A DNA stretch of 64,000 nt from the NCBI GenBank assembly GCA_965279635.1, contig OZ257253.1, positions 257,506 to 321,505 of the forward strand, read 5' to 3'. The notes beneath the pieces are model-generated. The model was not told the origin of the DNA, ran no database searches, and was given only the letters and a program-made list of their open reading frames with translations. Below, piece after piece: positions 1 through 64,000 of the stretch; within the stretch, counting starts at the first letter, position 1, and every line of letters begins with the position of its first letter. The stretch comes from Sediminibacterium sp. (GTDB lineage: Bacteria; Bacteroidota; Bacteroidia; Chitinophagales; Chitinophagaceae). Position numbers and translations under genes: made by a program.

Positions 1-794
1 ACTGCATTTTTGACTTCGCGGATAATATCGAGATAGGCCAGTGCGGGTTTTACCATCACAATGTCGGCACCTTCTTCTACATCCATCAGCGTTTCTTTGA
101 TGGCTTCTGTTCTGTTGGCCGTATCCATCTGGTAAGTTTTCTTATCGCCAAAACCCGGTGCACTATCAAGCGCATCGCGGAATGGACCATAAAAACAGGA
201 TGCATATTTGGCGCTGTAACTCATAATGCCTGTTTGGGAAAAACCTTCTTCTTCCAGTCCCGAACGAATGGCGCCGATACGTCCATCCATCATATCACTC
301 GGTGCCACAAAATCGGCGCCGGCGGTTGCATGACTGATGCTCATTTTCACCAGGGCCTCTACCGTTGCATCATTTATAATTTCTCCGTCTTTTACAATGC
401 CATCGTGTCCGTAGGATGAATATGGGTCGAGCGCGATATCGGTCATTACCACCATTCCGGGAACAGCATCTTTAATGGCTTTGATACTTTGCTGCATCAA
501 CCCGTTTTTGTTCCAGGCTTCTTTGCCGGTATTGTCTTTTAATTCGTCTTTGCATTTGATGAACAGTAAAACACAACGGATACCGATGCTCCATAACTGT
601 TTGACCTCTTTTACCGTAAGATCAACCGAGCGGCGATAATAGCCGGGCATGGAGGGGATGGGCGTTTCTATTTGCTCACCTTCATCGATAAATAAGGGTG
701 CGATAAAATCCGCGGGTGTGAGAATGGTTTCAGCCACCATCGCCCGTATGGCGGGTGATTGGCGGAGTATGCGGTTTCTTCTGGATAATATCAT
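1..794 (-). CDS. hemB: porphobilinogen synthase (delta-aminolevulinate dehydratase); C-terminus runs off the window edge
   Basis: Hand-translated from the minus strand; the ORF is open at the edge, so it is not in the ORF track. Starts MILSRRNRILRQSPAIRAMV. Catalytic Lys motifs IVMVKPA and SYSAKYAS. Asp-rich metal site DIALDPYSSYGHDG. Confidence 0.9.
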   Translation of the reverse strand, partial: MILSRRNRILRQSPAIRAMVAETILTPADFIAPLFIDEGEQIETPIPSMPGYYRRSVDLTVKEVKQLWSIGIRCVLLFIKCKDELKDNTGKEAWNKNGLMQQSIKAIKDAVPGMVVMTDIALDPYSSYGHDGIVKDGEIINDATVEALVKMSISHATAGADFVAPSDMMDGRIGAIRSGLEEEGFSQTGIMSYSAKYASCFYGPFRDALDSAPGFGDKKTYQMDTANRTEAIKETLMDVEEGADIVMVKPALAYLDIIREVKNA

Positions 795-860
795 GTGTAA
801 TATGATTATTGGTATTTGAGAAACTGTTTGATAAAATACGATCCAGCCGAATTCGGACAA

Positions 861-956
861 TTTCAATAAGAGAAGGACAGAAGAAAAAAAGAAGAAAGAG
901 AGCGACTGCTTAAAGCCTTTTATAGCTTCTTTTCTTTTGTTTTTCTTTTATTGAAA
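861..956. repeat. purine/pyrimidine-word hairpin (family tttcaataaaagaaaaac...), between hemF and hemB
   Basis: Arms 861-897 and 926-956 are inverted repeats. Same family as 38306-38398. Confidence 0.8.
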
Positions 957-963
957 CCAGGGA

Positions 964-1902
964 TCAGGTCCATTCCACCGGCCGCAAACAAACCTGCCAC
1001 AATCTATCTTCTGCTGATCCCGGCACAGGTTGATGATCGTACACCCATCTTGCCCTTGGCGGTAAACTCATCAGTATGCTTTCTGTTCTGCCATTTGTTT
1101 TTAACCCGAAAATGGTTCCGCGATCATGCAGCAGGTTGAACTCAACATATCTTCCCCTGCGTATTTCCTGCCATTCGATTTCTCTCGCACTGTAGGGTAT
1201 ATCCTTTCTTTTGCTAACGATCGGCAAGTAGCTGTTGAGGAACCCATTTCCATTCGCCTGCTGGAACAAAAATAAGTTTTCAATATCCATTTTTGCATCC
1301 GGCCTGAGGTGATCGTAAAATATACCACCGATACCACGGGTTTCGCGGTTGCGGTGATAGTTCACAAAGTATTCATCGCATTGCTGTTTATAGCGCGGGT
1401 ATAAATCATTGTCAAATGTATCCAGCACATTTTTCAGGTACTGGTGAAAATATTTGGCGTCTTCTTCAAAAAGATAATAGGGTGTAAGATCCGTTCCTCC
1501 GCCAAACCAGCGGTCGGTGATATTTCCGGCCGTATCATATAATTCAAAATACCGCCAATTGGCATGCACGGTGGGCACGTAGGGATTTTGTGGATGTAGT
1601 ACCAATGACAGGCCGCAGGCAAACCATTGCTCACCTTCTATCTGTAATTGTTTGCGCATGGTATCGGTTACTTCTCCATACACAACCGAGGTATTTACAC
1701 CGCCTTTTTCAAATATGTTCCCATTACTGATGGTCATTGTTTTGCCGCCACCACCTTTTCCCCTTTCCCAATTATCTGTTGTAAAAACGGATTGGCCATC
1801 TGCCTGTTCCAAACCTTTGGTAATGGTATCCTGGAGTTGATGAATATAGTTTACCCATCTTTCTCTGAATCCACCGGGTTGATATGTTTGTGTACCGCTC
1901 AT
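964..1902 (-). CDS. hemF: oxygen-dependent coproporphyrinogen III oxidase
   Basis: 312-aa ORF with [12 protein letters not shown] and [15 protein letters not shown] motifs typical of HemF. Its start overlaps the hemE stop as ATGA. Confidence 0.93.
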
Positions 1903-2930
1903 TTGTTGTGACGGAAATTTTTAACCGTATCTACAAATGCTTTTGCATGATCCACCGGCACATTCGGCAAAATACCATGACCGAGATTGGCAATATGCCT
2001 GCCCGGTCCGAAAGCCTGTAACATTTCGGTCACTTCTTTTTGGATGACGGGTATCGGTGACAATAATTTAGCAGGATCAAAATTGCCCTGTAGTGTAATA
2101 TTCTCTCCCGCAAATTTCCTCGCCAATTGCGGTGGTATGCACCAGTCGATACCCAGGCCATGCGCACCGGTGGCTGTCATGGCTTCAAGACTATGCCAGG
2201 CGCCTTTGGCGAAGATGATAGTGGGTACTTCCTCTTTTAAAGCAGCAACAATCTGCCGGATATACTTGAGAGAAATAGTTTCAAAATCTTCCGGGCTCAG
2301 CAATCCACCCCAGCTGTCGAATACCTGTATAATATCTGCCCCTGCTTTTACCTGCGCTTTCAGGTAAGCAATGGTGGTATCGGTGATCATTTGTAATAAT
2401 TGATGCGCCAGTTCAGGTTGGGTATAGCAGAATGCTTTTGCCTCATCAAAGGTTTTGGAACCTTTGCCCTGTACCATATAACATAAAATAGTCCATGGTG
2501 CGCCGGCGAAGCCGATCAGGGGTACACGGTTATTGAGTTCTTGCTTGATGAGTTTGATCGCATCAAATACATAGCCCAGTGTTTCATCTACATCCGGTAC
2601 ACGCACCCTTGACAGGTCATTGGCTGTTTTGATAGGAGCAGGCAAAAATGGCCCCTTGCTTTCGATCAGTTGTACTTCCAGTCCCATTGCCTGCGGAACT
2701 ACGAGTATATCTGAAAAAAGTATTGCGGCATCCACACCAACGATATCGATGGGTTGCAAAGTTATTTCGCAGGCGAGTTCCGGTGTCTGGCAGCGTTCGA
2801 AGAAGCCGTACTTTTCACGCAGTACCATGTATTCGGGTAAATAACGGCCTGCCTGACGCATCATCCATACAGGGGTTCTTTCTGTAGGTTCGCCACGGAG
2901 TGTTTTGAGTATGAGATCGTTTTTGAGCAT
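1899..2930 (-). CDS. hemE: uroporphyrinogen decarboxylase
   Basis: N-terminus [34 protein letters not shown] is the canonical HemE start. The track ORF extends to 3005, but that extension reads through an intergenic hairpin, so I chose the ATG at 2930. Confidence 0.92.
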
Positions 2931-2960
2931 TTTTTTGTGGATTGTCTTTGGTGAATTGTC

Positions 2961-3020
2961 AGTAGTGAGTAGGCAGTAGTGAGTAACAATATACTCACCA
3001 CTCACTACTGCCTACTCACT
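2961..3020. repeat. word hairpin (agtagtgagt words) at the hemD/hemE junction
   Basis: Perfect 21-bp stem, 2964-2984 with 3000-3020, and a 15-nt loop. The right arm contains the last hemD codons and its stop. Confidence 0.9.
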
Positions 3021-3716
3021 AAAATAACTTATCGCCTGTTCTACCAGTTTATCCTTACCAGGTTCATCGCTGATGATAATTTCGTTCTTACAAAATTTGC
3101 GGACTGTTTTTTTGGTGGTATCGCCTATCGCGAATACAATACAGTTTTCTGCAAGTGTGTTTATCGAAAAAAAACTTTCTACTGCACTTGGGCTGAAGAA
3201 TAAAACTGCATCATACTGCTTACCTGTTTTTTGAGGCGTTGCCGTGGTTTCGTAAACGATGATTTCATTGACGGTGATATCATTGTTGCGGAGCTTGTCC
3301 GGCAATTCATTCCTTCGTTGGTTGCCGCAGAAAAAGATCACTTCATCCGTATCGTCGTTCTCAATGATCGTGTCTGCCAGTTCTGACGCGGAGTTTGCCT
3401 CTCCTTCAATGGCATCTGTTCCGAAGTATTCTTTTACCAGTTGTTTGGTGCGGTGCCCCATGCAGTAAATACGCCATTCGGGCATCTGGCCGTTGAGCAT
3501 GGAAATGACTGATTCAACAGCATTCATACTGGTAAAGACAACGGTTGCATATTCTATGGCCGCCAGTTCTATTTCCTGTTGTATCTCGATGGACTGTACA
3601 GGTTCGGTTTCGATAAATGACAACTCATCGATCCCGATATTTTTTTCACGTGCTTTGTTGACCAGGAAACTGTCAACCGGGCGGGTGGATAATATGGTTG
3701 TTTTATATGCCTGCAT
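3012..3716 (-). CDS. hemD: uroporphyrinogen-III synthase
   Basis: Called from its position between hemC and hemE, its ~234-aa size and HEM4-like two-lobed alpha/beta sequence. Start taken at MQAYKTTILSTRPV, a 14-nt overlap with the hemC end. Family motifs are weak. Confidence 0.7.
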   Translation of the reverse strand: MQAYKTTILSTRPVDSFLVNKAREKNIGIDELSFIETEPVQSIEIQQEIELAAIEYATVVFTSMNAVESVISMLNGQMPEWRIYCMGHRTKQLVKEYFGTDAIEGEANSASELADTIIENDDTDEVIFFCGNQRRNELPDKLRNNDITVNEIIVYETTATPQKTGKQYDAVLFFSPSAVESFFSINTLAENCIVFAIGDTTKKTVRKFCKNEIIISDEPGKDKLVEQAISYFSE

Positions 3717-4680
3717 TCCTGATTGCTTCTCTGATTTTATCGCCGCCGTTGCTGAGTAATTCGTTTGCGGCTTTTGTGCCAAGATCATTTGCTCCGCTAA
3801 CGGGAACTTCCCGTGAAACAGTCGCTTTCTCTTTTCCATCCAGCGACAGTATATTTCCCTGGAAATAAATGGTATCGTCGCGTAACTCTGCCAATGCGCT
3901 GATAGGCGTGGAACAGCCGCCCATCAATACACGCAGAAAGTCCTTTTCAATTTTTGTGCAGAGTGCTGTTGCTGCATCATTTAATAAAGAACAGGCGTCG
4001 TAACTATCCTTGTCATCTTCCCTGCACACTATCATGATCGCTCCTTGTGATGGGGCGGGTAACATCCAGTCGAGTTCAATCGAATTCGCAGGGCGTAATC
4101 CGATACGTTCCAACCCGGCTGCGGCAAATATGGCACCGTCCCAGTTGTTGTCTGCCAGTTTCTGCATCCTCGTATTCACGTTGCCGCGAAGGTTATCCAG
4201 TTGGTGATGTGGGTAGCGATGCAGCCATTGTGCCTTGCGGCGGATGCTGCTGGTGGCAAGGGTGAATGTTGAATGATGAATGTTGAATGATGAATTGTCT
4301 GTTGACCATTGACCATTCACAAATCCCAATGTGTTAAATAATGTTTCTTCATCGCCCTTATACACCAACAGGTCCTTGTAAGAAGCCCTTGTCAATACTG
4401 CTGCCTGTTGTATGCCTTTTGCTAATTGTGTCGGTACATCTTTCATGGAATGAACGGCGATATCTATCCGGTTATTCAGGAGGGCCGCATCCAGTGTTTT
4501 GGTGAAGATGCCCTGTACGCCCATTTCATACAATGGGGTCACAAGATCGATATCGCCTTCGCTTTTGATGTACACGAGTTCGCTGGCGGTGCCCTGTTGC
4601 TGCAATTGCTGCTGCACAAGTGTTGCCTGCCAGACAGCCAGCTGGCTGTCACGGGTTCCTATCCGGATGTTTTTTTTCAT
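3703..4680 (-). CDS. hemC: hydroxymethylbilane synthase (porphobilinogen deaminase), carrying a ~20-aa in-frame repeat-derived insertion
   Basis: Motifs IRIGTRDSQLAVWQA, AVHSMKDVP, LRGNVNTR and GGCSTPI (cofactor Cys). Extra segment GFVNGQWSTDNSSFNIHHSTF lies before the conserved TSSIRR. Confidence 0.93.
   Translation of the reverse strand: MKKNIRIGTRDSQLAVWQATLVQQQLQQQGTASELVYIKSEGDIDLVTPLYEMGVQGIFTKTLDAALLNNRIDIAVHSMKDVPTQLAKGIQQAAVLTRASYKDLLVYKGDEETLFNTLGFVNGQWSTDNSSFNIHHSTFTLATSSIRRKAQWLHRYPHHQLDNLRGNVNTRMQKLADNNWDGAIFAAAGLERIGLRPANSIELDWMLPAPSQGAIMIVCREDDKDSYDACSLLNDAATALCTKIEKDFLRVLMGGCSTPISALAELRDDTIYFQGNILSLDGKEKATVSREVPVSGANDLGTKAANELLSNGGDKIREAIRNAGI
4262..4320. repeat. degenerate word hairpin (gaatgatgaatg words) embedded in-frame in hemC
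   Basis: 4262-4294 matches the intergenic hairpin arm 10608-10640 at 30 of 33 positions. Partner arm 4301-4320 pairs imperfectly. Confidence 0.8.
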
Positions 4681-4682
4681 GA

Positions 4683-5891
4683 TCAGTTGGCGGTCATAAA
4701 ATCATTGATCGCCTCAATATAGTAACATCCCGGCTGATGTTGGCGGCGCATTTTTACGGCCACATTGTTCACAACTTTCTGAATAGCGTCAGAATTGATC
4801 AGCCCGGTATTGGGATATGATGAAAGATAGAGGTCGCAGTGATGCATATCCTTCAGTTTCTGTTTAACAGCTTTTAAAACGCCCACATGGTTGCGTTGCT
4901 GCAGCCAGGTGCAGAATTCATGGATATGTTCTATGATAATGGCTTCTGCCTTAGGTACTTCCGCCAGCCTGTTTTGCAGGGTGGCATCATTGATCTTTGA
5001 TAAACCATCCACATCCACCAGGGTAATATGCGGAAGTTCGCCTGCCGCGGGTTCAATATTATTGGGGATAGAAAGATCGATCAGTATTTTGGGTGAATTG
5101 ACTGTGAGATGCTTTGCAGCAATAATGGGTTTTTCCGCGTTCGTGGCAACAATTACGATATCGGCCGCATCCAGCTCCTGTTGCAGGTATGCATACGAGG
5201 TCGTCAGCAAACCGAGTTCCAGCGCCAGTGCGGTTGCTTTTTCTTCGGTGCGGTTGATCAGTGTGATATCATTGGTGCCGAGATAATCCACCAGGTTCTT
5301 ACAGGTGTTGCGGCCTATTTTGCCTGTGCCGAGTAATAATATTTTTTTGTTTCCGGTATTACCTTTCAGTTGCTCTCTCAGGAACTGGATGGCCGCAAAC
5401 GAAACAGAGATCGTTCCGCCACTCAAAGCGGTTTCTGTTTTTACCTGTTTGGAGGATTGGAGTACGGTATTGACCAGCCTTTCTAAAAACCCGCCTATCG
5501 CCCCATGTTCACGTGCAAATTTGACCGCCTGTTTCAACTGGCCCACAATTTCATAATCGCCGAGTATCTGGGAATCCAGTCCCGCACCAACAGAAAATAA
5601 ATGGTAGATGGCTTCGGTGCCTTGTTTTACATAACAGAGATCCGTAAAAACATCCGCATCACCTGAGGTCTCGTTGCAGAGCAGGTTGATCAGTGCATCG
5701 GCATGGGGGGCAAGTCCATAAATCTCCGTACGGTTACAGGTGCTTACGACAAAAACTTCCTGTACCCCAGCGGCAGCCGCTTTTTGCAGGATGGCTGCAT
5801 ATTGCATTTGGCCAACAGCAAACTGCCCGCGGATGGCCGCGTCGGTTTTTTTGTAGTTGATGCCTGCGATAAAAAAGTGGTCTGTCTGCAT
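4683..5891 (-). CDS. hemA: glutamyl-tRNA reductase
   Basis: STCNRTEIY active-site Cys motif and GTGKIG NADPH site. The track starts at TTG 5903. I prefer ATG 5891 (MQTDHFFIAGINYK) because a -7 box lies at 5911-5918. Confidence 0.9.
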   Translation of the reverse strand: MQTDHFFIAGINYKKTDAAIRGQFAVGQMQYAAILQKAAAAGVQEVFVVSTCNRTEIYGLAPHADALINLLCNETSGDADVFTDLCYVKQGTEAIYHLFSVGAGLDSQILGDYEIVGQLKQAVKFAREHGAIGGFLERLVNTVLQSSKQVKTETALSGGTISVSFAAIQFLREQLKGNTGNKKILLLGTGKIGRNTCKNLVDYLGTNDITLINRTEEKATALALELGLLTTSYAYLQQELDAADIVIVATNAEKPIIAAKHLTVNSPKILIDLSIPNNIEPAAGELPHITLVDVDGLSKINDATLQNRLAEVPKAEAIIIEHIHEFCTWLQQRNHVGVLKAVKQKLKDMHHCDLYLSSYPNTGLINSDAIQKVVNNVAVKMRRQHQPGCYYIEAINDFMTAN

Positions 5892-5910
5892 GTCGGTTGC
5901 CAACGAGCTG

Positions 5911-5918
5911 CAAAGGTA
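5911..5918 (-). promoter_or_regulatory. Bacteroidota sigma-A -7 box TAccTTTG upstream of hemA
   Basis: Exact match to TAnnTTTG on the minus strand, 20 nt upstream of ATG 5891. Confidence 0.55.
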
Positions 5919-6026
5919 TCTGTCAGGATTTTTTTTACAGCATGTTTACGTCATTATATTGTCATTTATAGCGTGTATTTTACATAATCGGTAATCCTGA
6001 ATATCTCTGCGGTAAGCCGCTTGGCC

Positions 6027-6034
6027 TACATTTG
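6027..6034 (+). promoter_or_regulatory. -7 box TAcaTTTG upstream of hemH
   Basis: Exact TAnnTTTG match, 20 nt before ATG 6055. Confidence 0.55.
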
Positions 6035-6054
6035 CAGCCGGATTTCAGACAAAT

Positions 6055-7125
6055 ATGACAACAACTACCCCAAGAGCGATAGTACTGATGAACCTGGGAT
6101 CACCAGATTCTACATCGGTGCGTGATGTACGAACTTACCTGAACGAGTTTTTAATGGATAAGCGGGTGATCGATATGCCATTGGTGACAAGGGCCTTACT
6201 GGTTCGTGGATTGATCGTTCCTTTCCGCGCCCCCAAATCTGCCGAGGCGTACAGGAGCATCTGGACAAAAGAAGGATCACCCTTGATCGTACTCACCAAA
6301 CAATTACAAGCGGCTTTGCAGCAGCAGGTAGATGAACCGGTAGAAATAGCCATGCGTTATGGCCAGCCATCTCCCAAACAGGCTTACGACCGGTTGTTAG
6401 CCGCCAACCCGCAACTGGAAGAAGTGATCCTTGTACCCTTATACCCGCATTATGCCATGAGCAGTTATGAAACAGCGGTGGAATATGCGAAAAAACAACA
6501 CAAGCAATATGGTTATCCTTTTGCGTTAACGGTGATCAAACCATTTTACAATGAACCCGCTTACCTGAATGCACTTGCTGAAAATATGCGGCCCTGGCTG
6601 AGTAAAGAATATGATCATATCTTATTCAGTTATCATGGTATCCCGGAAAGACATGTGCGTAAAACAGATATTACCGGGGGACATTGCCTGTCGATGAGCA
6701 ATTGCTGCGATACAGATTCACCCGCACATGATTATTGTTACCGCCACCAGGTATTCGCTACCACGAAACTGGTGACAAAACAATTGGGCATCCCCGATAA
6801 TAAATGGAGCCTGTCGTTTCAATCAAGACTGGGTAAAGGATGGTTACAGCCATTTACCGATGTACGCCTGGAAGAAATGCCGAAAGAAGGCATCAAAAAA
6901 TTACTGATCGTGAGTCCCGCGTTTGTAAGCGATTGTCTCGAAACACTGGAAGAACTCGAGGAAAGAGGAAAAGAATCTTTTCTCAACGCAGGGGGAGAAT
7001 CGTATGAGATGATACCTTGCCTGAATACGCATCCATTGTGGGTGAATGCCATCAAAGGATGGATTGAAAAATATAAAGCGGGAGATGGGAAGATGATTTT
7101 AAAAAATGGAGTGGTTAGCCGTTAG
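6055..7125 (+). CDS. hemH: ferrochelatase
   Basis: LMNLGSPDS N-terminus and the LFSYHGIPERH catalytic His motif. 356 aa. Confidence 0.93.
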   Translation: MTTTTPRAIVLMNLGSPDSTSVRDVRTYLNEFLMDKRVIDMPLVTRALLVRGLIVPFRAPKSAEAYRSIWTKEGSPLIVLTKQLQAALQQQVDEPVEIAMRYGQPSPKQAYDRLLAANPQLEEVILVPLYPHYAMSSYETAVEYAKKQHKQYGYPFALTVIKPFYNEPAYLNALAENMRPWLSKEYDHILFSYHGIPERHVRKTDITGGHCLSMSNCCDTDSPAHDYCYRHQVFATTKLVTKQLGIPDNKWSLSFQSRLGKGWLQPFTDVRLEEMPKEGIKKLLIVSPAFVSDCLETLEELEERGKESFLNAGGESYEMIPCLNTHPLWVNAIKGWIEKYKAGDGKMILKNGVVSR

Positions 7126-7160
7126 TCCTTGGTTATGGGAAGTATAATTATACCAGGATG

Positions 7161-7182
7161 GGTTTTGTGAGGACACAAAACC
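7161..7182 (+). terminator. small hairpin downstream of hemH
   Basis: ggttttgtg-agga-cacaaaacc, a 9-bp stem 36 nt after the hemH stop. No clear T-tract. Confidence 0.4.
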
Positions 7183-7219
7183 GGCGACCCTCAATGAAGT
7201 GACCGGTTTGGTATTCTCA

Positions 7220-7260
7220 TTCATCATTCAAAATTCATCATTCAAAATTCCCTATTCCCT
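7220..7260. repeat. tandem 14-mer ttcatcattcaaaa x2, followed by ttccct x2, just upstream of hemJ
   Basis: Direct repeats read from the sequence. Same ttcatcattc vocabulary as 10646-10670 and the hemC insert. Confidence 0.8.
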
Positions 7261-7803
7261 ATGTATCTCTATCTGAAAGCGCTCCATATCATCTTCATCG
7301 TAACCTGGTTCGCCGGGCTATTCTATATGCCGAGGCTTTTTATCTATGCAACGGAAGCGGGTGATAAACCGGAACCGGAACGGAAGGTTTTGCGTGAACA
7401 GTTTTCCATCATGATGAAAAGATTGTGGTACGGCATCACCTGGCCATCAGCCATACTTACATTGATATTGGGGCCGGTCGTATTGTTCCAAGGTAACTGG
7501 CATAGGTCATTGTTTGAACCGGAAGGAAAATGGCTGCTGATCAAACTCATTTTTGTGGTGTTTTTATATGTCTACCACTGGTCCATCCACCGCATTTTCC
7601 GCCAGGAAATGAAAGGTGATTTCCGCTACAGTTCCCAGCAATTGCGGGTATGGAACGAAGTGGCCACAGTTTTCCTGATCGCTATCGTAATGCTGGCGGT
7701 CGTGAAACAAAGCATCAGTTTTGTTTGGGGAATAGTGGGGTTACTATTGTTTGTACTCTTACTGATGAGTGCCATCCGCATCTATAAACAGCTGCGCAAA
7801 TAA
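7261..7803 (+). CDS. hemJ: protoporphyrinogen IX oxidase, HemJ/UPF0093-type membrane protein
   Basis: 180 aa with about 4 TM segments. N-terminus YLKALHIIFIVTWFAGLFYMPRLFIY resembles the HemJ family. Sits directly after hemH. Confidence 0.72.
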   Translation: MYLYLKALHIIFIVTWFAGLFYMPRLFIYATEAGDKPEPERKVLREQFSIMMKRLWYGITWPSAILTLILGPVVLFQGNWHRSLFEPEGKWLLIKLIFVVFLYVYHWSIHRIFRQEMKGDFRYSSQQLRVWNEVATVFLIAIVMLAVVKQSISFVWGIVGLLLFVLLLMSAIRIYKQLRK

Positions 7804-7824
7804 ACTCTTTGTGAACCTTTGTGT

Positions 7825-7870
7825 CCTTTGTGTCTTAGTGGTTCTTTTTTGAACCACTAAGACACAAAGG
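7825..7870. terminator. hairpin downstream of hemJ (cctttgtg words)
   Basis: Perfect 20-bp stem, 7825-7844 with 7851-7870, and a tttttt loop. Confidence 0.7.
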
Positions 7871-8005
7871 CCCGAAGAAGGCACGAAGCTTTGTCACTTA
7901 AATGTCATATCTCCCCCGTTTCCCTAATCCGTAAATAGTTTTTCCCGATTCGTCAGCGGGGCGTGTTTTTGCGCGGGCATCTTTGCTGTCGTTAAAACAA
8001 AACGC

Positions 8006-8335
8006 ATGTGTCAGTATCATACATGGTTCCGCGATGAAGAACAGGGGTTTGTGGTAGAATGTGCCCAGTGCCACAAAATACAGGTGGCATTCGGTATGCT
8101 GCTGGCCAGCTTCAGTGAATCGGAATTTCACAGGTTCCGTTCCTATATAAGGACGCGGCTGTATGAAACGATACCCGATGCGCATATCAATGATAAAACC
8201 ATTATGCTGAACACACCCTGTGAATCGCTGAACCTGCTGTTCTCTTACCGGGAGCTGAATGATTTCCATGAAATGCTGGAACAGGCCGACACAGAAATGA
8301 AAACACAAAAAATGCTGCAACTGTTCCATGAATAG
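8006..8335 (+). CDS. hypothetical small protein with a CxxC motif
   Basis: 109-aa ORF with ordinary composition and ECAQCHK. The overlapping antisense ORF 7898..8329 is rich in F/C/H and looks spurious. No family recognised with confidence. Confidence 0.45.
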   Translation: MCQYHTWFRDEEQGFVVECAQCHKIQVAFGMLLASFSESEFHRFRSYIRTRLYETIPDAHINDKTIMLNTPCESLNLLFSYRELNDFHEMLEQADTEMKTQKMLQLFHE

Positions 8336-8431
8336 TTGGCAGTGGAAAGAAGCTAGACGATAGAATCAATATGTCACAAGGCCGCTGTATTCTTACAGGG
8401 GCCATTTTTTAACAACAAAGAAACGGCCGCA

Positions 8432-9604
8432 TTGAAGAAAACTAACAAGGTAAAAGACTTTATTCACCAGGTACATCTCTGGCTGGGTCTTGTGAGCGGT
8501 ATCGTGGTGGTGATTGTGTCCATCACCGGCGCTTTGTATGTATTTGAAGAAGAAGCGCGCGAAATTTTCCAGCATAAATATTTTCATGTAGCCAAGCCGG
8601 GTACACAACGACAAACCATTCAGCAGTTGACTGCGGAAGTAGCAAAGGCCTATCCCAAAGAAAAGATCACAAGCCTGCGGATGATAGAAAAACCGGATGG
8701 GGCGTATATTTTTAATACGAAAAACAGTAAAGCCATCTCTGTTGATCCGTACACCGGTAAAATAATCGGTGACAGGAATACCAAAAAAGATTTCTTCACA
8801 GTGGTATTGGATATCCACCGTCATCTCGCAATGGGTAAGGTAGGTGGCGAGATCGTAAAATGGAACGTACTCATCTTTTTTATCCTTTGTATCAGCGGAC
8901 TCATCCTGTGGTGGCCCAAACAGAAAAAATTCTGGAAACAGGCCACGCGCATCAATCTCAAAACAAAGAACTGGAAGCGGCTTAACTGGGACCTGCACAG
9001 TGTACTGGGTTTTTATGCTTTACTGGTACTATTCATCATCTCACTGACCGGTTTGTTTTTCGCTTTTGATGCGTCAAAGAATATTGTGCGTTTTGCGACC
9101 AACCAGCCCAAGCCAAAAAAAGAAGAAAAACTGGTATCAGCTATTAATAACGGGCAGCAATTTTCCTGGGATGAAGCGTATAAATACACCTCCACCAGTT
9201 ACCCGGGCAGTTACGAAACAATTATCCAGGTACCGGCAGATAGTGCAGGCGCTCTGAGGGTTTTATCAAGATACCCTTATACGATAGCCATGAAACTGAA
9301 CAATATTTATTTTGACCGGTATTCGGGTAAAATTTTGCGGGAGAGTTTATACAGTAATTATACCGCTTACGATAAAGTGGCGAGAAGCAATTACGATCTG
9401 CATACGGGCCGGATCCGTTTATTAGGGATTGGCAGCAAGATCATTTATTGCCTGGCCAGCCTGATCGCCGGTTCATTACCCATTACCGGTTTCCTGGTAT
9501 GGCTGGGGCGGCGGAAGAAGAAAAAAAAGGCGCAAACTCCCGCTATCAGGCGCTTTCGTTTATTTGGCCGGGAAGAAAAACAACCCGTTGAGGCGCTGTC
9601 CTGA
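8432..9604 (+). CDS. PepSY-associated TM-helix protein (PiuB-like, iron-uptake associated)
   Basis: TTG start. N-terminus KDFIHQVHLWLGLVSGIVVVIVSITGALYVFEEE is typical of PepSY_TM proteins. Several TM segments and a basic C-terminal tail. Confidence 0.75.
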   Translation: MKKTNKVKDFIHQVHLWLGLVSGIVVVIVSITGALYVFEEEAREIFQHKYFHVAKPGTQRQTIQQLTAEVAKAYPKEKITSLRMIEKPDGAYIFNTKNSKAISVDPYTGKIIGDRNTKKDFFTVVLDIHRHLAMGKVGGEIVKWNVLIFFILCISGLILWWPKQKKFWKQATRINLKTKNWKRLNWDLHSVLGFYALLVLFIISLTGLFFAFDASKNIVRFATNQPKPKKEEKLVSAINNGQQFSWDEAYKYTSTSYPGSYETIIQVPADSAGALRVLSRYPYTIAMKLNNIYFDRYSGKILRESLYSNYTAYDKVARSNYDLHTGRIRLLGIGSKIIYCLASLIAGSLPITGFLVWLGRRKKKKKAQTPAIRRFRLFGREEKQPVEALS

Positions 9605-9696
9605 ACCGGTTTTCCGTTATCCGTAACTGGAATTTCCCGATTCGGGAGTACTCAATGGACCGTCTGCGGCACTTTTGCACCGTTAAAAAATCACTT

Positions 9697-10608
9697 ATGA
9701 AGAAACTGATCGTTGCATTATTGATGATCGCTGCCACAACAGCCCAGGCACAGGACAAAAAAGAGAAAGAAGCCATCAAAAGCCTTTGCGGCTGTTATGA
9801 AGTAGGCTTTATGTACGCGGAAACCTTTGCTGTTGCTCCGGCTTACGAGTTGTCCAAACCATATAAGGCGAAAGGTCTTGAGTGGGTAGAACCCGTAGAT
9901 CTTGGCGATAAAAAACTGGTACTGCAACACCTGCTGGTAGTACGTGATTCTATGATCGTAAAACACTGGCGCGAAGACTGGGAATATGAAAAAGCCGGTT
10001 TATGGAAATTTGACCATGATGCCAATTGGAAATATGAAGCTACTTCCAAAAAATCAGGTGAATGGACACAAACCGTTTGGGAAACAGATGACGCCCCACG
10101 TTATCAGGGCAGCAGCCGCTGGATAAACAATAACAACCAGTATTACTGGCAAAACACCACAGATGCCCCGCTTCCACGCAGGGAATACTCTGTACGCAGC
10201 GATTATAATGTGCTGGAACGCGGCAATAAAATCATCATCACCGATACCGGCTGGGTGCATGAGCAGGACAACCGCAAAATATTACGCGCAAATGGTACTG
10301 CCGATAAAATACTGGCACAGGAAAAAGGATTCAACATCTATAAAAAAGTGGCCGACTCAAAATGCGCAGTAGCTGCTGCATGGTGGAAAGAACATGGATC
10401 ATTCTGGAACGCGATCCGCTTATCATGGGATGAAGTGCTGAAAGGAAAAACCACTGTAAAACTGTTACCCAAAGTAGACGGCCAGCCTATGTGGCAGCAC
10501 ATGGATCAGCTGGAAAAAGAAAAACTGGCGAGTACAGAACTGAAAGCAAAAGCGAAAACAATATTATCACAGTTTGCTGAAACATCTAATGCAACAGCAC
10601 TGAAGTAG
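9697..10608 (+). CDS. secreted Trp-rich protein of unknown function
   Basis: Signal peptide MKKLIVALLMIAATTAQAQ. 303 aa with many W, D and N residues. Lies between the PepSY gene and a TonB-dependent receptor. No catalytic motif recognised. Confidence 0.6.
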   Translation: MKKLIVALLMIAATTAQAQDKKEKEAIKSLCGCYEVGFMYAETFAVAPAYELSKPYKAKGLEWVEPVDLGDKKLVLQHLLVVRDSMIVKHWREDWEYEKAGLWKFDHDANWKYEATSKKSGEWTQTVWETDDAPRYQGSSRWINNNNQYYWQNTTDAPLPRREYSVRSDYNVLERGNKIIITDTGWVHEQDNRKILRANGTADKILAQEKGFNIYKKVADSKCAVAAAWWKEHGSFWNAIRLSWDEVLKGKTTVKLLPKVDGQPMWQHMDQLEKEKLASTELKAKAKTILSQFAETSNATALK

Positions 10609-10680
10609 TGAATATCGAATGATGAATGTAGAATGATGAAATAACTTCTACATTCATCATTCGATATTCATCATTTTTTC
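10609..10680 (+). terminator. word hairpin plus T-tract after the unknown secreted protein gene
   Basis: Perfect 25-bp stem, 10609-10633 with 10646-10670, followed by tcattttttc. Confidence 0.8.
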
Positions 10681-10800
10681 AAGGACAACTTGTTCCTTGA
10701 GCCTTTCTCAACACATATCTTCTAAACGTCCTGGCAACTGCATTAAAGTGTGGGCACTTTGGTGATGTGATTTCTCTGTCCACTACAAAGACGAAAATGT

Positions 10801-12852
10801 ATGAATTGTCAGCGAACAATGGCACTGCTGGTGCTGTGTGTGCTTAGCGTATCCGCTATGGCACAGGATAAAAAAGATACTTTGTCCGGTCAGTCGGGGG
10901 AAGTGGTGGTTACGGGGCAGTATGCGCCGCAGTCATTGCGAAAATCTGTTTACCAGGTACGCACCATCAGCCGTGAGCGTATCGCATTACGCGCCGCTAC
11001 CAGTGTACAGCAGGTATTGAATACCGAACTGGGTTTTCGTTTCAGCAATGATCTTACACTGGGTACAGCCGATGTTCAGATGATGGGTATGTCGGGACGT
11101 AATGTAAAAATCTTGTTAGATGGCGTTCCGATGGTGGATCGTGGCGATACACGCGAAAGTCTTAACCAGATCGATATCAGCACCGTAGAAAGGATCGAGA
11201 TTGTAGAGGGTCCTATGTCTGTTTCCTATGGATCGGATGCATTGGCCGGTGTGATCAATATCATCACACGCAAAACAACCAAACAATCACTTACTGTAAA
11301 TGCCACCCTTCAGGAAGAAACCGTGGGGGATGAGTATCGTTTTGGTATGGAAGACGGCAGCCATATACAGCGCATCAACCTTAACTGGAAAAAAAACAAA
11401 TGGGGTGTACTGGGTGGATTTGCACACAATGAATTTGGCGGCTGGCAGGGCGCTAAAACAGGACGCGAAAAAGAATGGAAACCCAAAGAACAGTTCATGG
11501 GTAACCTGGGTACAGGATATTATTCGGAGAACTTCAATATCTGGTACCGTGTTGACGGGATGAATGAAAACATCCTGGTCAAAGGAAAAATGGGTGCCAC
11601 TTACAAAGCCACCGACCAGGAATATATTACCGACAGGTTCATGCACCAGTTACAGTCGGAGTGGAAACTGACCGATAGGCTCCGTTTCAATGGTATTATC
11701 TCGCATACAGATTACAAGCGTAAAACGGTTACGACTTCTTACGATTTTACCACCGGCAAGCGTACGCTTACTACCGGTGCCGGTGAACAGGATATTTCCT
11801 CTTTCAACAGTACTGTTTTCAGAACCACTGCGCAGTACACTTTGTCAAATTCCGTTTCACTACAACCTGGTATTGATATCAACCTCGATAAAGCAAGTGG
11901 TGCACGTATCTCCGGATCGCCATCTATCAATGATTATGCATTCTTTGTTTCTTCTGAATTGAAATTCGGGAACGCCATCAATATCCGCCCGGGTTTACGT
12001 TTTATTAAAAACTCGGTGTATGATGCGCCACCGGTAATTCCTTCCATCAATACCAAATTCAGCCTGGGTAAGAACATCGATCTGCGTCTTGCCTATGCAC
12101 ATGGTTTTCGTTCACCAGCTTTGCGGGAACTGTATTTTAATTTCTTTGATGCCAGTCATTCCATCAAAGGCAATCCCAACCTGAAAGCAGAAGAATCGAA
12201 CAGCTTTACCGGTTCCCTATCATGGGTGGCGCTACAGCAGAAAGATATGCGTATCAATACAACACTGTCTGGTTTCTATAATGAATTCACCAACCTGATC
12301 AGCTATGGTGTGGATCCATCAGATCCATCTGTTTTTATGACCGTCAATATTGACCGTTTTAAAACAACAGGCTTTACACTGGAGAATACATTTTCTGTAA
12401 AACAATTTACAGCGACGCTGGGGTTTGCGTATATCGGCAGGTACAACAGGCTGTCTGATGACCCGGCGTATAAAACCGGTCTGCCCGATTTTGTATGGTC
12501 ACCCGAACTGAACAGCAATATCACCTGGAACATTGAAAAAATAGGATTGAAAACAGGGTTGTTCTACAAGTTCACCGGTGCAAGACCTACTTATGAAGTG
12601 GCCAGCAGCGGAACGACTACTACTGTTAACCTAGTAAAAACCGCGGGTTTCCATCTCGCCGATCTTACATTGGATAAAACCATTCACCGTTATGTGAATG
12701 TATCGGCCGGTGTCAAAAACCTGTTTGATGTGGGCAGGGTAAACAATACTTCTGTCAGCACCGGTGGCGCACATAGCAGTGGCGGGCCTGTTCCGGTGGC
12801 TTATGGGCGGTCATACTTCGTTGGTCTCAATTTTCATTTTGCAAAAAACTAA
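10801..12852 (+). CDS. TonB-dependent outer-membrane receptor
   Basis: Signal peptide, plug-domain motifs (VVVTGQ..., VERIEIVEGPMSVSYGSDALAGVINIIT) and a long beta-barrel with aromatic-rich C-terminal strands. Confidence 0.85.
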   Translation: MNCQRTMALLVLCVLSVSAMAQDKKDTLSGQSGEVVVTGQYAPQSLRKSVYQVRTISRERIALRAATSVQQVLNTELGFRFSNDLTLGTADVQMMGMSGRNVKILLDGVPMVDRGDTRESLNQIDISTVERIEIVEGPMSVSYGSDALAGVINIITRKTTKQSLTVNATLQEETVGDEYRFGMEDGSHIQRINLNWKKNKWGVLGGFAHNEFGGWQGAKTGREKEWKPKEQFMGNLGTGYYSENFNIWYRVDGMNENILVKGKMGATYKATDQEYITDRFMHQLQSEWKLTDRLRFNGIISHTDYKRKTVTTSYDFTTGKRTLTTGAGEQDISSFNSTVFRTTAQYTLSNSVSLQPGIDINLDKASGARISGSPSINDYAFFVSSELKFGNAINIRPGLRFIKNSVYDAPPVIPSINTKFSLGKNIDLRLAYAHGFRSPALRELYFNFFDASHSIKGNPNLKAEESNSFTGSLSWVALQQKDMRINTTLSGFYNEFTNLISYGVDPSDPSVFMTVNIDRFKTTGFTLENTFSVKQFTATLGFAYIGRYNRLSDDPAYKTGLPDFVWSPELNSNITWNIEKIGLKTGLFYKFTGARPTYEVASSGTTTTVNLVKTAGFHLADLTLDKTIHRYVNVSAGVKNLFDVGRVNNTSVSTGGAHSSGGPVPVAYGRSYFVGLNFHFAKN

Positions 12853-12892
12853 TACAACCCAATATTCTCAACCTCTATAAATGCACAATACA

Positions 12893-13954
12893 ATGAAATT
12901 TTTACAAGCAATCGTAATCTTATCCGCTTTCATGCTGGTCTTTGCAGCATGTAAAAAAACAGCGGAGCCCATTATCATCATAGCGGCTTCTGAAGGGGCC
13001 AAACTGCAGCTCAACGGTATTGCAGGTACAGAATCCGGCAGCAGCGCCGCCAACTCAGTATATGTTGATTTTAGTACGGATAAAGCAACTACCGCCCTGC
13101 GTGCAGGCTGGGACCTGGGCTTTTATGCAGGCGCTGATTTTCGCGTGATCCTGAATAACACAACTTCTGCTACCGCAAAAGGATTGACCAAGAATGATCT
13201 CACACAGGTAGGAGCAGCTGATACGGTGGGTCTCAACAAACTGGCCATTGGTTTTGATGTGACCGCTTACGCACTGGTAGATAATGTGCAGGGTGATATC
13301 ACCAAAACCGTGATCGCAGCGGTGTCTTCTACTGATGCAGACAATAAAGTGTACATCGTTAACCGCGGAACAGGCGGTGGTGTAGCTGCCCGTGACTGGT
13401 ACAAGATCCGGATCCTCCGCAGGGGCAATGGTTATGTGCTGCAGTATGCAAAACTGGCTGAAACGACTTTCAAAACCCTGGATATTACCAAGGACCCGGA
13501 TTATCATTTCCAGTATGCTTCATTCGATAATGGTATAGTAAGCGTAGAACCGCCTAAGAGCCAGTGGGATTTTGTATGGTCGTACATGATGTTCCAGACA
13601 GCGCTCAGCCCTACGGAAATGATCCCTTATGCCTCTTCTGATTTTATCACGATCAATTACCGCAACGGCGTGCAGGTGGCAGAAGTACTGACAGCTTCAG
13701 GCGGCAGCTATGCGGATTTTAATGATTCAAAAATTGCCAGCGTTAGTTTTGCTTCCACGGTGGATGCGATGGGTACCAAATGGAGAACCGCTTCACCCAC
13801 TGCGGGTCAGTCAGGCGTAAAAACCGACCGTTTTTATGTATTGAAAGATGCATCAGGAAACGTTTACAAATTCAAATTCATGAGTTTTCATGGCGATGAT
13901 GGCGGCACAAGGGGTAAACCGGAGTTTGAATACAAACTGGTTAAAAAAGCCTAA
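12893..13954 (+). CDS. HmuY-like lipoprotein (putative heme-binding)
   Basis: Lipoprotein signal LSAFMLVFAAC. GWDLGF motif and C-terminal FYVLKDASGNVYKFKFMSF strand pattern resemble the HmuY family from memory. Sits directly after the TonB-dependent receptor. Confidence 0.55.
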   Translation: MKFLQAIVILSAFMLVFAACKKTAEPIIIIAASEGAKLQLNGIAGTESGSSAANSVYVDFSTDKATTALRAGWDLGFYAGADFRVILNNTTSATAKGLTKNDLTQVGAADTVGLNKLAIGFDVTAYALVDNVQGDITKTVIAAVSSTDADNKVYIVNRGTGGGVAARDWYKIRILRRGNGYVLQYAKLAETTFKTLDITKDPDYHFQYASFDNGIVSVEPPKSQWDFVWSYMMFQTALSPTEMIPYASSDFITINYRNGVQVAEVLTASGGSYADFNDSKIASVSFASTVDAMGTKWRTASPTAGQSGVKTDRFYVLKDASGNVYKFKFMSFHGDDGGTRGKPEFEYKLVKKA

Positions 13955-13979
13955 GTACAGGTTTTGATAGTTTAGAAAT

Positions 13980-14020
13980 AACGGGAACTGCCGGAAGGAG
14001 GGGTTCCCGTTTCTTTTTAT
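13980..14020 (+). terminator. intrinsic terminator after the HmuY-like gene
   Basis: aacgggaac...gttcccgtt stem followed by tctttttat. Confidence 0.75.
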
Positions 14021-14029
14021 AGTAAGCGA

Positions 14030-14115
14030 CACGCAAAGGCGCAAAGGCGCGGTTGGATAGTCCTGGGCGAAGATGCCCCCGGAGGCTAAAAACTGCGCCT
14101 TTGCGCCTTTGCGTG
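14030..14115. repeat. word palindrome (cgcaaaggc words)
   Basis: Perfect 21-nt inverted arms at 14030-14050 and 14095-14115, separated by 44 nt. Confidence 0.9.
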
Positions 14116-14218
14116 CCCATTTCCCTCCCGCTAAATCAACCTGTCAACCTATCCCACAAATCCCCCATATCCCGTACCTTCGCAGGCATTTCAGAAACCC
14201 CTTTGTACGGAGAACCCT

Positions 14219-17200
14219 ATGAGCGTTAAATATCCAGAATTTTCAGGGCTGAACCTCCCGGCGATAGAGCAGGAGATACTGGCCCGGTGGAACAGTGAAC
14301 AGGCTTTCGAAAAAAGCGTTTCCCTCCGCGAGGGCAGGAAGCCTTTTGTATTTTATGAAGGACCGCCCAGCGCCAACGGTATGCCGGGTATCCACCATGT
14401 GATCTCCCGTACCCTGAAGGATATGGTATGCCGCTACAAAACCATGCAGGGCTTCCAGGTAAAACGCAAGGGTGGATGGGACACACACGGCCTGCCCATT
14501 GAACTGGGTGTTGAAAAAGAACTGGGGATCACCAAAGAAGATATCGGTAAGAAAATATCCGTAGAAGAATATAACCAGAAATGCCGCGAAGCCGTTTTGC
14601 GCTACAAAGGCAAATGGGATGAACTCACCATGAAAATGGGTTATTGGGTTGACCTGGATGATCCATACATCACTTACGAGAACAATTACATTGAAACCCT
14701 CTGGTGGATACTGAGTGAATTATACAAGAAAGGATTGCTGTACGAAAGTGTCAGCATCCAGCCTTATTCACCCGCAGCCGGAACAGGGTTGAGTTCGCAT
14801 GAACTGAACCAGCCGGGCACTTATAAAGATGTGAAGGACACAAGTGCAGTGGCGATGTTTAAAGTTGCTGACAAAACACAATTACCTTTTGAAACAAAGT
14901 ATGATACATTTTTATTGGCCTGGACAACAACTCCATGGACTCTCCCTTCAAATTTGGGCTTGACCGTTGGACCCAACATAACATATTGTGCAGTTAATGT
15001 AATACCTCCGTATCATCCAGAAAATGAGCCGATTACCATAATAATTGCTAAAGAGCTAGCTAAGAATTTTATATCTTATAATGTATCTACTCCACTCGCA
15101 GCTGCATATCCTCATGGCAAAGCAGAAGATATAGAAACCGAGGTTGATACTAAAAAGCAAAAAGGTAAACCTTTTGCTATAGGGGATATTGTAGAGTTTA
15201 AGGGTGCAGAAATTGAAGGTATTCGATACGAACAATTAATGCCTTACGAAGCCAATTCTATAGAAAAAATAAAAGAAATTACTCCAACTGCAGATCCGTT
15301 TCGCGTACTTCTTGGAGACTTCGTAACCACCGAAGACGGTACCGGCATCGTTCACACCGCCCCCGCTTTTGGTGCTGATGACTTCCGCGTTGGTAAAAAA
15401 TACAATATCGGTATTCTCACCATGGTTGACCGCCAGGGAAAATTTGTGGATGGACTGGGTGAGTTCAGCAAACGCTATGTAAAGAATTACAAAGACGATA
15501 AAGATTACGTGGATGTAAACGTTGACATCAGTGTGAAACTAAAAAAAGAAAACCGCGCATTCAAAGTAGAAAAATACGAGCACAGTTACCCACATTGCTG
15601 GAGAACAGATAAGCCTATTCTCTATTATCCGCTCGATGCCTGGTTCATCAAAACCACGGCTGTAAAAGACAGGATGGTGGAACTGAACAAAACCATCAAC
15701 TGGAAACCCAAATCAACAGGCGAGGGCCGTTTTGGCAACTGGCTGGAAAACATGGTAGACTGGAACCTGAGCCGCAGCCGCTACTGGGGTACACCATTAC
15801 CCGTATGGCGCACAGAAGACGGAGAAGAAGAAGTTTGTATCGGTTCTATTGAAGAACTTAATGATGGCATCCGCAAAGCAAACGAGGTACTCGGTGGCGA
15901 TACCAATAAAAATTATTTACACGAAGGCATACTCGACCTGCACAAACCTTTTGTGGATGAGATCGTACTGGTCAGCAAAACCGGTAAGCCGATGCACCGT
16001 GTTCCCGATCTTATTGATGTATGGTTTGATAGCGGAGCGATGCCGTATGCACAATGGCACTATCCTTTCGAGAATAAATCTTTCATTGATAAAGGCGAAG
16101 CCTTCCCCGCAGATTTTATTGCAGAAGGTGTTGACCAGACACGAGGATGGTTCTATACCCTGCATGCATTGGGTGTAATGCTGTTTGATAATGTGGCCTA
16201 CAAAACCGTAGTGAGTAACGGGCTTGTGCTGGATAAGAACGGCAATAAAATGAGCAAACGTCTCGGTAACGTGGTGAACCCGTTCGAGACGATTGAAAAA
16301 TATGGGGCAGATGCCACCAGGTGGTACCTGATCACCAATGCTTCTCCCTGGGATAACCTCAAGTTCGATCTTGCGGGTATACAGGAAGTACAGCGTAAAT
16401 TCTTTGGCACCTTATATAATACGTACCAGTTCTTCGCGCTGTATTCCAATGTGGATGGCTTTGCTTTTAAAGAAGCCGCCGTTCCGTTAGCCGACAGACC
16501 TGAGATCGACCGCTGGATATTATCATCACTGAATACACTGATCAAAAATGTAACACAGGCGATGAACGATTATGAGCCAACACTGGCTGGTCGTGCGATA
16601 GAAGAATTTGTAGATGAGCACCTGAGCAACTGGTATGTCCGTCTCTGCCGCCGCCGTTTCTGGAAAGGCGAGTACGAACAGGATAAGATCAGCGCCTACC
16701 AGACATTGTATGAGTGCCTGGAAACCATTGTAAGACTGGTGGCGCCTATTTCGCCATTCTTCAGCGATACTATTTTCCGCAACCTGAACCTGGTAACGGG
16801 CAGGTTTGGGGTTGAATCCATACACCATGCAGATTTCCCGGTGGCGGATGAAACAGCTATTGATGCGGCACTGGAAGAAAGGATGCAACTGGCGCAGGAT
16901 ATCTGTTCATTGGTCTTATCAATCCGTAAAAAAGTAAATATCAAGGTGCGCCAGCCTTTGCAAAAGGTGATGATTCCTGTTTTCAGCGACGGTATGCAAA
17001 CCCAGCTGGAAAAAATAGCCGACCTGATCAAAGCGGAGGTGAATGTGAAAGAAATGGTCTATATCACCGCAACGGAAGGGGTGATCAGTAAAAAGATCAA
17101 AGCCAATTTCAAGGCCCTCGGAACCCGTATGGGAGCGAAAATGAAAGCGGTAAGTGCGGCCATAGCTGCTATGGGTCAGTCGGATATAGCGAGCCTGGAG

Positions 17201-17611
17201 AAAGCGGGTAAATTTGATTTGTCAATTGATAATGAGATAGTTACCATTGAATTGGCAGATGTGGAGATCACCGCGGAAGACATTCCGGGCTGGAGCGTTG
17301 CGAGCAAAGGCAGTCTTACCGTGGCGCTGGATATCACCATTACGGAAGAACTGGCCCGGGAAGGGGAAGCGAGAGAGTTCGTAAATCGCATACAAAATAT
17401 CAGAAAAGAAAGCGGTTTTGACCTCACAGACCGTATATTCGTGACCGCTCAGGAGGCCCCCGCTCTAAAGCAGTCCATAATTAAATATAACGACTATATT
17501 TGCCGCGAAATTTTGGCAGATAGCATTGATTGGTTGCCTGAAATACAGGATGGCACCGAAATTGAGATCAATGATACCTTGTTGAAAGTGGTAGTAAACA
17601 AAAAAGGTTAA
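14219..17611 (+). CDS. ileS: isoleucine--tRNA ligase
   Basis: 1130 aa. HIGH-type motif PGIHHV, KMSKR motif, CP1 editing region WTTTPWTLPSN. Confidence 0.97.
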   Translation: MSVKYPEFSGLNLPAIEQEILARWNSEQAFEKSVSLREGRKPFVFYEGPPSANGMPGIHHVISRTLKDMVCRYKTMQGFQVKRKGGWDTHGLPIELGVEKELGITKEDIGKKISVEEYNQKCREAVLRYKGKWDELTMKMGYWVDLDDPYITYENNYIETLWWILSELYKKGLLYESVSIQPYSPAAGTGLSSHELNQPGTYKDVKDTSAVAMFKVADKTQLPFETKYDTFLLAWTTTPWTLPSNLGLTVGPNITYCAVNVIPPYHPENEPITIIIAKELAKNFISYNVSTPLAAAYPHGKAEDIETEVDTKKQKGKPFAIGDIVEFKGAEIEGIRYEQLMPYEANSIEKIKEITPTADPFRVLLGDFVTTEDGTGIVHTAPAFGADDFRVGKKYNIGILTMVDRQGKFVDGLGEFSKRYVKNYKDDKDYVDVNVDISVKLKKENRAFKVEKYEHSYPHCWRTDKPILYYPLDAWFIKTTAVKDRMVELNKTINWKPKSTGEGRFGNWLENMVDWNLSRSRYWGTPLPVWRTEDGEEEVCIGSIEELNDGIRKANEVLGGDTNKNYLHEGILDLHKPFVDEIVLVSKTGKPMHRVPDLIDVWFDSGAMPYAQWHYPFENKSFIDKGEAFPADFIAEGVDQTRGWFYTLHALGVMLFDNVAYKTVVSNGLVLDKNGNKMSKRLGNVVNPFETIEKYGADATRWYLITNASPWDNLKFDLAGIQEVQRKFFGTLYNTYQFFALYSNVDGFAFKEAAVPLADRPEIDRWILSSLNTLIKNVTQAMNDYEPTLAGRAIEEFVDEHLSNWYVRLCRRRFWKGEYEQDKISAYQTLYECLETIVRLVAPISPFFSDTIFRNLNLVTGRFGVESIHHADFPVADETAIDAALEERMQLAQDICSLVLSIRKKVNIKVRQPLQKVMIPVFSDGMQTQLEKIADLIKAEVNVKEMVYITATEGVISKKIKANFKALGTRMGAKMKAVSAAIAAMGQSDIASLEKAGKFDLSIDNEIVTIELADVEITAEDIPGWSVASKGSLTVALDITITEELAREGEAREFVNRIQNIRKESGFDLTDRIFVTAQEAPALKQSIIKYNDYICREILADSIDWLPEIQDGTEIEINDTLLKVVVNKKG

Positions 17612-17617
17612 GACTCT

Positions 17618-18568
17618 ATGGCTACTAAAAAACCTGCTCCGAAAAAGGCCGCCGCTAAAAAGCCGGCCCCTAAGAAAGCAGCACCCGCTAAAAAGGCAGC
17701 CAAACCTGCCCCTAAAAAGGCGGCCCCAGCTAAAAAAACGTCAAAACCCGCTCCTAAAAAGGCGGCTCCGGCTAAAAAACCAGTAAAACCTGCCCCTAAA
17801 AAGGTGGTTCCGGCTAAAAAAGCAGCGAAACCTGCTCCCAAACCGGTTCCTAAAAAAGTAGTACCGGTGAAAGCTGCTGCAAAGCCGGCTCCTAAACCAG
17901 CGCCTAAGCCTGTTGCCAAAGCGCCGCTGAAATTTGGCACCAAACCACCGCCTCCAAAACCTGCTAAGCCAGCGCCTCTGGTTTCAAAACCGCTGCCACC
18001 TATGGAAAAGCCGGTACCCAAAGGGCCGCCAACACCACCGGTGAAGCCAGTTAAAAAACAACACGAACCCATTAAGGAAGTAAAAGTGCCGAAGATCGCT
18101 ACCCGGTCAAGCGTACCTTACCAACCCGGATATACTCAATTAGAAAAAAGAACAGACACAGTGAGAAGCAACAACGGAGAACCTTTAGTGAAATACAACG
18201 ATAACGACCTGAATGAATTCAGGGAACTCATAGGCAAAAAACTCGAAGCGGCTAAAAAAGAGCTGGCTTACCTGCAGGGCCTGATCACCCGTAAGGATGA
18301 AATGGGTGGTGATAACGACGATGCGCGTTACATGACCATGGAAGACGGCAGTATGAGCATGGAAAGAGAGCAGTTGAGCCAGATGGCCAGCCGCCAGATC
18401 ACCTATATCGATCACCTCGAAAAAGCGATGATGCGTATCGAGAACAAAACCTACGGTATCTGCCGTGTAACAGGTAAACTGATCGATAAGGCCCGCTTAC
18501 GCGCCGTACCACACGCTACACTCAGCCTCGAAGCCAAACTGGGACTGGTGAAACCAAGCGTGGAATAA
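17618..18568 (+). CDS. DksA/TraR-family protein with an N-terminal Lys/Ala/Pro-rich histone-H1-like repeat domain
   Basis: C-terminal ~125 aa has a DksA-like coiled coil plus YGICRVTGKLIDKARLRAVPHATL, with only one Cys. N-terminal ~150 aa is made of KPAPKKAAPAKK repeats. Immediately follows ileS. Confidence 0.75.
   Translation: MATKKPAPKKAAAKKPAPKKAAPAKKAAKPAPKKAAPAKKTSKPAPKKAAPAKKPVKPAPKKVVPAKKAAKPAPKPVPKKVVPVKAAAKPAPKPAPKPVAKAPLKFGTKPPPPKPAKPAPLVSKPLPPMEKPVPKGPPTPPVKPVKKQHEPIKEVKVPKIATRSSVPYQPGYTQLEKRTDTVRSNNGEPLVKYNDNDLNEFRELIGKKLEAAKKELAYLQGLITRKDEMGGDNDDARYMTMEDGSMSMEREQLSQMASRQITYIDHLEKAMMRIENKTYGICRVTGKLIDKARLRAVPHATLSLEAKLGLVKPSVE
17627..17930 (+). repeat. coding tandem repeat, ~42-nt (14-aa) unit x5-6, encoding (A/S/V)KPAPKKAAPAKKx
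   Basis: Read directly from the protein: AKPAPKKAAPAKKT / SKPAPKKAAPAKKP / VKPAPKKVVPAKKA and further copies. It also creates the spurious antisense Gly/Ala ORF 17608..18072. Confidence 0.85.
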
Positions 18569-18593
18569 CAATAGTTTGTTTCCCTATTATATG

Positions 18594-18620
18594 AAAGCCG
18601 CAGAGATGCGGCTTTTATTA
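18594..18620 (+). terminator. intrinsic terminator after the DksA-like gene
   Basis: agccgca-gaga-tgcggct stem followed by tttatta. Confidence 0.7.
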
Positions 18621-18622
18621 TT

Positions 18623-18792
18623 GAACAGATGAGCAAGGAACAAGGAACAGAAGAAGTTTTTTTGAATATCGAATAATGGAATGTAGAATTTCGAAGTAGG
18701 ACCCTGTAGTCCGATCCTTGTTCAACATTCCTTGTTCCCTGCTCATCTGTTCAAAATCCTTCGATATTCGACATTCCAATATTCGATATTCA
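18623..18792. repeat. two interleaved inverted-repeat pairs (A B A' B')
   Basis: A 18623-18647 pairs with A' 18728-18752 (24/25). B 18662-18696 pairs with B' 18759-18792 (~31/34). B' covers the ABC exporter stop codon. Confidence 0.8.
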
Positions 18793-20610
18793 CTTCACTT
18801 CTTGCATTTCCACCAATCTCCTATACATCCCGTTATGCGCCAGCAACTGTTCATGGCTCCCGCGTTCTACAATTTCTCCATGCTGTAAAACAACGATCTC
18901 ATCTGCATGACGGATGGTGGAGAGCCTGTGGGCGATCACCAGTGAGGTCCGGTTCTGCATCATGTTATTGATGGCATCCTGGACGAGACGTTCACTTTCT
19001 GTATCGAGAGAAGAAGTCGCTTCGTCTAATATAAGTATGGGTGGGTTTTTCAGAACGGCCCTTGCAATTGTAAGCCTTTGTCTTTCACCACCACTGAGTT
19101 TACTGCCGCGGTCGCCGATATTAGAGTCAAAACCATCTTCTTTGTGTTGGATAAAATTGAGGGCATTGGCCACGGATGCCGCATCTTCCACTTCTTTATC
19201 CGATATTTTGTCAGCACCCAGGGCAATATTGTTGGCAATGGAATCATTGAACAGGATAGGCTCCTGTGTAACGATGCCCATCAGTTCACGTACAGAATGC
19301 AGTGTATAATTTTTGATATTCACGCCATCGATCAGCAATTCACCACCGGTTACATCATGAAACCTGGGAACCAGGTCAGCGAGGGAACTTTTACCGGCAC
19401 CGGAAGATCCTACCAGGGCAATAGTCTTTCCTTTTTCAATTTTCAGGTTGATATTTTTCAGGATCACTTTATCCTCGTAAGCAAACGAAACATTTTTGAA
19501 TTCGATGCTGTGTTCAAATGCAGGGATGGGCTTTGCATCAGGCAGATCGGTAACAGTTACCGTGGCGGTCAATACCTCTTCTATCCGGGCAATGGCTGAA
19601 CTGCCTCTTTGAGCATTGTAAAATGCAGTGGATAATGCTTTGGCGGGGCTGATGATCTGTGTAAAGAATAAAATATACGTGATAAACGCATCAGCGTCCA
19701 TACCGGCCCTGTTTTCCAGTACCAGCCTGCCGCCAAACCACAGTACACAACACAATACGATCACACCTAAAAATTCCGACATCGGCGAAGCCAGATCGCG
19801 GCGGAAATTCATCTTGTTGCGGATATCGTTCAGTGTATCATTTGTATGGAAAAATTTACCGCGTAGTATTTTTTCTGCGTTGAAGGCTTTGATTACACGT
19901 AAACCACCCAATGTTTCATCTAGTATCGACATCAACAAACCCAGTTGCTCCTGTGATTGGGTAGATTGCTTTTTCAGCGAGCGGCTCACCCTGCCTATGA
20001 TAAAAGCGGTTAAGGGCAGCAGTATCAATAAAAACAAGGATAAGGACGGGCTCATGTACACCATCGATGTGAGAATGATCAGGATGGTTAATGGTTCACG
20101 TATCAAACCCTCGAGTGTACTCATCACGCTCCATTCCACTTCGTTCGCATCATTGCTCATACGGCTGATGATATCGCCTTTGCGCTGCTCGGTAAAATAG
20201 CCGATAGGTAATTGTAATATCTTGGCATAAAGGTCGGAGCGCAACTTGGTCATCACATAATTGCGCATAGGTGCCAATACCCTGAATGACAGGTAGGTGA
20301 ACATATTCTTGAAGAAAACGGAAACAATGATTACCCCGCAGATAAAACCAAGCGCAGAGATCTGTCCGTATTGCTGGATCAGTTCGCTGAGAAAATATTT
20401 CATGTAATCAAGGATCCCGTCGGCCGAAAAGGTCCATTCGGGGCGCTGTACGATCAGTTTATCCTGGTGGAACAACAGGTTCAGAAAAGGCACCAGCATG
20501 GTAAGCGATACCAGTGAAAACACGATCGATAACAGGTTGAACAGCACATAGAGGCCTATCTTGCTTTTCTGGCTTCTCAGGTAAAAAAGTATCCTCGAAA
20601 ATCGCTTCAT
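18790..20610 (-). CDS. ABC transporter, fused permease/ATPase (MsbA-like exporter)
   Basis: Six-TM N-terminal domain. Walker A GSSGAGKSS, signature LSGGERQR, Walker B ILILDEATS. Confidence 0.9.
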   Translation of the reverse strand: MKRFSRILFYLRSQKSKIGLYVLFNLLSIVFSLVSLTMLVPFLNLLFHQDKLIVQRPEWTFSADGILDYMKYFLSELIQQYGQISALGFICGVIIVSVFFKNMFTYLSFRVLAPMRNYVMTKLRSDLYAKILQLPIGYFTEQRKGDIISRMSNDANEVEWSVMSTLEGLIREPLTILIILTSMVYMSPSLSLFLLILLPLTAFIIGRVSRSLKKQSTQSQEQLGLLMSILDETLGGLRVIKAFNAEKILRGKFFHTNDTLNDIRNKMNFRRDLASPMSEFLGVIVLCCVLWFGGRLVLENRAGMDADAFITYILFFTQIISPAKALSTAFYNAQRGSSAIARIEEVLTATVTVTDLPDAKPIPAFEHSIEFKNVSFAYEDKVILKNINLKIEKGKTIALVGSSGAGKSSLADLVPRFHDVTGGELLIDGVNIKNYTLHSVRELMGIVTQEPILFNDSIANNIALGADKISDKEVEDAASVANALNFIQHKEDGFDSNIGDRGSKLSGGERQRLTIARAVLKNPPILILDEATSSLDTESERLVQDAINNMMQNRTSLVIAHRLSTIRHADEIVVLQHGEIVERGSHEQLLAHNGMYRRLVEMQEVK

Positions 20611-20643
20611 AAGCTAAAACCGGTTAAAACGAGGCAAAGTAAG

Positions 20644-20651
20644 TAATTTTG
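20644..20651 (+). promoter_or_regulatory. -7 box TAatTTTG upstream of rbfA
   Basis: Exact TAnnTTTG match, 21 nt before ATG 20673. Confidence 0.55.
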
Positions 20652-20672
20652 CCCTCAATCAAATGTTAGAAT

Positions 20673-21038
20673 ATGGAGGAAGGAAAAAGACAAAGACAGG
20701 TGGCCGGCGCATTGCAGGAAGAACTGAATGATATTTTCAGGCGGTTAAACCTGTCCATGATAGACGGCGGAATGGTATCGATTGCCTCCGTAAAAGTTAC
20801 CCCGGATCTGCTTGAGGCCCGTATATACCTCAGCCTGTTCCAGGTAAAGGACCCTAAAGCGGTGATGAAGACCATTGAATCACGTGCATGGGAGATCAAA
20901 AAAGAACTGGTAGCACGTATCAAGCACCAGTTACGCAGGGTACCCGTACTGCATTTTTATCTTGACGATACCCTTGACTATGTGTTCAAGATGGAAGAGG
21001 TGTTTAAGAAGATCAATGAAGACAAGAAAGAAGGTTGA
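20673..21038 (+). CDS. rbfA: ribosome-binding factor A
   Basis: 121 aa. RQRQVAGALQEELNDIF N-terminus and RVPVLHFYLDDT are typical of RbfA. A TAatTTTG box lies 22 nt upstream. Confidence 0.85.
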   Translation: MEEGKRQRQVAGALQEELNDIFRRLNLSMIDGGMVSIASVKVTPDLLEARIYLSLFQVKDPKAVMKTIESRAWEIKKELVARIKHQLRRVPVLHFYLDDTLDYVFKMEEVFKKINEDKKEG

Positions 21039-21130
21039 TAGTTGAAAGATGATAGTTGGCAGGTTGAAAAATTTTCAACTCTCAACTCTCAACGCTCAAC
21101 TCTCAACTGTTATCAATCAACCTTTCAACC
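21035..21130. repeat. gttgaNag / ctcaac word repeat centred on palindrome gttgaaaaattttcaac
   Basis: Left half holds ggttgata/gttgaaag/gttggcag/gttgaaaa words. Right half holds five tandem (t/g)ctcaac words. Spans the rbfA stop to the lolE-like start. Confidence 0.7.
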
Positions 21131-21135
21131 AGCCA

Positions 21136-22350
21136 ATGAACCTCCTCTTCGCCTGGCGCTATTTCCGCTCAAAAAAATCCATGAATGCGATCAATATCAT
21201 TGCATGGATCAGTATGGTGGCCATTGCAGTGGGCAGTGCGGCGCTGATTATCGTTTTAAGCGTATTCAATGGTTTTGAGGACCTGGTAAAAGGATTATAC
21301 GCAGATTTTTACGCAGATGTGCGTATTGCGCCCGCAAAAGGGAAAACCTTTCATGTATCAACGGCACAGATACAATCCATTAAAAATACCCATGGCATTG
21401 TGGCGGTCAGTTTTGTAGCGGAAGAAAAAGCCATGCTACAGGGCGCTTTTCAAACGATCGTATCCGTAAAAGGGGTGGATGATCAATACACGTCTGTAAC
21501 AAGGGTAAATGCACCACAACATTTACCGCGTGGTAAATTTGAACTGGGCACACTGGATGCACCCCAAATCGTGGTAGGCGCCGGAATTGAAAATGCGGCA
21601 GGGGTGGATGTAGACAGGCAGGTACCTGTCACGGTTTATTTACCCAATAAACAGGCAAAAAGACTGAGTTCAGATGATGGTCTCAACTCATACAATGTAT
21701 TACCCTCCGGCACTTTTGTGGTACAGCAGGATTTTGATAATAAATACGCATTCACCAATCTCTCCTTTGTAAAGTATATGCTGGGTATGGCTGATGATGA
21801 ATTCAGCTCCATTGAATTAAAGACCGGGGGAACCGATGCGGATAAAGTAAAAAAAGAACTTCAGTCAAAACTTGGCAGTGCTTTTCTGGTAGAAACCCGT
21901 TATGAACAGAACCGCAGCCTGTATGCTGTTATGCAGGTAGAAAAATGGGTGATCTTTGGTATCCTTTGCCTGATACTGATCGTAGCCGCATTCAATATGA
22001 TCGGTGCGCTGACCATGCTGGTGCTGGAAAAACAAAAAGATATCGCGGTATTAAAAGCCATGGGTGCCAGTGACGCAACCGTACAGCGTATCTTCCTCGG
22101 TGAAGGCATGTTGCTGGCCGGGATTGGCGGAACGGCAGGTATCGGACTCGCCGCTCTTTTCTGCTGGTTGCAATTGAGTTTCAAACTCATAAAACTTGGG
22201 GGTAATAGTTTTATCATCGACTACTACCCGGTGAAAATGATGCCGACAGATTTTTTGCTGGTGATAGCTACAATTGTTTTAATAGCGGTACTCGCCGCAT
22301 GGATACCCGCACGCAAAGCGGGGTTGCAGTTGTTTTCATTGAAGAGTTAA
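21136..22350 (+). CDS. FtsX-family ABC permease (LolC/LolE-like lipoprotein release)
   Basis: Start taken at MNLLFAWRYFRSKKSMNAINIIAWISMV, the canonical LolE N-terminus. The track ORF from 21049 reads through a repeat. Four TM segments with a large periplasmic loop. Confidence 0.8.
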   Translation: MNLLFAWRYFRSKKSMNAINIIAWISMVAIAVGSAALIIVLSVFNGFEDLVKGLYADFYADVRIAPAKGKTFHVSTAQIQSIKNTHGIVAVSFVAEEKAMLQGAFQTIVSVKGVDDQYTSVTRVNAPQHLPRGKFELGTLDAPQIVVGAGIENAAGVDVDRQVPVTVYLPNKQAKRLSSDDGLNSYNVLPSGTFVVQQDFDNKYAFTNLSFVKYMLGMADDEFSSIELKTGGTDADKVKKELQSKLGSAFLVETRYEQNRSLYAVMQVEKWVIFGILCLILIVAAFNMIGALTMLVLEKQKDIAVLKAMGASDATVQRIFLGEGMLLAGIGGTAGIGLAALFCWLQLSFKLIKLGGNSFIIDYYPVKMMPTDFLLVIATIVLIAVLAAWIPARKAGLQLFSLKS

Positions 22351-22351
22351 A

Positions 22352-22482
22352 CGTCCTTGCGAGCGAAGCGAAGCAATCTGTGATTTGCATAATTAATCTG
22401 TGTCTGGCTAGTAGCATCTTTCGTTTGCTCTTTCAACCTGACTATTCAAAACACAGGTTGCTTCGCTACGCTTGCAAGGACG
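22352..22482. repeat. long-range inverted repeat (gcgaagc words)
   Basis: Arms 22352-22376 and 22458-22482 match at 23/25, with an 81-nt spacer. Confidence 0.8.
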
Positions 22483-22489
22483 CGCATAA

Positions 22490-22522
22490 AAAAAGGGTAT
22501 CACAAAACGTGATACCCTTTTA
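22490..22522. terminator. bidirectional intrinsic terminator between the convergent lolE-like and transketolase genes
   Basis: aagggtatcac-aaaac-gtgataccctt stem flanked by an A-run and a T-run. Confidence 0.8.
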
Positions 22523-22537
22523 CCATATAAAATCAGA

Positions 22538-23380
22538 TTAATAATCCCCCATCGTCTCCGGCAATTGCCCCAAAGCTTTTGCCAGTTGCTCATCATTTGG
22601 CGCGATGCCGTGCCACTCGTGGCTACCCATCATAAAATCGATGCCTTGTCCCATTTCGGTTTTCATCAGTATACAGATGGGTGATCCTTTTCCTGTCATG
22701 GATTTGGCTTTGTCCAGTGTTTTCACCACATCATCCATATCATTACCGTTCATTTCAATCACTGTCCAGTTAAACGCTTCAAATTTTTCACGCAGACCAT
22801 CCAGTCCCATCACTTTTTTGGTAGGGCCATCGATCTGCTGACCGTTCCAGTCGATGGTAGCGATCAGGTTATCTACTTTATGGTGCGCCGCAAACATAAT
22901 GGCCTCCCAGTTCTGGCCCTCGTCAAGTTCACCATCACCATGTAATGAAAAAACAAGGTGGTTATCGCCATTCAGTTTTTTGGTAAGCGCTGCGCCGATG
23001 GCTACGCTCATGCCTTGTCCCAGCGAACCACTGGCAATACGTACACCCGGCAGGTGCTCATGCGTGGTAGGGTGTCCCTGCAGGCGTGAGTTGATCTTGC
23101 GGAAAGAAGCCAGTTCCTTCACATCAAAATACCCCGAACGTGCCAGGGCCGAATAATAGACAGGTGAGATATGCCCGTTTGACAGGAAGAAAAGGTCCTC
23201 ATTTTTTCCATCCATGGAAAATTTAGTATCATGTTTCATGGCATGAAAAAACAGGGCAGTAAAATAATCCGCGCAACCCAGTGAACCACCGGGGTGGCCG
23301 CTTTGCACGGCATGTACCATTCGTACGATATCCCTTCTTACCTGGGACGCAATATTCTGAAGTTCGGCAACACTTGACAT
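22538..23380 (-). CDS. transketolase, N-terminal (TPP-binding) subunit of a split enzyme
   Basis: 280 aa. Motifs GHPGGSLG and GDGELDEGQNWEA. Start at MSSVAELQNIASQV; the track extension to 23515 reads through a palindrome. Confidence 0.85.
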   Translation of the reverse strand: MSSVAELQNIASQVRRDIVRMVHAVQSGHPGGSLGCADYFTALFFHAMKHDTKFSMDGKNEDLFFLSNGHISPVYYSALARSGYFDVKELASFRKINSRLQGHPTTHEHLPGVRIASGSLGQGMSVAIGAALTKKLNGDNHLVFSLHGDGELDEGQNWEAIMFAAHHKVDNLIATIDWNGQQIDGPTKKVMGLDGLREKFEAFNWTVIEMNGNDMDDVVKTLDKAKSMTGKGSPICILMKTEMGQGIDFMMGSHEWHGIAPNDEQLAKALGQLPETMGDY

Positions 23381-23399
23381 AGCTGTTTTTATTATGGCT

Positions 23400-23509
23400 G
23401 CGAAAATAGGAAATAGTTTGGAGTTTGGGGTTTGCGGTTTGGGGTCATCAGTGCGGAATACAAACTCTAAACTCCCAACTCCAAACCCCAAACTATTTCC
23501 TATTTTCGC
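23400..23509. repeat. word palindrome (gtttggrg words) filling the divergent transketolase/frr promoter region
   Basis: Arms 23400-23445 and 23461-23509. The outer 20 nt are perfect (gcgaaaataggaaatagttt) and the inner part is imperfect. Confidence 0.85.
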
Positions 23510-23534
23510 CCACACATACAGAAAAGCTTACTAT

Positions 23535-24098
23535 ATGACAGAGGAAATACAACTGATCGCAGAAGATGCGGAAGACAGTATGAAAAAGGCCATCGAGCAC
23601 CTGGAAGCAGAATTGACCAGGATCAGGGCCGGTAAAGCCTCACCGACCATGCTGGACGGAATTACCGTAGACTATTACGGTGCGCCTACACCGATCGCAC
23701 AGGTGGCCAATGTTACCGTACTGGATGCACGTACGCTCAGTATCCAGCCTTGGGAAAAACCCATGCTGGCGCAGATCGAAAGGTCGATCATGCAGGCCAA
23801 TATCGGGGTAACCCCGCAAAATGATGGTAACCAGATCCGTTTGTTCATGCCCCCGTTAACCGAGGAAAGAAGAAAAGAACTATTCAAAAAAGCCAGCGGC
23901 GAGGGCGAACATTCCAAAGTAGCCATCCGCAATATCCGCAGGGATGCGATCGAGCAGGTTAAAAAACTACAGAAAGACGGGCTGAGCGAAGATGCGGCCA
24001 AAGACGGCGAAGATTCGGTTCAGTCCATTACCGATAAATACATTGTGCTGGTGGATAAACACCTGGCGGCGAAGGAAAAAGAAATGATGTCTGTCTGA
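23535..24098 (+). CDS. frr: ribosome recycling factor
   Basis: 187 aa with LTRIRAGKASPTMLDGITVDYYG and IRNIRRDA motifs. The track extension from 23394 reads through a palindrome. Confidence 0.93.
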   Translation: MTEEIQLIAEDAEDSMKKAIEHLEAELTRIRAGKASPTMLDGITVDYYGAPTPIAQVANVTVLDARTLSIQPWEKPMLAQIERSIMQANIGVTPQNDGNQIRLFMPPLTEERRKELFKKASGEGEHSKVAIRNIRRDAIEQVKKLQKDGLSEDAAKDGEDSVQSITDKYIVLVDKHLAAKEKEMMSV

Positions 24099-24124
24099 CG
24101 ACAGAAAGGATCAAGAGGCAATAT

Positions 24125-24194
24125 ACAAGCCACAAGGTTCAAGAGACAAGGCGGTCCATTGCGTAACCCTTGTCTCTTGAACCTTGTGGCTTGT
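24125..24194. terminator. hairpin between the convergent frr and EamA genes (caagrgacaagg words)
   Basis: Perfect 27-bp stem, 24125-24151 with 24168-24194, and a 16-nt loop. Confidence 0.8.
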
Positions 24195-24202
24195 ACCTTT
24201 TA

Positions 24203-25072
24203 TTAAGATTTTTTATTGACGAGGTACACGCCTGACAGAATAATTCCCAAACACCCGATCTGCACCAGCGTAACCTGTTCTCCATACACCAATCCCCAGA
24301 GTACGGCTACAAACGGTATTCCATAAGTTACCATTGAGGCAAACAGATGACCGGATCTTTTGATCAGCATATAAAAAAGGATGGAGGCAACCGCAGTTCC
24401 CATCACGCCGAGTATAAAAGAAGCGGCTGTTGATTTGAGTATGCCGTGGTCGGTAAACGGTAATGCGAAATAGCCTGTGATCCCTAAAATAATGATACAG
24501 GGAATAACAAGGAACACAAATGCCAGTGAAGCAATATTCAGTGAACCGATGCCCTGCATATAACGTCCTACCAGGTTCACATTCAAACCATACAAAGCCG
24601 TTGCCAGCAGGATGTATAAGGAATAGGAAAGGTTTTGAAAACTGAAATGCCCCGAAGATGCTATCAGCAGGCAAAGACCAATAAATCCGATAAACACACC
24701 CAGGATCTTGATCGCATTTGCTTTCAACTGGAAAAACAGCATACCGATCATGATCACAAAAAATGGCGTGAGTGCATTCAGGATGCCTGCTAATGCGCTG
24801 TCGAGTTTGGTTTCGGCTATGCAGAACAAATAGGCGGGAAAAAAACTGCCGATCAATCCGGAAACTATTACCAGTAATATCTTGTCTTTTGGTATGGCTT
24901 TCCACGCCTTTCGCGCAAAAGGTATCAGTACCAGTCCCGCACTCAACATACGAATGGATGCCACCTGGTAAGGTGTAAGGGTGATCATCCCTTCCTTCAT
25001 CAATATAAAAGAACTACCCCAGATGATTGACAGGAGAACAAACAGTCCCCAGTTGAAGAGTTTTTCTTTCAA
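24203..25072 (-). CDS. EamA/DMT-family transporter
   Basis: 289 aa with about 10 TM segments in two EamA-like halves. TTG start as given in the track. Confidence 0.75.
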   Translation of the reverse strand: MKEKLFNWGLFVLLSIIWGSSFILMKEGMITLTPYQVASIRMLSAGLVLIPFARKAWKAIPKDKILLVIVSGLIGSFFPAYLFCIAETKLDSALAGILNALTPFFVIMIGMLFFQLKANAIKILGVFIGFIGLCLLIASSGHFSFQNLSYSLYILLATALYGLNVNLVGRYMQGIGSLNIASLAFVFLVIPCIIILGITGYFALPFTDHGILKSTAASFILGVMGTAVASILFYMLIKRSGHLFASMVTYGIPFVAVLWGLVYGEQVTLVQIGCLGIILSGVYLVNKKS

Positions 25073-25141
25073 GCAATTAATTTGTGTGAAGTTCCGGCAT
25101 TTGCCATTGTAAAAGAATAATTTTAAGAAAACTTATCTACC

Positions 25142-25888
25142 GTGAATACCATTCATCTGAATAAGATCAGCACACGGGCCCCGCGATCGATCAATAAGGA
25201 AAAGACCAAAGAAAAAACAGCGGCGATCATTGCGGAACTGGATGATCTGCAAAACCTGTTGTATGCAGAATCTAAACATTCGGTGCTGATCATTCTGCAG
25301 GGAATGGATGCCAGCGGTAAAGATGGGTTGATCAGGGATGTATTCGGAAAGATGAACCCGCAGGGTGTACGTGTAACTTCTTTTAAACAACCCACAGAAC
25401 TGGAGTTGTCACATGATTTTTTATGGCGTATTCACCAACAGGTGCCAGCCAAAGGGGTGATCCAGGTATTTAACCGGTCACATTATGAAGATGTGTTGAT
25501 CACAAGGGTACATAAATTGGTAGATGATAAACAGGCGCTTGATCGTATGCAGTCGATCAACGATTTTGAACAGTTACTTGTGAAACATAACAAAACCAGT
25601 ATCCTGAAATGCTATCTCCATTTATCACCGGAAGAGCAGCAACTTCGTTTGCAGGAAAGGGTGCAGGATCCAAAGAAACACTGGAAGTATAATCAGAATG
25701 ACCTCAAAGAATCCAAACACTGGAATACTTACCGGAAGATGTACGAGGATTGTTTCAAACATTGCAGTAAAATCCCCTGGCATATTATACCGGCTGACCA
25801 GAACTGGTATAAGGAACACATGGTGGCTACAGCATTGCATAAGTTGCTGAAAGGATTAAAAATGCAATATCCAGGTCTGAAAAAGTAG
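25142..25888 (+). CDS. polyphosphate kinase 2 family protein
   Basis: LQGMDASGKDG P-loop, FLWRIHQQVPAKGVIQVFNRSHYEDVL. GTG start. Confidence 0.85.
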   Translation: MNTIHLNKISTRAPRSINKEKTKEKTAAIIAELDDLQNLLYAESKHSVLIILQGMDASGKDGLIRDVFGKMNPQGVRVTSFKQPTELELSHDFLWRIHQQVPAKGVIQVFNRSHYEDVLITRVHKLVDDKQALDRMQSINDFEQLLVKHNKTSILKCYLHLSPEEQQLRLQERVQDPKKHWKYNQNDLKESKHWNTYRKMYEDCFKHCSKIPWHIIPADQNWYKEHMVATALHKLLKGLKMQYPGLKK

Positions 25889-25960
25889 CCTGCACAGAAG
25901 AAATTCGATAGTAAGGATTGGGGGAATATTGTATATTGGTAATAACCAAAAACTATTTGT

Positions 25961-26398
25961 ATGGGAATGTTCAAGGAATTCAAAGAGTTTGCCATAAGGG
26001 GCAACCTGGTTGATACGGCCGTTGCCTTTATCATGGGTGCCGCTTTCGGAAAAGTGGTCACGGCTTTTGTGGAAGGAATGGTGTCGCCAATGGTTGGGTT
26101 GCTAACCGGGGGTGTGGATTTTACCAAAAAAATATGGATCGTTAAACATGGGATACCTGAGGTAAAAGATGCAGCCGGCAAGGTGGTTACACCCGCAGTG
26201 GCGGATGTAGCCGTAAAATATGGCCTGTTCATTACCAACCTGATCGATTTTGTCATAGTAGCGTTCGCCGTATTCATGGTGATCAAAGCCATTAACCGTC
26301 TCAGGCGCAAGGAAGAGGCTGCCCCTCCCGCAGAACCGCCGGCACCTTCTGCTACGGAGAGTTTGTTGATGGAGATAAGGGACTCGTTGAGGAAATAG
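25961..26398 (+). CDS. mscL: large-conductance mechanosensitive channel
   Basis: FKEFAIRGNLVDTAVAFIMGAAFGKVV is the canonical MscL TM1 region. 145 aa. Confidence 0.9.
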   Translation: MGMFKEFKEFAIRGNLVDTAVAFIMGAAFGKVVTAFVEGMVSPMVGLLTGGVDFTKKIWIVKHGIPEVKDAAGKVVTPAVADVAVKYGLFITNLIDFVIVAFAVFMVIKAINRLRRKEEAAPPAEPPAPSATESLLMEIRDSLRK

Positions 26399-26403
26399 TT
26401 TAA

Positions 26404-26467
26404 AGTTTGGTGTTTGGGGTTTGGAGTTTTATTTCAACCCCAAACCCCTAACGCCAAACTCCAGACT
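26404..26467. repeat. word hairpin (gtttggrg words) after mscL
   Basis: 26405-26428 pairs with 26436-26459 (21/24). Shares the 14-mer ccaaactccagact with the uvrA internal repeat. Confidence 0.8.
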
Positions 26468-26544
26468 GATACGTGGATAACTATTCCCCACCCCCCATCC
26501 ATAATACCCCCGTTTCGGCTTTCTTTGCACCAAAGCATTGACAA

Positions 26545-27366
26545 GTGAATAATGTGAGTTACCAGATCAAACTGGACCAGTTTGAAGGACCTTTTGACCT
26601 CCTGCTGTTTTTTATTGAGCGCGATGAGCTGGATATCTACAATATCCCCATTACCAGGATCATCAATGATTTTCTGGATTATATACACCAGGGAGAAAAA
26701 CTGAATATTGAACTCAGCAGTGAGTTCATCCTGTTCGTGTCTACCCTGATGCGTATCAAGGCAAGGTTATTATTGCCAAGAAAGGAAATAGATGCACAGG
26801 GCAACGAGATAGATCCGCGCCAGGAACTGATCGACAAGATCCTCGAATACAAACGCTTTAAAGAAGCCGCCGTGCAGATGGCCGAAATGGAAGCGATGCG
26901 TATGCTGATGGTAAAACGCGGTAACCTGCAGCGTGAAATAGCCTTTATAGGTGAAGAAGCATCTGAAGGAACGGAGATACAGAACATTACTCTTTTCAAA
27001 CTGATGAAAGCGTTTGAAAAAGTGATGTTGCGGGTTCAGGAGCGCCAGAACAGACCTGTACATACCGTTGTCCGTTACAACTACACCATGGAAGGCAGCC
27101 GCGATTTTATGCTGGGCATGGTGGAGAAAGAGAGAACCGTTTCTTTTGAAAAAATATTTGAAGACTGCCAGGACAGGGTACATGCCATTTTCCTCTTCCT
27201 TTCCATACTCGAATTATCACAGCAGAAATTTATGAAGCTGCTCGTTGGCCAGGGCATGAACAATTTTATCGTTGAATGGAACGAGAACCGCGAAGAAGAT
27301 CTGCAAGCGGAAGGAATTACAGATGAGCAGATCGATTCTACTGAAACATCTGAACAGGATAATTAG
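26545..27366 (+). CDS. scpA: segregation and condensation protein A
   Basis: LDQFEGPFDLLLFFIERDELDIYNIPI is the ScpA N-terminal signature. Confidence 0.85.
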   Translation: MNNVSYQIKLDQFEGPFDLLLFFIERDELDIYNIPITRIINDFLDYIHQGEKLNIELSSEFILFVSTLMRIKARLLLPRKEIDAQGNEIDPRQELIDKILEYKRFKEAAVQMAEMEAMRMLMVKRGNLQREIAFIGEEASEGTEIQNITLFKLMKAFEKVMLRVQERQNRPVHTVVRYNYTMEGSRDFMLGMVEKERTVSFEKIFEDCQDRVHAIFLFLSILELSQQKFMKLLVGQGMNNFIVEWNENREEDLQAEGITDEQIDSTETSEQDN

Positions 27367-27378
27367 TCACATCTTGCC

Positions 27379-27435
27379 GTTGCTGGTCGCCTGACCAGCA
27401 ACCTGCGGAAGTTCAATGTTGGTCAGGCGACCAAC
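27379..27435. repeat. pair of small hairpins with ggtcgcctgacc / ggtcaggcgacc cores
   Basis: gttgctggtc-gcct-gaccagcaac (27379-27402) and gttggtc-aggc-gaccaac (27418-27435). Their cores are reverse complements of each other. Confidence 0.7.
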
Positions 27436-27469
27436 ATCGGCGAAACAGGATAATTAATAACACCTACTA

Positions 27470-27524
27470 AATCTGTGAATCTGTGGCGAATAATTGTACG
27501 CCACAGATTCACAGATTTTTTTTG
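27470..27524 (+). terminator. intrinsic terminator for scpA (aatctgtg words)
   Basis: Perfect 19-bp stem, 27470-27488 with 27499-27517, followed by tttttttg. Confidence 0.85.
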
Positions 27525-27534
27525 AGGATTACAA

Positions 27535-27605
27535 AAAACATAAAAACCCCGTGCCTTAGTGCCTTTGTGTGCAAATAAATTTCTCACAAGGACACTAAGG
27601 CACGG
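27535..27605 (-). terminator. intrinsic terminator for dxs
   Basis: Stem 27549-27569 with 27585-27605 (near-perfect). On the minus strand it is followed by a T-rich run (plus-strand aaaaaacataaaaa). Confidence 0.75.
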
Positions 27606-27614
27606 TTAGCGATT

Positions 27615-29549
27615 TTATCCGGCAACAGTAGAAGAAACGGTTACGGTATCTTTCATAAGCTCTCTTACCACATCAGCAATACCCTGTGCATCATACGCAC
27701 ATTCCCTGTAGAGTTCTTTAGGTGTACCATGTTCCACCAGCCTGTCGGGGATACCCAATATTTTTATTTCGGCTTTGTAGTTATACTCATTCATGAATTC
27801 AAGCACGGCACTGCCAAAACCACCAACGACGGTGCCATCTTCTACTGTAACGATTTTGGAATACTTACTGAAAACCTCGTGCAGCAGATCTTCATCTATC
27901 GGTTTTACAAAACGAAGATCATAGTGTGCAGGATCAATGCCCTGTGTCCTTAATTCGCGGATAGCGGCCTGTGCAAAATTGCCGGGATGACCAAAACTCA
28001 ATATGGCTATTTCTTTACCATCTTTCAGTTTACGTCCCTTGCCTATCGGTAATTCTTCAAATGGTGTTTTCCATTCGGGCATCACACCTTCACCACGCGG
28101 GTATCTTATCACGAAAGGATATTCGTTACTGTCCAGTTGTGCGGTGTACATCAGGTTACGCAGTTCCTGTTCGTTCATCGGTGCGCTCACCACCAAATGG
28201 GGGATACAACGCATATACGGGATATCATAACAGCCATGGTGTGTAGGGCCGTCTTCGCCTACCAGCCCGGCCCTGTCGAGACAGAATACTACCGGTAATT
28301 TCTGGATGGCCACATCATGCACTACCTGGTCATAAGCTCTTTGCATAAAGGAAGAGTAGATATTACAGAACACACGCATACCCTGTGTGGCCATACCGGC
28401 ACTCACGGTTACGGCATGTTGTTCGCAGATGCCCACATCAAATGCGCGTTTCGGCATTTTCTCCATCATGAATTTGAGGGAAGAGCCGCTGGGCATTGCC
28501 GGGGTTACACCGATGATCTTATCATTCTTTTCCGCCAGCTCAATAATTGTATGACCAAATACATCCTGGTATTTTGGGGGCTGCGGTGCGTCGATCTTCT
28601 TTTTAAATATTTCACCGGTCACTTTATCAAACAATCCCGGAGCGTGCCATTTGGTCTGGTCCTTTTCTGCGAGGGAATAGCCTTTGCCTTTTACGGTAAC
28701 GATATGCAACAACTTAGGGCCGGGTATTTCTTTCAGGTCCTTCAGTGTATCGACCAGTTTGGTAATATTGTGTCCATCGATCGGGCCGAAATAACGGATC
28801 TGTAAAGCTTCGAAAAGATTACTGCTTTTGGTTACCATGCCTTTCAGCCCGGCTTCCATTTTTCCGGCCATATCGCGGGTGAATTTTTTACCCACGGGCA
28901 GTTTTCCCATCAGGTTCCATACTTCATCCCTGAACTTATTATAGGTGGGAGAGGTACTGATATCTGTAAGGTATTCCTTTAGCGCGCCCACATTCGGGTC
29001 GATGCTCATGCAGTTATCATTCAATATGATCAGCATATCACTGTCAGCCACACCTGCATGGTTCATGGCTTCAAAAGCCATACCGGCTGTCATTGAGCCA
29101 TCACCTATTACGGCAACGGATTTGCGTTGTTCGCCTTTGTATTTGGCGGCCATCGCCATACCCAGCGCCGCGGAAATAGAGGTGGAAGAATGGCCCACAC
29201 CAAACGTATCATATTCACTTTCACTGCGTTTGGGAAAACCACTCAGTCCCTTGTACTTGCGGTTGGTGATAAAATTATCCCTTCTGCCGGTGAGGATCTT
29301 ATGGCCATACGCCTGGTGGCCCACATCCCATACCAATTGATCGTAAGGTGTATTGTACACGTAATGAAGTGCAACGCTCAATTCTACCACACCCAGACTG
29401 GCCGCAAAATGCCCGCCATGCACACTTACTACATCAACGATATACTGTCTCAGTTCATCGCAAACCTGGTGTAATTGTTCGCGGCTGAGTTTTTTCAGGT
29501 CATCGGGAGAGTCGATTTTCTGTAATAAAGGACCGGGCGCTATCTGCAT
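27615..29549 (-). CDS. dxs: 1-deoxy-D-xylulose-5-phosphate synthase
   Basis: 644 aa. Motifs GHQAYGHKILTGRR and GDGSMTAGMAFEAMNHAG (TPP motif). Confidence 0.95.
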   Translation of the reverse strand: MQIAPGPLLQKIDSPDDLKKLSREQLHQVCDELRQYIVDVVSVHGGHFAASLGVVELSVALHYVYNTPYDQLVWDVGHQAYGHKILTGRRDNFITNRKYKGLSGFPKRSESEYDTFGVGHSSTSISAALGMAMAAKYKGEQRKSVAVIGDGSMTAGMAFEAMNHAGVADSDMLIILNDNCMSIDPNVGALKEYLTDISTSPTYNKFRDEVWNLMGKLPVGKKFTRDMAGKMEAGLKGMVTKSSNLFEALQIRYFGPIDGHNITKLVDTLKDLKEIPGPKLLHIVTVKGKGYSLAEKDQTKWHAPGLFDKVTGEIFKKKIDAPQPPKYQDVFGHTIIELAEKNDKIIGVTPAMPSGSSLKFMMEKMPKRAFDVGICEQHAVTVSAGMATQGMRVFCNIYSSFMQRAYDQVVHDVAIQKLPVVFCLDRAGLVGEDGPTHHGCYDIPYMRCIPHLVVSAPMNEQELRNLMYTAQLDSNEYPFVIRYPRGEGVMPEWKTPFEELPIGKGRKLKDGKEIAILSFGHPGNFAQAAIRELRTQGIDPAHYDLRFVKPIDEDLLHEVFSKYSKIVTVEDGTVVGGFGSAVLEFMNEYNYKAEIKILGIPDRLVEHGTPKELYRECAYDAQGIADVVRELMKDTVTVSSTVAG

Positions 29550-29580
29550 TCAAAAGGGATTGTAGTGTAAAATTAAGGTA

Positions 29581-29697
29581 TTTGAGCTATCAGCTTTGAG
29601 CTATCAGCCATCAGCTTTCAGCCTTTTGCTATCACTTAATAGCAGTAAACTTTTCATGATTACTGAAAGCTGAGGGTTGAAGTCTGATAGCTCAAAG
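29581..29697. repeat. word palindrome (gagctatcagc / catcagc words) upstream of dxs
   Basis: Left arm 29581-29621 and right arm 29663-29697. Same vocabulary as 49661-49737. Confidence 0.75.
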
Positions 29698-29790
29698 CCC
29701 CCTGACCCGCCAAAACCAAGCTTTCAAGCCAAACAGACCCTGATTTTGCCTTTAATCAAAATTAGCAGTTGCGCGGTTCGGCTTTGCATA

Positions 29791-29798
29791 TATATTTG
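29791..29798 (+). promoter_or_regulatory. -7 box TAtaTTTG upstream of the LytS-type kinase
   Basis: Exact TAnnTTTG match, 8 nt before ATG 29807, which implies a very short or absent leader. Confidence 0.45.
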
Positions 29799-29806
29799 TC
29801 TCCAAC

Positions 29807-30874
29807 ATGAGAGGTAAATCTTCAATATACTGGTGGTGCCAGCTAGGCGGCTGGTTGTTATATGGTCTGACCATGCTGTTCTTCGCGTATGTATTCCAGA
29901 ACAGGAACAACGATATTCTATTCCGCCGCATCGCTATTACGATCCTTTTTGGCTTGTTTTTCACCAATTTACTGCGTGAACTCATCATCCGGCTGGAATT
30001 AAGACCGCCGCTGATGCGCAAAAACTGGGGCATATTGACCGTTGTGGTACTGGGCATAGTGGTAATGTATAACCTCGCCAACAGCGCCATCGTGGAACTG
30101 CTGCAGATGTACGATTCCAAGACCAAAGTGTCTATGGAAAAGCGTTTCCTGGCCAACCTGATCTTTGATTCGCCGCTGATACTGGTATGGGTTTCCATTT
30201 ATTATCTCTGGCATTATGTAGAACTGGGTACCAGCAATGAGATCCAGAAAGTGAAACTGGAGAGCCTGGTAAAAGAACTGGAACTCAAGACCATCAAATC
30301 GCATATCAACCCGCATTTTATTTTTAATGCCCTTAACAGTATCCGCGCCTTGGTAGATGAGAACCCGGAAAGGGCAAGAACGGCTATTACCGAACTAAGC
30401 AATATCCTCCGCAGCAGTATGCAGGCCGAGAAACTGGAAACCGTGCCTTTTGAGCGCGAACTCAATATTGTAAAAGATTACCTGGCCCTGGAACATATCC
30501 GTTTCGAGGACCGCCTGCAGGTGGAGTATGATATCGATGAAGATACACTCGACCAGCCCGTACCACCCATGATGCTGCAGACCCTCGTAGAAAATGCCAT
30601 CAAACATGGCATTGGCAAACAAAAACAAGGCGGGCGCATCAAAGTCATATCTGATTATACCGATAACCACCACGAACTGATTGTACTGAACACCGGTTCA
30701 TTGGACGGCATTACCGCCGCCGGGGATGGGTTCGGTCTCAATAGTACCCGCAACCGGTTAAAGCTGTTATTCGGCGACAAAGGAAGTTTCTCTATCAGGG
30801 ACACCCCGGATGGTATGGTGGAAGCCAAAGTAAAAATGCCGGTACAGCAGTTTAATGTCCCTGTCAATTCCTAA
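29807..30874 (+). CDS. sensor histidine kinase, LytS/YehU (His_kinase) type
   Basis: N-terminal TM segments, HINPHFIFNALNSIRALV H-box, C-terminal HATPase with NAIKHG and GFGL. Confidence 0.85.
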   Translation: MRGKSSIYWWCQLGGWLLYGLTMLFFAYVFQNRNNDILFRRIAITILFGLFFTNLLRELIIRLELRPPLMRKNWGILTVVVLGIVVMYNLANSAIVELLQMYDSKTKVSMEKRFLANLIFDSPLILVWVSIYYLWHYVELGTSNEIQKVKLESLVKELELKTIKSHINPHFIFNALNSIRALVDENPERARTAITELSNILRSSMQAEKLETVPFERELNIVKDYLALEHIRFEDRLQVEYDIDEDTLDQPVPPMMLQTLVENAIKHGIGKQKQGGRIKVISDYTDNHHELIVLNTGSLDGITAAGDGFGLNSTRNRLKLLFGDKGSFSIRDTPDGMVEAKVKMPVQQFNVPVNS

Positions 30875-30883
30875 ATTCGCGAT

Positions 30884-31615
30884 ATGGCAATCAAAGCAAT
30901 AATCATTGATGACGAACGTCTGGCCCGTAATGAGCTCAAAAAACTCTTACAGGACCATTCCGATATTGAAGTGATCGAAGAGGCGGCTAATGTAGATGAT
31001 GGTATCGAAAAGATCGAAACACTCAATCCCGACCTGATCTTCCTGGATATCCAGATGCCCGGCAAAACCGGATTCGACCTGCTGGCAGAAGTGGAAAAAG
31101 CGCCAAGGGTGATCTTCACCACGGCATACGATGAATACGCGATCAAAGCGTTTGAAGTAAATGCGCTGGATTACCTGCTCAAGCCGATAGAACCCAAACG
31201 CCTGGCCGATGCCATCCAGAAATTACAGGCAGAGATCTTCAAGGAAAATGTAGGGATCAACGGTGGTAACCGCGGCCCGCTTACCGAGTTCGACCAGGTA
31301 TTTGTAAAAGACGGCGAACGCTGCTGGTTTGTAAAACTGGGCGAGATCCGTTTGTTTGAAAGCGTGGGTAATTATGCCAAAGTATTCTTCGGAACACATA
31401 AGCCACTTATCCTCAAATCACTCAACGCACTGGAAGAAAGACTGGACGACAGGATGTTCTTCCGCGCCAACCGTAAACACATCATCAACCTCCGCTGGAT
31501 AGAAAAAATAGAACCTTATTTCAATGGCGGATTACTGGTTGACCTGAAAGGCGGTGAAAAAATTGAAGTGAGCCGCAGGCAGACCGTTAAGTTTAAAGAA
31601 ATGATGAGTTTGTGA
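30884..31615 (+). CDS. LytTR-family response regulator
   Basis: Receiver domain (IIDDE, DLIFLDIQMPG) plus a C-terminal LytTR DNA-binding domain (FFRANRKHIINL). Lies 9 nt after the kinase gene. Confidence 0.88.
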   Translation: MAIKAIIIDDERLARNELKKLLQDHSDIEVIEEAANVDDGIEKIETLNPDLIFLDIQMPGKTGFDLLAEVEKAPRVIFTTAYDEYAIKAFEVNALDYLLKPIEPKRLADAIQKLQAEIFKENVGINGGNRGPLTEFDQVFVKDGERCWFVKLGEIRLFESVGNYAKVFFGTHKPLILKSLNALEERLDDRMFFRANRKHIINLRWIEKIEPYFNGGLLVDLKGGEKIEVSRRQTVKFKEMMSL

Positions 31616-31715
31616 TCGGTCAGGCCGCTGGAAGCGGCCCGACCGGTTGCAGCAACCAAATACACCTCTCTATCACATGCCATCGGCCAGACCGCTTCCA
31701 GCGGCCGGGCCGCAA
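31615..31715. repeat. two self-complementary hairpins that are also inverted copies of each other (ggccgctggaagcggcc core)
   Basis: 31615-31647 and 31684-31715. The first is ~27/33 identical to 37766-37798. Confidence 0.8.
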
Positions 31716-31730
31716 CCCCAAAATAACGAA

Positions 31731-33032
31731 ATGAAAAAATTATCCCTGCTGCTGTTGTGCGCAACAGCAACAACTATTTCCTTCGCCCAGGATATTGACA
31801 AGATCATCAATGCCAAAGAAGTAGAACGTGTTGAAAAGATCTTATCCGCCGATGACATGGAGGGCCGCGCCACATTTACACGCGGAAATGATAAAGCGGC
31901 TGCATTCATCGCCGATGAGTTTAAAAAAGCAGGTTTGCAAACATGGAAGAACAGTAATACACACCTTCAATCGTTTACCATGGTAAGCGGCAGGCCGCTA
32001 AGTATTACGGCAAAAGCAGATGGTGCAGAAATTGATCCCCAAAAAATAGTGGTTATTTCAGGTAAAACAGAAGTGCGTGTTACAGAAACATCCGGACTGG
32101 AAAAAGTGGTTATACAGAAAGGAGCCAATCTTAATGTTGAGTTGCGCAAATACACAACCACCGGCAAAAGTTACCTGATTCTGATGGATACATCGTTTGC
32201 CGGCACCTTCAGCAGGCTTGGTGGTGGCAGACCTTCTGCGAAATCTGACAGGACGATCATATATCTCCTTACTTCACAGGATCCTCAGACTTTTTCTGTT
32301 GAAGCAAAGTTCCCAGAAGTGAACCTGCAAAATGTGGTGGGCGTGCTTCCGGGTAAAAGCAAGGCCAATGAATACGTGATCTTTTCAGGTCATTATGATC
32401 ATCTTGGTGTACGGGCAAAAGATGCGCAGGGCAACGTGTTGCCGGATTCGATTTTTAACGGAGCAAACGATGATGCTGCAGGTACTACGGCGGTGATTAT
32501 GCTGGCGCAGTATTTCAAAAAACTGGGTAACAATGAACGTACGCTGGTATTTGCCGCGTTTACAGCGGAAGAAGTAGGTGGATACGGCTCCCAGTATTTT
32601 TCAAAACAATTTAATGCGGATGATGTAAAAGCGATGTTCAATATCGAGATGATCGGTACGGAAAGTAAGTGGGGTAAAAACTCTGCTTATATTACCGGTT
32701 ACGAAAGAACCGACATGGGCAAAATATTGCAGGGAAACCTGGAAGGTACCGGATTTACTTTCCACCCTGATCCGTATTTCCCAATGCCTTCAACATCGAA
32801 TCTTTTTTACCGTTCAGATAATGCCACACTCGCAAGACTGGGTGTTCCTGCACACACCATTTCAACAGCCAAAATGGATTCCGAACCGCATTACCACAAA
32901 GCCAGTGATACTATTGAAACACTGGACATGGAAAATATGGCTATGATCATTAAATCTATTGCCTTGAGTTCAAGAGGTATTGTGAGCGGGAAGGAAACAC
33001 CTTCGAGGGTGGATGTTTCTACTTTGCGTTAG
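31731..33032 (+). CDS. M28-family peptidase (secreted aminopeptidase-like)
   Basis: Signal peptide MKKLSLLLLCATATTISFAQ. HYDHLG, NGANDDAAGT and FTAEEVGGYGS motifs are typical of Zn-ligand regions in M28. Confidence 0.75.
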   Translation: MKKLSLLLLCATATTISFAQDIDKIINAKEVERVEKILSADDMEGRATFTRGNDKAAAFIADEFKKAGLQTWKNSNTHLQSFTMVSGRPLSITAKADGAEIDPQKIVVISGKTEVRVTETSGLEKVVIQKGANLNVELRKYTTTGKSYLILMDTSFAGTFSRLGGGRPSAKSDRTIIYLLTSQDPQTFSVEAKFPEVNLQNVVGVLPGKSKANEYVIFSGHYDHLGVRAKDAQGNVLPDSIFNGANDDAAGTTAVIMLAQYFKKLGNNERTLVFAAFTAEEVGGYGSQYFSKQFNADDVKAMFNIEMIGTESKWGKNSAYITGYERTDMGKILQGNLEGTGFTFHPDPYFPMPSTSNLFYRSDNATLARLGVPAHTISTAKMDSEPHYHKASDTIETLDMENMAMIIKSIALSSRGIVSGKETPSRVDVSTLR

Positions 33033-33045
33033 AGGAATTAATTTG

Positions 33046-33151
33046 CCCCGTTCTTCAGAACGGGGAATAAAGACAGAATTTAAACGGCCTCGGGACTTAA
33101 GTCCCGAGGCCGTTTGTTTGGGGCTATTCTATATCCCCGCTCTGAAGAGCG
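33046..33151. terminator. triple-hairpin block between the convergent M28 peptidase and GGGPS genes
   Basis: Hairpin a is 33046-33065. Hairpin b is 33082-33115 (15-bp stem, ttaa loop). Hairpin c is around 33135-33155 and is an inverted copy of a (~18/21). Confidence 0.75.
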
Positions 33152-33194
33152 AGGCAACATAAATCTTGGAATGTTCAGGGATTTAATGCAAGGA

Positions 33195-33950
33195 CTACAC
33201 ATTCACCGGCACACTATGCACCGCCGCACTGATCTCTTTAATCAATGAAGTATCTTTCTCTATCGCATTCCCCACAACAATAATATCTGCACCTGCTTTG
33301 CAATTGCGGTAAGCTTTTTCCGGTTCTGTAATACCGCCACCAACGATCAGTGGCGCTTCAATATGCCGGGCCACTTTTTCGATCATCAGTTCGGTGATAG
33401 GGCGCTTGGCGCCGCTGCCGGCATCCATATAGATGAGTTTCATGCCCAGCATTTCGCCGGCCATCGCAGTACACATCGCTATATCATTTTTATCCGCAGG
33501 GATAGGAGCAGCATTGGAGATATACGATACCGTAGTAGGTGCACCGCCATCAATTACCATATAGCCGGTAGGCATGATCTCCAGCCCGCTTTTCTTTACA
33601 AAAGGGGCGCTTACCACATGTTGTCCGATCAACAGTTCCGGGTTACGGCCTGATATCAGCGAGAGATACAGTAAAGCATCCGCATATTTACTCACCTGCG
33701 AGGGTGAACCGGGAAATAAAATAACAGGGATATCACAACTTGATTTGATCTGCTGGATACAGTCATCCAGGTAACTCGAAATGACCAGGCTGCCACCTAC
33801 AAAAAAATAATCCACTTTGGCATCGGTACCCAGAGCAACCAGTTGATCGATCTTTTCATTATCCACTTTGTCAGGATCTATCAGTACGGCAAAAGATTTT
33901 TTGCCGGCTTTCTTCCTTTCTACAAACTGGTTATATAACGGTTGCTTCAT
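33195..33950 (-). CDS. geranylgeranylglyceryl/heptaprenylglyceryl phosphate synthase family protein (PcrB/GGGPS)
   Basis: 251-aa TIM-barrel-like sequence with FFVGGS and PLIVGGGI motifs. Start at MKQPLYNQFVERKK. Confidence 0.7.
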   Translation of the reverse strand: MKQPLYNQFVERKKAGKKSFAVLIDPDKVDNEKIDQLVALGTDAKVDYFFVGGSLVISSYLDDCIQQIKSSCDIPVILFPGSPSQVSKYADALLYLSLISGRNPELLIGQHVVSAPFVKKSGLEIMPTGYMVIDGGAPTTVSYISNAAPIPADKNDIAMCTAMAGEMLGMKLIYMDAGSGAKRPITELMIEKVARHIEAPLIVGGGITEPEKAYRNCKAGADIIVVGNAIEKDTSLIKEISAAVHSVPVNV

Positions 33951-34367
33951 TCGTCTGGCGGATATGTCTGCTGCAAAAATGCGGAAAAGTTTTCGTTTAA
34001 CGGCAGTCACGGGGCTTTCTGCCCCCTAATACTTGAAAGATAGCGCATTATTTATGACCTGATATTGCTATATACCTGCCCTTTTTTTGTAAAATTCTCA
34101 CTTTCCCGTCCGTACCTACATTTACGGAAAAATACCCGTCCGGCAACGTTTTTGCTGAAATATTCTTTTCTACAGTTGTGTATTTCCGCTCAAATGCAGC
34201 GTGGATTTGGGCTTTCGGATTGTCCACATTCTTTATGCACAACCTGTTGATATTTCAGCTTCGGAACTATGGGAACGGAAAGATATTTTCGTCAACCCGC
34301 TGAACATTTTGTTTCCGGCGGGTAACCCATAACAACAAGCATAACGCATTAAATTCAGCACACAGCT

Positions 34368-37300
34368 ATGTCTAACCCACGCACCACCAAAGGCCTCTCA
34401 TTCAGCCGCCGCTTCACCAAAGATGAAGTGAGCCCATTCGACATGTTCGAGTACGATTACCGCGACAGCGTGATCAAAAATCCGAATGGCGAAAAAGTGT
34501 TTGAAATGAATAACGTAGAGGTTCCGAAGCAGTGGAGTCAGATAGCCACTGATATCCTCGCACAAAAATATTTCCGTAAAGCCGGCGTACCGCAGGCAGA
34601 TGGAACCACCGGCAGGGAAACCAGTGTTAAACAGGTGGCACACCGTATGGCCAACTGCTGGCGCGTATGGGGTGAGCGTTATGGCTATTTTGCATCAGCC
34701 AAAGATGCTGGTGTGTTTTACGACGAACTGGTGTACAGCATCCTTAACCAGGCCTGCGTACCCAATTCACCACAATGGTTCAACACGGGATTGCACGAAA
34801 GCTATGGCATCACCGGTAAACCACAGGGCCATTATTTCGTGGATCCGAAAGACAGCAAGCTGAAAAAATCTTCCAACGCTTATGAACGTCCCCAGCCACA
34901 TGCCTGCTTTATTTTAAGCGTGACCGATGACCTGGTGAATGATGGCGGTATTATGGACCTCTGGACACGTGAGGCCCGTATCTTCAAATACGGTTCTGGT
35001 GTAGGAACCAATTTCTCACAGATACGCGGAGGCGGAGAAAAATTAAGCGGTGGCGGAACCTCCAGCGGTTTGATGAGCTTTTTGAAAATAGGTGACCGCG
35101 CAGCTGGCGCCATCAAAAGTGGTGGTACTACCCGTCGCGCGGCTAAAATGGTTTGTCTCGATCTTGATCACCCCGAGATCATGGAATTCATCAACTGGAA
35201 AGTAGGCGAAGAAAAGAAAGTGGCCGCCCTGGTAGCTGCGGGTTATGATAATAGTTATGAAGGAGAAGCGTATGCAACCGTATCCGGTCAAAACTCCAAT
35301 AACTCTGTACGTATCCCCAACTCATTCTTTAAAGTACTGGAAGAAGATGGCGATTGGGAACTGAAAGCTCGTACCGATGGCCGCACCATGAAAAAAATCC
35401 CGGCCCGTGATGTATGGGAAAAAATATCCTATGCCGCATGGCGCTGCGCTGATCCGGGTACACAGTATGATACCACCATCAACGAATGGCACACCTGTCC
35501 CAAAGGCGGTCGTATCAATGCATCCAATCCATGTTCAGAATACATGTTCCTGGATAATACCGCCTGTAACCTGGCATCGATCAACCTGCGCCAGTTCCAT
35601 ACAGAACAGAACAATATTTTTGATGTAGCAGGATTTGAATACACTACCCGCTTATGGACAACCGTGCTGGAGATTTCTGTATTGATGGCGCAGTTCCCTT
35701 CCAAAGAAGTGGCGCAGTTATCTTACGATTACCGTACACTGGGATTAGGATTCGCCAACCTCGGCTCTATGCTGATGGTAAGCGGTATTCCTTACGATAG
35801 TGAAGAGGCCCGCGGTATTGCCGGCGCCATCAGCGCTATCATGACCGGTGTTTCTTACAAAACATCCGCAGAAATGGCATCTTTCCTTGGTGCCTTTGAT
35901 AAATACGAAGAGAACAAAGAAGACATGCTGCGTGTAATGCGCAACCACCGCGCCGCTGCTTATGATGCAGAAGATGCGTATGTGGGCATTGAAATCAAAC
36001 CACAGGGTATCAAGGCGCAGCATTGCCCTGATTACCTGCTGAAAGCTGCTACCAAAGCATGGGATGATGCAGTGAAGCTGGGAGAAAAACATGGCTACCG
36101 CAACGCACAAACCACCGTTATCGCCCCAACCGGAACGATTGGCCTGGTGATGGATTGCGATACCACAGGTGTGGAACCTGATTTTGCTTTAGTGAAATTC
36201 AAAAAATTAAGCGGTGGTGGTTATTTCAAGATCATTAACCAATCAGTTCCGCAGGCATTGCGTAACCTGGGGTATAGTCCTAAGGAAGCAGATGCCATAG
36301 AAAAATATGCAGTAGGTGCTGCCAGCTTTGAAAACGCTCCGTTCGTAAATCCGGAAGCACTTAGGGCCAAAGGTTTTACAGAAGAAGAAATTGAGAAACT
36401 GAATGGCGCAGCCAAATCGGCATTTGAGATCGGCTTCCTGTTCAACCGTTTTACATTGGGCGATGAATGTATGCAGCGCCTGGGCTTTACAGAAGAACAG
36501 TATGCAGACTGGAACTTCAACCTGCTCGAAGAACTGGGCTTTACCGAAGAACAGATCGATGCCGCCAACGATTATATATGCGGAACAATGACCGTAGAAG
36601 GCGCGCCTTACCTGCAGGACGAACACCTGGTGGTATTCGACTGCGCCAACAAATGCGGTAAAAAAGGAGAGAGATATATTCATGCTTACGGACATATCCG
36701 TATGATGGGCGCCTGCCAGCCATTCTTAAGCGGCGCTATCTCCAAAACCATCAACCTGCCGCACGAAGCATCTGTAGAAGAAATTGCAGACTGCTATATG
36801 CTGAGCTGGAAACTGGGTCTGAAAGCAAATGCCCTGTACCGCGATGGTTCTAAACTGAGCCAGCCGCTGAGCAATAAATCGGATAAGAAGAAAAAAACGG
36901 AGGAAGCGGAAGAGACGAGTGACAAGGCACAAGAGACAAGTGAAGTGGTTACTGCTTCCAACATCGTTGACCTGAGCAAACTTACCGTAGACGAGTTACT
37001 GGAAGAAGTACAGAAACGTATGCAGGCTTCTACCGATACCCAATTCAAACGTGCATTGTCAGGTATCGTTGAGAAAAAATCATTACCGGCCAAACGTCGT
37101 GGCTTTACACAGAAAGCCAAGATCGGTGGACAGGTGATCTTCCTGCGTACCGGCGAATATGGGGATGGAACACTGGGCGAAATATTCATCGATCTGGCCA
37201 AAGAAGGTTCTACCCTCCGCAGTTTCATGAACTGCTTTGCGATCGCTATTTCAGTGGGTCTGCAGTACGGTGTGCCGTTGGAAGAATTTGTAGAGAAATT

Positions 37301-37748
37301 TGTATTCACCAAGTTCGAGCCATCGGGTATGGTGGATCACCCGAATATCAAAACAACCACATCACTGGTAGATTTCGTGTTCCGCGCACTCGCATTCGAG
37401 TACCTCGGAAGAACGGACCTGGTGCATGTACTCGACAAACCCACCATCGGAAACACCGGTGAGGGCGACGGTGATGCCACTTTTATCGGGAAGCCTGAAC
37501 TGAGCAGTGTACGCGTAACAGCACCTGCATCAGCCAATACAACGCCTGTGGCACAACCACAGCCGCAAAAATTACAAAGGGCCACTGCTTCACCCGCAAG
37601 GGCAGAAACAGGGATGGATGCTGTAAATGCCGCCGCCAAAAACATGCAGAGCGATGCGCCTGCCTGTAATACCTGCGGGCATATCACCATCCGCAGCGGT
37701 ACCTGTTATAAATGCCTGAACTGTGGCAACAGCATGGGTTGCAGCTAA
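34368..37748 (+). CDS. nrdJ: adenosylcobalamin-dependent ribonucleoside-diphosphate reductase (class II)
   Basis: 1126 aa. Catalytic NPCSEY motif, triple GFTEE repeat insert, C-terminal Cys cluster CNTCGH...CYKCLNCG. Confidence 0.93.
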   Translation: MSNPRTTKGLSFSRRFTKDEVSPFDMFEYDYRDSVIKNPNGEKVFEMNNVEVPKQWSQIATDILAQKYFRKAGVPQADGTTGRETSVKQVAHRMANCWRVWGERYGYFASAKDAGVFYDELVYSILNQACVPNSPQWFNTGLHESYGITGKPQGHYFVDPKDSKLKKSSNAYERPQPHACFILSVTDDLVNDGGIMDLWTREARIFKYGSGVGTNFSQIRGGGEKLSGGGTSSGLMSFLKIGDRAAGAIKSGGTTRRAAKMVCLDLDHPEIMEFINWKVGEEKKVAALVAAGYDNSYEGEAYATVSGQNSNNSVRIPNSFFKVLEEDGDWELKARTDGRTMKKIPARDVWEKISYAAWRCADPGTQYDTTINEWHTCPKGGRINASNPCSEYMFLDNTACNLASINLRQFHTEQNNIFDVAGFEYTTRLWTTVLEISVLMAQFPSKEVAQLSYDYRTLGLGFANLGSMLMVSGIPYDSEEARGIAGAISAIMTGVSYKTSAEMASFLGAFDKYEENKEDMLRVMRNHRAAAYDAEDAYVGIEIKPQGIKAQHCPDYLLKAATKAWDDAVKLGEKHGYRNAQTTVIAPTGTIGLVMDCDTTGVEPDFALVKFKKLSGGGYFKIINQSVPQALRNLGYSPKEADAIEKYAVGAASFENAPFVNPEALRAKGFTEEEIEKLNGAAKSAFEIGFLFNRFTLGDECMQRLGFTEEQYADWNFNLLEELGFTEEQIDAANDYICGTMTVEGAPYLQDEHLVVFDCANKCGKKGERYIHAYGHIRMMGACQPFLSGAISKTINLPHEASVEEIADCYMLSWKLGLKANALYRDGSKLSQPLSNKSDKKKKTEEAEETSDKAQETSEVVTASNIVDLSKLTVDELLEEVQKRMQASTDTQFKRALSGIVEKKSLPAKRRGFTQKAKIGGQVIFLRTGEYGDGTLGEIFIDLAKEGSTLRSFMNCFAIAISVGLQYGVPLEEFVEKFVFTKFEPSGMVDHPNIKTTTSLVDFVFRALAFEYLGRTDLVHVLDKPTIGNTGEGDGDATFIGKPELSSVRVTAPASANTTPVAQPQPQKLQRATASPARAETGMDAVNAAAKNMQSDAPACNTCGHITIRSGTCYKCLNCGNSMGCS

Positions 37749-37765
37749 ATTTTTGATTGCCAGCC

Positions 37766-37828
37766 ATCGGTCGGGCCGCTCAAAGCGGCCTGACCGATCG
37801 GGACCGCGCCTCTCTGGCGCGGTTTTTT
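37766..37828 (+). terminator. family hairpin plus intrinsic terminator after nrdJ
   Basis: atcggtcgggccgctcaaagcggcctgaccgat (37766-37798), then accgcgcc-tctc-tggcgcggt followed by tttttt (37803-37828). Confidence 0.85.
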
Positions 37829-37922
37829 GTATATTACCGTTATCGGCAGGAGCCGGGCACCTCAGATTTGTTAAATCCTTACAAACAGGATCCGTACCGC
37901 TTTTATTCCCGTACATACATTG

Positions 37923-38294
37923 ATGAAAGAAAGAATCCTCGCATTCATGCAGGACATGCATTCCAATAATGCCTGTCTTGTAGCCGATTGGTTTTCGGAT
38001 GAAAGTGAATTATGGATACCGCCAGCCATGCCGGTAAAAGGACATTCGCGTATCAAAGCATTGTTCCGGGCCATGTTCAGCCGGTACGAATTCCTTCAAT
38101 GGACCATTGTTGATATCATCCCTATCAATGCCAACCGCTGTATACATATCTGTGAATCACATGGCAAACTAAGGGGCTTCGATGAATACCGTAACCGTGT
38201 AATCACCGACATCACTTTTAATGATGAAGGAAAGATTTTGAGTTTATCAGATTATTTTAAGGATACATCTGTTTTCTGCTGTAAAAGCAAATAA
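37923..38294 (+). CDS. SnoaL/NTF2-like fold protein
   Basis: 123 aa. Cone-shaped alpha+beta pattern (ILAFMQDMHSNNACLVADWFSDESELWIP...). ATG lies 3 nt inside the track's TTG start. Confidence 0.55.
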   Translation: MKERILAFMQDMHSNNACLVADWFSDESELWIPPAMPVKGHSRIKALFRAMFSRYEFLQWTIVDIIPINANRCIHICESHGKLRGFDEYRNRVITDITFNDEGKILSLSDYFKDTSVFCCKSK

Positions 38295-38305
38295 ATCCAG
38301 GGTTG

Positions 38306-38398
38306 TTTCAATAAAAGAAAAACGAAGAAAAAAAGTAAAGAAGGTATCACTCAAACGACACTTCTTGTCTTCTTTTCTTCGTTTTTCTTTTATTGAAA
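38306..38398. repeat. purine/pyrimidine-word hairpin, second copy of the 861-956 family
   Basis: Arms 38306-38344 and 38361-38398. The first 26 nt pair perfectly. Confidence 0.85.
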
Positions 38399-38549
38399 TA
38401 ATACACCCATAACCTGCCAATACTCAGGTCTCTCGTTTCACGCTTCACGATCTGTTCCCGGGTTGATATTTTTTCAGCAAGCTAACGCCCATTACTCCAA
38501 AAAAATCCTACATTCATTCCTTCTAACGTCTACAAAACCTTATTGCTAT

Positions 38550-40298
38550 ATGGGAGATCTCCAGATCAAGAAATCAGGCAAGAAATACGATGCAGTGATC
38601 GTGGGTTCGGGAGCAGGTGGTGGCATGGCTGCTTATGTATTGGCCGGACAGGGTTTAAAAGTCTGCCTGCTCGAAGCAGGTGTTGATTATGATCCTGCCA
38701 AACACTCCGCACAACTTAAAAACCCCTGGGACTCACCCCGCCGCGGCGCCAGTACCAAGTTCAGGCCCTTCGGCGATTTTGACGGTTGCTACTGGGGCTG
38801 GGAAATTGACGGTGAACCTTACACACAGGCCGAAGGAAGCGATAAATGGGAATGGTGGCGCGCACGTATGATCGGCGGCCGTACCAATCACTGGGGACGC
38901 ATCTCTCTCCGTTTTGGTCCCAAAGATTTCAAACGCAGAAGTATTGATGGCCTGGGAGATGACTGGCCGATCAGTTACGAGGATGTAAAACCTTATTACG
39001 ATAAGATCGACCAGTTATTAGGTGTATTTGGTTCCCTAGAAGGATTGGAAAATGACCCGGATGGTATTTTTCTTCCGCCTCCTAAGCCACGTTTGCATGA
39101 ACTGATGATCAAGAAAGCGGCAACAGGTATCGGTGTTCCGGTAATTCCTTCCCGTTTATCTATCCTTACCAAAAAATTACCCGGCAACGATAAGCGCGGT
39201 CAGTGTTTTTACTGCGCCCAGTGCGGACGCAGTTGTAAAATAGCAGCTGACTTTTCTTCTTCATCTGCATTGGTGCAGCCTGCTGTAGCTACCGGTAATG
39301 TAGACGTGATCACCAATGCTATGGCGCGTGAAGTGATCACCAACGCAGATGGGTTGGCCACAGGTGTTTCGTATGTAAACAAGATAGACAATATGGAATA
39401 CCAGGTAAACGGCCGTGTAGTGATACTCGCCGCCAGTACCTGTGAAACAGCGCGTTTGTTACTCAATTCAAAATCTACCCGCCACCCGAACGGTTTGGCG
39501 AATGACAGTAATGTGGTTGGTAAATATTTACATGATTCCACCGGTGCCGCAGTAGGTGGTGTATTGCCGCAACTTTTCGGACGGAAACGTTATAACGAAG
39601 ATGGTGTTGGCGGTATGCACGTGTACACACCATGGTGGCTCGATAATAAAAAGCTTGATTTTCCGAGAGGCTACCATATTGAATATTGGGGTGGCATGGG
39701 TCAACCTGCCTATGGTTTTGGTATGGGGATGGAAAGCCAGAATGGAAAGTACATGGTAAACGGCAAGCAGAAAGAAGCCGGTGGTTACGGTGTTTCATTA
39801 AAAGAAGATGTACGTTTCTTTTATGGCGCCGGTGTAGGTATGGCAGGAAGGGGCGAAGCGGTTCCGAGGATCGAAAATTATTGTGAGATCGATCCGAAAG
39901 TGGTTGACAAGTATGGCATACCTGTATTGCGTTTCAATACGAAGAACTCTGAATACGAGATCAAACAGGCCAAACACATGAAGGAGACTTTCAAAGAGAT
40001 CCTGCACAATATGGGTGCTATCATTACATGGGGTGGTGATGATAATGAGAAAAATAACTGGGGTCTTTCCAATCCCGGTAATATCATCCACGAAGCCGGT
40101 ACTGTGCGTATGGGTAGTGACCGCAAAACTTCTGCGCTCAACAAATGGAGCCAGGCGCATGATTGCAAAACATTGTTCTGCGTAGACGGCAGCCAGTTCA
40201 CCTCACAGGCAGATAAAAATATCACCTGGACGATACTGGCGCTGTCGATGAGGGCATCGGAGTATATTGTGGCTGAGATGAAGAAACAAAACCTTTGA
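38550..40298 (+). CDS. GMC-family FAD-dependent oxidoreductase
   Basis: YDAVIVGSGAGGG dinucleotide-binding motif, ~580 aa, C-terminal HEAGTVRMG motif. Start at MGDLQIKKSGKKYD. Confidence 0.8.
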   Translation: MGDLQIKKSGKKYDAVIVGSGAGGGMAAYVLAGQGLKVCLLEAGVDYDPAKHSAQLKNPWDSPRRGASTKFRPFGDFDGCYWGWEIDGEPYTQAEGSDKWEWWRARMIGGRTNHWGRISLRFGPKDFKRRSIDGLGDDWPISYEDVKPYYDKIDQLLGVFGSLEGLENDPDGIFLPPPKPRLHELMIKKAATGIGVPVIPSRLSILTKKLPGNDKRGQCFYCAQCGRSCKIAADFSSSSALVQPAVATGNVDVITNAMAREVITNADGLATGVSYVNKIDNMEYQVNGRVVILAASTCETARLLLNSKSTRHPNGLANDSNVVGKYLHDSTGAAVGGVLPQLFGRKRYNEDGVGGMHVYTPWWLDNKKLDFPRGYHIEYWGGMGQPAYGFGMGMESQNGKYMVNGKQKEAGGYGVSLKEDVRFFYGAGVGMAGRGEAVPRIENYCEIDPKVVDKYGIPVLRFNTKNSEYEIKQAKHMKETFKEILHNMGAIITWGGDDNEKNNWGLSNPGNIIHEAGTVRMGSDRKTSALNKWSQAHDCKTLFCVDGSQFTSQADKNITWTILALSMRASEYIVAEMKKQNL

Positions 40299-40320
40299 TC
40301 GCGGATTTGTGTGGTTTTGA

Positions 40321-40398
40321 ATATGATTTCACGGATTCTTTCGGACAATCATATCAATCCGTGATATAAATCTGTGATCTAATCATATAAATCCGTGA
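40321..40398. repeat. aatccgtgat-word block between the GMC oxidoreductase and its small-subunit gene
   Basis: atatgatt/aatcatat and tcacggatt/aatccgtga pairs occur in X Y X' Y' order, followed by three direct ataaatc(c/t)gtgat copies. Confidence 0.65.
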
Positions 40399-40401
40399 TA
40401 C

Positions 40402-41061
40402 ATGGACAGAAGAAAATCGATAAAAGCACTACTCATCGGAACCGTAGGTTCTGGCGTACTGATCGAAGCCTGTAAAACCAGTGATAAGAAAACGATCGCC
40501 GGTTCTGCCGATGCAACGCTGGAAGACTGGCGCATGCAGGAAGAACGTGCCTATCTCAAAAAAGTAACGGAAGGCGATAAGTTCTTTACCGCGCATGAGA
40601 TGGCGACCCTCACGGTGCTGGGAGATATCATCATTCCAAAAGAGGGCGATATCGGCAGTGCATCTGATGCGAAAGTGCCCGACTTTATAGAGTTCATCGT
40701 AAAAGACATGCCTGGTCACCAGACACCGATGCGTGGTGGTTTACGCTGGCTGGATATACAGTGTTTCAAACAGTTTGATAAAGCGTTTGTTGATTGCGAT
40801 GCCAAACAGCAGATTGCCATGGTTGACCAGATAGCTTACCCTGCCAAAGCAAAACCGGACATGAAACAGGGTGTTGCCTTTTTCAACCTTGCGCGTAACC
40901 TCGTAACAACAGGATTTTATACCTCAGAAATTGGCGTGAAGGACCTGGGCTATATGGGTAACACACCCAATCAGTGGAAAGGCGTGCCGGATGATGTGTT
41001 GAAACAGTATGGCTATTCATACTCGGAGAGAGAACTGAAAGAAACAGTACAGTTTGATTAA
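40402..41061 (+). CDS. gluconate 2-dehydrogenase subunit 3-like protein (small partner of the GMC oxidoreductase)
   Basis: Tat-like N-terminus MDRRKSIKALLIGTVGSG. 219 aa. GMC oxidoreductases are commonly paired with this kind of small partner. Confidence 0.6.
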   Translation: MDRRKSIKALLIGTVGSGVLIEACKTSDKKTIAGSADATLEDWRMQEERAYLKKVTEGDKFFTAHEMATLTVLGDIIIPKEGDIGSASDAKVPDFIEFIVKDMPGHQTPMRGGLRWLDIQCFKQFDKAFVDCDAKQQIAMVDQIAYPAKAKPDMKQGVAFFNLARNLVTTGFYTSEIGVKDLGYMGNTPNQWKGVPDDVLKQYGYSYSERELKETVQFD

Positions 41062-41075
41062 ACAAACTTTTATTA

Positions 41076-41119
41076 AAGCCGCAGATTCGCAGATTATTTA
41101 ATCTGCGAATCTGCGGCTT
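41076..41119. terminator. bidirectional terminator between the convergent small-subunit gene and metG
   Basis: Perfect 20-bp stem, 41076-41095 with 41100-41119, a 4-nt loop and A/T-rich flanks (gcagattc words). Confidence 0.85.
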
Positions 41120-41125
41120 ATATTT

Positions 41126-43264
41126 TTAGCTTACTCCAGCGCCGGGATTGATATCCGTTTCAGGATTGATAAAATGTAATTTACCCGCAGCATCTTCCGC
41201 CATCAAGATCATCCCATTACTTTCAATACCCCTCATTTTGCGAGGTGCAAGATTCACCACAACGGTTACCTGCTTACCCACAATGTCTTCCGGTTTAAAA
41301 TGAAGCGCAATACCCGAAACGATAGTGCGTGTTTCAAAACCAAGATCAACAGATAGTTTTAAAAGTTTGTCTGCTTTCTCTACTTTTTCGGCGCTTACAA
41401 TTTTACCCACCCGCAGATCGATCTTTGCAAAATCATCAAATACGATCTCAGGTTTTAAAGGGCTGGTCTCTTTTGTTTCTTCCATAGTATTTTCTTTACT
41501 CAGGTCTGTCGTTTCACGATTCACGGCAGCAGCATGTAGTTTTTCAATCTGGTAAACAATCTCTGCATCTTCAATTTTCCGGAACAACAATTCCGGTGGA
41601 CGCAATGAATAACCTACGCTCAGCAATTTCATTTTACCGGCATTTTCCCATTCCAGCATCTTGTCCACCACTTTCAGAATATGGCAGATCTTCCTGGCTG
41701 TAAATGGAAGAAACGGGTTGATCAGTATCGCCAGGTTCGCACACAACTGCAAACAGATATGCAGTGTGTTGTCGATAGATTGTTGCGCTTCGGTAGTCGG
41801 TTGTCCATCATCCCCAACCTGTTTCGCCACGATCCACGGTTCTTTTTTCTGCATGTACTGGTTACCGGTGCGTGCTAGGTTGATCACTTCAAACAAAGCA
41901 TCACGAAACTTGTATTGCTCGAGCAACGCTTCCACTTTTTCTTTTGCGGCGGCGATCTCTGTTATGGTTGCCTGGTCCTGTTCCGTTAGAATACCTGTAT
42001 GCAGTGTGGGTACTTTTCCTTTGGTCAGTTTATGCATCAGCACCATAGAGCGGTTGACAAAATTGCCAAAGATGCTCACGAGCTCACTGTTATTCGCGTC
42101 CTGGAAACCTTTCCAGGTAAACTCGCTGTCCTTGGTTTCCGGTGCTATCTGTGTAAGATAGTAACGCAGTACGTCGGCCATCTGGGTACCGCCATTTTCT
42201 TTGTTGATGAAATCATCAATATAATCCTGCATCTCCAGTTTCCAGTTGCGGCTGGTGCTCATTTTTTCGCCCTCGAGGTTCATGAACTCATTGGCAGGAA
42301 CATTCTCCGGTAAAATATTTCCATGCAGTTTCAGCATCACTGGGAATATGATACAATGGAAAACGATATTGTCCTTTCCTACAAAATGTACCAGTTTGGT
42401 GTCTTTGTCTTCCCAGTAAGGTTTCCAGTCTTTACCGGTATTCAGTGCCCATTGTTTGGTGGCGCTGATATAACCGATGGGTGCATCAAACCATACATAC
42501 AATACTTTTCCATCGGCTCCCTGAACCGGTACTTTTACGCCCCAGTCGAGATCGCGTGTAACGGCACGCGGCTGTAGACCGCCATCTATCCAGCTTTTGC
42601 ATTGACCAAGTACATTGGCGCGCCAGTCACCTGCATGTTCTTTCAGTATCCAGTTGCGGAGAAAATCTTCGTGTTTGTCCAGTGGCAGGTACCAGTGCTT
42701 TGTAGCTTTCTTTACCGGTGCTTTACCACTTAACGTACTTACCGGGTTGATCAGTTCCTCAGGACTAAGGCTCTTGCCGCATTTCTCACATTGGTCGCCA
42801 TAAGCGCTTTCATAGCCACAATTGGGACAGGTTCCTTTGATATAACGGTCGGCAAGAAAACTATTGGCCTCTTCATCAAAATATTGTTCGGTCTCTTTGA
42901 TCTCCAGGTCGCCGTTATCATTCAGTTTGGTAAAGAATTCCTGTGCAGTTGCATGGTGCAACGGATCACTGGTACGGTGATAGATATCGAACTCAATACC
43001 CAGATCACGGAAATTTTGTTCCATGATAGGATGATATTTATCGATAATGGCCTGGGCCGTGGTACCTTCTTTGGTGGCCTGTATGGGAATGGCTGTTCCA
43101 TGTTCATCGCTGCCGCAGACGTACACCACATCGCGTTTCTGGGCCCTGAGGTAGCGTACATAAATATCAGCCGGAATATAAGCGCCTGCCAGGTGACCAA
43201 TATGTTTGAGGCCATTGGCATAGGGCAGGGCGGAAGTAACTAAGTATCGTTTGGGTTGGGTCAT
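41126..43264 (-). CDS. metG: methionine--tRNA ligase with a C-terminal tRNA-binding domain
   Basis: PYANGLKHIGH (HIGH), KMSTSR (KMSKS), Zn knuckles CPNCG...CEKCG. The C-terminal EMAP/Trbp111-like domain ends in GMILMAED. Confidence 0.96.
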   Translation of the reverse strand: MTQPKRYLVTSALPYANGLKHIGHLAGAYIPADIYVRYLRAQKRDVVYVCGSDEHGTAIPIQATKEGTTAQAIIDKYHPIMEQNFRDLGIEFDIYHRTSDPLHHATAQEFFTKLNDNGDLEIKETEQYFDEEANSFLADRYIKGTCPNCGYESAYGDQCEKCGKSLSPEELINPVSTLSGKAPVKKATKHWYLPLDKHEDFLRNWILKEHAGDWRANVLGQCKSWIDGGLQPRAVTRDLDWGVKVPVQGADGKVLYVWFDAPIGYISATKQWALNTGKDWKPYWEDKDTKLVHFVGKDNIVFHCIIFPVMLKLHGNILPENVPANEFMNLEGEKMSTSRNWKLEMQDYIDDFINKENGGTQMADVLRYYLTQIAPETKDSEFTWKGFQDANNSELVSIFGNFVNRSMVLMHKLTKGKVPTLHTGILTEQDQATITEIAAAKEKVEALLEQYKFRDALFEVINLARTGNQYMQKKEPWIVAKQVGDDGQPTTEAQQSIDNTLHICLQLCANLAILINPFLPFTARKICHILKVVDKMLEWENAGKMKLLSVGYSLRPPELLFRKIEDAEIVYQIEKLHAAAVNRETTDLSKENTMEETKETSPLKPEIVFDDFAKIDLRVGKIVSAEKVEKADKLLKLSVDLGFETRTIVSGIALHFKPEDIVGKQVTVVVNLAPRKMRGIESNGMILMAEDAAGKLHFINPETDINPGAGVS

Positions 43265-43292
43265 GGTGTTGCTTGTGTTCTGTAAAACGCTG

Positions 43293-43300
43293 CAAAAGTA
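43293..43300 (-). promoter_or_regulatory. -7 box TActTTTG upstream of metG
   Basis: Exact TAnnTTTG match on the minus strand, 28 nt upstream of ATG 43264. Confidence 0.55.
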
Positions 43301-43410
43301 AGTAATCGTGGCTTACTACCTTTTATTCGGCTGGATGCCGGGGGATAGTGGTCACCCGCCAGGAGGCGGGCGACTGCGAGCGAACTGCGTAAAATGTGTA
43401 ATATTGCCGC

Positions 43411-44325
43411 ATGACGATCATTCCTGCTCACCTGCAAAAAGGGGATACCATCGGTATTGTTTGCCCTTCGGGGTATATGCCTTATGAAAAAGCCGCTACC
43501 TGTATCTCAGTTTTGAAGCAATGGGGTTACCAGGTACTGGTGGGTAAAACACTGGGCAGCCAGTTCCATTATTTTTCCGGAACGGATGCGGAGCGGCTGA
43601 ACGACCTGCAGCAGATGCTGGATAATCCGGAAGTAAAAGCCATTCTTTGTGGCCGTGGCGGTTATGGGATGAGCCGGATCATCGATCAGCTGGATTTTAA
43701 ACAATTCCGCAAACATCCCAAATGGCTGATCGGGTTCAGTGATATTACGGTGCTGCATGGACACGTATATAGCCGTTTCAATATAGCCTCATTACATTCC
43801 CCGATGGCGGCGGCGTTTAATGACGGTGAGTATGAGAAAGAATTTGTGCAGTCGCTTCGCAAGGCGCTACAGGGGAAAAGGGCTAATTATAGCTGTGCGG
43901 CCCATGCATTCAACCGTACAGGTAAAACAGAAGGTAAGCTGGTAGGGGGCAATCTTTCTTTACTCGCGCACCTTGTGGGAAGTAAATCTTCTTTCAAAAC
44001 AAAAGGAAAAATATTGTTCATTGAAGATGTAGGAGAATACATCTATAACGTGGACCGAATGATGATTCAGTTAAAACGAAGTGGTATGCTGGATGGGCTG
44101 GCGGGATTGATCGTTGGCAGTTTTACAGAAATGAAGGATACTACCGTTCCATTCGGAACAGAGACGCTTTCTGTCATTTTAGAACATGTGAAAGAATATG
44201 AGTATCCTGTCTGTTTCGATTTCCCCGTGAGCCATGATAGAAATAACTATGCATTGAAAATAGGTGTGAAATATTCCCTACAGGTTACCAAAACCAAGAC
44301 CACTCTCAAAGAAATCTCTGTGTAA
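43411..44325 (+). CDS. LD-carboxypeptidase (S66 family)
   Basis: 304 aa. Nucleophile motif GFSDITVLH and C-terminal HD motif (PVSHDRNN). Confidence 0.8.
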   Translation: MTIIPAHLQKGDTIGIVCPSGYMPYEKAATCISVLKQWGYQVLVGKTLGSQFHYFSGTDAERLNDLQQMLDNPEVKAILCGRGGYGMSRIIDQLDFKQFRKHPKWLIGFSDITVLHGHVYSRFNIASLHSPMAAAFNDGEYEKEFVQSLRKALQGKRANYSCAAHAFNRTGKTEGKLVGGNLSLLAHLVGSKSSFKTKGKILFIEDVGEYIYNVDRMMIQLKRSGMLDGLAGLIVGSFTEMKDTTVPFGTETLSVILEHVKEYEYPVCFDFPVSHDRNNYALKIGVKYSLQVTKTKTTLKEISV

Positions 44326-44422
44326 CTCTGTGCTCTCCGTGCCTCTGTGGTAAAGAACACCCTCCATCGATTGGAGCGAAGGCTTTACCACAGAGGCACG
44401 GAGGGCACAGAGATTCACAGAA
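44316..44422. repeat. ~107-nt palindromic element, copy 1 of 4
   Basis: 40-nt arms at 44316-44355 and 44383-44422 with a 27-nt loop. The left end overlaps the LD-carboxypeptidase stop, and the right end abuts the dipeptidase stop. Confidence 0.9.
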
Positions 44423-45505
44423 TTATTTCCAGGCATTCCGTAAAACACGGAGCCAGTTGCCATGCATGATACCCTCGCAATCTTCTTTTGAATACCCGCG
44501 TTTCATCAACAGCGAAGGAAAATGCTGCAGGTCAGCGATCGTATCAATATCATAAGGGGATTGTTCTTTACCATAAGCGCCATCCAGGTCGGTGCCGATA
44601 CCAACATGCAAAGTATTGCCAGCGAGCTGGCAGATATGATCGATATGGTCAATAATTTTCTCCATCCCGCAATCCATCTGTTTGGGATCAGAGACCCCTT
44701 TCTGCCAGCCGGGTACGATCATCCACGCATCCATCGAAGCGCCGATCACGGCTTTTTTTTCTATCAATACTTTGATCATCTCATCACTGAACTGGCGGTT
44801 ATGGTCAACTAATGCGCGACAGTTATTATGACTAGCCCAGATAGTGCCATTAAATATTTCCATTGCATCCCAGAAAGCATCATCACACAAATGGGTGGCA
44901 TCGAGTATGATGTTGAGCTTTTCCATTTCTTTCAGTAAGGCGATACCATCGCTGTTCAACCTGCCGGTAGCATTGGTGCCATTTGCATACCTGCCCGGGC
45001 CGTAATGTCCGGGCCCAACCGCTCTTAATCCGTATGCATGCGCAAGATGTAAATGATCAATGGTAACGATGGAGTCTGCACCTTCCAGGCTTAATATATA
45101 CCCGATAGGTTTTTTATCATGCTGTGTATCGCTGTTCCATGCGCGGATATGGTTCTCAAGATCAAGACTGTCTTTTATCTGCACCATTTCACCAACAGCT
45201 TCCATCTGTTTGTACCACGCGAGTTGTCCTTGCGTCTGTGCCCATGCCTGTTCGGGTGAATACCAGCCGGCTATAGTGCCCCCGGGTTTTACTACACGTG
45301 CAATTTGTGTAGCTACCACCAGCCCGATATTTCCTTCGCGTAATGCAGGTAGTGATACCGTTCCTCTGGCGCGGTCGGGTTTATCCGTCATGCCCAGTTC
45401 CCGTTCACGGATCTCGTGTACCGGTAAACGCAAGTCACGGTTCCATTCCATGGCATTCATGCTGAGGTCGAGATGTGCATCTATAATAAACATGATATCA
45501 GGCAT
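44423..45505 (-). CDS. membrane-dipeptidase family (M19) peptidase
   Basis: IIDAHLDLSMN N-terminal metal-binding motif. 360-aa TIM-barrel amidohydrolase-like sequence. Confidence 0.8.
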   Translation of the reverse strand: MPDIMFIIDAHLDLSMNAMEWNRDLRLPVHEIRERELGMTDKPDRARGTVSLPALREGNIGLVVATQIARVVKPGGTIAGWYSPEQAWAQTQGQLAWYKQMEAVGEMVQIKDSLDLENHIRAWNSDTQHDKKPIGYILSLEGADSIVTIDHLHLAHAYGLRAVGPGHYGPGRYANGTNATGRLNSDGIALLKEMEKLNIILDATHLCDDAFWDAMEIFNGTIWASHNNCRALVDHNRQFSDEMIKVLIEKKAVIGASMDAWMIVPGWQKGVSDPKQMDCGMEKIIDHIDHICQLAGNTLHVGIGTDLDGAYGKEQSPYDIDTIADLQHFPSLLMKRGYSKEDCEGIMHGNWLRVLRNAWK

Positions 45506-45508
45506 TGT

Positions 45509-45629
45509 CTCTGCGTAAACTCATATAACTCCTGTTCTCTGCGGTGAATTTTTTTTCGGATATCAGTCTGTATCCATTGCAAGGTGTTTTTCACCGCAGA
45601 GAACAGGAGTTACACAAGTTTACGCAGAG
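45509..45629. repeat. two-tier hairpin inside the RidA/D-TA/dipeptidase operon (ctctgcg words)
   Basis: Outer 12-bp stem 45509-45520 with 45618-45629. Inner perfect 23-bp stem 45526-45548 with 45590-45612. 41-nt loop. Confidence 0.9.
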
Positions 45630-45634
45630 TGTAG

Positions 45635-46735
45635 TTAAATAGTAATTTTCCTTTTTCGTGCAATAACATTCCAACTGGTTATGGCCTCATTGTTCTCGAT
45701 CACTATTGCTGAATCATATAAAGCCACCGTCGGACAGATATGTACCGGCACACCATACAACACATCACCCGGTTTGTAAACAGACGAATCGGGTACTTTC
45801 AATACGAGGTGTTCTTCACTCTGTCCCGATGGCACTGCATCAGGCGCATTCAAAAAATGCACACGCGGTAAAGGATTTTCAGCAGCAACTGATTTGTGGC
45901 CGAGATCAGTGCAAACCGTTTGTTCATCAATAATAGAAATGATACGTGTGATGACCAATGCCGCATAATCAAATGGTTCATCAGGTACAATATGTTTGTA
46001 TCCCCAATCCCAGAAAACAAAAGTACCCGGACTGAACTGTACACCCTTCCGTTTTACATGCGTAGGAAAACTGGGGGAACCTCCCGCAACTACCTGCAAT
46101 TTTTTTTGTGAAACAGCTTCTATATCCGACAATAATTTTTCCACTTTGCTGAAACCTTCATCAGATCGCTGGTTGCGTAAACTGAGATCTGTATCCCTGA
46201 TATGCCCGTCATATCCATGCAATCCAATGATATCAATTCCTTTGAATGACTGACATGTTTTATACAGTTCCAATGCTTTTTCAGGAATGATACCCGAACG
46301 GTTCATGCCGATGTTCAGATCTATATAAACATCCAATGATTGATTGGCTGCAATAAATAATTCAGAAAGCGCTGCGGCAGTTCCGGCATTGTCTATGATG
46401 CAGGAGAAATGTGTATTTGGGAATTTTTCTATCAACTGCCATAACCTTTCGGCTTTCGGTCCAACAGGCTGGTGCGCCAATAATACATCCGGCGCTTTGA
46501 TCATACCCAGCATTTCCGCTTCTGCAATTGTGGCGCATTTGAAATGAGTAATACCTGCCTGCAGCATTAGTGAACATACTTCTGCTATCTTATTCGTTTT
46601 CACGTGCGGGCGAAGCAAAGCTGCATCACCGGCGAGCTGGATGGCATGCTGTATGTTCTGTTTTACCCTTTCAGGATAAACCACCAGTGCAGGAGAATCT
46701 ATTGTATCAATATTGTTGATCGTGTACCACTGCAT
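45635..46735 (-). CDS. D-TA family PLP-dependent enzyme (D-serine dehydratase / D-threonine aldolase-like, alanine-racemase N-domain fold)
   Basis: PALVVYPERVKQNI and LRPHVKTNK (PLP Lys). 366 aa. Confidence 0.7.
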   Translation of the reverse strand: MQWYTINNIDTIDSPALVVYPERVKQNIQHAIQLAGDAALLRPHVKTNKIAEVCSLMLQAGITHFKCATIAEAEMLGMIKAPDVLLAHQPVGPKAERLWQLIEKFPNTHFSCIIDNAGTAAALSELFIAANQSLDVYIDLNIGMNRSGIIPEKALELYKTCQSFKGIDIIGLHGYDGHIRDTDLSLRNQRSDEGFSKVEKLLSDIEAVSQKKLQVVAGGSPSFPTHVKRKGVQFSPGTFVFWDWGYKHIVPDEPFDYAALVITRIISIIDEQTVCTDLGHKSVAAENPLPRVHFLNAPDAVPSGQSEEHLVLKVPDSSVYKPGDVLYGVPVHICPTVALYDSAIVIENNEAITSWNVIARKRKITI

Positions 46736-46736
46736 A

Positions 46737-47204
46737 TTATTTCAATTCAAATAGTGCCTCAATTTCTACAGGAATATTATCGGGTAAGGATCCCATACCT
46801 ACAGCGCTTCTGACACCAATGCCATTATCATTTCCCCATACAGCGGCAAACAGTTCACTACAGCCATTGATCACATAAGGATGTTTTTCAAAATCAGGTG
46901 TACAGTTCACCATGCCCAGTACCTTGATCACTCTTTTTACTTTGTCGAGTGAACCCAGGTTGGCTTTTAAAGTGGCGAGAATAGCAAGACCAACCTGTCT
47001 TGCCGCAAGTTTACCTGCTTCGATATCCATTGTATCCCCGATCCTGCCAATGATCAGTGTACCATCATCTTTCAATGTACCATGTCCCGACACATAACAA
47101 TGAGTACCATCGATCAGTAAAGGTTTGTAAATACCAATGGGCTTAGGTGCCGGTGGTAAACTAAGGTTGAGTTGTGCGAAATTTTCTTCAGGTGTCATAA
47201 GCAT
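46737..47204 (-). CDS. RidA/YjgF-family protein
   Basis: 155 aa. YVSGHGTL and VEIEALFEL C-terminus fit the YjgF/chorismate-mutase-like fold. Lies 1 nt upstream of the D-TA gene. Confidence 0.8.
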   Translation of the reverse strand: MLMTPEENFAQLNLSLPPAPKPIGIYKPLLIDGTHCYVSGHGTLKDDGTLIIGRIGDTMDIEAGKLAARQVGLAILATLKANLGSLDKVKRVIKVLGMVNCTPDFEKHPYVINGCSELFAAVWGNDNGIGVRSAVGMGSLPDNIPVEIEALFELK

Positions 47205-47283
47205 GGTTTAACAGCGAGGATTAAAGATAAATAAAAAGCCACCTCAACAGAGATGGCTTCTTATAATTAAAACACTCACAAAC

Positions 47284-49608
<2,325 letters not shown>

Positions 49609-49660
49609 CTATTTTGCATCATTCTCAAAATCAATTAATTTTATGGTTTGATAGATAGAA

Positions 49661-49737
49661 TCTATCAGCTGTCAGCCATCAGCTCTCAGCTTGAACCATA
49701 AGTAATTTATTGATAGCTGACAGCTCAAAGCTCATAG
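49661..49737. repeat. atcagc-word block in the katG/oxyR divergent region
   Basis: agctgtcagc (49666-49675) pairs with gctgacagct (49716-49725). Shares gagctatcagc, catcagc and ctcaaagc words with 29581-29697. Confidence 0.6.
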
Positions 49738-49739
49738 AC

Positions 49740-50675
49740 ATGACATTCGTACAACTGGAATATATTATTGCCCTGGATAATGCCCGTCATTTTGCAGCGG
49801 CAGCAAAACAATGCTTTGTTTCCCAGCCTACACTCAGTATGCAGATACAGAAACTGGAAGAAGAAATGGGTGTAAAAATATTCGACCGCAGCAAGCAGCC
49901 GGTGATACCCACCGAACTGGGCGCTGAACTGATAGAACAGGCCCGCAGGATCATCGCCCGCAAAAACCTGATGGAAGAAATGGTCAGCAGGAAAAAAGAT
50001 GTGATAGAAGGGGAATTGAAAATGGGTATCATCCCCACGCTGGCACCTTACCTGCTGCCTTTGTTTGTACAACGGTTCACGCAGAAATATCCATTGGTAA
50101 GACTGGTGGTAAGTGAACTGACAACAGAGAACATCCTCGAGCAACTAAGAAATGGTAAAATAGACATGGGTATCCTTGTTACGCCCTTACAGGAACCGGG
50201 TATCAGGGAGCATATTTTGTTTTATGAGGAGATGATGGCGTATGTGTCACGCAAGAACGCAGCATACAAGAAAACCTATATGCTGCCGCAGGATATTGAC
50301 CCGCATAAATTATGGTTGCTGGAAGAGGGCCATTGTTTTCGCAGCCAGATCGTAAATCTCTGCGAGTTGCAGAAAGCGAGCCGCTCTGCCACGCATTTTG
50401 ATTATGAAGCGGGGAGTATCGAAACGCTGAGACGCATGGTAGATACTAACGACGGCATCACCATATTACCTGAACTGGCCACGCTGGGAATGCCGGCGAA
50501 ACAATTGGCGCAGGTACGTTATTTCAAAAGACCTGCACCAATGCGGGAAGTAAGTATTGTAGTGCACAGGGATTTTGTAAAAAAACGATTGATCGAGATT
50601 GTGAAAGAAGAGATCATTGCATCGGTGCCTTCCAAACTCAATATGAATAAAAGCAGGTATGTGGTTCCTGTATAA
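49740..50675 (+). CDS. oxyR: LysR-family transcriptional regulator, OxyR-like
   Basis: HTH LEYIIALDNARHFAAAAKQCFVSQPTLSMQIQKLEEE. Redox-type Cys in LLEEGHCFR. Divergent from katG. Confidence 0.8.
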   Translation: MTFVQLEYIIALDNARHFAAAAKQCFVSQPTLSMQIQKLEEEMGVKIFDRSKQPVIPTELGAELIEQARRIIARKNLMEEMVSRKKDVIEGELKMGIIPTLAPYLLPLFVQRFTQKYPLVRLVVSELTTENILEQLRNGKIDMGILVTPLQEPGIREHILFYEEMMAYVSRKNAAYKKTYMLPQDIDPHKLWLLEEGHCFRSQIVNLCELQKASRSATHFDYEAGSIETLRRMVDTNDGITILPELATLGMPAKQLAQVRYFKRPAPMREVSIVVHRDFVKKRLIEIVKEEIIASVPSKLNMNKSRYVVPV

Positions 50676-50677
50676 TT

Positions 50678-50784
50678 CTCTGTGTACCTCTGTGTCCTTT
50701 GTGCCTCTGTGGTAAAGAACACTCTCCATCGATCTAAGCGAAGGCTTTGCCACAGAGGCACAAAGGACACAGAGGTACACAGAG
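50678..50784. repeat. ~107-nt palindromic element, copy 2 of 4
   Basis: Arms 50678-50717 and 50745-50784 (39/40 paired). Lies between the oxyR stop (50675) and the hydrolase stop (50786). Confidence 0.92.
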
Positions 50785-50785
50785 T

Positions 50786-51589
50786 TTATTGTAGCAGGCT
50801 GTCGAGTTTTTGCTGCATTACAGGAAAAGTACCGAGGTCGTTATGCGAACCGTTGGGGATGCTGATGAATTCATCTCCCGGTTTGAACACTTTCTGAAGA
50901 CGTCTGGCATTCCGGTGAGGGATCACGCCGTCATCTGTTCCATGAAAGATGGTTACCGGTGCTGTTACTTTGGCGAGGTATTCATGTGTGGGGATCTTGA
51001 GATGCATCATCCTTCCCAAAGGATACATCCATAAAAAGGGGCGCAGCAAAGAGGTGAGGCTGTAATAAGGCGTTTCCAGTATCAAATGTTTACAATCGCG
51101 AATAGAAGCCAGTTGCGAAGCGATACCAGTCCCCAGTGATTTGCCATAGATAATGATTTGGGAGGGTTCATACTTCGCTCTTGCCATTTTGTACACCTGC
51201 AAGGCTTCTTCGTATAAAATCTCTTCTGATAACTCACCAGTCGATTTTCCAAAGCCGGGATAATCGGGCATCCATACTTCATACCCATTTCGTGTAAACC
51301 AGGGTACATACGGTGCATACCTGTTTACATTCTGGCGGTTGCCATGGAAATACAGGACAACACCTTTTCTCAATGAATCGGGAACAGTGAATTGTACAAT
51401 GTTGAAAGAGGTTTCCTCATCAACTACGATATCAGCTTCGGTGAAAGGTTGTGCAAACTGGTAATTGCGCGCAGGACTCACCGGTTCCGGGTGAAGGAAT
51501 AGTTTATCCTGTAGAAAATAAAATGCGCTGCCTACAAGACAGTAAACGATGATAATGATCTTGCTCCAGCGGAAGATTTTCTTTTTCAA
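50786..51589 (-). CDS. alpha/beta hydrolase (membrane-anchored)
   Basis: N-terminal TM segment, nucleophile elbow GKSLGTG, FHGTDDGVIP and GSHND triad regions. TTG start. Confidence 0.75.
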   Translation of the reverse strand: MKKKIFRWSKIIIIVYCLVGSAFYFLQDKLFLHPEPVSPARNYQFAQPFTEADIVVDEETSFNIVQFTVPDSLRKGVVLYFHGNRQNVNRYAPYVPWFTRNGYEVWMPDYPGFGKSTGELSEEILYEEALQVYKMARAKYEPSQIIIYGKSLGTGIASQLASIRDCKHLILETPYYSLTSLLRPFLWMYPLGRMMHLKIPTHEYLAKVTAPVTIFHGTDDGVIPHRNARRLQKVFKPGDEFISIPNGSHNDLGTFPVMQQKLDSLLQ

Positions 51590-51608
51590 GCAGCAAAGTT
51601 AAGTCTAT

Positions 51609-51715
51609 CTCTGTGAAACTCCGTGTCCTCCGTGCCTCTGTGGTAAAGAACACTCTCCATCGATCTAAGCGAAGGCTTTACCACAGAGGCACGGAGGACA
51701 CAGAGGTTCACAGAG
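51609..51715. repeat. ~107-nt palindromic element, copy 3 of 4
   Basis: Arms 51609-51648 and 51676-51715 (38/40). The loop is identical to copy 2. Lies between the two hydrolase paralogs. Confidence 0.92.
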
Positions 51716-51717
51716 AG

Positions 51718-52506
51718 TTAATATTGAAGAATATCGCGGATAAAATTATGGTACTCAGGAAAGGAGGGTAGGTTATTATGCCCGCCACCGTGTATGCGTA
51801 TCAATGTGATCTTATGCGGGTTGAACTGCTGCAGCTTTTCACTGTGCCGGATGGGGATGAGCCAGTCTTTGGTGCCGTGCAGAATATAAGTATGGCAATT
51901 CACTTTCCTGATCCATTTATCGGTATGCAGGTGGTACCTCAATATCCATTTATGCGGGAGTATTGGCACAAAACGTTCTGCTACTTTGAGGAAACTGTAA
52001 TAAGGCGCATCCAGTATCAGGTAGCGGGGTTTATTGTCTGCGGCCAGTTTGGCGGCAAAGCCACTGCCCAGGCTCCGGCCATACACCAGCAGATCGTGTT
52101 CATTGAATTTCTCCCGCATCTTGTCGTACACAAACTGCATATCGGCGTGCATTTCTTTTTCGCTGCGCTTACCGGTGCTTTTGCCAAAGCCGCGATAATC
52201 TACCAATACCACATCATACTGATAACGGTAAAAATCCTTCGCATATTTTGCCCAGCCTTTGATGCTTCTTGAATTGCCGTGGAAATAGAGAATAAGTCCC
52301 TTGGGTTCTTTACAATAAAAATGCAGGCCGTTGATGCAGATGCCCGGCGCTATATCAAAGAACAGTTCTTCAAAAGGAGCATCATACTTGTACTCGAAAT
52401 CCTGCGGCAGTTTTTCGGGTTTGAAAATGAATTTGTCCTGGATGAAGTAGACCAGTATGGCGAGTGCGATATAGCCTGCGATGATATAGAGGAGGGTTGG
52501 GGACAA
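51718..52506 (-). CDS. alpha/beta hydrolase (paralog of the neighbouring gene)
   Basis: Same architecture as 50786..51589: N-terminal TM segment, GRSLGSG, LHGTKDWLIP, GGHNN. Confidence 0.75.
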   Translation of the reverse strand: MSPTLLYIIAGYIALAILVYFIQDKFIFKPEKLPQDFEYKYDAPFEELFFDIAPGICINGLHFYCKEPKGLILYFHGNSRSIKGWAKYAKDFYRYQYDVVLVDYRGFGKSTGKRSEKEMHADMQFVYDKMREKFNEHDLLVYGRSLGSGFAAKLAADNKPRYLILDAPYYSFLKVAERFVPILPHKWILRYHLHTDKWIRKVNCHTYILHGTKDWLIPIRHSEKLQQFNPHKITLIRIHGGGHNNLPSFPEYHNFIRDILQY

Positions 52507-52620
52507 TAGTTTGTTTTGGTGTAAGTTCCGATTTTAGCAGATAGGAACAATAGATAAGAAAAAGGCGTCTGAAATTCCTTAGCACTTGTTTAAAATGATG
52601 ATCCTGAAACTATCGAATCT

Positions 52621-52690
52621 TTTTTCAACACAGAGATCACAGAGTAAACAGAGGGCCCTCTGTCTACTCTGTGATCTCTGTGTTGAAAAA
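52621..52690. terminator. 70-bp near-perfect loopless palindrome (cacagag words) flanked by T- and A-runs
   Basis: Left half 52621-55 and right half 52656-90, with a single mismatch. Centre is cagaggg|ccctctg. Confidence 0.85.
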
Positions 52691-52756
52691 AGATTTGCCT
52701 TCCAATCCTGCACGCTATTATTAAACAGGCGCTAAACGACCATGATCTATTAAAAA

Positions 52757-53056
52757 CTATTTCAAAGTATCTCTCTTCCATGCCTCCATCCCCCCCTTTA
52801 AATTAACAAGATTACTAAACCCAAACCTATCCTCCAACCGCTGTATCGCTATCTGACTACGAATACCCAGTTTGCAATAAACAATCACCGGCCTGTCTTT
52901 GGGAATAGAACCAGATTGCTGGATAATGCTGTCAAGGGGAATCAGTTCCCCGCCAATATTAAATGATTCATGCTCCGAAGCCTCACGAACATCCAGCAGG
53001 AAAATATCTTCCTGCCGCATTCTTTCCTGCAATTCAACCGGTGAAATATGGATCAT
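52757..53056 (-). CDS. rhodanese-like domain protein
   Basis: 99 aa. Active-site loop VYCKLGIRS. Its start overlaps the kup stop as ATGA. Confidence 0.8.
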   Translation of the reverse strand: MIHISPVELQERMRQEDIFLLDVREASEHESFNIGGELIPLDSIIQQSGSIPKDRPVIVYCKLGIRSQIAIQRLEDRFGFSNLVNLKGGMEAWKRDTLK

Positions 53057-55041
53057 TCGTATTCGTTGCCTTCGTTGTACACACGTTTGAGTGTGAATTT
53101 GGAAACAGGTGCCACAATGAGCGGGAACTTTTCTACGGTTACATTACTGGGATCGAGTCCGAAACCGCGTTCCTCGCCAAGGCTGATCTCTTTGAGCCAG
53201 AAATAGAGTTTCATGATCATCTTCTCTACAAAAGGAAGTTCATTATCCTGGCTCAGGTATTTTTCCAGTACGATGAACTGGAAATCGCCGACCACGTTAT
53301 TTTTTTCCAGACTCTCGTAGCGGCTGGTAATATTTACTTCTTTATTGCTCACCAGCTCTTCCACTACTTTCCTGAACATGAGGTTAAGACGCTGCTCCAC
53401 GCGGAAGCCCAGCCTGAACTCTACACGGATGATATCATTGGGAATAATATGTTCCACTGAAAATTCAGAAGTATAGGGATCATCCAAAACATCCACGTGT
53501 ACGAACCAATAAATATCCGCCCGTTTCGGTTTTTTATTCAGGATGGAATAGATGATCTTATGCTCGATCTCTTTCGGATTATTGGCGCTGGTCATATACA
53601 CCAGGTGCGTGGCGTATTTGGAAATGGTGCGGTCATTGCTCAGCTCCTGGATCATGGGTATATAATGTTCCATCCGTACAAATTCCACGTACCGGTTCTT
53701 GATCTTGCGGCTGCGGAACCAGACATACATTACCATGAACAGTGCGCCACCGGCGATCAGTGTTACATAGCCACCATGCAGGAATTTCTGCAGGTTGGCC
53801 ACGAGAAACGATATCTCGATGACAAGATACACAACGAGATAAAGATAGATCCATCCCGACTTGACCCGCCGGCTCACGAGAAAATTGGCAAACAGGATAG
53901 AGGTACTGATCATACACAAAGTAATGGCCAGTCCATAGGCCGCACCCATATTGGCTGATTTCTGGAAGTAGAGTACAATACCCACACAACCCACGTATAG
54001 CAGGAGGCTGATACCCTGTATGTACAACTGACCTTTTTCTTCGGTCGGATAATTGATCCTCATTTTTGGCCATAAGTTCAGTCGCATGGCCTCACTGATG
54101 AGTGTGAATGACCCGGATATCAACGCCTGGCAGGCAATGATGGATGCTACGGTGGCGATCATGATGCCCGGCAGTTTAAACCATATCGGCATAATACCGA
54201 TAAAAGGGTTGAAGCCATTGTCGATCATTGCATGATCGATGGTCTGTCCCTGGAAATGATATAACAACCAGGCACCCTGACCAAGATAGTTTAGAATCAG
54301 GCTTGTTTTTACAAACATCCATGATATACGGATATTGCCCCTGCCGCAGTGACCAAGATCACTGTACAAAGATTCCGCACCGGTGGTACACAGGAAAATG
54401 GCGCCCAGTAACCAGAATCCCTTTGGATAGGCGGACAAAAACTCGAAAGCATAATACGGGTTCAGCGATTTAAATATGCTGATATCATCCAGCAGGTGCG
54501 TAGCGCCCAGCACGGCAAGCATACCAAAGTACACACACATTACCGGGCCAAACAGTTTGCCGATAGAAGCCGTTCCGAATTGCTGTACAAAATAAATGAT
54601 GGTGATAATACCGATAACAATGGCGACGATCGTGCTTTGTTTGATATCGTGCAAAGCCGGCAATTGCCTTAAACCCTCTATGGCTGAAGTTACCGTGATG
54701 GGTGGTGTGATGATACCGTCTGCCAGCAGTGCCGCGCCGCCGATCATGGCCGGGGCTACCAGCCATTTTCTCCGCCTGCGAACAAGGGCGTATAAACTGA
54801 AAATACCGCCTTCACCCTTGTTGTCTGCTTTCAGGGTAAGGATCACATATTTTACGGTGGTTTGTAAAGTCAGTGTCCAGATGATACAGGACAGAACACC
54901 TAAGATCAGGGCCTCAGAGATGACCCTTCCGTTAATGATTTCATTTAATACATACAACGGGGAGGTACCGATGTCGCCAAAGATGATTCCTACTGCGATG
55001 ACCAGGCCGCCAGCGGAGACCTTGTTAAGATTCTTACTCAC
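53053..55041 (-). CDS. kup: KUP/HAK/KT potassium uptake transporter
   Basis: GDIGTSPLY motif, ~12 TM segments plus a cytoplasmic C-domain. I place the start at GTG 55041 (MSKNLNKVSAGG). The track extension to 55353 reads through a palindrome, and a TAcaTTTG box lies at 55072-55079. Confidence 0.86.
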   Translation of the reverse strand: MSKNLNKVSAGGLVIAVGIIFGDIGTSPLYVLNEIINGRVISEALILGVLSCIIWTLTLQTTVKYVILTLKADNKGEGGIFSLYALVRRRRKWLVAPAMIGGAALLADGIITPPITVTSAIEGLRQLPALHDIKQSTIVAIVIGIITIIYFVQQFGTASIGKLFGPVMCVYFGMLAVLGATHLLDDISIFKSLNPYYAFEFLSAYPKGFWLLGAIFLCTTGAESLYSDLGHCGRGNIRISWMFVKTSLILNYLGQGAWLLYHFQGQTIDHAMIDNGFNPFIGIMPIWFKLPGIMIATVASIIACQALISGSFTLISEAMRLNLWPKMRINYPTEEKGQLYIQGISLLLYVGCVGIVLYFQKSANMGAAYGLAITLCMISTSILFANFLVSRRVKSGWIYLYLVVYLVIEISFLVANLQKFLHGGYVTLIAGGALFMVMYVWFRSRKIKNRYVEFVRMEHYIPMIQELSNDRTISKYATHLVYMTSANNPKEIEHKIIYSILNKKPKRADIYWFVHVDVLDDPYTSEFSVEHIIPNDIIRVEFRLGFRVEQRLNLMFRKVVEELVSNKEVNITSRYESLEKNNVVGDFQFIVLEKYLSQDNELPFVEKMIMKLYFWLKEISLGEERGFGLDPSNVTVEKFPLIVAPVSKFTLKRVYNEGNEYE

Positions 55042-55071
55042 ACGAAGAGGGTTCGTAAACAGAATATTTAA

Positions 55072-55079
55072 CAAATGTA
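55072..55079 (-). promoter_or_regulatory. -7 box TAcaTTTG upstream of kup
   Basis: Exact match on the minus strand, 30 nt upstream of the proposed GTG start at 55041. Confidence 0.5.
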
Positions 55080-55172
55080 AAAGTAAAATCAATCCCTGTG
55101 CGGGAAATTTGGGAAGAAGGGGCAGGGAACAGAAGAACAAGGAACAGAAGAGTAATGAATAAGTAATAGGGA

Positions 55173-55252
55173 GGCCCGCAAATGTGTACTCACATTTGCT
55201 GATTTTTCTTCGGGCGACCCCGCAGGCAAATGTGAGGACACATTTGCGGGCC
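55173..55252. repeat. double-hairpin palindrome (gcaaatgtg...cacatttgc twice) between kup and the divergent unknown gene
   Basis: Arms 55173-55199 and 55226-55252 are inverted copies, and each arm is itself a hairpin. Confidence 0.85.
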
Positions 55253-55339
55253 TTCCATTTGTTTCGGAATCTTCTTAAACCGGATCCACAACCTCCTTCT
55301 TTTAGTGTTAATTTACATATCCAAAAGCCCCGCAACCCG

Positions 55340-55347
55340 TACATTTG
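55340..55347 (+). promoter_or_regulatory. -7 box TAcaTTTG upstream of the unknown secreted protein gene
   Basis: Exact match, 24 nt before ATG 55372. Confidence 0.5.
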
Positions 55348-55371
55348 GAACATAATACCCGATACGAGCCA

Positions 55372-56898
55372 ATGAAAAAGCCAGTATTTTTTATCCTGAC
55401 CTTACTTCTTTCTGTCAATCTGGCTTGTTTTGGCCAGAAGATTACCTATTCAGAGCCGGAACGTGATGATGCCCGTACCCTCAATTTCGAAGTGCTGGGC
55501 AGGTTGAATGGCAAAGTGCTTGTCTACAAAAGTTACCGCGATCTTCATTTTATTTCTGTGTTTGATAACGAGATGCAACTGATCCAGAAAGTACCCATGG
55601 ATTTTCTCAGCGGGCGCATCCTGAACAGTGAGTTTTTGCAATACCAGGAACATGTGTACATGATCTACCAGTTCCAGAAAAAGAACGTGATCTATTGCAT
55701 GGCGGCCAAACTGAATGCAGACGGTAAAAAACTGGGCGACCCTGTGCAGCTGGATACCACCGAAGTGAATAACGCTTCCACCAGCCGTATCTATTCTGTG
55801 ATCAACAGTGAGGATAAGCAAAAGATCATGGTCTTTAAGATCAATACCCGCAATGACAAGGCGCATGTACTGACCACCAGTCTTTTTGATAAGGATATGA
55901 CGCTGCTGAAAAAATCAAGACTTGTGGTCACCATGCCGCAGCGGAACGATTTTCTTACGGAGTTTACACTGGATAATGATGGCGACCTGGTGTGTGTACG
56001 TGCTTCGGGAACCGCTTCGAATGATAATATCAATAAAGTAAGTCTGGTTACCAAAAAAGCCATGTCGGATGGATATGCGGTTTCAGATCTGAAAGTGACC
56101 GGTATTTTCCTGGATGATATGCGCATCAAAGCCGATAATATCAACAAGCATTATGTGATCACTTCCTTCCTCAGTAAAACCCGTCGCGGTAATATTGAAG
56201 GACTGTATTATACACTCTGGGATAAGAAAAATAACCAGGAGATCATGAATGCCACCACGCTTTTTTCTGATGAATTCAGGGAAGACGCGCGCGCAGAGGG
56301 GAACCCGAAAACTGCTTTCAACGATTATTTTCTCAAGAATATCATCCTGCGTAAGGATGGTGGTTTTATTGTAGTAGCTGAATCTGCCTATACCAGTACT
56401 CGTGGCAATACACTCAACCGCTGGGATTACCTGTATGGCTCACCTTACTGGTCGCCGGTTGATTATTATACCTGGAACAGTCCGGTGGGGCTTTACCCCT
56501 GGTGGCGCTCCAGTATCTATAATAATGCCAATGCCCTTACCCGTTTTTATGCAGACAATGTAGCTGTGGTTTCTTTTGCCCCCACAGGTAAAATGGAATG
56601 GAGCAATGTGATCCGTAAATCCCAATACGATGATAATTCGGATAATTTTATCGGCTACGGTTTATTGAACATGGGTGCGGAACTGCATTTTATTTTTAAC
56701 GTACAGGAAAAACGCGCATTGATCCTGTCTGACCAGGCCATTGCACCTTCCGGCCAGATAGACAGGAACCCTACTTTCAAAAACCTTGACAAGGGTCATG
56801 AGTTCATGCCGCGCCATGCCAAACAGGTTGGGTCGAGGGTGGTGATCGTACCTGCCCAGTACAGGGGGTTTACCTGTTTTGCTAAAATCGAATTTTAA
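55372..56898 (+). CDS. secreted protein of unknown function
   Basis: Signal peptide MKKPVFFILTLLLSVNLACFGQ. 508 aa, beta-rich, no recognised motif. A TAcaTTTG box lies 25 nt upstream. Confidence 0.6.
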   Translation: MKKPVFFILTLLLSVNLACFGQKITYSEPERDDARTLNFEVLGRLNGKVLVYKSYRDLHFISVFDNEMQLIQKVPMDFLSGRILNSEFLQYQEHVYMIYQFQKKNVIYCMAAKLNADGKKLGDPVQLDTTEVNNASTSRIYSVINSEDKQKIMVFKINTRNDKAHVLTTSLFDKDMTLLKKSRLVVTMPQRNDFLTEFTLDNDGDLVCVRASGTASNDNINKVSLVTKKAMSDGYAVSDLKVTGIFLDDMRIKADNINKHYVITSFLSKTRRGNIEGLYYTLWDKKNNQEIMNATTLFSDEFREDARAEGNPKTAFNDYFLKNIILRKDGGFIVVAESAYTSTRGNTLNRWDYLYGSPYWSPVDYYTWNSPVGLYPWWRSSIYNNANALTRFYADNVAVVSFAPTGKMEWSNVIRKSQYDDNSDNFIGYGLLNMGAELHFIFNVQEKRALILSDQAIAPSGQIDRNPTFKNLDKGHEFMPRHAKQVGSRVVIVPAQYRGFTCFAKIEF

Positions 56899-56907
56899 TC
56901 CAGGCCC

Positions 56908-57891
56908 GTGGTCTTCCTTTTCAGAGATAAATCAGTTGCCAATATCTTTTTCCTTGTGCTGCTGGGCATTGGGGTACACCTGCATTTTTTTATCAATGCA
57001 CCCCTGGTGATCAGTCATGGCAACGATGGATTTTTTTCCCTTTTTCTACAGGAATATGTGACCACACTTCCGCAAACACTTTTGTTTCTTGTGTACCTGC
57101 TGATCGTGCTGTTACAGGCTATCCGCTTAAATATGGTGCTGAGTGAAATGCGGATGTTCCCGAACAATACGTATGCAACAGCGATGGTGTATATATTGTT
57201 ATCGGGCATCATGACAGAATGGTGTGGTATTTCATCCGCATTGTGCGCCAATTTCCTGCTCACATGGATATTCATCAAACTCAGCAGGCTGTATAACCAT
57301 CCTTCTCCCAAAAGCTTATTGTTCAATACGGGGCTGATTGTGGGTGTGTCGGTGCTTTGTTACCACCCAACCGCCATTCTGATAGGTGTTGTATTGTTTG
57401 CGCTGGTAATGGTAAGACCGTTCCGCCTGGCCGAATGGGTAATTCTGCTGATGGGTATATTATTGCCATTTTATTTTCTTTTCGGCGTATTGTTCCTGCT
57501 GGATAGAACGGCCAGGTTCACTTTATTTGTCCCGAATCTGCAATTACATTTTCCCGTAGCGGAATGGAGTGCACCTTTGGTCATCAGGTTGTCTGTATTG
57601 GTGGCCATGCTGGTGGCGGGTCTTGTTTTCTGGCAGATCACGCATAAGCGGATGGTCATCCAGATCAGGAAAAACTGGGGGGTGATGATGGTGATGCTGT
57701 TTGTACTGCTGCCTGTTCCCTTTATTTTCCGTCAGGCAGGAGTAGAATCGGCTTTTATGCTGCTTATGCCGCTGGCGGCTTTTGCTTCCAACGCGTTTTC
57801 AACACCCCGCAGGCTGATATTACCCAATATCCTTTTCTGGATCGGAGTAGCGGTGCTGGTTTACAATAACTGGCAACTTATCAGGGGGTAA
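56908..57891 (+). CDS. polytopic membrane protein of unknown function
   Basis: 327 aa with ~9-10 hydrophobic segments. GTG start 9 nt after the preceding stop suggests co-transcription. Confidence 0.6.
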
Positions 57892-58009
57892 GGTTCAAGG
57901 ATACAGGGTTAAGGGCCCGTTTTGCACAAAGTTTGCTCATGTGTGTTTGGATCTTGTGTCTTGTTGCTTTTCTTGTGCCTTGTTTCTTTTTTCCACCTTG
58001 TTCTTTCCG

Positions 58010-58017
58010 TACCTTTG
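58010..58017 (+). promoter_or_regulatory. -7 box TAccTTTG upstream of purQ
   Basis: Exact match, 26 nt before ATG 58044. Confidence 0.55.
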
Positions 58018-58043
58018 CCGCTCATTATTATCAATCTTTTTAT

Positions 58044-58703
58044 ATGAAATTCGGCGTTGTTGTTTTTCCGGGATCCAATTGCGACAGGGATATGCAGGAT
58101 GCCCTCCAGAACGATTTTGGCAGGGAAGTGGTTATGCTATGGCATAAAGACAAAGATCTCAGCATGTTCACAACCGATGATTGTATTGTTCTTCCCGGTG
58201 GATTTTCTTATGGCGATTACCTGCGCTGTGGTGCCATTGCCCGTTTCAGCCCTATGATGCAGAGCGTGATAGAGTTTGCCAACAGGGGTGGTAAAGTACT
58301 GGGTGTTTGTAACGGGTTCCAGATATTGTGTGAGAGTGGGCTTTTGCCAGGCGTATTATTACAGAACGCCAACCAGCAGTTTGTCTGCAAGAACGTTTTT
58401 ATCAAAAACGGCGAAGGCGAAGCGTTGAAAATACCGGTTGCGCATGGCGAAGGCAGGTACCATGCCGATGATACCACATTGGATGAACTGGAGAAGAATG
58501 GCCAGGTCATTTTCAGGTATTGCCAGCCCGATGGGGCGATCGATGCTGCAGCCAATCCGAACGGCGCTATCCGCAATATAGCCGGTATCAAAAACAAGGC
58601 AGGTAACGTGTTCGGCATGATGCCGCACCCCGAACGTGCCTCTTCCCCCGATATGAGTAACCTGGATGGAAGAAAAGTATTTGAATTATTAGGGTTGAAT
58701 TAA
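58044..58703 (+). CDS. purQ: phosphoribosylformylglycinamidine synthase, glutamine amidotransferase subunit
   Basis: [17 protein letters not shown]-terminus, nucleophile [16 protein letters not shown]. Confidence 0.92.
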
Positions 58704-58749
58704 CAGGTTGCCGGTAAACCATTTTGTAATTTTCAGTCTAATCTCATAC

Positions 58750-59196
58750 ATGAAAAAGATATTCCTCCTTTTAACGGCAACCCTTATTACGGCTGTAACA
58801 TTCGGTCAAAACCCGGTGAACCTCTCGTATGAAGCAAAGAAAAAATCTGCCGGTGTATATGATATCATCATCACGGCCAACGTAGACAATAACTGGCATA
58901 TTTATTCGCAGAATACTGGCAAGGGCGGCCCTATCCCTACAAAAGTCAGTTTTAAGGCCAATCCACTGGTATCGCTTACCGGCGCGGTTAAAGAACTCGG
59001 AAAAGTGGAAAAGCATTATGATGAGAACTTCAAAACAAATGTTTTGTATTTCTCCAACCAGGTACAGTTTGTTCAAACCATAAAAGTAAAAGGCAATATC
59101 AAAACCAATATTGCAGGTACCATCGAATTCATGGTTTGTGATGACAGTAAATGTTTGCCTCCCGCTAAAAAAACATTTGATCTGCAACTCATGTAA
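58750..59196 (+). CDS. stand-alone DsbD N-terminal-domain-like protein (secreted, Cys pair present)
   Basis: Signal peptide MKKIFLLLTATLITAVTFGQ. Ig-like beta pattern with WHIYS and the Cys pair FMVCDDSKCLPP. Confidence 0.65.
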   Translation: MKKIFLLLTATLITAVTFGQNPVNLSYEAKKKSAGVYDIIITANVDNNWHIYSQNTGKGGPIPTKVSFKANPLVSLTGAVKELGKVEKHYDENFKTNVLYFSNQVQFVQTIKVKGNIKTNIAGTIEFMVCDDSKCLPPAKKTFDLQLM

Positions 59197-59222
59197 ATTC
59201 TTCCGGCCAATAAAACTGCGCA

Positions 59223-61169
59223 ATGAAAAAACTTTACCTGCTCAGCATTGCACTGCTATCTGTTTTTTTCCTGTTTGCGCAAACCCAGGTCTCATTAAAA
59301 TGGACCTCACAATCAAAAAAGATCGGGGAAGGTCTGTATGAGTTAACATCATCAGTCACCATACCTGCCGGCTGGCACCTGTATGGGAAGAATGCTTCCA
59401 TAGAAGGGTTAGAGAATGTGCAGTTCGTTCCGGTATATGAAAATGCGAAGCTACAGGGTGAGATCGGGTTTAACGGTGCCCCGCAAACTATCCAGGATCC
59501 TATTTTCGAAAAGAAAGTAAATGTATTTACAGGCGCAGTAGAGATCGTGCAGCAAATAAAGATCAATGGCTTTATACCTGCCGACCTGAAAGGCACCATC
59601 GTTGCTTACCTTGGAAAAACCGGCGAGTTCATCCGCTCCGAAGAACCTTTCGAGGTATTGCTGGAAGGTGGCCAGGCAGCTACTGCTTCATCGGAAAGTA
59701 TCAGGTTATCTTCTATAGACCTTGATAAACCATTGGAAAACTGCGGAGAGAAGAATGATCTGGTAGATACAGGCTTACTATCAGTATTCTTTATCGGCTT
59801 TCTTGGCGGACTGATTGCCTTACTAACGCCCTGTGTGTTTCCTATGATACCTGTAACCGTTTCATTTTTCACGAAACGCTCCGAAACAAGAAAACGGGCG
59901 GTGCGTAACGGTGTGATGTATGGTTTTTTTATTTTCCTAATCTACCTGCTGGCCAGTGTGCCGTTCCATATTTTGGGAAATGTGCAGCCTGAGATATTCA
60001 ATAATATTTCGACCAATTCCTGGCTCAATATCATCTTCTTTATCATCTTTATCGTTTTTGCGATCTCTTTCTTTGGTTATTTTGAGATTACGCTGCCGAG
60101 TAATATTGCGAGCCGTGCAGATTCTAAAAGCGGTTTGGGAAGCACGTTCGGTATTTTCTTTATGGCGCTTACACTGGCCATTGTTTCCTTCTCCTGTACC
60201 GGTCCGATACTGGGGTCATTGCTGGTGGGTTCATTGAGTGGTGGTGCATGGCAGTTAACATCCGGCTTAGCGGGTTTTGGATTAGCGCTGGCATTACCAT
60301 TTGCCTTGTTCGCGATATTTCCGAACTGGCTGCAGTCATTACCCAAATCGGGCGGCTGGCTGGATACCGTGAAAAAAATACTGGCTTTTCTTGAACTGGC
60401 CCTCGCGTTTAAGTTCTTATCCAACGCAGATCTAGTCATGCACTGGGGATTGCTGAAACGGGAAGTATTTATCGGGGTATGGTTACTGATCAGTGCAGGA
60501 CTAACCTTGTACCTGTTTGGCATTCTCCGGTTACCTCATGATTATAAAGGGATGAAGATCGGCAGCGGAAGAAAATTGCTGGGTGTGATCGCGTTGCTGT
60601 TCACATTGTATCTTATTCCCGGTGTGACCAAAACTAAGTATGCGAACCTGCAGTTGTTAAGCGGCTTCCCGCCGCCGTTCAGTTACAGTATCTATGGAAA
60701 AGATAATGTACACAACAAAGGACTGGAAGCGAATGTAGTGAATGACTATGCGAAGGCACTGCAACTCGCCAGGGAACAAAACAAACCGATACTGATCGAT
60801 TTCACCGGCTGGGCCTGCGTGAACTGCCGCAAGATGGAAGAGAATGTGTGGACACAACCGGAAGTGTACAAGTATATCAAAGAGAACTTTATTCTTGTAT
60901 CGTTGTATGTGGATGACAGGGAGAACCTGCCTGCTGAACAGCGTATCAATAATTACAAAACGAAAGACGGCAATACGAAAGACATCATCAATATCGGTGA
61001 TAAATGGGCCACTTTCCAATCAGAAAATTTTAACCAGACCACGCAACCGCTTTATGTGATACTTGATACACAGCAGCGACTGGTTAACCACCCGGTGGCA
61101 TATACACCTGATGCGGATGAATACCTCGCCTGGCTGAAATGTGGTAAAGAAGCGTTTGGAATTAAGTGA
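59223..61169 (+). CDS. dsbD: thiol:disulfide interchange protein DsbD family (N-domain + TM core + thioredoxin domain)
   Basis: TM Cys motifs LTPCVFPMIP and FSCTGPILG. C-terminal thioredoxin WACVNC. The N-domain has WHLYG but no Cys pair. Confidence 0.88.
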   Translation: MKKLYLLSIALLSVFFLFAQTQVSLKWTSQSKKIGEGLYELTSSVTIPAGWHLYGKNASIEGLENVQFVPVYENAKLQGEIGFNGAPQTIQDPIFEKKVNVFTGAVEIVQQIKINGFIPADLKGTIVAYLGKTGEFIRSEEPFEVLLEGGQAATASSESIRLSSIDLDKPLENCGEKNDLVDTGLLSVFFIGFLGGLIALLTPCVFPMIPVTVSFFTKRSETRKRAVRNGVMYGFFIFLIYLLASVPFHILGNVQPEIFNNISTNSWLNIIFFIIFIVFAISFFGYFEITLPSNIASRADSKSGLGSTFGIFFMALTLAIVSFSCTGPILGSLLVGSLSGGAWQLTSGLAGFGLALALPFALFAIFPNWLQSLPKSGGWLDTVKKILAFLELALAFKFLSNADLVMHWGLLKREVFIGVWLLISAGLTLYLFGILRLPHDYKGMKIGSGRKLLGVIALLFTLYLIPGVTKTKYANLQLLSGFPPPFSYSIYGKDNVHNKGLEANVVNDYAKALQLAREQNKPILIDFTGWACVNCRKMEENVWTQPEVYKYIKENFILVSLYVDDRENLPAEQRINNYKTKDGNTKDIINIGDKWATFQSENFNQTTQPLYVILDTQQRLVNHPVAYTPDADEYLAWLKCGKEAFGIK

Positions 61170-61172
61170 TTT

Positions 61173-61279
61173 CTCTGTGTACCTCTGTGCGCTTTGTGCC
61201 TCTGTGGTAAAGCCTTCGCTCTGATCAATGGAGGATGTTCTTTACCACAGAGGCACAAAGGTCACAGAGGTACACAGAG
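61173..61279. repeat. ~107-nt palindromic element, copy 4 of 4 (loop in opposite orientation)
   Basis: Arms 61173-61212 and 61240-61279 (38/40). The loop ccttcgctctgatcaatggaggatgtt is the reverse complement of the loops in copies 1-3. Confidence 0.92.
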
Positions 61280-61280
61280 A

Positions 61281-61862
61281 TTATAAACTGATCTGTTTCT
61301 CCTGCATCATCTTCCGCAGGTTGATCAATCCATACCGCATACGACCGAGCGCCGTATTGATACTGCAATTGGTAATAACGGCGATCTCTTTAAAACTCAG
61401 GTTGGCGTAATGACGCAGTACAATGATCTCACGCTGTTCTTCCGGTAAAAGGTTGAGCATCTGGCGCACGCGTTCGTGGCTCTGGCCCTGCATCACTTTG
61501 GCATCGGGCGCTTCTTCGGAGATCTGTAGCAGTTCAAAAATATCTTTGTTATCGCTGGTGCGGATGGCAGGCGCGCGTTTTACTTTCCTGAAATAATCCA
61601 CGCAAAGGTTATGTGCAATACGCAGCGCCCAGGGAAGGAACTTGCCTTCTTCCGTATATCGTTTGTTCTTGAGGGTATCGATGATCTTGATGAACACATC
61701 CTGGAACAGGTCCTCTGCGAGGTAGGTATCCTTTACAAAAAACAGAATAGACGAGAATACCTTGTCCTTGTATCGAAGGATGAGGTTCTCGAAGGCATCT
61801 ACGTCGCCATTCTGAAAAGCCAGGATCAGGTCAGTATCAGACACATGGTCCAATGTTCGCAT
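61281..61862 (-). CDS. ECF-type RNA polymerase sigma-70 factor
   Basis: Region 2 (DLFQDVFIKI, RYTEEGKFLPWALRIAHN) and region 4 (REIIVLRHYANLSFKEIAVITNCSINTA). No adjacent anti-sigma gene. Confidence 0.85.
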   Translation of the reverse strand: MRTLDHVSDTDLILAFQNGDVDAFENLILRYKDKVFSSILFFVKDTYLAEDLFQDVFIKIIDTLKNKRYTEEGKFLPWALRIAHNLCVDYFRKVKRAPAIRTSDNKDIFELLQISEEAPDAKVMQGQSHERVRQMLNLLPEEQREIIVLRHYANLSFKEIAVITNCSINTALGRMRYGLINLRKMMQEKQISL

Positions 61863-62099
61863 AGTTCGGGTTTTAGGGCCTGTGATCACGGATATTGGTG
61901 AATTTTTAATTGAGTGTAGCAGACTAACTCATTATATTTCAATGTCAAATTATACATCTTTTCATGTCTGGATCAGTTTGTGGAAAAGATGGTTTTCAAG
62001 GGTTGGGGTTATACACATTTAAGCCGTTTACAAGCGTTTACGGATTTTGCTAAATTTTTGTGCAAAATGGTTTGAATCTGTTTAATTTTATGATCCCTT

Positions 62100-64000
62100 A
62101 TGGCAACAAAAACAAAAGCAGCAGTTAAGACGAATACCATTGATGAGACAGGTAATATCGTAGTAAAAGGTGCGCGTACACACAATCTCAAGAATGTAAA
62201 TGTGGTGTTCCCGCGTAATCAACTGATCGTTGTTACTGGTGTATCCGGCAGCGGTAAATCATCTTTAACGATCGATACCTTATTTGCCGAGGGCCAGCGC
62301 CGTTATGCAGAAAGCCTGAGCGCGTATGCAAGACAGTTCATGGCGCGTATGGTTAAACCGGATGTGGATTATATCAAAGGCTTATGTCCTGCGATAGCTA
62401 TCGAACAGAAAGTGATCACACGTACACCACGCAGTACGGTGGGTAGTATGACGGAGATCTACGATTACCTGCGCTTGTTATTTGCACGTGCCGGTAAAAC
62501 CATTTCTCCCGTTAGCGGCAAGGAAGTAAAAAAAGATGATGTGGCCGATGTACTCAACGCCATCAATGCCATGCCGCATGGAACCAAAATACTGGTCATC
62601 GTTCCATTCAAACAACATGTAAAAAGAGAGGTACGTGAAGAACTAAGCATATTGATGCAGAAAGGGTTTTCGAGAATGTACTTTAGTCAGTCGGGAGTCG
62701 GGAGTGAGGAGTCTGGAGTAATTAAACGCATTGAAGAACTGCTGGAACTTTCTGACAAGGAATTAAAAAAACAACTCCAAACTCCAGACTCCAAACTCCA
62801 AACCCACGTCCTCATCGACCGCATCGTCACCAAAACCTTCGAAGAAGACGATCTGCACCGGTTATCAGATTCTATCGGCACCGCTTTTTACGAGGGTGAA
62901 GGTGAAATGTATATCGAGGTCAACAGCGAAAAATTGATCCACTTCAGTAATAAGTTTGAACTGGATGGTTTGCAGTTTGAAGAGCCGGTTCCTAATTTAT
63001 TTTCTTTTAATAATCCCTATGGCGCCTGTCCCACCTGCGAAGGGTTCAGCCAGGTATTGGGTATCGATGAGGATCTTGTGATCCCTGATAAAAGACTGAG
63101 CGTATATGAAGGCGCTGTTGCCCCCTGGAAAGGAGAAAAATTGGGCTGGTGGCGCGAGCAGTTTGTAAAAGCCGCCGGTAAAGCAGGCTTCCCGATACAT
63201 AAACCCATCATAGACCTTAGCAAACAGCAGTACAAACAGCTATGGGACGGTGAAGGAAATGCGCAGGGGATACATGATTTCTTTAAAGAAGTCGAACAGA
63301 ATTTATACAAAGTACAATACCGTGTTCTCCTGAGCCGCTACCGGGGCCGCACTACCTGTCCGGATTGTGAAGGCTATCGTTTGCGTAAGGAAGCATTGTA
63401 TGTAAAAGTAGACGGCAAACATATTGGTGAACTGTGCGAGATGCAGGTAAAGGATCTGCAAACATGGTTTGATGGAATAAAACTATCACAGCATGACCAG
63501 CAGGTGGCAAAAAGGATATTATTGGAAGTACACCAGCGGATACAGACATTGGTAGATGTGGGACTTGGCTATCTTACCCTGAACCGTCTCGCGAATTCAT
63601 TAAGCGGTGGTGAGAGCCAGCGTATCCAGTTGACACGCAGCCTGGGAAGCAATCTTACCAATTCGTTATACATTCTCGACGAACCCTCCATTGGATTACA
63701 TTCAAGGGATACGGAAAGGCTGATCAGTGTACTGAAATCATTGCGTGATCTTGGTAATACGGTTGTGGTGGTAGAGCATGACGAAATGATGATGCGTGAA
63801 GCAGATTATATCATCGACATGGGGCCGCTGGCTTCGCATCTTGGTGGGGAAGTGGTGGCAACGGGTAACTATGATGAACTGATATCCAATCCCGAAAGTC
63901 TCACCGGAAAATATCTTACAGGAGAATTCAGCATAGAGCCGCCGAAAAATATCCGCAAATGGACACGAAGCATTACCGTTGAAAATGCGAGGCAGAATAA
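62100..64000 (+). CDS. uvrA: excinuclease ABC subunit A, 5-prime part (runs off the window edge)
   Basis: Hand-translated; the ORF is open at the edge. VKGARTHNLKNVNVVFPRNQLIVVTGVSGSGKSSL, AEGQRRYAESLSAYARQF, Zn motifs CPTCEG and CPDCEG, LSGGESQRIQL. Confidence 0.93.
   Translation, partial: MATKTKAAVKTNTIDETGNIVVKGARTHNLKNVNVVFPRNQLIVVTGVSGSGKSSLTIDTLFAEGQRRYAESLSAYARQFMARMVKPDVDYIKGLCPAIAIEQKVITRTPRSTVGSMTEIYDYLRLLFARAGKTISPVSGKEVKKDDVADVLNAINAMPHGTKILVIVPFKQHVKREVREELSILMQKGFSRMYFSQSGVGSEESGVIKRIEELLELSDKELKKQLQTPDSKLQTHVLIDRIVTKTFEEDDLHRLSDSIGTAFYEGEGEMYIEVNSEKLIHFSNKFELDGLQFEEPVPNLFSFNNPYGACPTCEGFSQVLGIDEDLVIPDKRLSVYEGAVAPWKGEKLGWWREQFVKAAGKAGFPIHKPIIDLSKQQYKQLWDGEGNAQGIHDFFKEVEQNLYKVQYRVLLSRYRGRTTCPDCEGYRLRKEALYVKVDGKHIGELCEMQVKDLQTWFDGIKLSQHDQQVAKRILLEVHQRIQTLVDVGLGYLTLNRLANSLSGGESQRIQLTRSLGSNLTNSLYILDEPSIGLHSRDTERLISVLKSLRDLGNTVVVVEHDEMMMREADYIIDMGPLASHLGGEVVATGNYDELISNPESLTGKYLTGEFSIEPPKNIRKWTRSITVENARQN
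62689..62805. repeat. inverted word repeat (ggagtc/gtttggag vocabulary) in-frame inside uvrA
   Basis: Left arm 62689-62719 and right arm 62774-62805. Perfect 12-bp core, 62708-62719 with 62781-62792. The 14-mer at 62777-62790 is identical to 26454-26467. Confidence 0.75.

Follow-up and report, generated by a model that had tools for sequence, protein, structure and literature searches.

A 64,000-nt stretch of the Sediminibacterium sp. genome (the window) carries long hairpins between many of its genes, which raises the question of what these hairpins are and how they arise. An earlier sequence-only reading had listed 29 of them and proposed a structured, possibly self-propagating system rather than ordinary terminators.

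Long hairpins are far commoner than chance in intergenic gaps

Folding predicted long helices at 29 of 29 listed coordinates, with MFE z-scores (against 100 dinucleotide shuffles) from -3.1 (site 49661) to -16.3 (site 52621), mostly -6 to -16. An independent run of an ungapped inverted-repeat finder returned 25 hairpins with a score of at least 14, all 25 within the 40 gaps between genes that measure 40 nt or more (6.06 kb, out of 6.1 kb of intergenic sequence, which makes up 9.6% of the window). With the same finder, dinucleotide-shuffled gaps (n = 200) gave a mean of 0.01 hairpins and a maximum of 1, and Markov shuffles of the whole window gave ~0.05. The tandem-word palindromes are real and far commoner than chance. 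The claim that they fill almost every gap was overstated, since 27 of the 40 gaps are occupied. Among close relatives, hairpin density ranges from 0 to 3.9 per 10 kb.

Arms are 15-41 nt long, with perfect stems of 20-28 bp at 2963, 7825, 10609, 24124, 27469, 41076 and 45526. Stem mismatches (12 G:T and 7 A:C) show no strand bias and therefore point to symmetry at the DNA level. The elements and associated arrays, none assigned to a strand, are as follows (z, MFE z-score).

861-956: AAGAAAA-type, A/G-rich tandem-word hairpin in the heme operon interior, 7 nt past the hemF stop; family of 38303-38401; z -5.9
2947-3023: AGTAGTG-word hairpin, perfect core 22 bp, between hemD and hemE, overlapping the hemD stop; period p 0.001
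4263-4295: direct, non-inverted TGAATGTTGAATGA array, encoding the hemC variable loop
7213-7262: one-armed ATTCATC/ATTCAAA/ATTCCCT array ending at a start codon
7807-7888: hairpin of CTTTGTG/CTTAGTG words, stop codon 21 nt upstream, bounding on the left a 6.4-kb block missing from relatives; z -8.4
10609-10670: GAATGAT-word hairpin, 25 bp perfect, T-rich tail, beginning on the first base past a stop codon; z -10.2
14030-14115: CGCAAAGG-word hairpin upstream of IleRS, preceding stop codon 75 nt away
18621-18792: two interleaved arm pairs, convergent gap
18621-18647 with 18728-18754: pair A/A', CAAGGAA words
18663-18696 with 18759-18792: pair B/B', GAAT words
21039-21130: unbalanced hairpin, AGTTGA words left and five TCAACTC right, neighbours rbfA and an FtsX-type permease gene; z -5.3
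22352-22482: 40-nt-arm hairpin, weak periodicity (GCGAA), convergent gap, 2 nt past a stop codon
23381-23528: GTTTGGR-word hairpin, divergent gap, neighbours a transketolase-N gene and frr
24124-24195: ACAAGG-word hairpin, 28 bp perfect, convergent gap; z -12.9
26397-26467: GTTTGGR-word hairpin, mscL stop codon 5 nt upstream
27376-27441: nested GC-rich palindrome, not tandem-word (period p 0.6), first of three hairpins sharing one convergent gap
27469-27518: AATCTGTG-word palindrome, loop 0-10 nt, then a T-run
27549-27605: GTGCCTTA/GTGCCTTT-word hairpin adjoining the dxs stop codon
29581-29698: ATCAGC/TTGAGC-word hairpin, several pairing registers, divergent gap
31617-31712: GC-rich palindrome pair, REP/REPIN-like (GGCCGCTGGAAGCGGCC), not tandem-word; family of 37766
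33035-33165: composite, canonical bidirectional terminator (33082-33115) between two small palindromes
37766-37826: REP-like palindrome (37766-37798), then canonical terminator (37800-37826)
38303-38401: A/G-rich hairpin, arms 38-41 nt, paralogue of the 861 element; z -10.2
40301-40400: AATCCGTG/13-nt-period gapped hairpin separating two subunit genes of one GMC-type dehydrogenase; z -5.1
41076-41119: CGCAGATT-word palindrome, 21 bp perfect, 2-nt loop, T-rich tail, convergent gap
44317-44421: CTCTGTG copy 1, pyrimidine arm first, 27-nt loop, filling a convergent gap and starting 9 nt upstream of the stop codon
45509-45629: CTCTGCG-edged hairpin, 40-nt arms, co-directional gap; z -12.2
49661-49740: ATCAGC-word hairpin, katG/LysR divergent gap; z -3.1
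50678-50784: CTCTGTG copy 2, spanning a convergent gap from stop to stop
51608-51716: CTCTGTG copy 3, loop identical to copy 2, flanked by two hydrolase genes
52616-52695: CACAGAG-word near-perfect 80-bp palindrome, 2-nt spacer, purine arm first, flanks of reversed polarity (T6 upstream, A6 downstream); z -16.3
55169-55256: palindromic-arm hairpin (GCAAATGTG.CACATTTGC), divergent gap upstream of kup
57952-57993: one-armed TCTTGTT-type array upstream of a probable start codon at 58044
61172-61280: CTCTGTG copy 4, loop inverted relative to copies 1-3, filling the sigma/dsbD convergent gap
62689-62803: GGAGT/ACTCC inverted 7-nt arrays within uvrA, a conserved 61-nt coding spacer between the arms, no net added length

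Most arms are built of tandem words that recur at unlinked loci

The single construction rule proposed for all hairpins holds at about three quarters of the sites, where the arms consist of 2-5 degenerate words of 7-10 nt (~22 of 29 sites, judged by eye). A fixed 7-8-nt period exceeds 99% of shuffles in 13 of 29 arms, and TRF reports period-7/8 arrays in both arms of most hairpins; within the CTCTGTG family the word spacing varies from 8 to 10 nt. The exceptions are nested REP-like palindromes (27379, 31615, 37766 and 55173), the composite around a canonical terminator (33046) and site 22352, where periodicity is weak. Arrays with a single arm or unbalanced arms also occur. The window additionally has a classical REP-like family (31617, 37766). 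Two hairpins had been placed inside genes; we located one, in uvrA, and did not identify the second.

At least 12 unrelated vocabularies are present in the 64 kb, and their recurrence at unlinked loci was borne out by seven pairs (861/38306, 10609/18663, 23400/26404, 31615/37766, 29581/49661, 27470/41076 and 7825/27549) and by the four-copy CTCTGTG family (44317, 50678, 51608 and 61172). The four CTCTGTG copies are 88-93% identical, loop included, with compensatory changes in 10 of 37 pairs.

Hairpins prefer the stop-codon side of genes

The distance from hairpin to stop codon is 0-25 nt. All nine convergent gaps are occupied, as are 14 of 21 co-directional and 4 of 10 divergent gaps (convergent versus divergent, Fisher p 0.011). 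Some elements are internal to operons, as in the heme operon and between the two dehydrogenase subunit genes, and on phage contigs hairpins stand between successive co-directional structural genes.

Orthologous sites differ by gain, loss and replacement

Relatives were found to carry, at orthologous sites, a gap of 3-25 nt, a hairpin of other words or a canonical terminator. Short gaps replace the elements at 861 (14-24 nt in relatives L001, L002 and L080), 40301 (3 nt in L082) and 45509 (10-18 nt). Hairpins of CTTTGCG words occupy the 22352 site in L001 and L002, with gaps of 3-25 nt in L004, L005 and L016; the 24124 site has other-word hairpins in L001 and L002 and an 11-nt gap in L005; the 21039 site has other words or gaps of 18-73 nt; and in the 52616 gap four relatives have four different vocabularies. 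At 18621, L080 carries pair A/A' alone, and L001 and L002 have canonical terminators. The words are retained at 2947 in L080 (gap of 10-23 nt in L001 and L004), at 23381 in L001 (outer stem kept, word count different) and at 61172 in L084 (different loop; 8-13-nt gap in S. soli). S. soli has a CTCTGTG family member at 51608, which is absent in L082, and a one-armed CTGTTCC array at 50678, where L082 has a 6-nt gap. The sites are thus not identical everywhere, and this comparison shows that the elements are dispensable and have been gained and lost over evolution. Near-identical contig pairs showed 0 of 36 differences, and no indels, within hairpins.

The CACAGAGG family extends to other phyla and phages

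The (CACAGAGG)n family is also found in Acidobacteriota, Thiobacillus, Prevotella, plasmids of Nostocales (arrays on Calothrix and Anabaena plasmids) and phage contigs. One 17-nt string of the family recurs across several phyla and phages, and 88% of the family is purine-arm-first. (CACAGAGG)2 occurs in more than 120 viral stretches versus 19 and 53 for two permuted controls; for GTTTGGAG, enrichment over the control was not found (91 versus 77). One control word itself forms hairpins, in one contig. No protein family recurs beside the elements across 240 loci.

Slippage and template switching as the proposed source

We tentatively favour, at a little under even confidence, REP-like palindromic long-SSR elements generated by slippage and template switching, which are not ordinary terminators. 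Three other explanations were weighed against it.

The elements might be non-autonomous mobile elements of the MITE, REPIN or PATE type, moved by a transposase encoded elsewhere, such as a RAYT or an IS200/IS605-type enzyme. Multi-copy families with conserved stem and loop in both orientations, presence/absence and ~100-nt size differences at orthologous sites, unequal density between lineages and the spread of the CACAGAGG family across phyla and onto phage contigs are consistent with this, and the strong polarity bias of that family fits descent from founder copies. We nevertheless consider it unlikely. Target-site duplications were not found; GTAG/CGTC tags are absent (3 of 25 hairpins match, two of them explained by words or a stop codon); the window's 51 genes include none for a transposase, RAYT, integrase or reverse transcriptase; and the 240 loci share no neighbouring protein family. 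Many cognate enzymes would be needed to serve the 12 or more unrelated vocabularies of the 64 kb, and insertion of a single unit cannot yield the uvrA arms or interleaved arms. With neither such enzyme genes in the window nor target-site duplications, and no polymorphism of the elements in near-identical contig pairs, the proposed self-propagation gained no support.

Alternatively, the hairpins could be the lineage's own terminators, long, bidirectional and U-tract-independent, favoured by selection at the ends of genes instead of canonical intrinsic ones. The filled convergent gaps, the proximity to stop codons and the compensatory changes that maintain pairing agree with this, as do canonical hairpin-plus-T scan counts barely above shuffles in the window, where the only clear canonical cases are 33100, 37800, 41076 and 47264; downstream of the IleRS neighbour, moreover, the window and L080 have a tandem-word hairpin where L001 and L002 have canonical terminators. 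However, most hairpins lack a T-tract (T-rich tails are few: 10609, 24124, 27469 and 41076), the flanks of 52616 have reversed polarity and G:U strand bias is absent. Elements also lie within operons (hemD/hemE, hemF/hemB and the dehydrogenase subunits, with orthologous gaps of 3-24 nt), in four divergent gaps, within uvrA and between co-directional phage structural genes, and 3-11 nt between convergent genes suffices in relatives. This explanation is distinctly unlikely. With stems of 20-41 bp, a U-tract mostly absent and some sites in operons and divergent promoter gaps, the elements are probably not ordinary transcription terminators, in agreement with the sequence-only reading.

Very unlikely, finally, is that the arrays are cooperative sites for a protein reading 7-8 nt per subunit (a cold-shock/OB-fold RNA chaperone or a heptad-binding DNA protein), with the hairpin as a switch opened or closed by binding: the strict dominant period of 7-8 nt, the one-armed arrays adjoining start or stop codons, the viral excess of (CACAGAGG)2 and the binding of CspB at one protein per heptamer (cited in PMC4679880) would fit, but the vocabulary is open-ended with dozens of unrelated words, a control word also forms hairpins, GTTTGGAG is not enriched and a candidate reader was not identified.

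Under slippage and template switching, a word array would be made and lengthened by replication slippage in steps of 7-10 nt, and template switching during replication may then copy it as its reverse complement, creating or repairing the second arm. Such switching would explain the near-perfect Watson-Crick arms, the mirrored word variants and the multi-base compensatory changes. In uvrA the arms enclose a conserved coding spacer, and at 18621-18792 two pairs interleave; both observations point to arm-by-arm templated copying and, together with the one-armed arrays, argue against unitary insertion and for generation in place. Whole units may occasionally be copied into other gaps, which would explain identical loops at four sites, and at least one word family appears to cross lineages, plausibly via phages. 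Against this reading, the near-identical contig pairs revealed neither a slippage nor a template-switch event, and a purely mutational origin does not explain that common loop, the 17-nt string of the CACAGAGG family in several phyla and phages, or the 88% purine-arm-first polarity of that family. Transcribed elements would form RNA hairpins of 20-40 bp beside the stop codon, which would stop 3' exonucleases, be RNase III substrates and insulate convergent genes, and would not work as canonical U-tract terminators.

Comparison with known systems

Like REP, BIME and REPIN sequences of Proteobacteria, the elements are palindromes in high copy number outside genes, found at 3' ends and in operon interiors, dispensable and strain-variable. 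REPs are known to stabilise mRNAs at the 3' end and to modulate translation termination, and a REP unit is a single imperfect 20-40 nt palindrome that has a cognate RAYT and whose GTAG/CGTC head is conserved. In contrast, the arms in the window are tandem words without such a tag, and no RAYT lies within the window. The behaviour is REP-like: dispensable multi-copy DNA that piles up where tolerated, just past stop codons, operons included.

Intrinsic (Rho-independent) terminators likewise place a hairpin downstream of the stop codon, some bidirectionally between convergent genes, but stems in the window are 2-4 times longer, loops are up to ~60 nt long, the U-tract is in most cases missing or reversed, and operons, divergent gaps and one coding region harbour elements as well. 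By template switching, perfect stems can arise and be repaired in a single event (Monttinen and Loytynoja 2022, PMC8794818); the hairpins described there share the perfect reverse-complement stems and multi-base compensatory changes, but that mechanism concerns stems of RNA genes, whereas in the window template switching would act on tandem-word arrays.

The sequence-only reading had left open whether such elements are already described for this lineage. Comparable repeats exist in Xanthomonas (PMC4692102) and cyanobacteria (PMC2670836); for the CACAGAGG word, or for such repeats in Chitinophagaceae, we found nothing in the literature. Cyanobacterial STRR and long SSRs (PMC2670836, PMC4679880) are also heptameric intergenic arrays of several vocabularies, with some hairpins near gene ends, and the same word occurs across phyla by a transfer mechanism that is not known; the arrays that we found in cyanobacteria are direct repeats with one arm, whereas the window elements are mostly balanced inverted pairs. 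Xanthomonas genomes carry hundreds of GGGAATC repeats within ~50 bp of ORF ends and 70-75 convergent heptamer-repeat pairs each, which are intergenic and seldom found between divergent ORFs (Rehm et al. 2015, PMC4692102). Both systems have tandem 7-nt units on opposite strands, convergent pairs able to form stem-loops, and gene neighbours kept in sister species while length and sequence vary. A single G-rich word is used in Xanthomonas, where its potential to form G-quadruplexes was studied (PMC4692102); the window, in another phylum, has its 12 or more vocabularies, mostly not G-rich, near-perfect stems and loop-sharing families. The function of both the Xanthomonas inverted heptamers (PMC4692102) and the cyanobacterial STRR (PMC2670836) is unknown. 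The elements of the window are the Bacteroidota counterpart of these Xanthomonas and cyanobacterial heptamers, members of a little-studied repeat class present in other phyla and in phages.

Long hairpins of the intergenic DNA

All 29 coordinates at which a sequence-only reading had listed long intergenic hairpins fold into long helices, with minimum free energy z-scores of -3.1 to -16.3 computed against dinucleotide shuffles. An independent ungapped inverted-repeat finder (score of at least 14) returned 25 hairpins, as against 0.01 in shuffled intergenic DNA. All 25 lie in intergenic DNA, which makes up 6.1 kb (9.6%) of the window. The arms measure 15-41 nt, the loops 0-62 nt, and in seven stems 20-28 bp are perfectly paired.

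By TRF and a periodicity test, most hairpins have arrays of period 7 or 8 in both arms. The proposal that one rule, arms built of tandem copies of a short word, governs the whole class held at about 22 of the 29 sites and failed at nested palindromes and a terminator composite:

27379, nested REP-like palindrome
31615, nested REP-like palindrome
33046, hairpin enclosing a canonical terminator
37766, nested REP-like palindrome with a canonical terminator directly behind it at 37800
55173, nested REP-like palindrome

The CTCTGTG family uses one word at a spacing of 8-10 nt; among the matches listed for CACAGAG the spacing was 8 nt in 128 cases and 9 nt in 54. Stem mismatches are scarce, about 33 per about 680 pairs. 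They showed no strand bias of the kind that would mark a functional RNA strand (12 G:T versus 7 A:C), indicating that the symmetry resides in the DNA or in both transcripts.

Position relative to genes

The window (46% G+C) contains about 51 housekeeping genes, including a heme operon, hemH, rbfA, frr, dxs, katG with a LysR regulator, kup, dsbD, uvrA and the genes of IleRS, MetRS, a class II RNR and an ECF sigma factor; no tRNA or tmRNA gene was found in it. Using gap classes taken from the curated gene map, we found that hairpins occupy all 9 convergent gaps, 14 of the 21 co-directional gaps of 40 nt or more, and 4 of 10 divergent gaps (convergent versus divergent, Fisher p 0.011). Hairpins start 0-25 nt from a stop codon, and those at 44317, 50678 and 61172 fill convergent gaps from stop to stop. 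Hairpins also lie within operons, between hemF and hemB (861) and between hemD and hemE (2947), and the hairpin at 40301 separates the genes of two subunits of one dehydrogenase, a gap of 3 nt in the relative L082. One coding-region site, inside uvrA, is occupied as well.

Because the hairpins lack stop codons, several longest ORFs extend into them past the true starts, so that ORF predictions are inflated. The starts were reset as follows:

53053-55353, start reset to 55041 by homologue alignment (kup)
21049-22350, start reset to 21136 by homologue alignment
23394-24098, start reset to 23535, the first start codon behind the hairpin
31647-33032, start reset to 31731, the first start codon behind the hairpin
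57933-58703, start reset to 58044 from orthologue length (220 aa in Sediminibacterium soli, L081)

Two further features were noticed on the gene map. A 42-nt coding tandem repeat (x4.4, 17659-17842) gives a DksA/TraR zinc-finger protein (17618-18568) a Lys/Ala/Pro-rich stretch in its N-terminal half. Neither a strong hairpin nor an Rfam match was found in the 417 nt (33951-34367) that precede the class II (B12-dependent) ribonucleotide reductase gene.

Gain and loss at orthologous gaps

The window has its nearest relatives among Sediminibacterium-like Chitinophagaceae: three MAGs match its IleRS at 82-83% identity, and Kup is 89% identical to a metagenome contig and 88% to S. soli. We compared the gaps one by one, through synteny, with seven relatives. 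Orthologous gaps that lack the hairpin are very short as a rule, with 14-24 nt at 861, 10-23 nt at 2947, 3-25 nt at 22352, 10-18 nt at 45509, 6 nt at 50678 and 8-13 nt at 61172, indicating that the elements are about 100 nt of added, dispensable DNA. Gap 24124 holds three vocabularies (sets of words) across genomes and is empty in one; gap 52616 holds four; gap 18621 has a hairpin in the window and in L080 and a canonical terminator in L001 and L002. Gain and loss among sister genomes, put forward as a check on the class, is supported, the same gaps being empty, differently worded or occupied by a canonical terminator. At some sites, across about 83% protein identity, words are kept while word counts change (2947 and 18621 against L080, 23400 against L001, 61172 against L084). 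Divergent (promoter) gaps free of hairpins vary little in length across all the relatives; the tightest is 20611, at 62-66 nt in seven genomes. Close relatives have between 0 and 3.9 hairpins per 10 kb; for the majority of other Chitinophagaceae the figure is about 0-0.4. Hypervariability of the contingency-locus type was rejected: across seven pairs of contigs with 99.9-100% identity, none of 36 differences and no indel fell inside a hairpin.

Three other observations concern these genomes. A 6.4-kb block of five genes (7804-14218; DUF6686, PepSY_TM, DUF6607, a TonB-dependent receptor and an HmuY-like gene) lies between two genes that are direct neighbours in L001 and L004, and is edged by hairpins of related words, CTTTGTG at 7825 and CGCAAAGG at 14030. 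S. soli carries a long one-armed CTGTTCC(T/C)TG array (L081, 14160-14290) in the convergent gap orthologous to 50676-50785. The longest hairpin seen, in a Chitinophagaceae MAG (L023, 19779-20061), has 89-nt arms of about 11 GTGAGAGG-type words.

Families, covariation and evidence for arms made separately

The four copies of the CTCTGTG family (44317, 50678, 51608 and 61172) share 88-93% identity across about 109 nt, a figure that includes the loop. Two of the loops are the same and another is inverted. Further vocabularies are each found at pairs of sites in the window, in keeping with the earlier suggestion of recurring vocabularies. Double compensatory changes distinguish CTCTGTG copies, for example CCTTTGTG/CACAAAGG versus CCTCCGTG/CACGGAGG, and a ten-member alignment showed changes on both sides in 10 of 37 pairs.

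Several loci indicate that arms can arise separately. In uvrA, two 7-nt arrays (GGAGT-type and ACTCC-type) surround a 61-nt spacer encoding a conserved peptide; the relatives have equal length at this site and no repeat. The porphobilinogen deaminase gene hemC has a perfect direct array of 14-nt period (4263-4295, TGAATGTTGAATGA x2.4) that encodes a variable loop, which in relatives has equal length and unrelated residues. At 18621-18792 two arm pairs are interleaved in the order A-B-A'-B', an arrangement that insertion of one complete hairpin cannot explain; L080 has A-A' only. One-armed or unbalanced arrays occur at 21039, in S. soli, in L084 and at two further sites of the window:

7213-7262, one-armed heptamer array with no inverted partner, ending exactly at a start codon
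57952-57993, one-armed heptamer array with no inverted partner, ahead of the start codon (58044) that is probably the true one of a PurQ-like gene

Tandem units are generally accepted to arise by slippage. Template switching during replication is documented as able to build or mend a perfect stem in a single event (PMC8794818), and polymerase geometry has been offered as the reason for the heptamer preference (discussed in PMC4692102). In the best-supported reading, slippage and template switching would together generate and maintain the palindromic elements, whole units being copied now and then, and the elements would be tolerated mainly at 3' ends. There they probably act as RNA 3' hairpins. 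RNase III sites of the phage T7 type are intercistronic double-stranded RNA stems of at least 20 bp that are cleaved by RNase III; stem length and intercistronic position make the elements putative sites of this type. With gaps in relatives, the uvrA arms and a shared word family at hand, three questions become directly testable: whether long perfect hairpins originate by slippage and template switching or by transposition, what effect they have on operon expression, and why the step is 7-8 nt.

The CACAGAGG family in other lineages and phages

A metagenome scan with a 17-mer of the CTCTGTG family detected at least 46 (CACAGAGG)n-loop-(CCTCTGTG)n hairpins, on contigs of 37-68% G+C; the 17-nt pattern is short and some of the 120 matches listed may be due to chance, so that the analysis was confined to the 46 that have a paired family hairpin. 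Exact protein look-ups assigned three of these contigs to Thermoanaerobaculia, Prevotella and Thiobacillus. In IMG/VR, (CACAGAGG)2 stretches numbered more than 120, versus 19 and 53 for two permuted controls, and of 120 viral loci among the matches listed, 47 have a family hairpin. Some contigs encoding terminase-, capsid- and tape-measure-like proteins, as recognized by eye from translated ORFs, carry 6-14 tandem-word hairpins of several vocabularies between co-directional genes. BLAST with a CACAGAGG element gave no match among cultured phages and, among plasmids, found only two cyanobacterial one-armed arrays, located right behind stop codons on Calothrix and Anabaena plasmids. The family ranges over Bacteroidota, Acidobacteriota, Betaproteobacteria, Cyanobacteria and phage genomes, and co-occurs with many lineage-specific vocabularies. 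Its octamer palindromes share a conserved end, ...CCTCTGTGGT(A/G)AA. Polarity is purine arm first in 106 against 15 of the matches listed (88%), and pyrimidine arm first in the window's lineage. The word GTTTGGAG was not enriched in viral contigs (91 stretches versus 77 for the permuted control), so that wide recurrence across lineages is demonstrated for the CACAGAGG family only.

Two side observations come from viral contigs. In IMGVR_UViG_3300005512_004212 (L447, L467, L508) the permuted control word GGTTGTAG itself occurs as three inverted pairs some 120 nt apart, indicating that the vocabulary is open-ended. Contigs L230, L226 and L251 (65-67% G+C) hold many GC-rich REP-like palindromes of the CGTCGTCCCGGCGAAAGCCGGGACCCAC type beside tandem-word hairpins, a mix that resembles the window (31617/37766).

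Slippage and template switching leave the spread of this phage-borne family across phyla, and its polarity bias, unexplained, and we regard these as the most interesting loose end. The conserved end, polarity, spread and mix of vocabularies could mark an undescribed sequence-specific system, either an enzyme that writes or copies arrays or a conserved reader factor, a reading we consider improbable. If true, these palindromes would be phage-carried non-coding punctuation of a new class, mobile or templated, and not a by-product of replication errors.

Terminators, mobile elements and other classes

The sequence-only reading had also raised possible self-propagation, which the results did not establish. 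REP, BIME and REPIN elements are extragenic multi-copy palindromes, as are the hairpins, whose families have 2-4 copies in 64 kb; a GTAG/CGTC REP head was present in 3 of 25, at inconsistent positions. The window's 51 genes encode no transposase, RAYT, integrase or reverse transcriptase, no IS was found in the window, and the flanks of the four-copy CTCTGTG family have no target-site duplication in common, as MITEs would. Among the matches listed (240 loci), no protein family recurred beside members of the CACAGAGG family beyond related phage genomes.

In intrinsic terminators the stem is G+C-rich and about 5-14 bp long, the loop measures 3-8 nt and a U-tract follows directly 3' of the stem. 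Arms of 15-41 nt and loops of 0-62 nt do not agree with this; only 33082-33115, 37800-37826, 47231-47264 and 41076 match in stem and loop, and T-rich tails occur only at 10609, 24124, 27469 and 41076. At 52616 the 80-bp palindrome is preceded by T6 and followed by A6, a polarity opposite to that of a terminator. Long stems, few T-rich tails, these reversed flanks and the intra-operon sites all agree with the earlier judgement that the hairpins are not ordinary terminators.

Rfam 15 gave no match at the gathering score, and at permissive E-values only sub-threshold eukaryotic miRNA-precursor models, which are generic long hairpins; in automated scans the elements mimic both miRNA precursors and terminators. 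In-frame insertion of the RPE type was rejected for uvrA, where the arms replace variable segments with no net insertion relative to L081 and L082. There is no spacer-repeat architecture of a CRISPR, and an assembly artefact is ruled out by the presence of the elements at orthologous sites of genomes assembled independently.

Comparison with known repeat systems

Heptamer and octamer repeats are over-represented in bacterial genomes. The window is an extreme multi-vocabulary case, in a phylum without a known earlier description of such repeats, and its elements could be used as strain markers. Neither Chitinophagaceae nor the CACAGAGG word yielded a report in our literature search, and full-text matches to the motif strings were only to unrelated eukaryotic primers. 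Cyanobacterial STRR heptamers are able to form hairpins near gene ends (PMC2670836), and TAACTGA heptamer arrays are common to Beggiatoaceae, Cyanobacteria and Bacteroidetes, by a transfer route that is not known (PMC4679880).

The nearest described system is that of the inverted GGGAATC heptamer arrays of Xanthomonas (Rehm et al. 2015, PMC4692102), with 70-75 convergent array pairs per genome. Those arrays are intergenic, near ORF ends and rare between divergent ORFs; they differ between sister species, and the search for their function was negative (PMC4692102). The arrays of the window are paired in the same convergent orientation. Long SSRs and STRRs consist of degenerate tandem units of 5-11 nt, mostly 7; the arrays of the window, in which periods of 7-8 dominate, agree with this and share with them the intergenic bias, the nearness to ORF ends and the rarity between divergent ORFs. 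REP-like palindromic long-SSR elements is the best-supported description of the hairpins.

Follow-up and report, generated by a model that had tools for sequence, protein, structure and literature searches.

The hemC gene of the window and its repeat

The window, that is, the whole 64-kb stretch of DNA analysed here, contains a haem-biosynthesis cluster in which hemC carries an additional segment in frame (Table 1). The gene order of this cluster is retained in the relatives L161-L164. The 325-residue product is HemC. It carries the Pfam domains PF01379 (Porphobil_deam, E 2e-68) and PF03900 (Porphobil_deamC, E 5e-15), it has the three-domain fold of the enzyme, and it was matched by HemC entries of the PDB at E 1e-50 using phmmer. 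D81, S144, S145, R147, R148 and C256, which comprise the SS-RR motif, the catalytic Asp and the cofactor Cys, were invariant in HemC alignments.

Table 1. Positions of hemC, its insert and related repeats in the window
Feature	Position	Strand	Description	Basis
hemC (hydroxymethylbilane synthase / porphobilinogen deaminase)	3703..4680	minus	host gene, 325 aa	ORF, Pfam, PDB, AF2
In-frame insert, residues 119-139 (GFVNGQWSTDNSSFNIHHSTF)	4264..4326	minus		19-residue gap in E. coli; orthologue lengths; pLDDT
5′ arm (coding strand)	4301..4329	minus	GTGAATG GTCAATG GTCAAC, peptide LGFVNGQWS; degenerate; conserved at the protein level	inverted repeat
3′ arm (coding strand)	4262..4294	minus	(CATTCAN)n array, peptide SSFNIHHSTFT	portion resembling intergenic copies
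Solo array, kin to the hemC insert	7218..7250	minus	unit GAATGAT/GAATTTT; hemH-hemJ spacer, 11 nt upstream of the hemJ-like (UPF0093) start	
Intergenic near-perfect hairpin, 7-nt-unit family of the hemC insert	10608..10680	plus		sequence, fold, Pfam of upstream ORF
Haem-biosynthesis cluster	1899..7803	mixed	hemE 1899-3005(-), hemD 3012-3839(-), hemC, hemA 4683-5903(-), hemH 6055-7125(+), hemJ-like 7261-7803(+)	Pfam

An earlier, sequence-only reading of this DNA had pointed out a hairpin repeat in hemC. Its central observations were reproduced. Direct comparison showed that 30 of 33 bases are identical between 4262-4294 and the intergenic arm at 10608-10640, and a degenerate partner arm, whose reverse complement is GTGAATGGTCAATGGTCAAC, is present at 4301-4320. 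The arms at 4262-4280 and 4302-4320 are 79% complementary. The reading frame stays open through the repeat, with the hemC ORF intact. The same reading had put E. coli HemC at about 19-20 fewer residues, and phmmer alignment with PDB entries 1pda and 1ah5 gave exactly 19 (a 15+4 gap) in the same segment. HemC residues 119-148 are GFVNGQWSTDNSSFNIHHSTFTLATSSIRR. The repeat precedes the TSSIRR motif, from which the three residues TLA separate it. Two points needed correction. The segment had been placed between domains, whereas it belongs to domain 2, where it follows helix 111-118 and precedes strand 140-142 in the structural model; and the hemC copy, described as a hairpin, was no more stable in folding than shuffled sequence (z -0.6).

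Related repeats were then located in the window. The 24-mer GAATGATGAATGTTGAATGATGAA occurs six times with up to 3 mismatches (in hemC, at 7220-7243 and at 10617-10676), while 100 dinucleotide-preserving shuffles gave an expectation of none. These results indicate that the match between the hemC and intergenic repeats is non-random. A period-7 scan flagged 4261-4295 (at least 18/21 lag-7 identity), where the unit GAATGAT/GAATGTT occurs four times; the hemC insert thus contains a run of at least three consecutive 7-nt units. The array at 7218-7250 is a third copy in the window and was absent from the sequence-only reading. The 3′ arm of hemC is identical to 7219-7250 at 30 of 32 positions. All three GAATGAT-type copies lie inside 6.4 kb, the other 53 kb of the window being without any, and hemC is the sole gene of the window seen to carry the repeat.

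The intergenic hairpin at 10608-10673 is near perfect (-38.5 kcal/mol, z -9.05). It begins where a DUF6607 gene (9655..10608) has its stop codon, and the T-run TCATTTTTT comes directly after it, so it may be terminator-like. It was missed by a consensus terminator scan on account of its 12-nt loop (above 8 nt) and its AT-rich stem with few G-C pairs. The intact hairpin has stops in all three frames. Hairpins of 7-nt-unit arrays are abundant between genes in Bacteroidota. The Rfam scan of the whole window at gathering threshold gave no match, Pfam found no transposase among the ten neighbouring ORFs scanned, and no direct repeat or target-site duplication was found flanking the hemC insert.

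Predicted structure of the loop and RNA folding

HemC was modelled by AF2 with a diverse alignment of 91 sequences; a model from a shallow 31-sequence alignment (pLDDT 66.7) was discarded. The mean pLDDT was 94.1, and the two 10-residue blocks of the insert had the lowest values of the protein, 74 and 67. Foldseek aligned the model to E. coli HemC (1AH5) with TM scores of 0.83/0.90. The enzyme fold is therefore intact around the insert in the model. The low pLDDT of the insert and its position suggest that the loop is surface-exposed. According to the published E. coli structure (Louie et al. 1992), this position is in a loop of domain 2 and not in the inter-domain hinge.

At the RNA level, the insert of the window was not more stable than synonymous recodings of its own peptide (z -1.0, p 0.17). 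Inserts of four relatives were more stable than their recodings: L082 (p 0.007), L018 (p 0.003), L162 (p 0.03) and L008 (p 0.04). We read these strongly pairing inserts as probably younger copies. No T-run follows the hemC insert of the window on the coding strand. The hemC hairpin of the window is decayed, and we regard it as a relic that probably has no function at the RNA level.

Distribution of the insert in Chitinophagaceae

To follow the segment, we counted the residues between KD(I/L)LV and the RR motif in loci taken from metagenomes and from genomes sampled once per species, with ±10 kb around the gene in each relative and the 64-kb window for the source genome. The count is 24-26 (occasionally 29) in all Flavobacteriales loci among the matches listed, 27-28 in at least 15 basal Chitinophagaceae loci, e.g., YKNDSSFLEDKKGTATIATSS, and 32-67 in the remaining Chitinophagaceae among the matches listed. 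Accordingly, the segment is missing from at least 90 loci of Flavobacteriales and others and from at least 15 Chitinophagaceae loci, as it is from the 19-residue-shorter E. coli enzyme, and the HemC loop of the other Chitinophagaceae is longer by 4 to about 40 residues (among the matches listed). The insert of the window exceeds the state of E. coli, Flavobacteriales and basal Chitinophagaceae by about 19 residues. The 120 closest database homologues (69-76% identity; 316-332 aa) all have the segment at the same site. These lengths indicate that the segment is derived within Chitinophagaceae and is neither phylum-wide nor strain-specific. The alignment of orthologues proposed by the sequence-only reading therefore left its insertion standing, the segment being present in some Chitinophagaceae lineages only, among the matches listed. 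Of the lineage or strain specificity that it wished to see tested, the first stands; the second falls, because about 120 homologues of 69-76% identity share the segment.

In a neighbour-joining tree of HemC, a single gene, insert-bearing and basal lineages are interleaved, which implies either a single origin followed by multiple precise losses or multiple gains in which the LGFVNGQW peptides arose by convergence. We speak of a probable insertion on the ground of this phylogenetic distribution, and no empty/filled pair was found between close strains.

Heptamer arms and the asymmetry of stop codons

In most insert-bearing genes, the extra DNA consists of two inverted arrays of a 7-nt unit. The 5′ arms are of the type (GTGAATG/GTCAATG)n and encode VNG(E/Q)W, and the 3′ arms are of the type (CCATTCA/CTCACCA/...)n and encode PFTIHHSP, LTTHHSPL, FNIHHSTF and the like. 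The insert of Cnuella (L013) reaches 168 nt with several units, and many orthologues keep just one arm. Computed translation showed that the two arms differ in coding capacity. (CCATTCA)n encodes PFTIHHS cyclically in all three frames with no stop, and (TGAATGG)n has a TGA in each frame once per 21 nt. This asymmetry accounts for the constant degeneracy of the 5′ arm in hemC, where TCA, TCG or CAA stands in place of TGA, and for the ability of the 3′ arm to remain a clean array.

A database search with an idealised two-arm peptide, which is insensitive to short matches in long proteins, returned only domain-less 'hypothetical proteins' of 31-77 aa from many phyla. In IleRS of L161, L016 and L006, in-frame period-7 arrays were seen without length change relative to orthologues; IleRS is a possible second host gene.

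The two arms have had different fates at the protein level. Among the 120 homologues, the top-residue frequency of L118-S126 (LGFVNG[E/Q]WS) was 0.77, compared with 0.79 for the whole protein, and W125 was present in 112 of 120. The codons of this arm vary synonymously (Leu TTG/CTC/TTA/CTT/CTG; Gly GGA/GGC/GGT/GGG), indicating constraint at the amino-acid level. From this we infer that the 5′ arm was exapted as the conserved peptide LGFVNG[E/Q]W. The conservation of the 5′ arm could also come partly from repeated homogenisation and not from protein function. The middle and the 3′ arm are hypervariable, with a top-residue frequency of 0.45 in the same homologues. Indels of 7 residues (21 nt) occur in the 3′ arm (+7 in P0062; -7 in P0057, P0059 and P0061), which is exactly the product expected if 7-nt units slip and only frame-preserving changes are kept.

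The 3′ arm follows the arrays of its own genome

Each insert was compared by BLAST with all loci, with the inserts masked. Matches were found at 13 sites per 404 kb in the insert's own locus and at 34 sites per 16.1 Mb-equivalents in other Chitinophagaceae loci, an enrichment of about 15-fold (Poisson P≈1e-11). The flavour of the unit agrees within a genome, being TTCAxCA in the window, CTCACxA in L001 and CCATGGx in L162. In a synonymous-recoding test, the peptide of the arm was recoded and the best match in the own locus was compared with that of the native sequence. For the window, the native arm matched 31/36 against a recoded mean of 24.2 (P=0.007). The resemblance to the intergenic copies is thus no by-product of the protein sequence. 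Similar results were obtained for L001 (native 27/30, P 0.003), L005 (23/30, P 0.003), both arms of L082 (26/30 and 29/33, P ≤0.007) and L007 (39/45, recoded maximum 33, P 0.003). Own-locus tracking did not reach significance by this test in L161, L164 and L013.

In the clade of the window, the 5′ arm is orthologous and synonymously diverged, so that the tracking by the 3′ arm would be concerted evolution, through conversion from arrays nearby or through repeated replacement, and not wholesale independent insertion. The hemH-hemJ spacer orthologous to that of the window holds a hairpin of CATTCAACATT units in both L162 and L163, and across relatives it has a different array unit in nearly every genome. 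The clustering of the copies within 6.4 kb and the CATTCAACATT unit shared by the L162 and L163 spacers are consistent with local exchange.

Unrelated repeats in the same hemC loop

The loop also harbours repeats of other families. In Sediminibacterium magnilacihabitans (L007), it contains part of a CGTC-tagged REP (CGTCATCCCGAGCGCAGCCGAGGGACCTC…), including the loop region of that element; several near-identical intergenic copies lie within 10 kb, and the identity to dispersed copies is 39/45. A TTTCAGN/CTGAAAC hairpin occupies the loop in Niabella (L022), an unrelated perfect palindrome in L018, and long unrelated inserts in L095 and L102. Three representatives from clustering at 50% (P0123, P0125 and P0171) have 30-50 extra HemC residues at this loop. 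The simplest reading is survivorship: as the enzyme is essential, insertions come to be observed only where a loop tolerates them.

Origin of the insert

Taken together, residues 119-139 of HemC are probably a real and old remnant of a palindromic repeat that was inserted in frame into a permissive loop of domain 2. The view of the sequence-only reading that a repeat invaded the coding sequence and was tolerated or exapted is thus supported overall, with the changes that the insertion is old and clade-wide, that only the 5′ arm looks exapted, and that transposition of a mobile element is no better an account than gene conversion from neighbouring arrays or slippage, which would fit at least as well. 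We propose that a palindromic repeat with arms (GTGAATG)n … (CATTCAC)n entered hemC in frame, at a site flanked by a short helix and by the strand running towards the catalytic SS-RR motif. The (TGAATGN)n arm, having TGA in all frames, would have survived only as a degenerate 5′ arm purged of stops, and may later have become the conserved peptide LGFVNG[E/Q]W. In contrast, no frame of the (NCATTCA)n arm contains a stop, and this arm still behaves as repeat DNA, changing its length in steps of 21 nt. Its units may follow the nearby intergenic arrays by short-patch gene conversion, by slippage or by both, or else by re-insertion.

Outside DNA may not have been required at all. Slippage of a chance 7-nt motif and quasi-palindrome template switching within hemC could have built the segment in situ, its likeness to intergenic arrays then reflecting a mutational process common to the whole genome. 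Among the long SSRs of prokaryotes, heptanucleotide arrays are described as the commonest class (Mrazek 2007, summarised in PMC4679880), and such an origin would suit the 21-nt indels of the hemC 3′ arm, the hemH-hemJ spacer arrays that differ in unit in almost each genome, and the period-7 arrays without length change in IleRS of L161, L016 and L006. However, independent growth would not yield the unit sequence of the own genome. Near-identical stretches of 24-33 nt, synonymous positions included, are common to hemC and the nearby intergenic copies, and the L007 loop holds part of a dispersed REP together with its loop region. We consider an origin in situ unlikely. In its strong form, the idea of the sequence-only reading would mean that a mobile REP/MITE-like element transposed into hemC recently, in this strain or species alone, which is very unlikely. 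About 120 homologues down to 69% identity share the insert, its flanks and a synonymously diverged 5′ arm, the hairpin of the window is decayed, and an intact intergenic copy, with stops in all frames, would truncate HemC if freshly inserted. Neither a transposase (ten neighbouring ORFs) nor a target-site duplication (insert flanks) was seen. What speaks for such an event is the 30/33 identity with an intergenic copy 6 kb away, and the hairpins of L082, L018 and L162, stronger than the protein predicts, which suggest young copies.

The palindrome might instead serve as a functional RNA or DNA hairpin in the hemA-hemC-hemD-hemE operon, for instance as a site of pausing, attenuation or mRNA processing, in which case the peptide would be a passenger. 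Such arrays are frequently located at the ends or starts of genes, and the inserts of L082, L018, L162 and L008 are more stable than recodings (p 0.003-0.04). This explanation is highly improbable, given a window copy that pairs no better than shuffled sequence (z -0.6) or recodings (z -1.0), a patchy distribution with one arm only in many orthologues, the lack of a coding-strand T-run after the insert and the lack of an Rfam match in the window. Finally, the segment could be an ancestral functional loop of HemC that resembles the hairpin repeat by coincidence. The peptide of the 5′ arm is indeed well conserved in the clade (W125 in 112/120), but the segment is lacking in E. coli, in all Flavobacteriales and in many Chitinophagaceae among the matches listed, 0 of 100 shuffles reproduce the repeat match, the synonymous-site test gave P=0.007, and the arms jointly form an inverted repeat in many lineages. 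An ancestral loop is hardly credible on these grounds.

Beyond the insertion of a palindromic repeat favoured here, a wider and tentative proposal can be made. Hairpins whose arms are built of tandem 7-8-nt units may be a phylum-wide, self-renewing class of Bacteroidota repeats at fixed positions (e.g., the hemH-hemJ spacer and the hemC loop), whose units are rewritten in each genome by local gene conversion or template switching. The hemC loop would then be a recurrent landing pad, also for unrelated REPs, at which DNA is repeatedly turned into protein, one arm settling as a functional peptide while its partner remains a live repeat inside the essential gene.

These findings would have several consequences. 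Non-coding repeat DNA appears to have joined an essential conserved enzyme beyond the classic case of Rickettsia. The relatives may form a dated series of stages, from young strongly pairing copies (L082) through the half-exapted copy of the window to lost or replaced copies. Since one arm is laden with stops in every frame, the fates of the two arms diverge, and this offers a simple guide to the half of a palindrome that is translatable. The tracking of own arrays at synonymous sites suggests that coding and intergenic repeat DNA continue to be exchanged. In practical terms, the HemC loop is a natural permissive insertion site, and such repeats give rise to spurious 'hypothetical protein' calls of the PFTIHHS type in many phyla.

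Comparison with known repeat systems

Our literature search found no paper on such tandem-array hairpins in Chitinophagaceae. Among documented systems, short intragenic elements of other bacteria offer partial parallels. In-frame MITE insertions, namely intragenic ERIC, QMITE of Coxiella and MITEs of Anabaena (reviewed in PMC10969869), resemble the hemC insert as small non-coding repeats that give in-frame fusions with host ORFs. MITEs are 70-300 bp long with terminal inverted repeats and target-site duplications, neither of which was seen in the hemC insert. The insert was rejected as a MITE, having no flanking direct repeat and being a simple palindrome of tandem units.

Intragenic REPs are documented, and different REPs occur at approximately the same recB site in two Xanthomonas species (Di Nocera et al. 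2013, PMC3733652). Like the GTAG- or CGTC-tagged REP/REPIN elements, the element of the window is a short genome-specific palindrome, mostly downstream of genes, with units that differ between genomes. A bona fide CGTC-tagged REP occupies the hemC loop of L007, although it belongs to a family different from that of the window. Unlike REPs, the window element has no consistent GTAG/CGTC tag (1/3 copies), and its arms are tandem heptamer arrays and not a unique stem. It was examined by eye as a GTAG-tagged REP and rejected: GTAG stands only before the 10608 copy and there shares bases with the stop codon, and the hemC and 7218 copies are without it.

The cyanobacterial STRR and TAACTGA heptamer arrays are laden with stops in one orientation, whereas the opposite strand can be translated (MacGregor 2015, PMC4679880). 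They share with the hemC arrays a 7-nt tandem unit, a mainly intergenic location often beside start codons, a cyclic peptide of 7 residues and a patchy phyletic distribution that includes Bacteroidetes. Those arrays are described as direct repeats, whereas here an inverted pair of arrays forms a hairpin, one copy of which is fixed in an essential gene and, it appears, partly exapted.

A close parallel is given by the Rickettsia RPEs, which are palindromic repeats in frame within functional genes (Ogata et al. 2000, as cited in PMC10969869 and PMC3733652). Both RPEs and the hemC insert are palindromes that also occur between genes, lie in frame in housekeeping or metabolic genes with functional products, add a peptide segment where the structure tolerates it and persist over long evolutionary times. 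One repeat family is present both between genes and in frame in an intact conserved gene of the window (30/33 and 30/32 identity), and the insert is absent from orthologues outside the lineage among the matches listed, as in an RPE-like element. The two differ in that RPEs are about 100-150 bp long and have a conserved element-encoded peptide with no internal short-period repeat, whereas the hemC insert is about 60 bp long and made of 7-nt tandem units. Unlike RPEs, the hemC element has one arm that is intrinsically laden with stops, belongs to the phylum Bacteroidota and has one clear host gene in the data covered. The hemC insert is probably a further case of repeat DNA turned into protein, as known from Rickettsia, here with tandem 7-nt arms and at a loop that several repeat families have colonised.

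Distribution of Tandem-Repeat-Arm Hairpins

The window contains six additional long intergenic hairpins, and in at least five of them the arms are tandem arrays of a 7-9-nt unit particular to each hairpin (CTCAACT, GTTTGGG, ATCTGTGA, CGCAGATT, and CACAGAG). Hairpins with tandem-repeat arms look like a general class of the Sediminibacterium sp. genome, with numerous unit families. All three copies of the GAATGAT type (in hemC, at 7218-7250, and at 10608-10673) were found inside 6.4 kb (4262-10680), and none was found in the other ~53 kb of the window. This clustering suggests that GAATGAT-type arrays spread, or underwent gene conversion, locally.

Tandem-array hairpins also occupied the orthologous spacers between ferrochelatase (hemH) and the UPF0093/HemJ-like gene (window 7126-7260) in many Chitinophagaceae and Flavobacteriales. 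Their 7-8-nt unit differed in nearly every genome, and two related loci, L007 (Sediminibacterium magnilacihabitans) and L048, carried CGTC-type REPs in place of the hairpins. One locus with such a spacer, L001 (CALRMK020000004.1), belongs to a MAG titled "Caulobacter sp."; this label or bin is probably wrong, since the haem cluster is typical of Chitinophagaceae and its HemC is 74% identical to that of the window.

Locations of tandem arrays and long hairpins in the window and in loci of relatives (L-numbers)
Feature	Locus	Position
In-frame period-7 array, isoleucyl-tRNA synthetase gene	L161	3972-4002
In-frame period-7 array, isoleucyl-tRNA synthetase gene	L016	5623-5650
In-frame period-7 array, isoleucyl-tRNA synthetase gene	L006	595-632
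Long intergenic hairpin	window	7823-7872
Long intergenic hairpin	window	21040-21110
Long intergenic hairpin	window	23413-23500
Long intergenic hairpin	window	27469-27518
Long intergenic hairpin	window	41075-41120
Long intergenic hairpin	window	52616-52695
hemH-hemJ spacer arrays	window, L001, L008, L013, L068, L161-L163, L030, L037, L055, L071, L101, L112, others	

Arrays and Gene Calls

Among the arrays in isoleucyl-tRNA synthetase (IleRS), (CAGACTC)3 encodes IRLQTPDSKP and (AATTCGA)4, whose unit is that of the L006 hemC loop, encodes EFEIRNSKFEI. Since both leave the protein equal in length to its orthologues, comparison of the sequences suggests that host sequence was overwritten rather than inserted into. 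In the metagenome contig L162, gene calling splits IleRS (3445-6797) into two overlapping genes of 298 and 845 aa, which could reflect a frameshift or an assembly error.

The longest hemD ORF (3012-3839) overlaps hemC (3703-4680) by 137 nt. As its HEM4 Pfam match begins only at residue 60, the real start probably lies downstream, close to the stop codon of hemC. Relatives show this arrangement, with overlaps of 8-26 nt.

The (CCATTCA)n heptamer array is widespread and is a source of spurious gene calls. "Hypothetical proteins" of 31-77 aa retrieved with the idealised two-arm peptide (among P0271-P0390) were its PFTIHHS-type translations, and their hosts were Mesorhizobium, Chloroflexi (Promineifilaceae), Chamaesiphon, Prosthecochloris, Aminicenantes, Cloacimonetes, and Chitinophagaceae.

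Follow-up and report, generated by a model that had tools for sequence, protein, structure and literature searches.

Why should a palindrome of about 107 bases occur four times in one stretch of a soil/freshwater Bacteroidota genome, each time pressed against the stop codons of neighbouring genes? The stretch analysed here, referred to as the window, comprises 64,000 nucleotides of a 4.47-Mb Sediminibacterium genome. Among named species Sediminibacterium soli is the closest relative; the DsbD proteins of the two share 79% identity, and no other protein exceeds 83%. A sequence-only reading of the window had described the four copies as 40-nt arms around a 27-nt loop, wedged between gene ends in three convergent contexts and one tandem context. 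On re-examination, the element is present at each of the four positions with these dimensions, with 4 mismatches in 37 pairs in the arms of copy 1. Every stop codon named beside a copy ends a long open reading frame with a full-length Pfam match, the edges of the elements lie 0-3 nt from these stops or overlap them, and the gene contexts are three convergent and one tandem, as described (Table 1). What that reading had overlooked is that copy 4 is inverted, that the arms are periodic arrays of heptamers, and that the window holds three diverged relatives of the element.

A repeat search returned a single direct family of four 108-nt copies. The unit consists of two inverted arms flanking a short asymmetric loop, and in copies 2-4 the arms measure 40-41 nt, are 95-98% complementary and stand 27 nt apart. 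Each arm is laid out as CTCYGTG-NNN-CTCYGTG-NN-CTCYGTG-N-CTCTGTG-GTAAAG, that is, as four heptamers with spacers of 3, 2, 1 and 0 nt, and the loop terminates in ..GATCNAAGCGAAGGC. The window copies are 85-92% identical overall, and copies 2 and 3 have the same loop; copy 4 is 92% complementary to copy 2, with a same-strand identity of only 78%, and its loop is the reverse complement of that of copies 1-3. In copy 1, the LD-carboxypeptidase gene takes its final 2-3 codons and its TAA from the left arm, the TAA falling in the arm's first spacer, and the right edge touches the stop of the M19 dipeptidase gene. With nhmmer the window copies give E-values of about 1e-35, and a covariance model built from 24 copies and scanned over the window scores them at 93-103 bits (E about 1e-23). 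The heptamer CTCTGTG is itself confined to the family: all 26 of its occurrences in the window, where 4.6 would be expected in total, lie inside the four copies and one relative.

Table 1. Positions of the elements, their relatives and other repeats, in window coordinates unless a contig is named.
Feature	Position	Loop orientation	Covariance model score (bits)	Neighbouring genes and layout
Copy 1	44316-44422	+	93.5	LD-carboxypeptidase stop 44323-25, M19 dipeptidase stop 44423-25; edge-to-stop gaps -10 and 0
Copy 2 (reference copy)	50678-50784	+	102.6	left arm 50678-50717, loop 50718-50744, right arm 50745-50784; convergent gap, LysR stop 50673-75 2 nt away, alpha/beta hydrolase stop 50786-88 1 nt away on the other side
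Copy 3	51609-51715	+	99.4	tandem minus-strand hydrolase genes on both sides; alpha/beta hydrolase stop 51718-20 2 nt off, next start codon 19 nt off
Copy 4	61173-61279	-	97.1	DsbD stop 61167-69 3 nt off, ECF sigma factor stop 61281-83 1 nt off
Diverged relative, loop 41 nt	45509-45629		58	stop 45635-37 5 nt off, start codon at 45505 3 nt off
Relative with reversed arm order, no loop	52616-52695		49	rhodanese stop 61 nt away
Diverged relative, heptamer CTTTGTG	7806-7888		42	begins 2 nt past stop 7801-03
Spacer from copy 3 to next start codon	51590-51608 (minus strand)			19 nt
Other intergenic palindromes	2963-3021, 4255-4308, 7218-7259, 10609-10670, 14030-14115, 18663-18792, 22352-22482, 23381-23528, 24124-24195, 26397-26467, 27469-27518, 27549-27605, 29586-29698, 38303-38401, 41076-41119			
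In-frame heptamer palindrome	62692-62808			within uvrA (start 62100)
Palindrome with 31-nt arms	55169-55256			divergent gap upstream of the Kup potassium transporter gene
GC-rich hairpin	31614-31650			1 nt past LytTR regulator stop
GC-rich hairpin, opposite orientation	37763-37799			17 nt past ribonucleotide reductase stop
Five tandem 42-nt repeats	17659-17868			within DksA-type zinc-finger gene (17618-18568)
Canonical terminator	47231-47264 (minus strand)			19 nt past katG stop
Non-palindromic repeats, S. soli	L038 1668-1795			LysR/hydrolase gap, 128 nt
Tandem-repeat arrays, relative	L037 11945-12895			dsbD/sigma factor gap, 951 nt
Arms with added 10-nt units	L013 4997-5052; L024 5529-5555			
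Modules in high-GC contigs	L016 200-360 and 10650-10700; L025 630-760; L035 1300-2050; L040-L045 about 1300-1500			

The three diverged relatives in the window follow this plan, each with departures of its own. The highest-scoring one has an arm reading CTCTGCG TAA ACTCATA TA ACTCCTG TT CTCTGCG GTGAA; the second carries its arms in reverse outside-in order (TTTTTTCAACACAGAG...|...CTCTGTGTTGAAAAAA); and the third, likewise spaced 3-2-1-0, has a right arm that is decayed in its outer part. Outside the window, a related 107-nt element occurs in a Chitinophagaceae MAG, and a gapped two-arm pattern scan of genome contigs gave, among the matches listed, one relevant locus (L001) and 7 unrelated palindromes. 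A metagenome scan with the loop-arm junction, which recurs in at least 25 contigs, yielded 28 contigs, which between them carry about 30 complete copies. These measure 95-98 nt and share the arms, and their loop (..GATCGAAGCGAAGGC) is shorter, at 17-20 nt versus 27 nt in the window. One metagenome carrier is Niastella/Puia-like, the loop variants are genome-specific, and sister families in metagenome contigs combine the same arms with different loops (CTCTGTGTTGAAAAAA...). On these similarities, the four copies can be regarded as members of a non-coding family of palindromic repeats that occurs in many copies in the Chitinophagaceae. A further candidate, L010, was rejected as a chance 20-mer match within a gene. 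Plasmid BLAST and a viral-contig scan gave no element matches, and Rfam gave none at the gathering score and, at permissive E-values, only sub-threshold generic matches to eukaryotic miRNA hairpin models.

Related arms and modules are also found in other arrangements. In L013 and L024, one arm carries added 10-nt units of the form CACAGAGTTR, five of them consecutive in L013, which suggests that arms grow by unit slippage and that the two arms can end up unequal. Modules of CTCTGTG arrays, including CCTCTGTGGTAAAGCCTTCGCC and CTCTGTGCTCTCCGTGTCCTCTGTGGTGAAA, occur in contigs of 55-58% GC, one of which (L016) is assigned to Ca. Acidoferrum (Acidobacteriota). There the modules are arranged as direct repeats, on the coding strand and immediately upstream of genes, with AACTGTG heptamer arrays alongside, and their copy number varies between relatives at 90-94% protein identity.

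In the alignment of 24 copies, 94.4% of cells are paired and 12 of the 37 pairs show changes on both sides; none of 500 shuffles paired as well, and slid controls pair at 30-62%. Judged from this alignment, arm complementarity is kept through paired changes, with the variation falling mainly in the spacer columns and the heptamer cores near-invariant. Both strands of the window copies have a predicted fold of -77 to -84 kcal/mol (z of -12 to -14), and single arms, at -1.3 and -3.4 kcal/mol, are within the shuffled range and do not self-fold. Taken together, the nhmmer and covariance-model E-values, the z-scores of the fold and the confinement of CTCTGTG place the arrangement far beyond chance. 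The arm mismatches that do occur are mostly transitions and show no strand preference: there is no G:U bias on the transcribed strand in tandem contexts (20 G:U versus 19 A:C), and none relative to loop orientation (18 G:T versus 21 A:C). This absence of a G:U preference counts against a role as RNA hairpins and lends selection at the RNA level no support.

As to transcription termination, the elements place a stable hairpin just 3' of a gene, as intrinsic terminators do; the flank profile has no U-tract 3' of the stem, and a terminator scan does not call them. Canonical hairpin-plus-T sites in the window are not above chance either, which leaves hairpins of the heptamer type as the main 3' structures present. 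The highest-scoring diverged relative argues against reading the elements as terminators, since it leaves so few nucleotides before the next start codon (Table 1) that a strong terminator there would silence that gene. The sole convincing canonical terminator between 43 and 62.5 kb follows katG and consists of a 15-bp stem and then TTTTTATTTAT.

The placement of the elements was assessed on copies picked by sequence alone, so that their positions are unbiased, with simple longest-ORF gene calls in the metagenome contigs. Of 34 stop-facing edges in the main family, 23 are no more than 6 nt away from the stop (median 4.5 nt), compared with 0 of 14 start-facing edges (median 56 nt); in the sister families the figures are 12 of 16 and 1 of 4, and only 3.9% of intergenic positions lie at most 6 nt from a stop. 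The preference for stop-proximal positions, on which the sequence-only reading had staked itself beforehand, therefore holds: insertions are found almost only at gene 3' ends, mostly 0-6 nt from the stop. Both orientations occur with respect to the upstream gene, and the spacer left over at convergent sites is usually 3-9 nt. The flanks of 26 oriented copies contain no direct repeat and no fixed target motif, in keeping with the earlier report of no target-site duplication, and their enrichment in A/T consists largely of the TAA/TTA stops themselves. On the coding strand, the sequence that separates copy 3 from the following start codon is TAACTTTG, and L037 has TACCTTTG in its place. TAACTTTG fits the Bacteroidetes -7 promoter box, TAnnTTTG, so that copy 3 seemingly fills the room from a stop codon to the next gene's core promoter.

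The sequence-only reading had seen two ways to account for this tight fit, site-specific insertion beside stops and selection as bidirectional 3'-end structures, and had proposed a search for empty sites in relatives. The stop proximity stands and fits either option; a third option, that harmless space exists only directly after stops in compact genomes, is enough to explain much of the pattern. Orthologous sites were compared in three syntenic relatives at about 80% protein identity: S. soli (L038), L039 and L037. In S. soli, dsbD and the sigma factor gene are 13 nt apart; between them L039 has 68 nt of unrelated sequence and L037 has 951 nt of other tandem repeats. Between LysR and the hydrolase gene, S. 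soli has 128 nt of non-palindromic GGAACAG/GGAACAA repeats and L039 has 30 nt; synteny differs in L037. Between the two hydrolase genes, S. soli has a sister CTCYGTG hairpin, L039 has nothing and L037 has an AGTCTGG hairpin, so that three lineages carry three different hairpins at this site and a fourth lineage carries none. Since the orthologous sites are empty or hold unrelated hairpins, the window copies are lineage-specific insertions, and the comparison indicates that the same gene ends are filled repeatedly by different hairpins. The copies are shown to be duplicates of each other and not conserved ancestral sequence; and the relatives without a hairpin at the same gene ends indicate that the elements are not essential. 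The 95-nt subfamily offers no alignable empty site, the CarB of the organism represented by L015 having no relative above 88%. The long gap in L037 is itself composed of several tandem-repeat arrays together with a TTGAACA-type palindrome that touches the stop of the sigma factor gene.

The family is also not an isolated one, as the sequence-only reading had made it appear, being one among many heptamer-array palindromes of this genome. When long palindromes (score of at least 16) were scored against curated gene calls of the window, each of the 10 convergent gaps proved to contain one, as did 9 of the 17 tandem and 2 of the 11 divergent gaps (Fisher p = 2e-4). In most of them the arms are built from other tandem heptamers (TGAATGA, GTTTGGG, ATCAGCT, ACAAGG, CGCAGAT). 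S. soli and L039 have far fewer long palindromes than the window, which makes palindrome abundance a property of this lineage.

Repeats of several other kinds share the window with the family. The other intergenic palindromes (Table 1) have arms of unrelated tandem 7-8-mers, including CGCAAAGG; most touch stops, and several recur two to four times in the window. The uvrA gene contains an in-frame heptamer 'palindrome' (GTCGGGAGTCGGGAGTGAGGAGTCTGGAGT ... ACTCCAGACTCCAAACTCCAAACCC), whose right arm is conserved as the protein sequence QLQTPDSKLQT in three relatives and whose left side is variable in length, with additional tandem repeats in L037. Upstream of the Kup gene, each of the 31-nt arms of a palindrome consists itself of small palindromes (GCAAATGTGTACTCACATTTGC), with no Rfam match and no heptamer array. 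A second small family comprises two GC-rich hairpins (CGGTCAGGCCGCT..AGCGGCCCGACCG), and the five 42-nt repeats in the DksA-type gene encode a Lys/Ala/Pro-rich repeat region.

Several known systems resemble the elements in part. With the REP, BIME and REPIN sequences of Enterobacteria and Pseudomonas, which are mobilised by RAYT HUH transposases, they share being short, non-coding, multicopy extragenic palindromes (here four copies and three relatives, with about 30 in related contigs), occurring in both orientations, lacking target-site duplications, forming genome-specific subfamilies, and being concentrated at gene 3' ends and between convergent genes. Many REPs of E. coli are found at most 15 nt from a stop codon, where they stall ribosomes (PMC12306157, citing Liang et al. 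2015), and REPINs are hairpins of about 100 nt made from two inverted units (PMC3116915). However, the REP foot motif, GT[AG]G or CGTC, is absent here: the outer ends are CTCTGTG...CACAGAG, and GTGG is found only at the loop-side end of the arm. REP and REPIN units are moreover small imperfect palindromes, whereas the arms described here are heptamer arrays that do not fold by themselves and that together form a stem of about 40 bp. The host also differs, as it belongs to the Chitinophagaceae, and in Bacteroidetes only 'atypical secondary structures' flanking RAYT subclass 2.6 genes have been noted (PMC6006769). MITEs such as the Neisseria Correia elements, ERIC/IRU and RUP are likewise intergenic, about 100-150 bp long, co-transcribed and able to form long RNA hairpins, and the 40-nt arms correspond to their terminal inverted repeats. 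The differences from MITEs are that target-site duplications are absent from the 26 oriented copies, that no parent insertion sequence sharing their ends was found, that the arms are internally periodic, and that placement next to stops is much tighter. Because the elements lack the foot motif and self-folding units of REPs as well as the target duplication of MITEs, we refer to them as dispersed intergenic palindromic repeats, members of neither family.

Further parallels concern heptamers and terminators. Elhai and colleagues are said to have described, in 2008, small dispersed repeats in heptamer arrays of Nostoc. The heptamer tandem repeats of Cyanobacteria (STRR), Beggiatoaceae and some Bacteroidetes (PMC4679880) are also intergenic arrays of 7-nt units, with copy numbers that vary strongly between close relatives and shorter, repeat-free gaps in sister species; but they are direct and mostly upstream of starts, whereas the arrays in our window are inverted pairs with graded spacers around a conserved loop, located after stops. 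Bidirectional intrinsic terminators, including the inverted DNA-uptake-sequence pairs of Neisseria and Haemophilus, likewise place between convergent genes a hairpin able to fold equally on either strand; the stem of the elements, however, is 3-4 times longer, and the A-tract/T-tract frame is absent. DNA uptake sequences are also spread through coding DNA, which CTCTGTG, with 0 window matches outside the elements, is not.

We read the element, with moderate confidence, as a dispersed palindrome of the REP/MITE-like kind, which the host tolerates and perhaps employs as a bidirectional hairpin at RNA 3' ends. Its spread without target duplication might rely on a transposase acting in trans or on copying from one intergenic region to another; the route most compatible with the data is one through a single-stranded hairpin, of the HUH/RAYT type. 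The lack of a transposase, observed already in the sequence-only reading, extends to HUH and reverse-transcriptase genes in the window: its 50 genes are all housekeeping and include no mobilising gene and no RAYT gene. A six-frame search for the HUH...Y(I/V)xxNP motif over about 360 kb of related loci likewise turned up no RAYT-like gene, and this lack of a mobilising gene counts against the reading; no arm pair enclosing a gene, as expected of a parent insertion sequence, was seen in the loci examined. New copies would survive only in the small harmless space directly past stops. There, either transcript could form a hairpin of about 40 bp (about -80 kcal/mol), which may act as a REP-like bidirectional barrier that ends the mRNA or stabilises its 3' end. 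As the hairpin begins within the footprint of the terminating ribosome, it may also be coupled to translation termination. A plain hairpin function does not explain why the heptamer cores and their spacing are so strictly conserved.

The main rival holds the element to be purely selfish or neutral mobile DNA without host function, its position beside stops resulting from selection that purges insertions in genes, promoters and 5' leaders; we consider this possible, if on the unlikely side. It accommodates the relatives that lack any hairpin at the same sites, in which hairpin-free convergent gaps measure only about -9 to 99 nt, so short that any surviving insertion is automatically near both stops. 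In tandem gaps, too, the element is found close to the stop and at a distance from the promoter that follows (start-side median 56 nt), some insertions have clipped the last codons of genes (copy 1, L013 and L019), and G:U strand bias is absent. What speaks against neutrality is that double changes maintain the pairing of the arms, that every convergent gap of the window (10 of 10) has a long palindrome, drawn from many families, which looks like more than tolerance, and that the residual spacer at convergent sites, at 3-9 nt, is below most empty-site lengths.

More speculatively, the true unit could be a module of about 40 nt, consisting of four CTCYGTG heptamers with 3-2-1-0 spacers and a tail such as GTGAAAA, TTGAAAAAA or GTAAAGCCTTCGC, that is recognised and propagated, without target duplication, by some machinery; the module would be common to two phyla, occurring in Chitinophagaceae and in the acidobacterium Ca. 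Acidoferrum. In Chitinophagaceae, such modules would pair head-to-head or tail-to-tail into hairpins homing to the first few nucleotides after stops. We put this forward as an unlikely idea that, if true, would define a class of mobile DNA that seeks terminators or stops and differs from both REP/RAYT elements and DDE MITEs.

A further reading, which we consider improbable, is that the element acts at the DNA level, with the CACAGAG/CTCTGTG arrays, as duplex or cruciform and not as RNA, binding a nucleoid protein, a recombinase, or a gyrase-type enzyme that deals with supercoils between convergent genes. E. coli BIMEs bind gyrase and IHF, which counts in favour of such a role, as do the conserved heptamer cores and 10-9-8 spacing amid freely varying spacers, the absence of CTCTGTG from the rest of the window, the strand-symmetric mismatches, and the occurrence of the same arm modules in Ca. 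Acidoferrum as direct, non-hairpin repeats upstream of genes. However, no candidate protein is known, the bias towards 3' ends fits a role at the transcript level equally well, and the paired spacer changes imply selection for, or regeneration of, complementarity itself, a property that duplex binding sites can do without. Finally, independently evolved local terminators or chance low-complexity palindromes are conceivable in a genome that makes many unrelated heptamer palindromes, but this reading is effectively refuted by the non-repetitive 27-nt loop common to the four copies and identical in copies 2 and 3, by their 85-92% overall identity and by the recurrence of the loop-arm junction in at least 25 contigs.

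A full-text literature search gave no description of these elements, which thus apparently constitute an undescribed, large REP/MITE-like family; heptamer direct repeats in some Bacteroidetes are already known (PMC4679880). Transcript 3' ends and small mobile repeats have so far been poorly covered in Bacteroidota, and the covariance model provides a ready annotation marker for Chitinophagaceae genomes. The conserved heptamer spacing and the presence of the same modules in an unrelated phylum point to a protein partner. If the elements are only parasites, they provide a clean natural experiment on where insertions are harmless in a compact genome. The family probably shapes mRNA 3' ends, in a genome in which canonical terminators are scarce and long heptamer-array palindromes stand at every convergent junction of the window; if the elements indeed end or stabilise transcripts, they would be the main 3'-end signal of this lineage, and one with a fast turnover between species.
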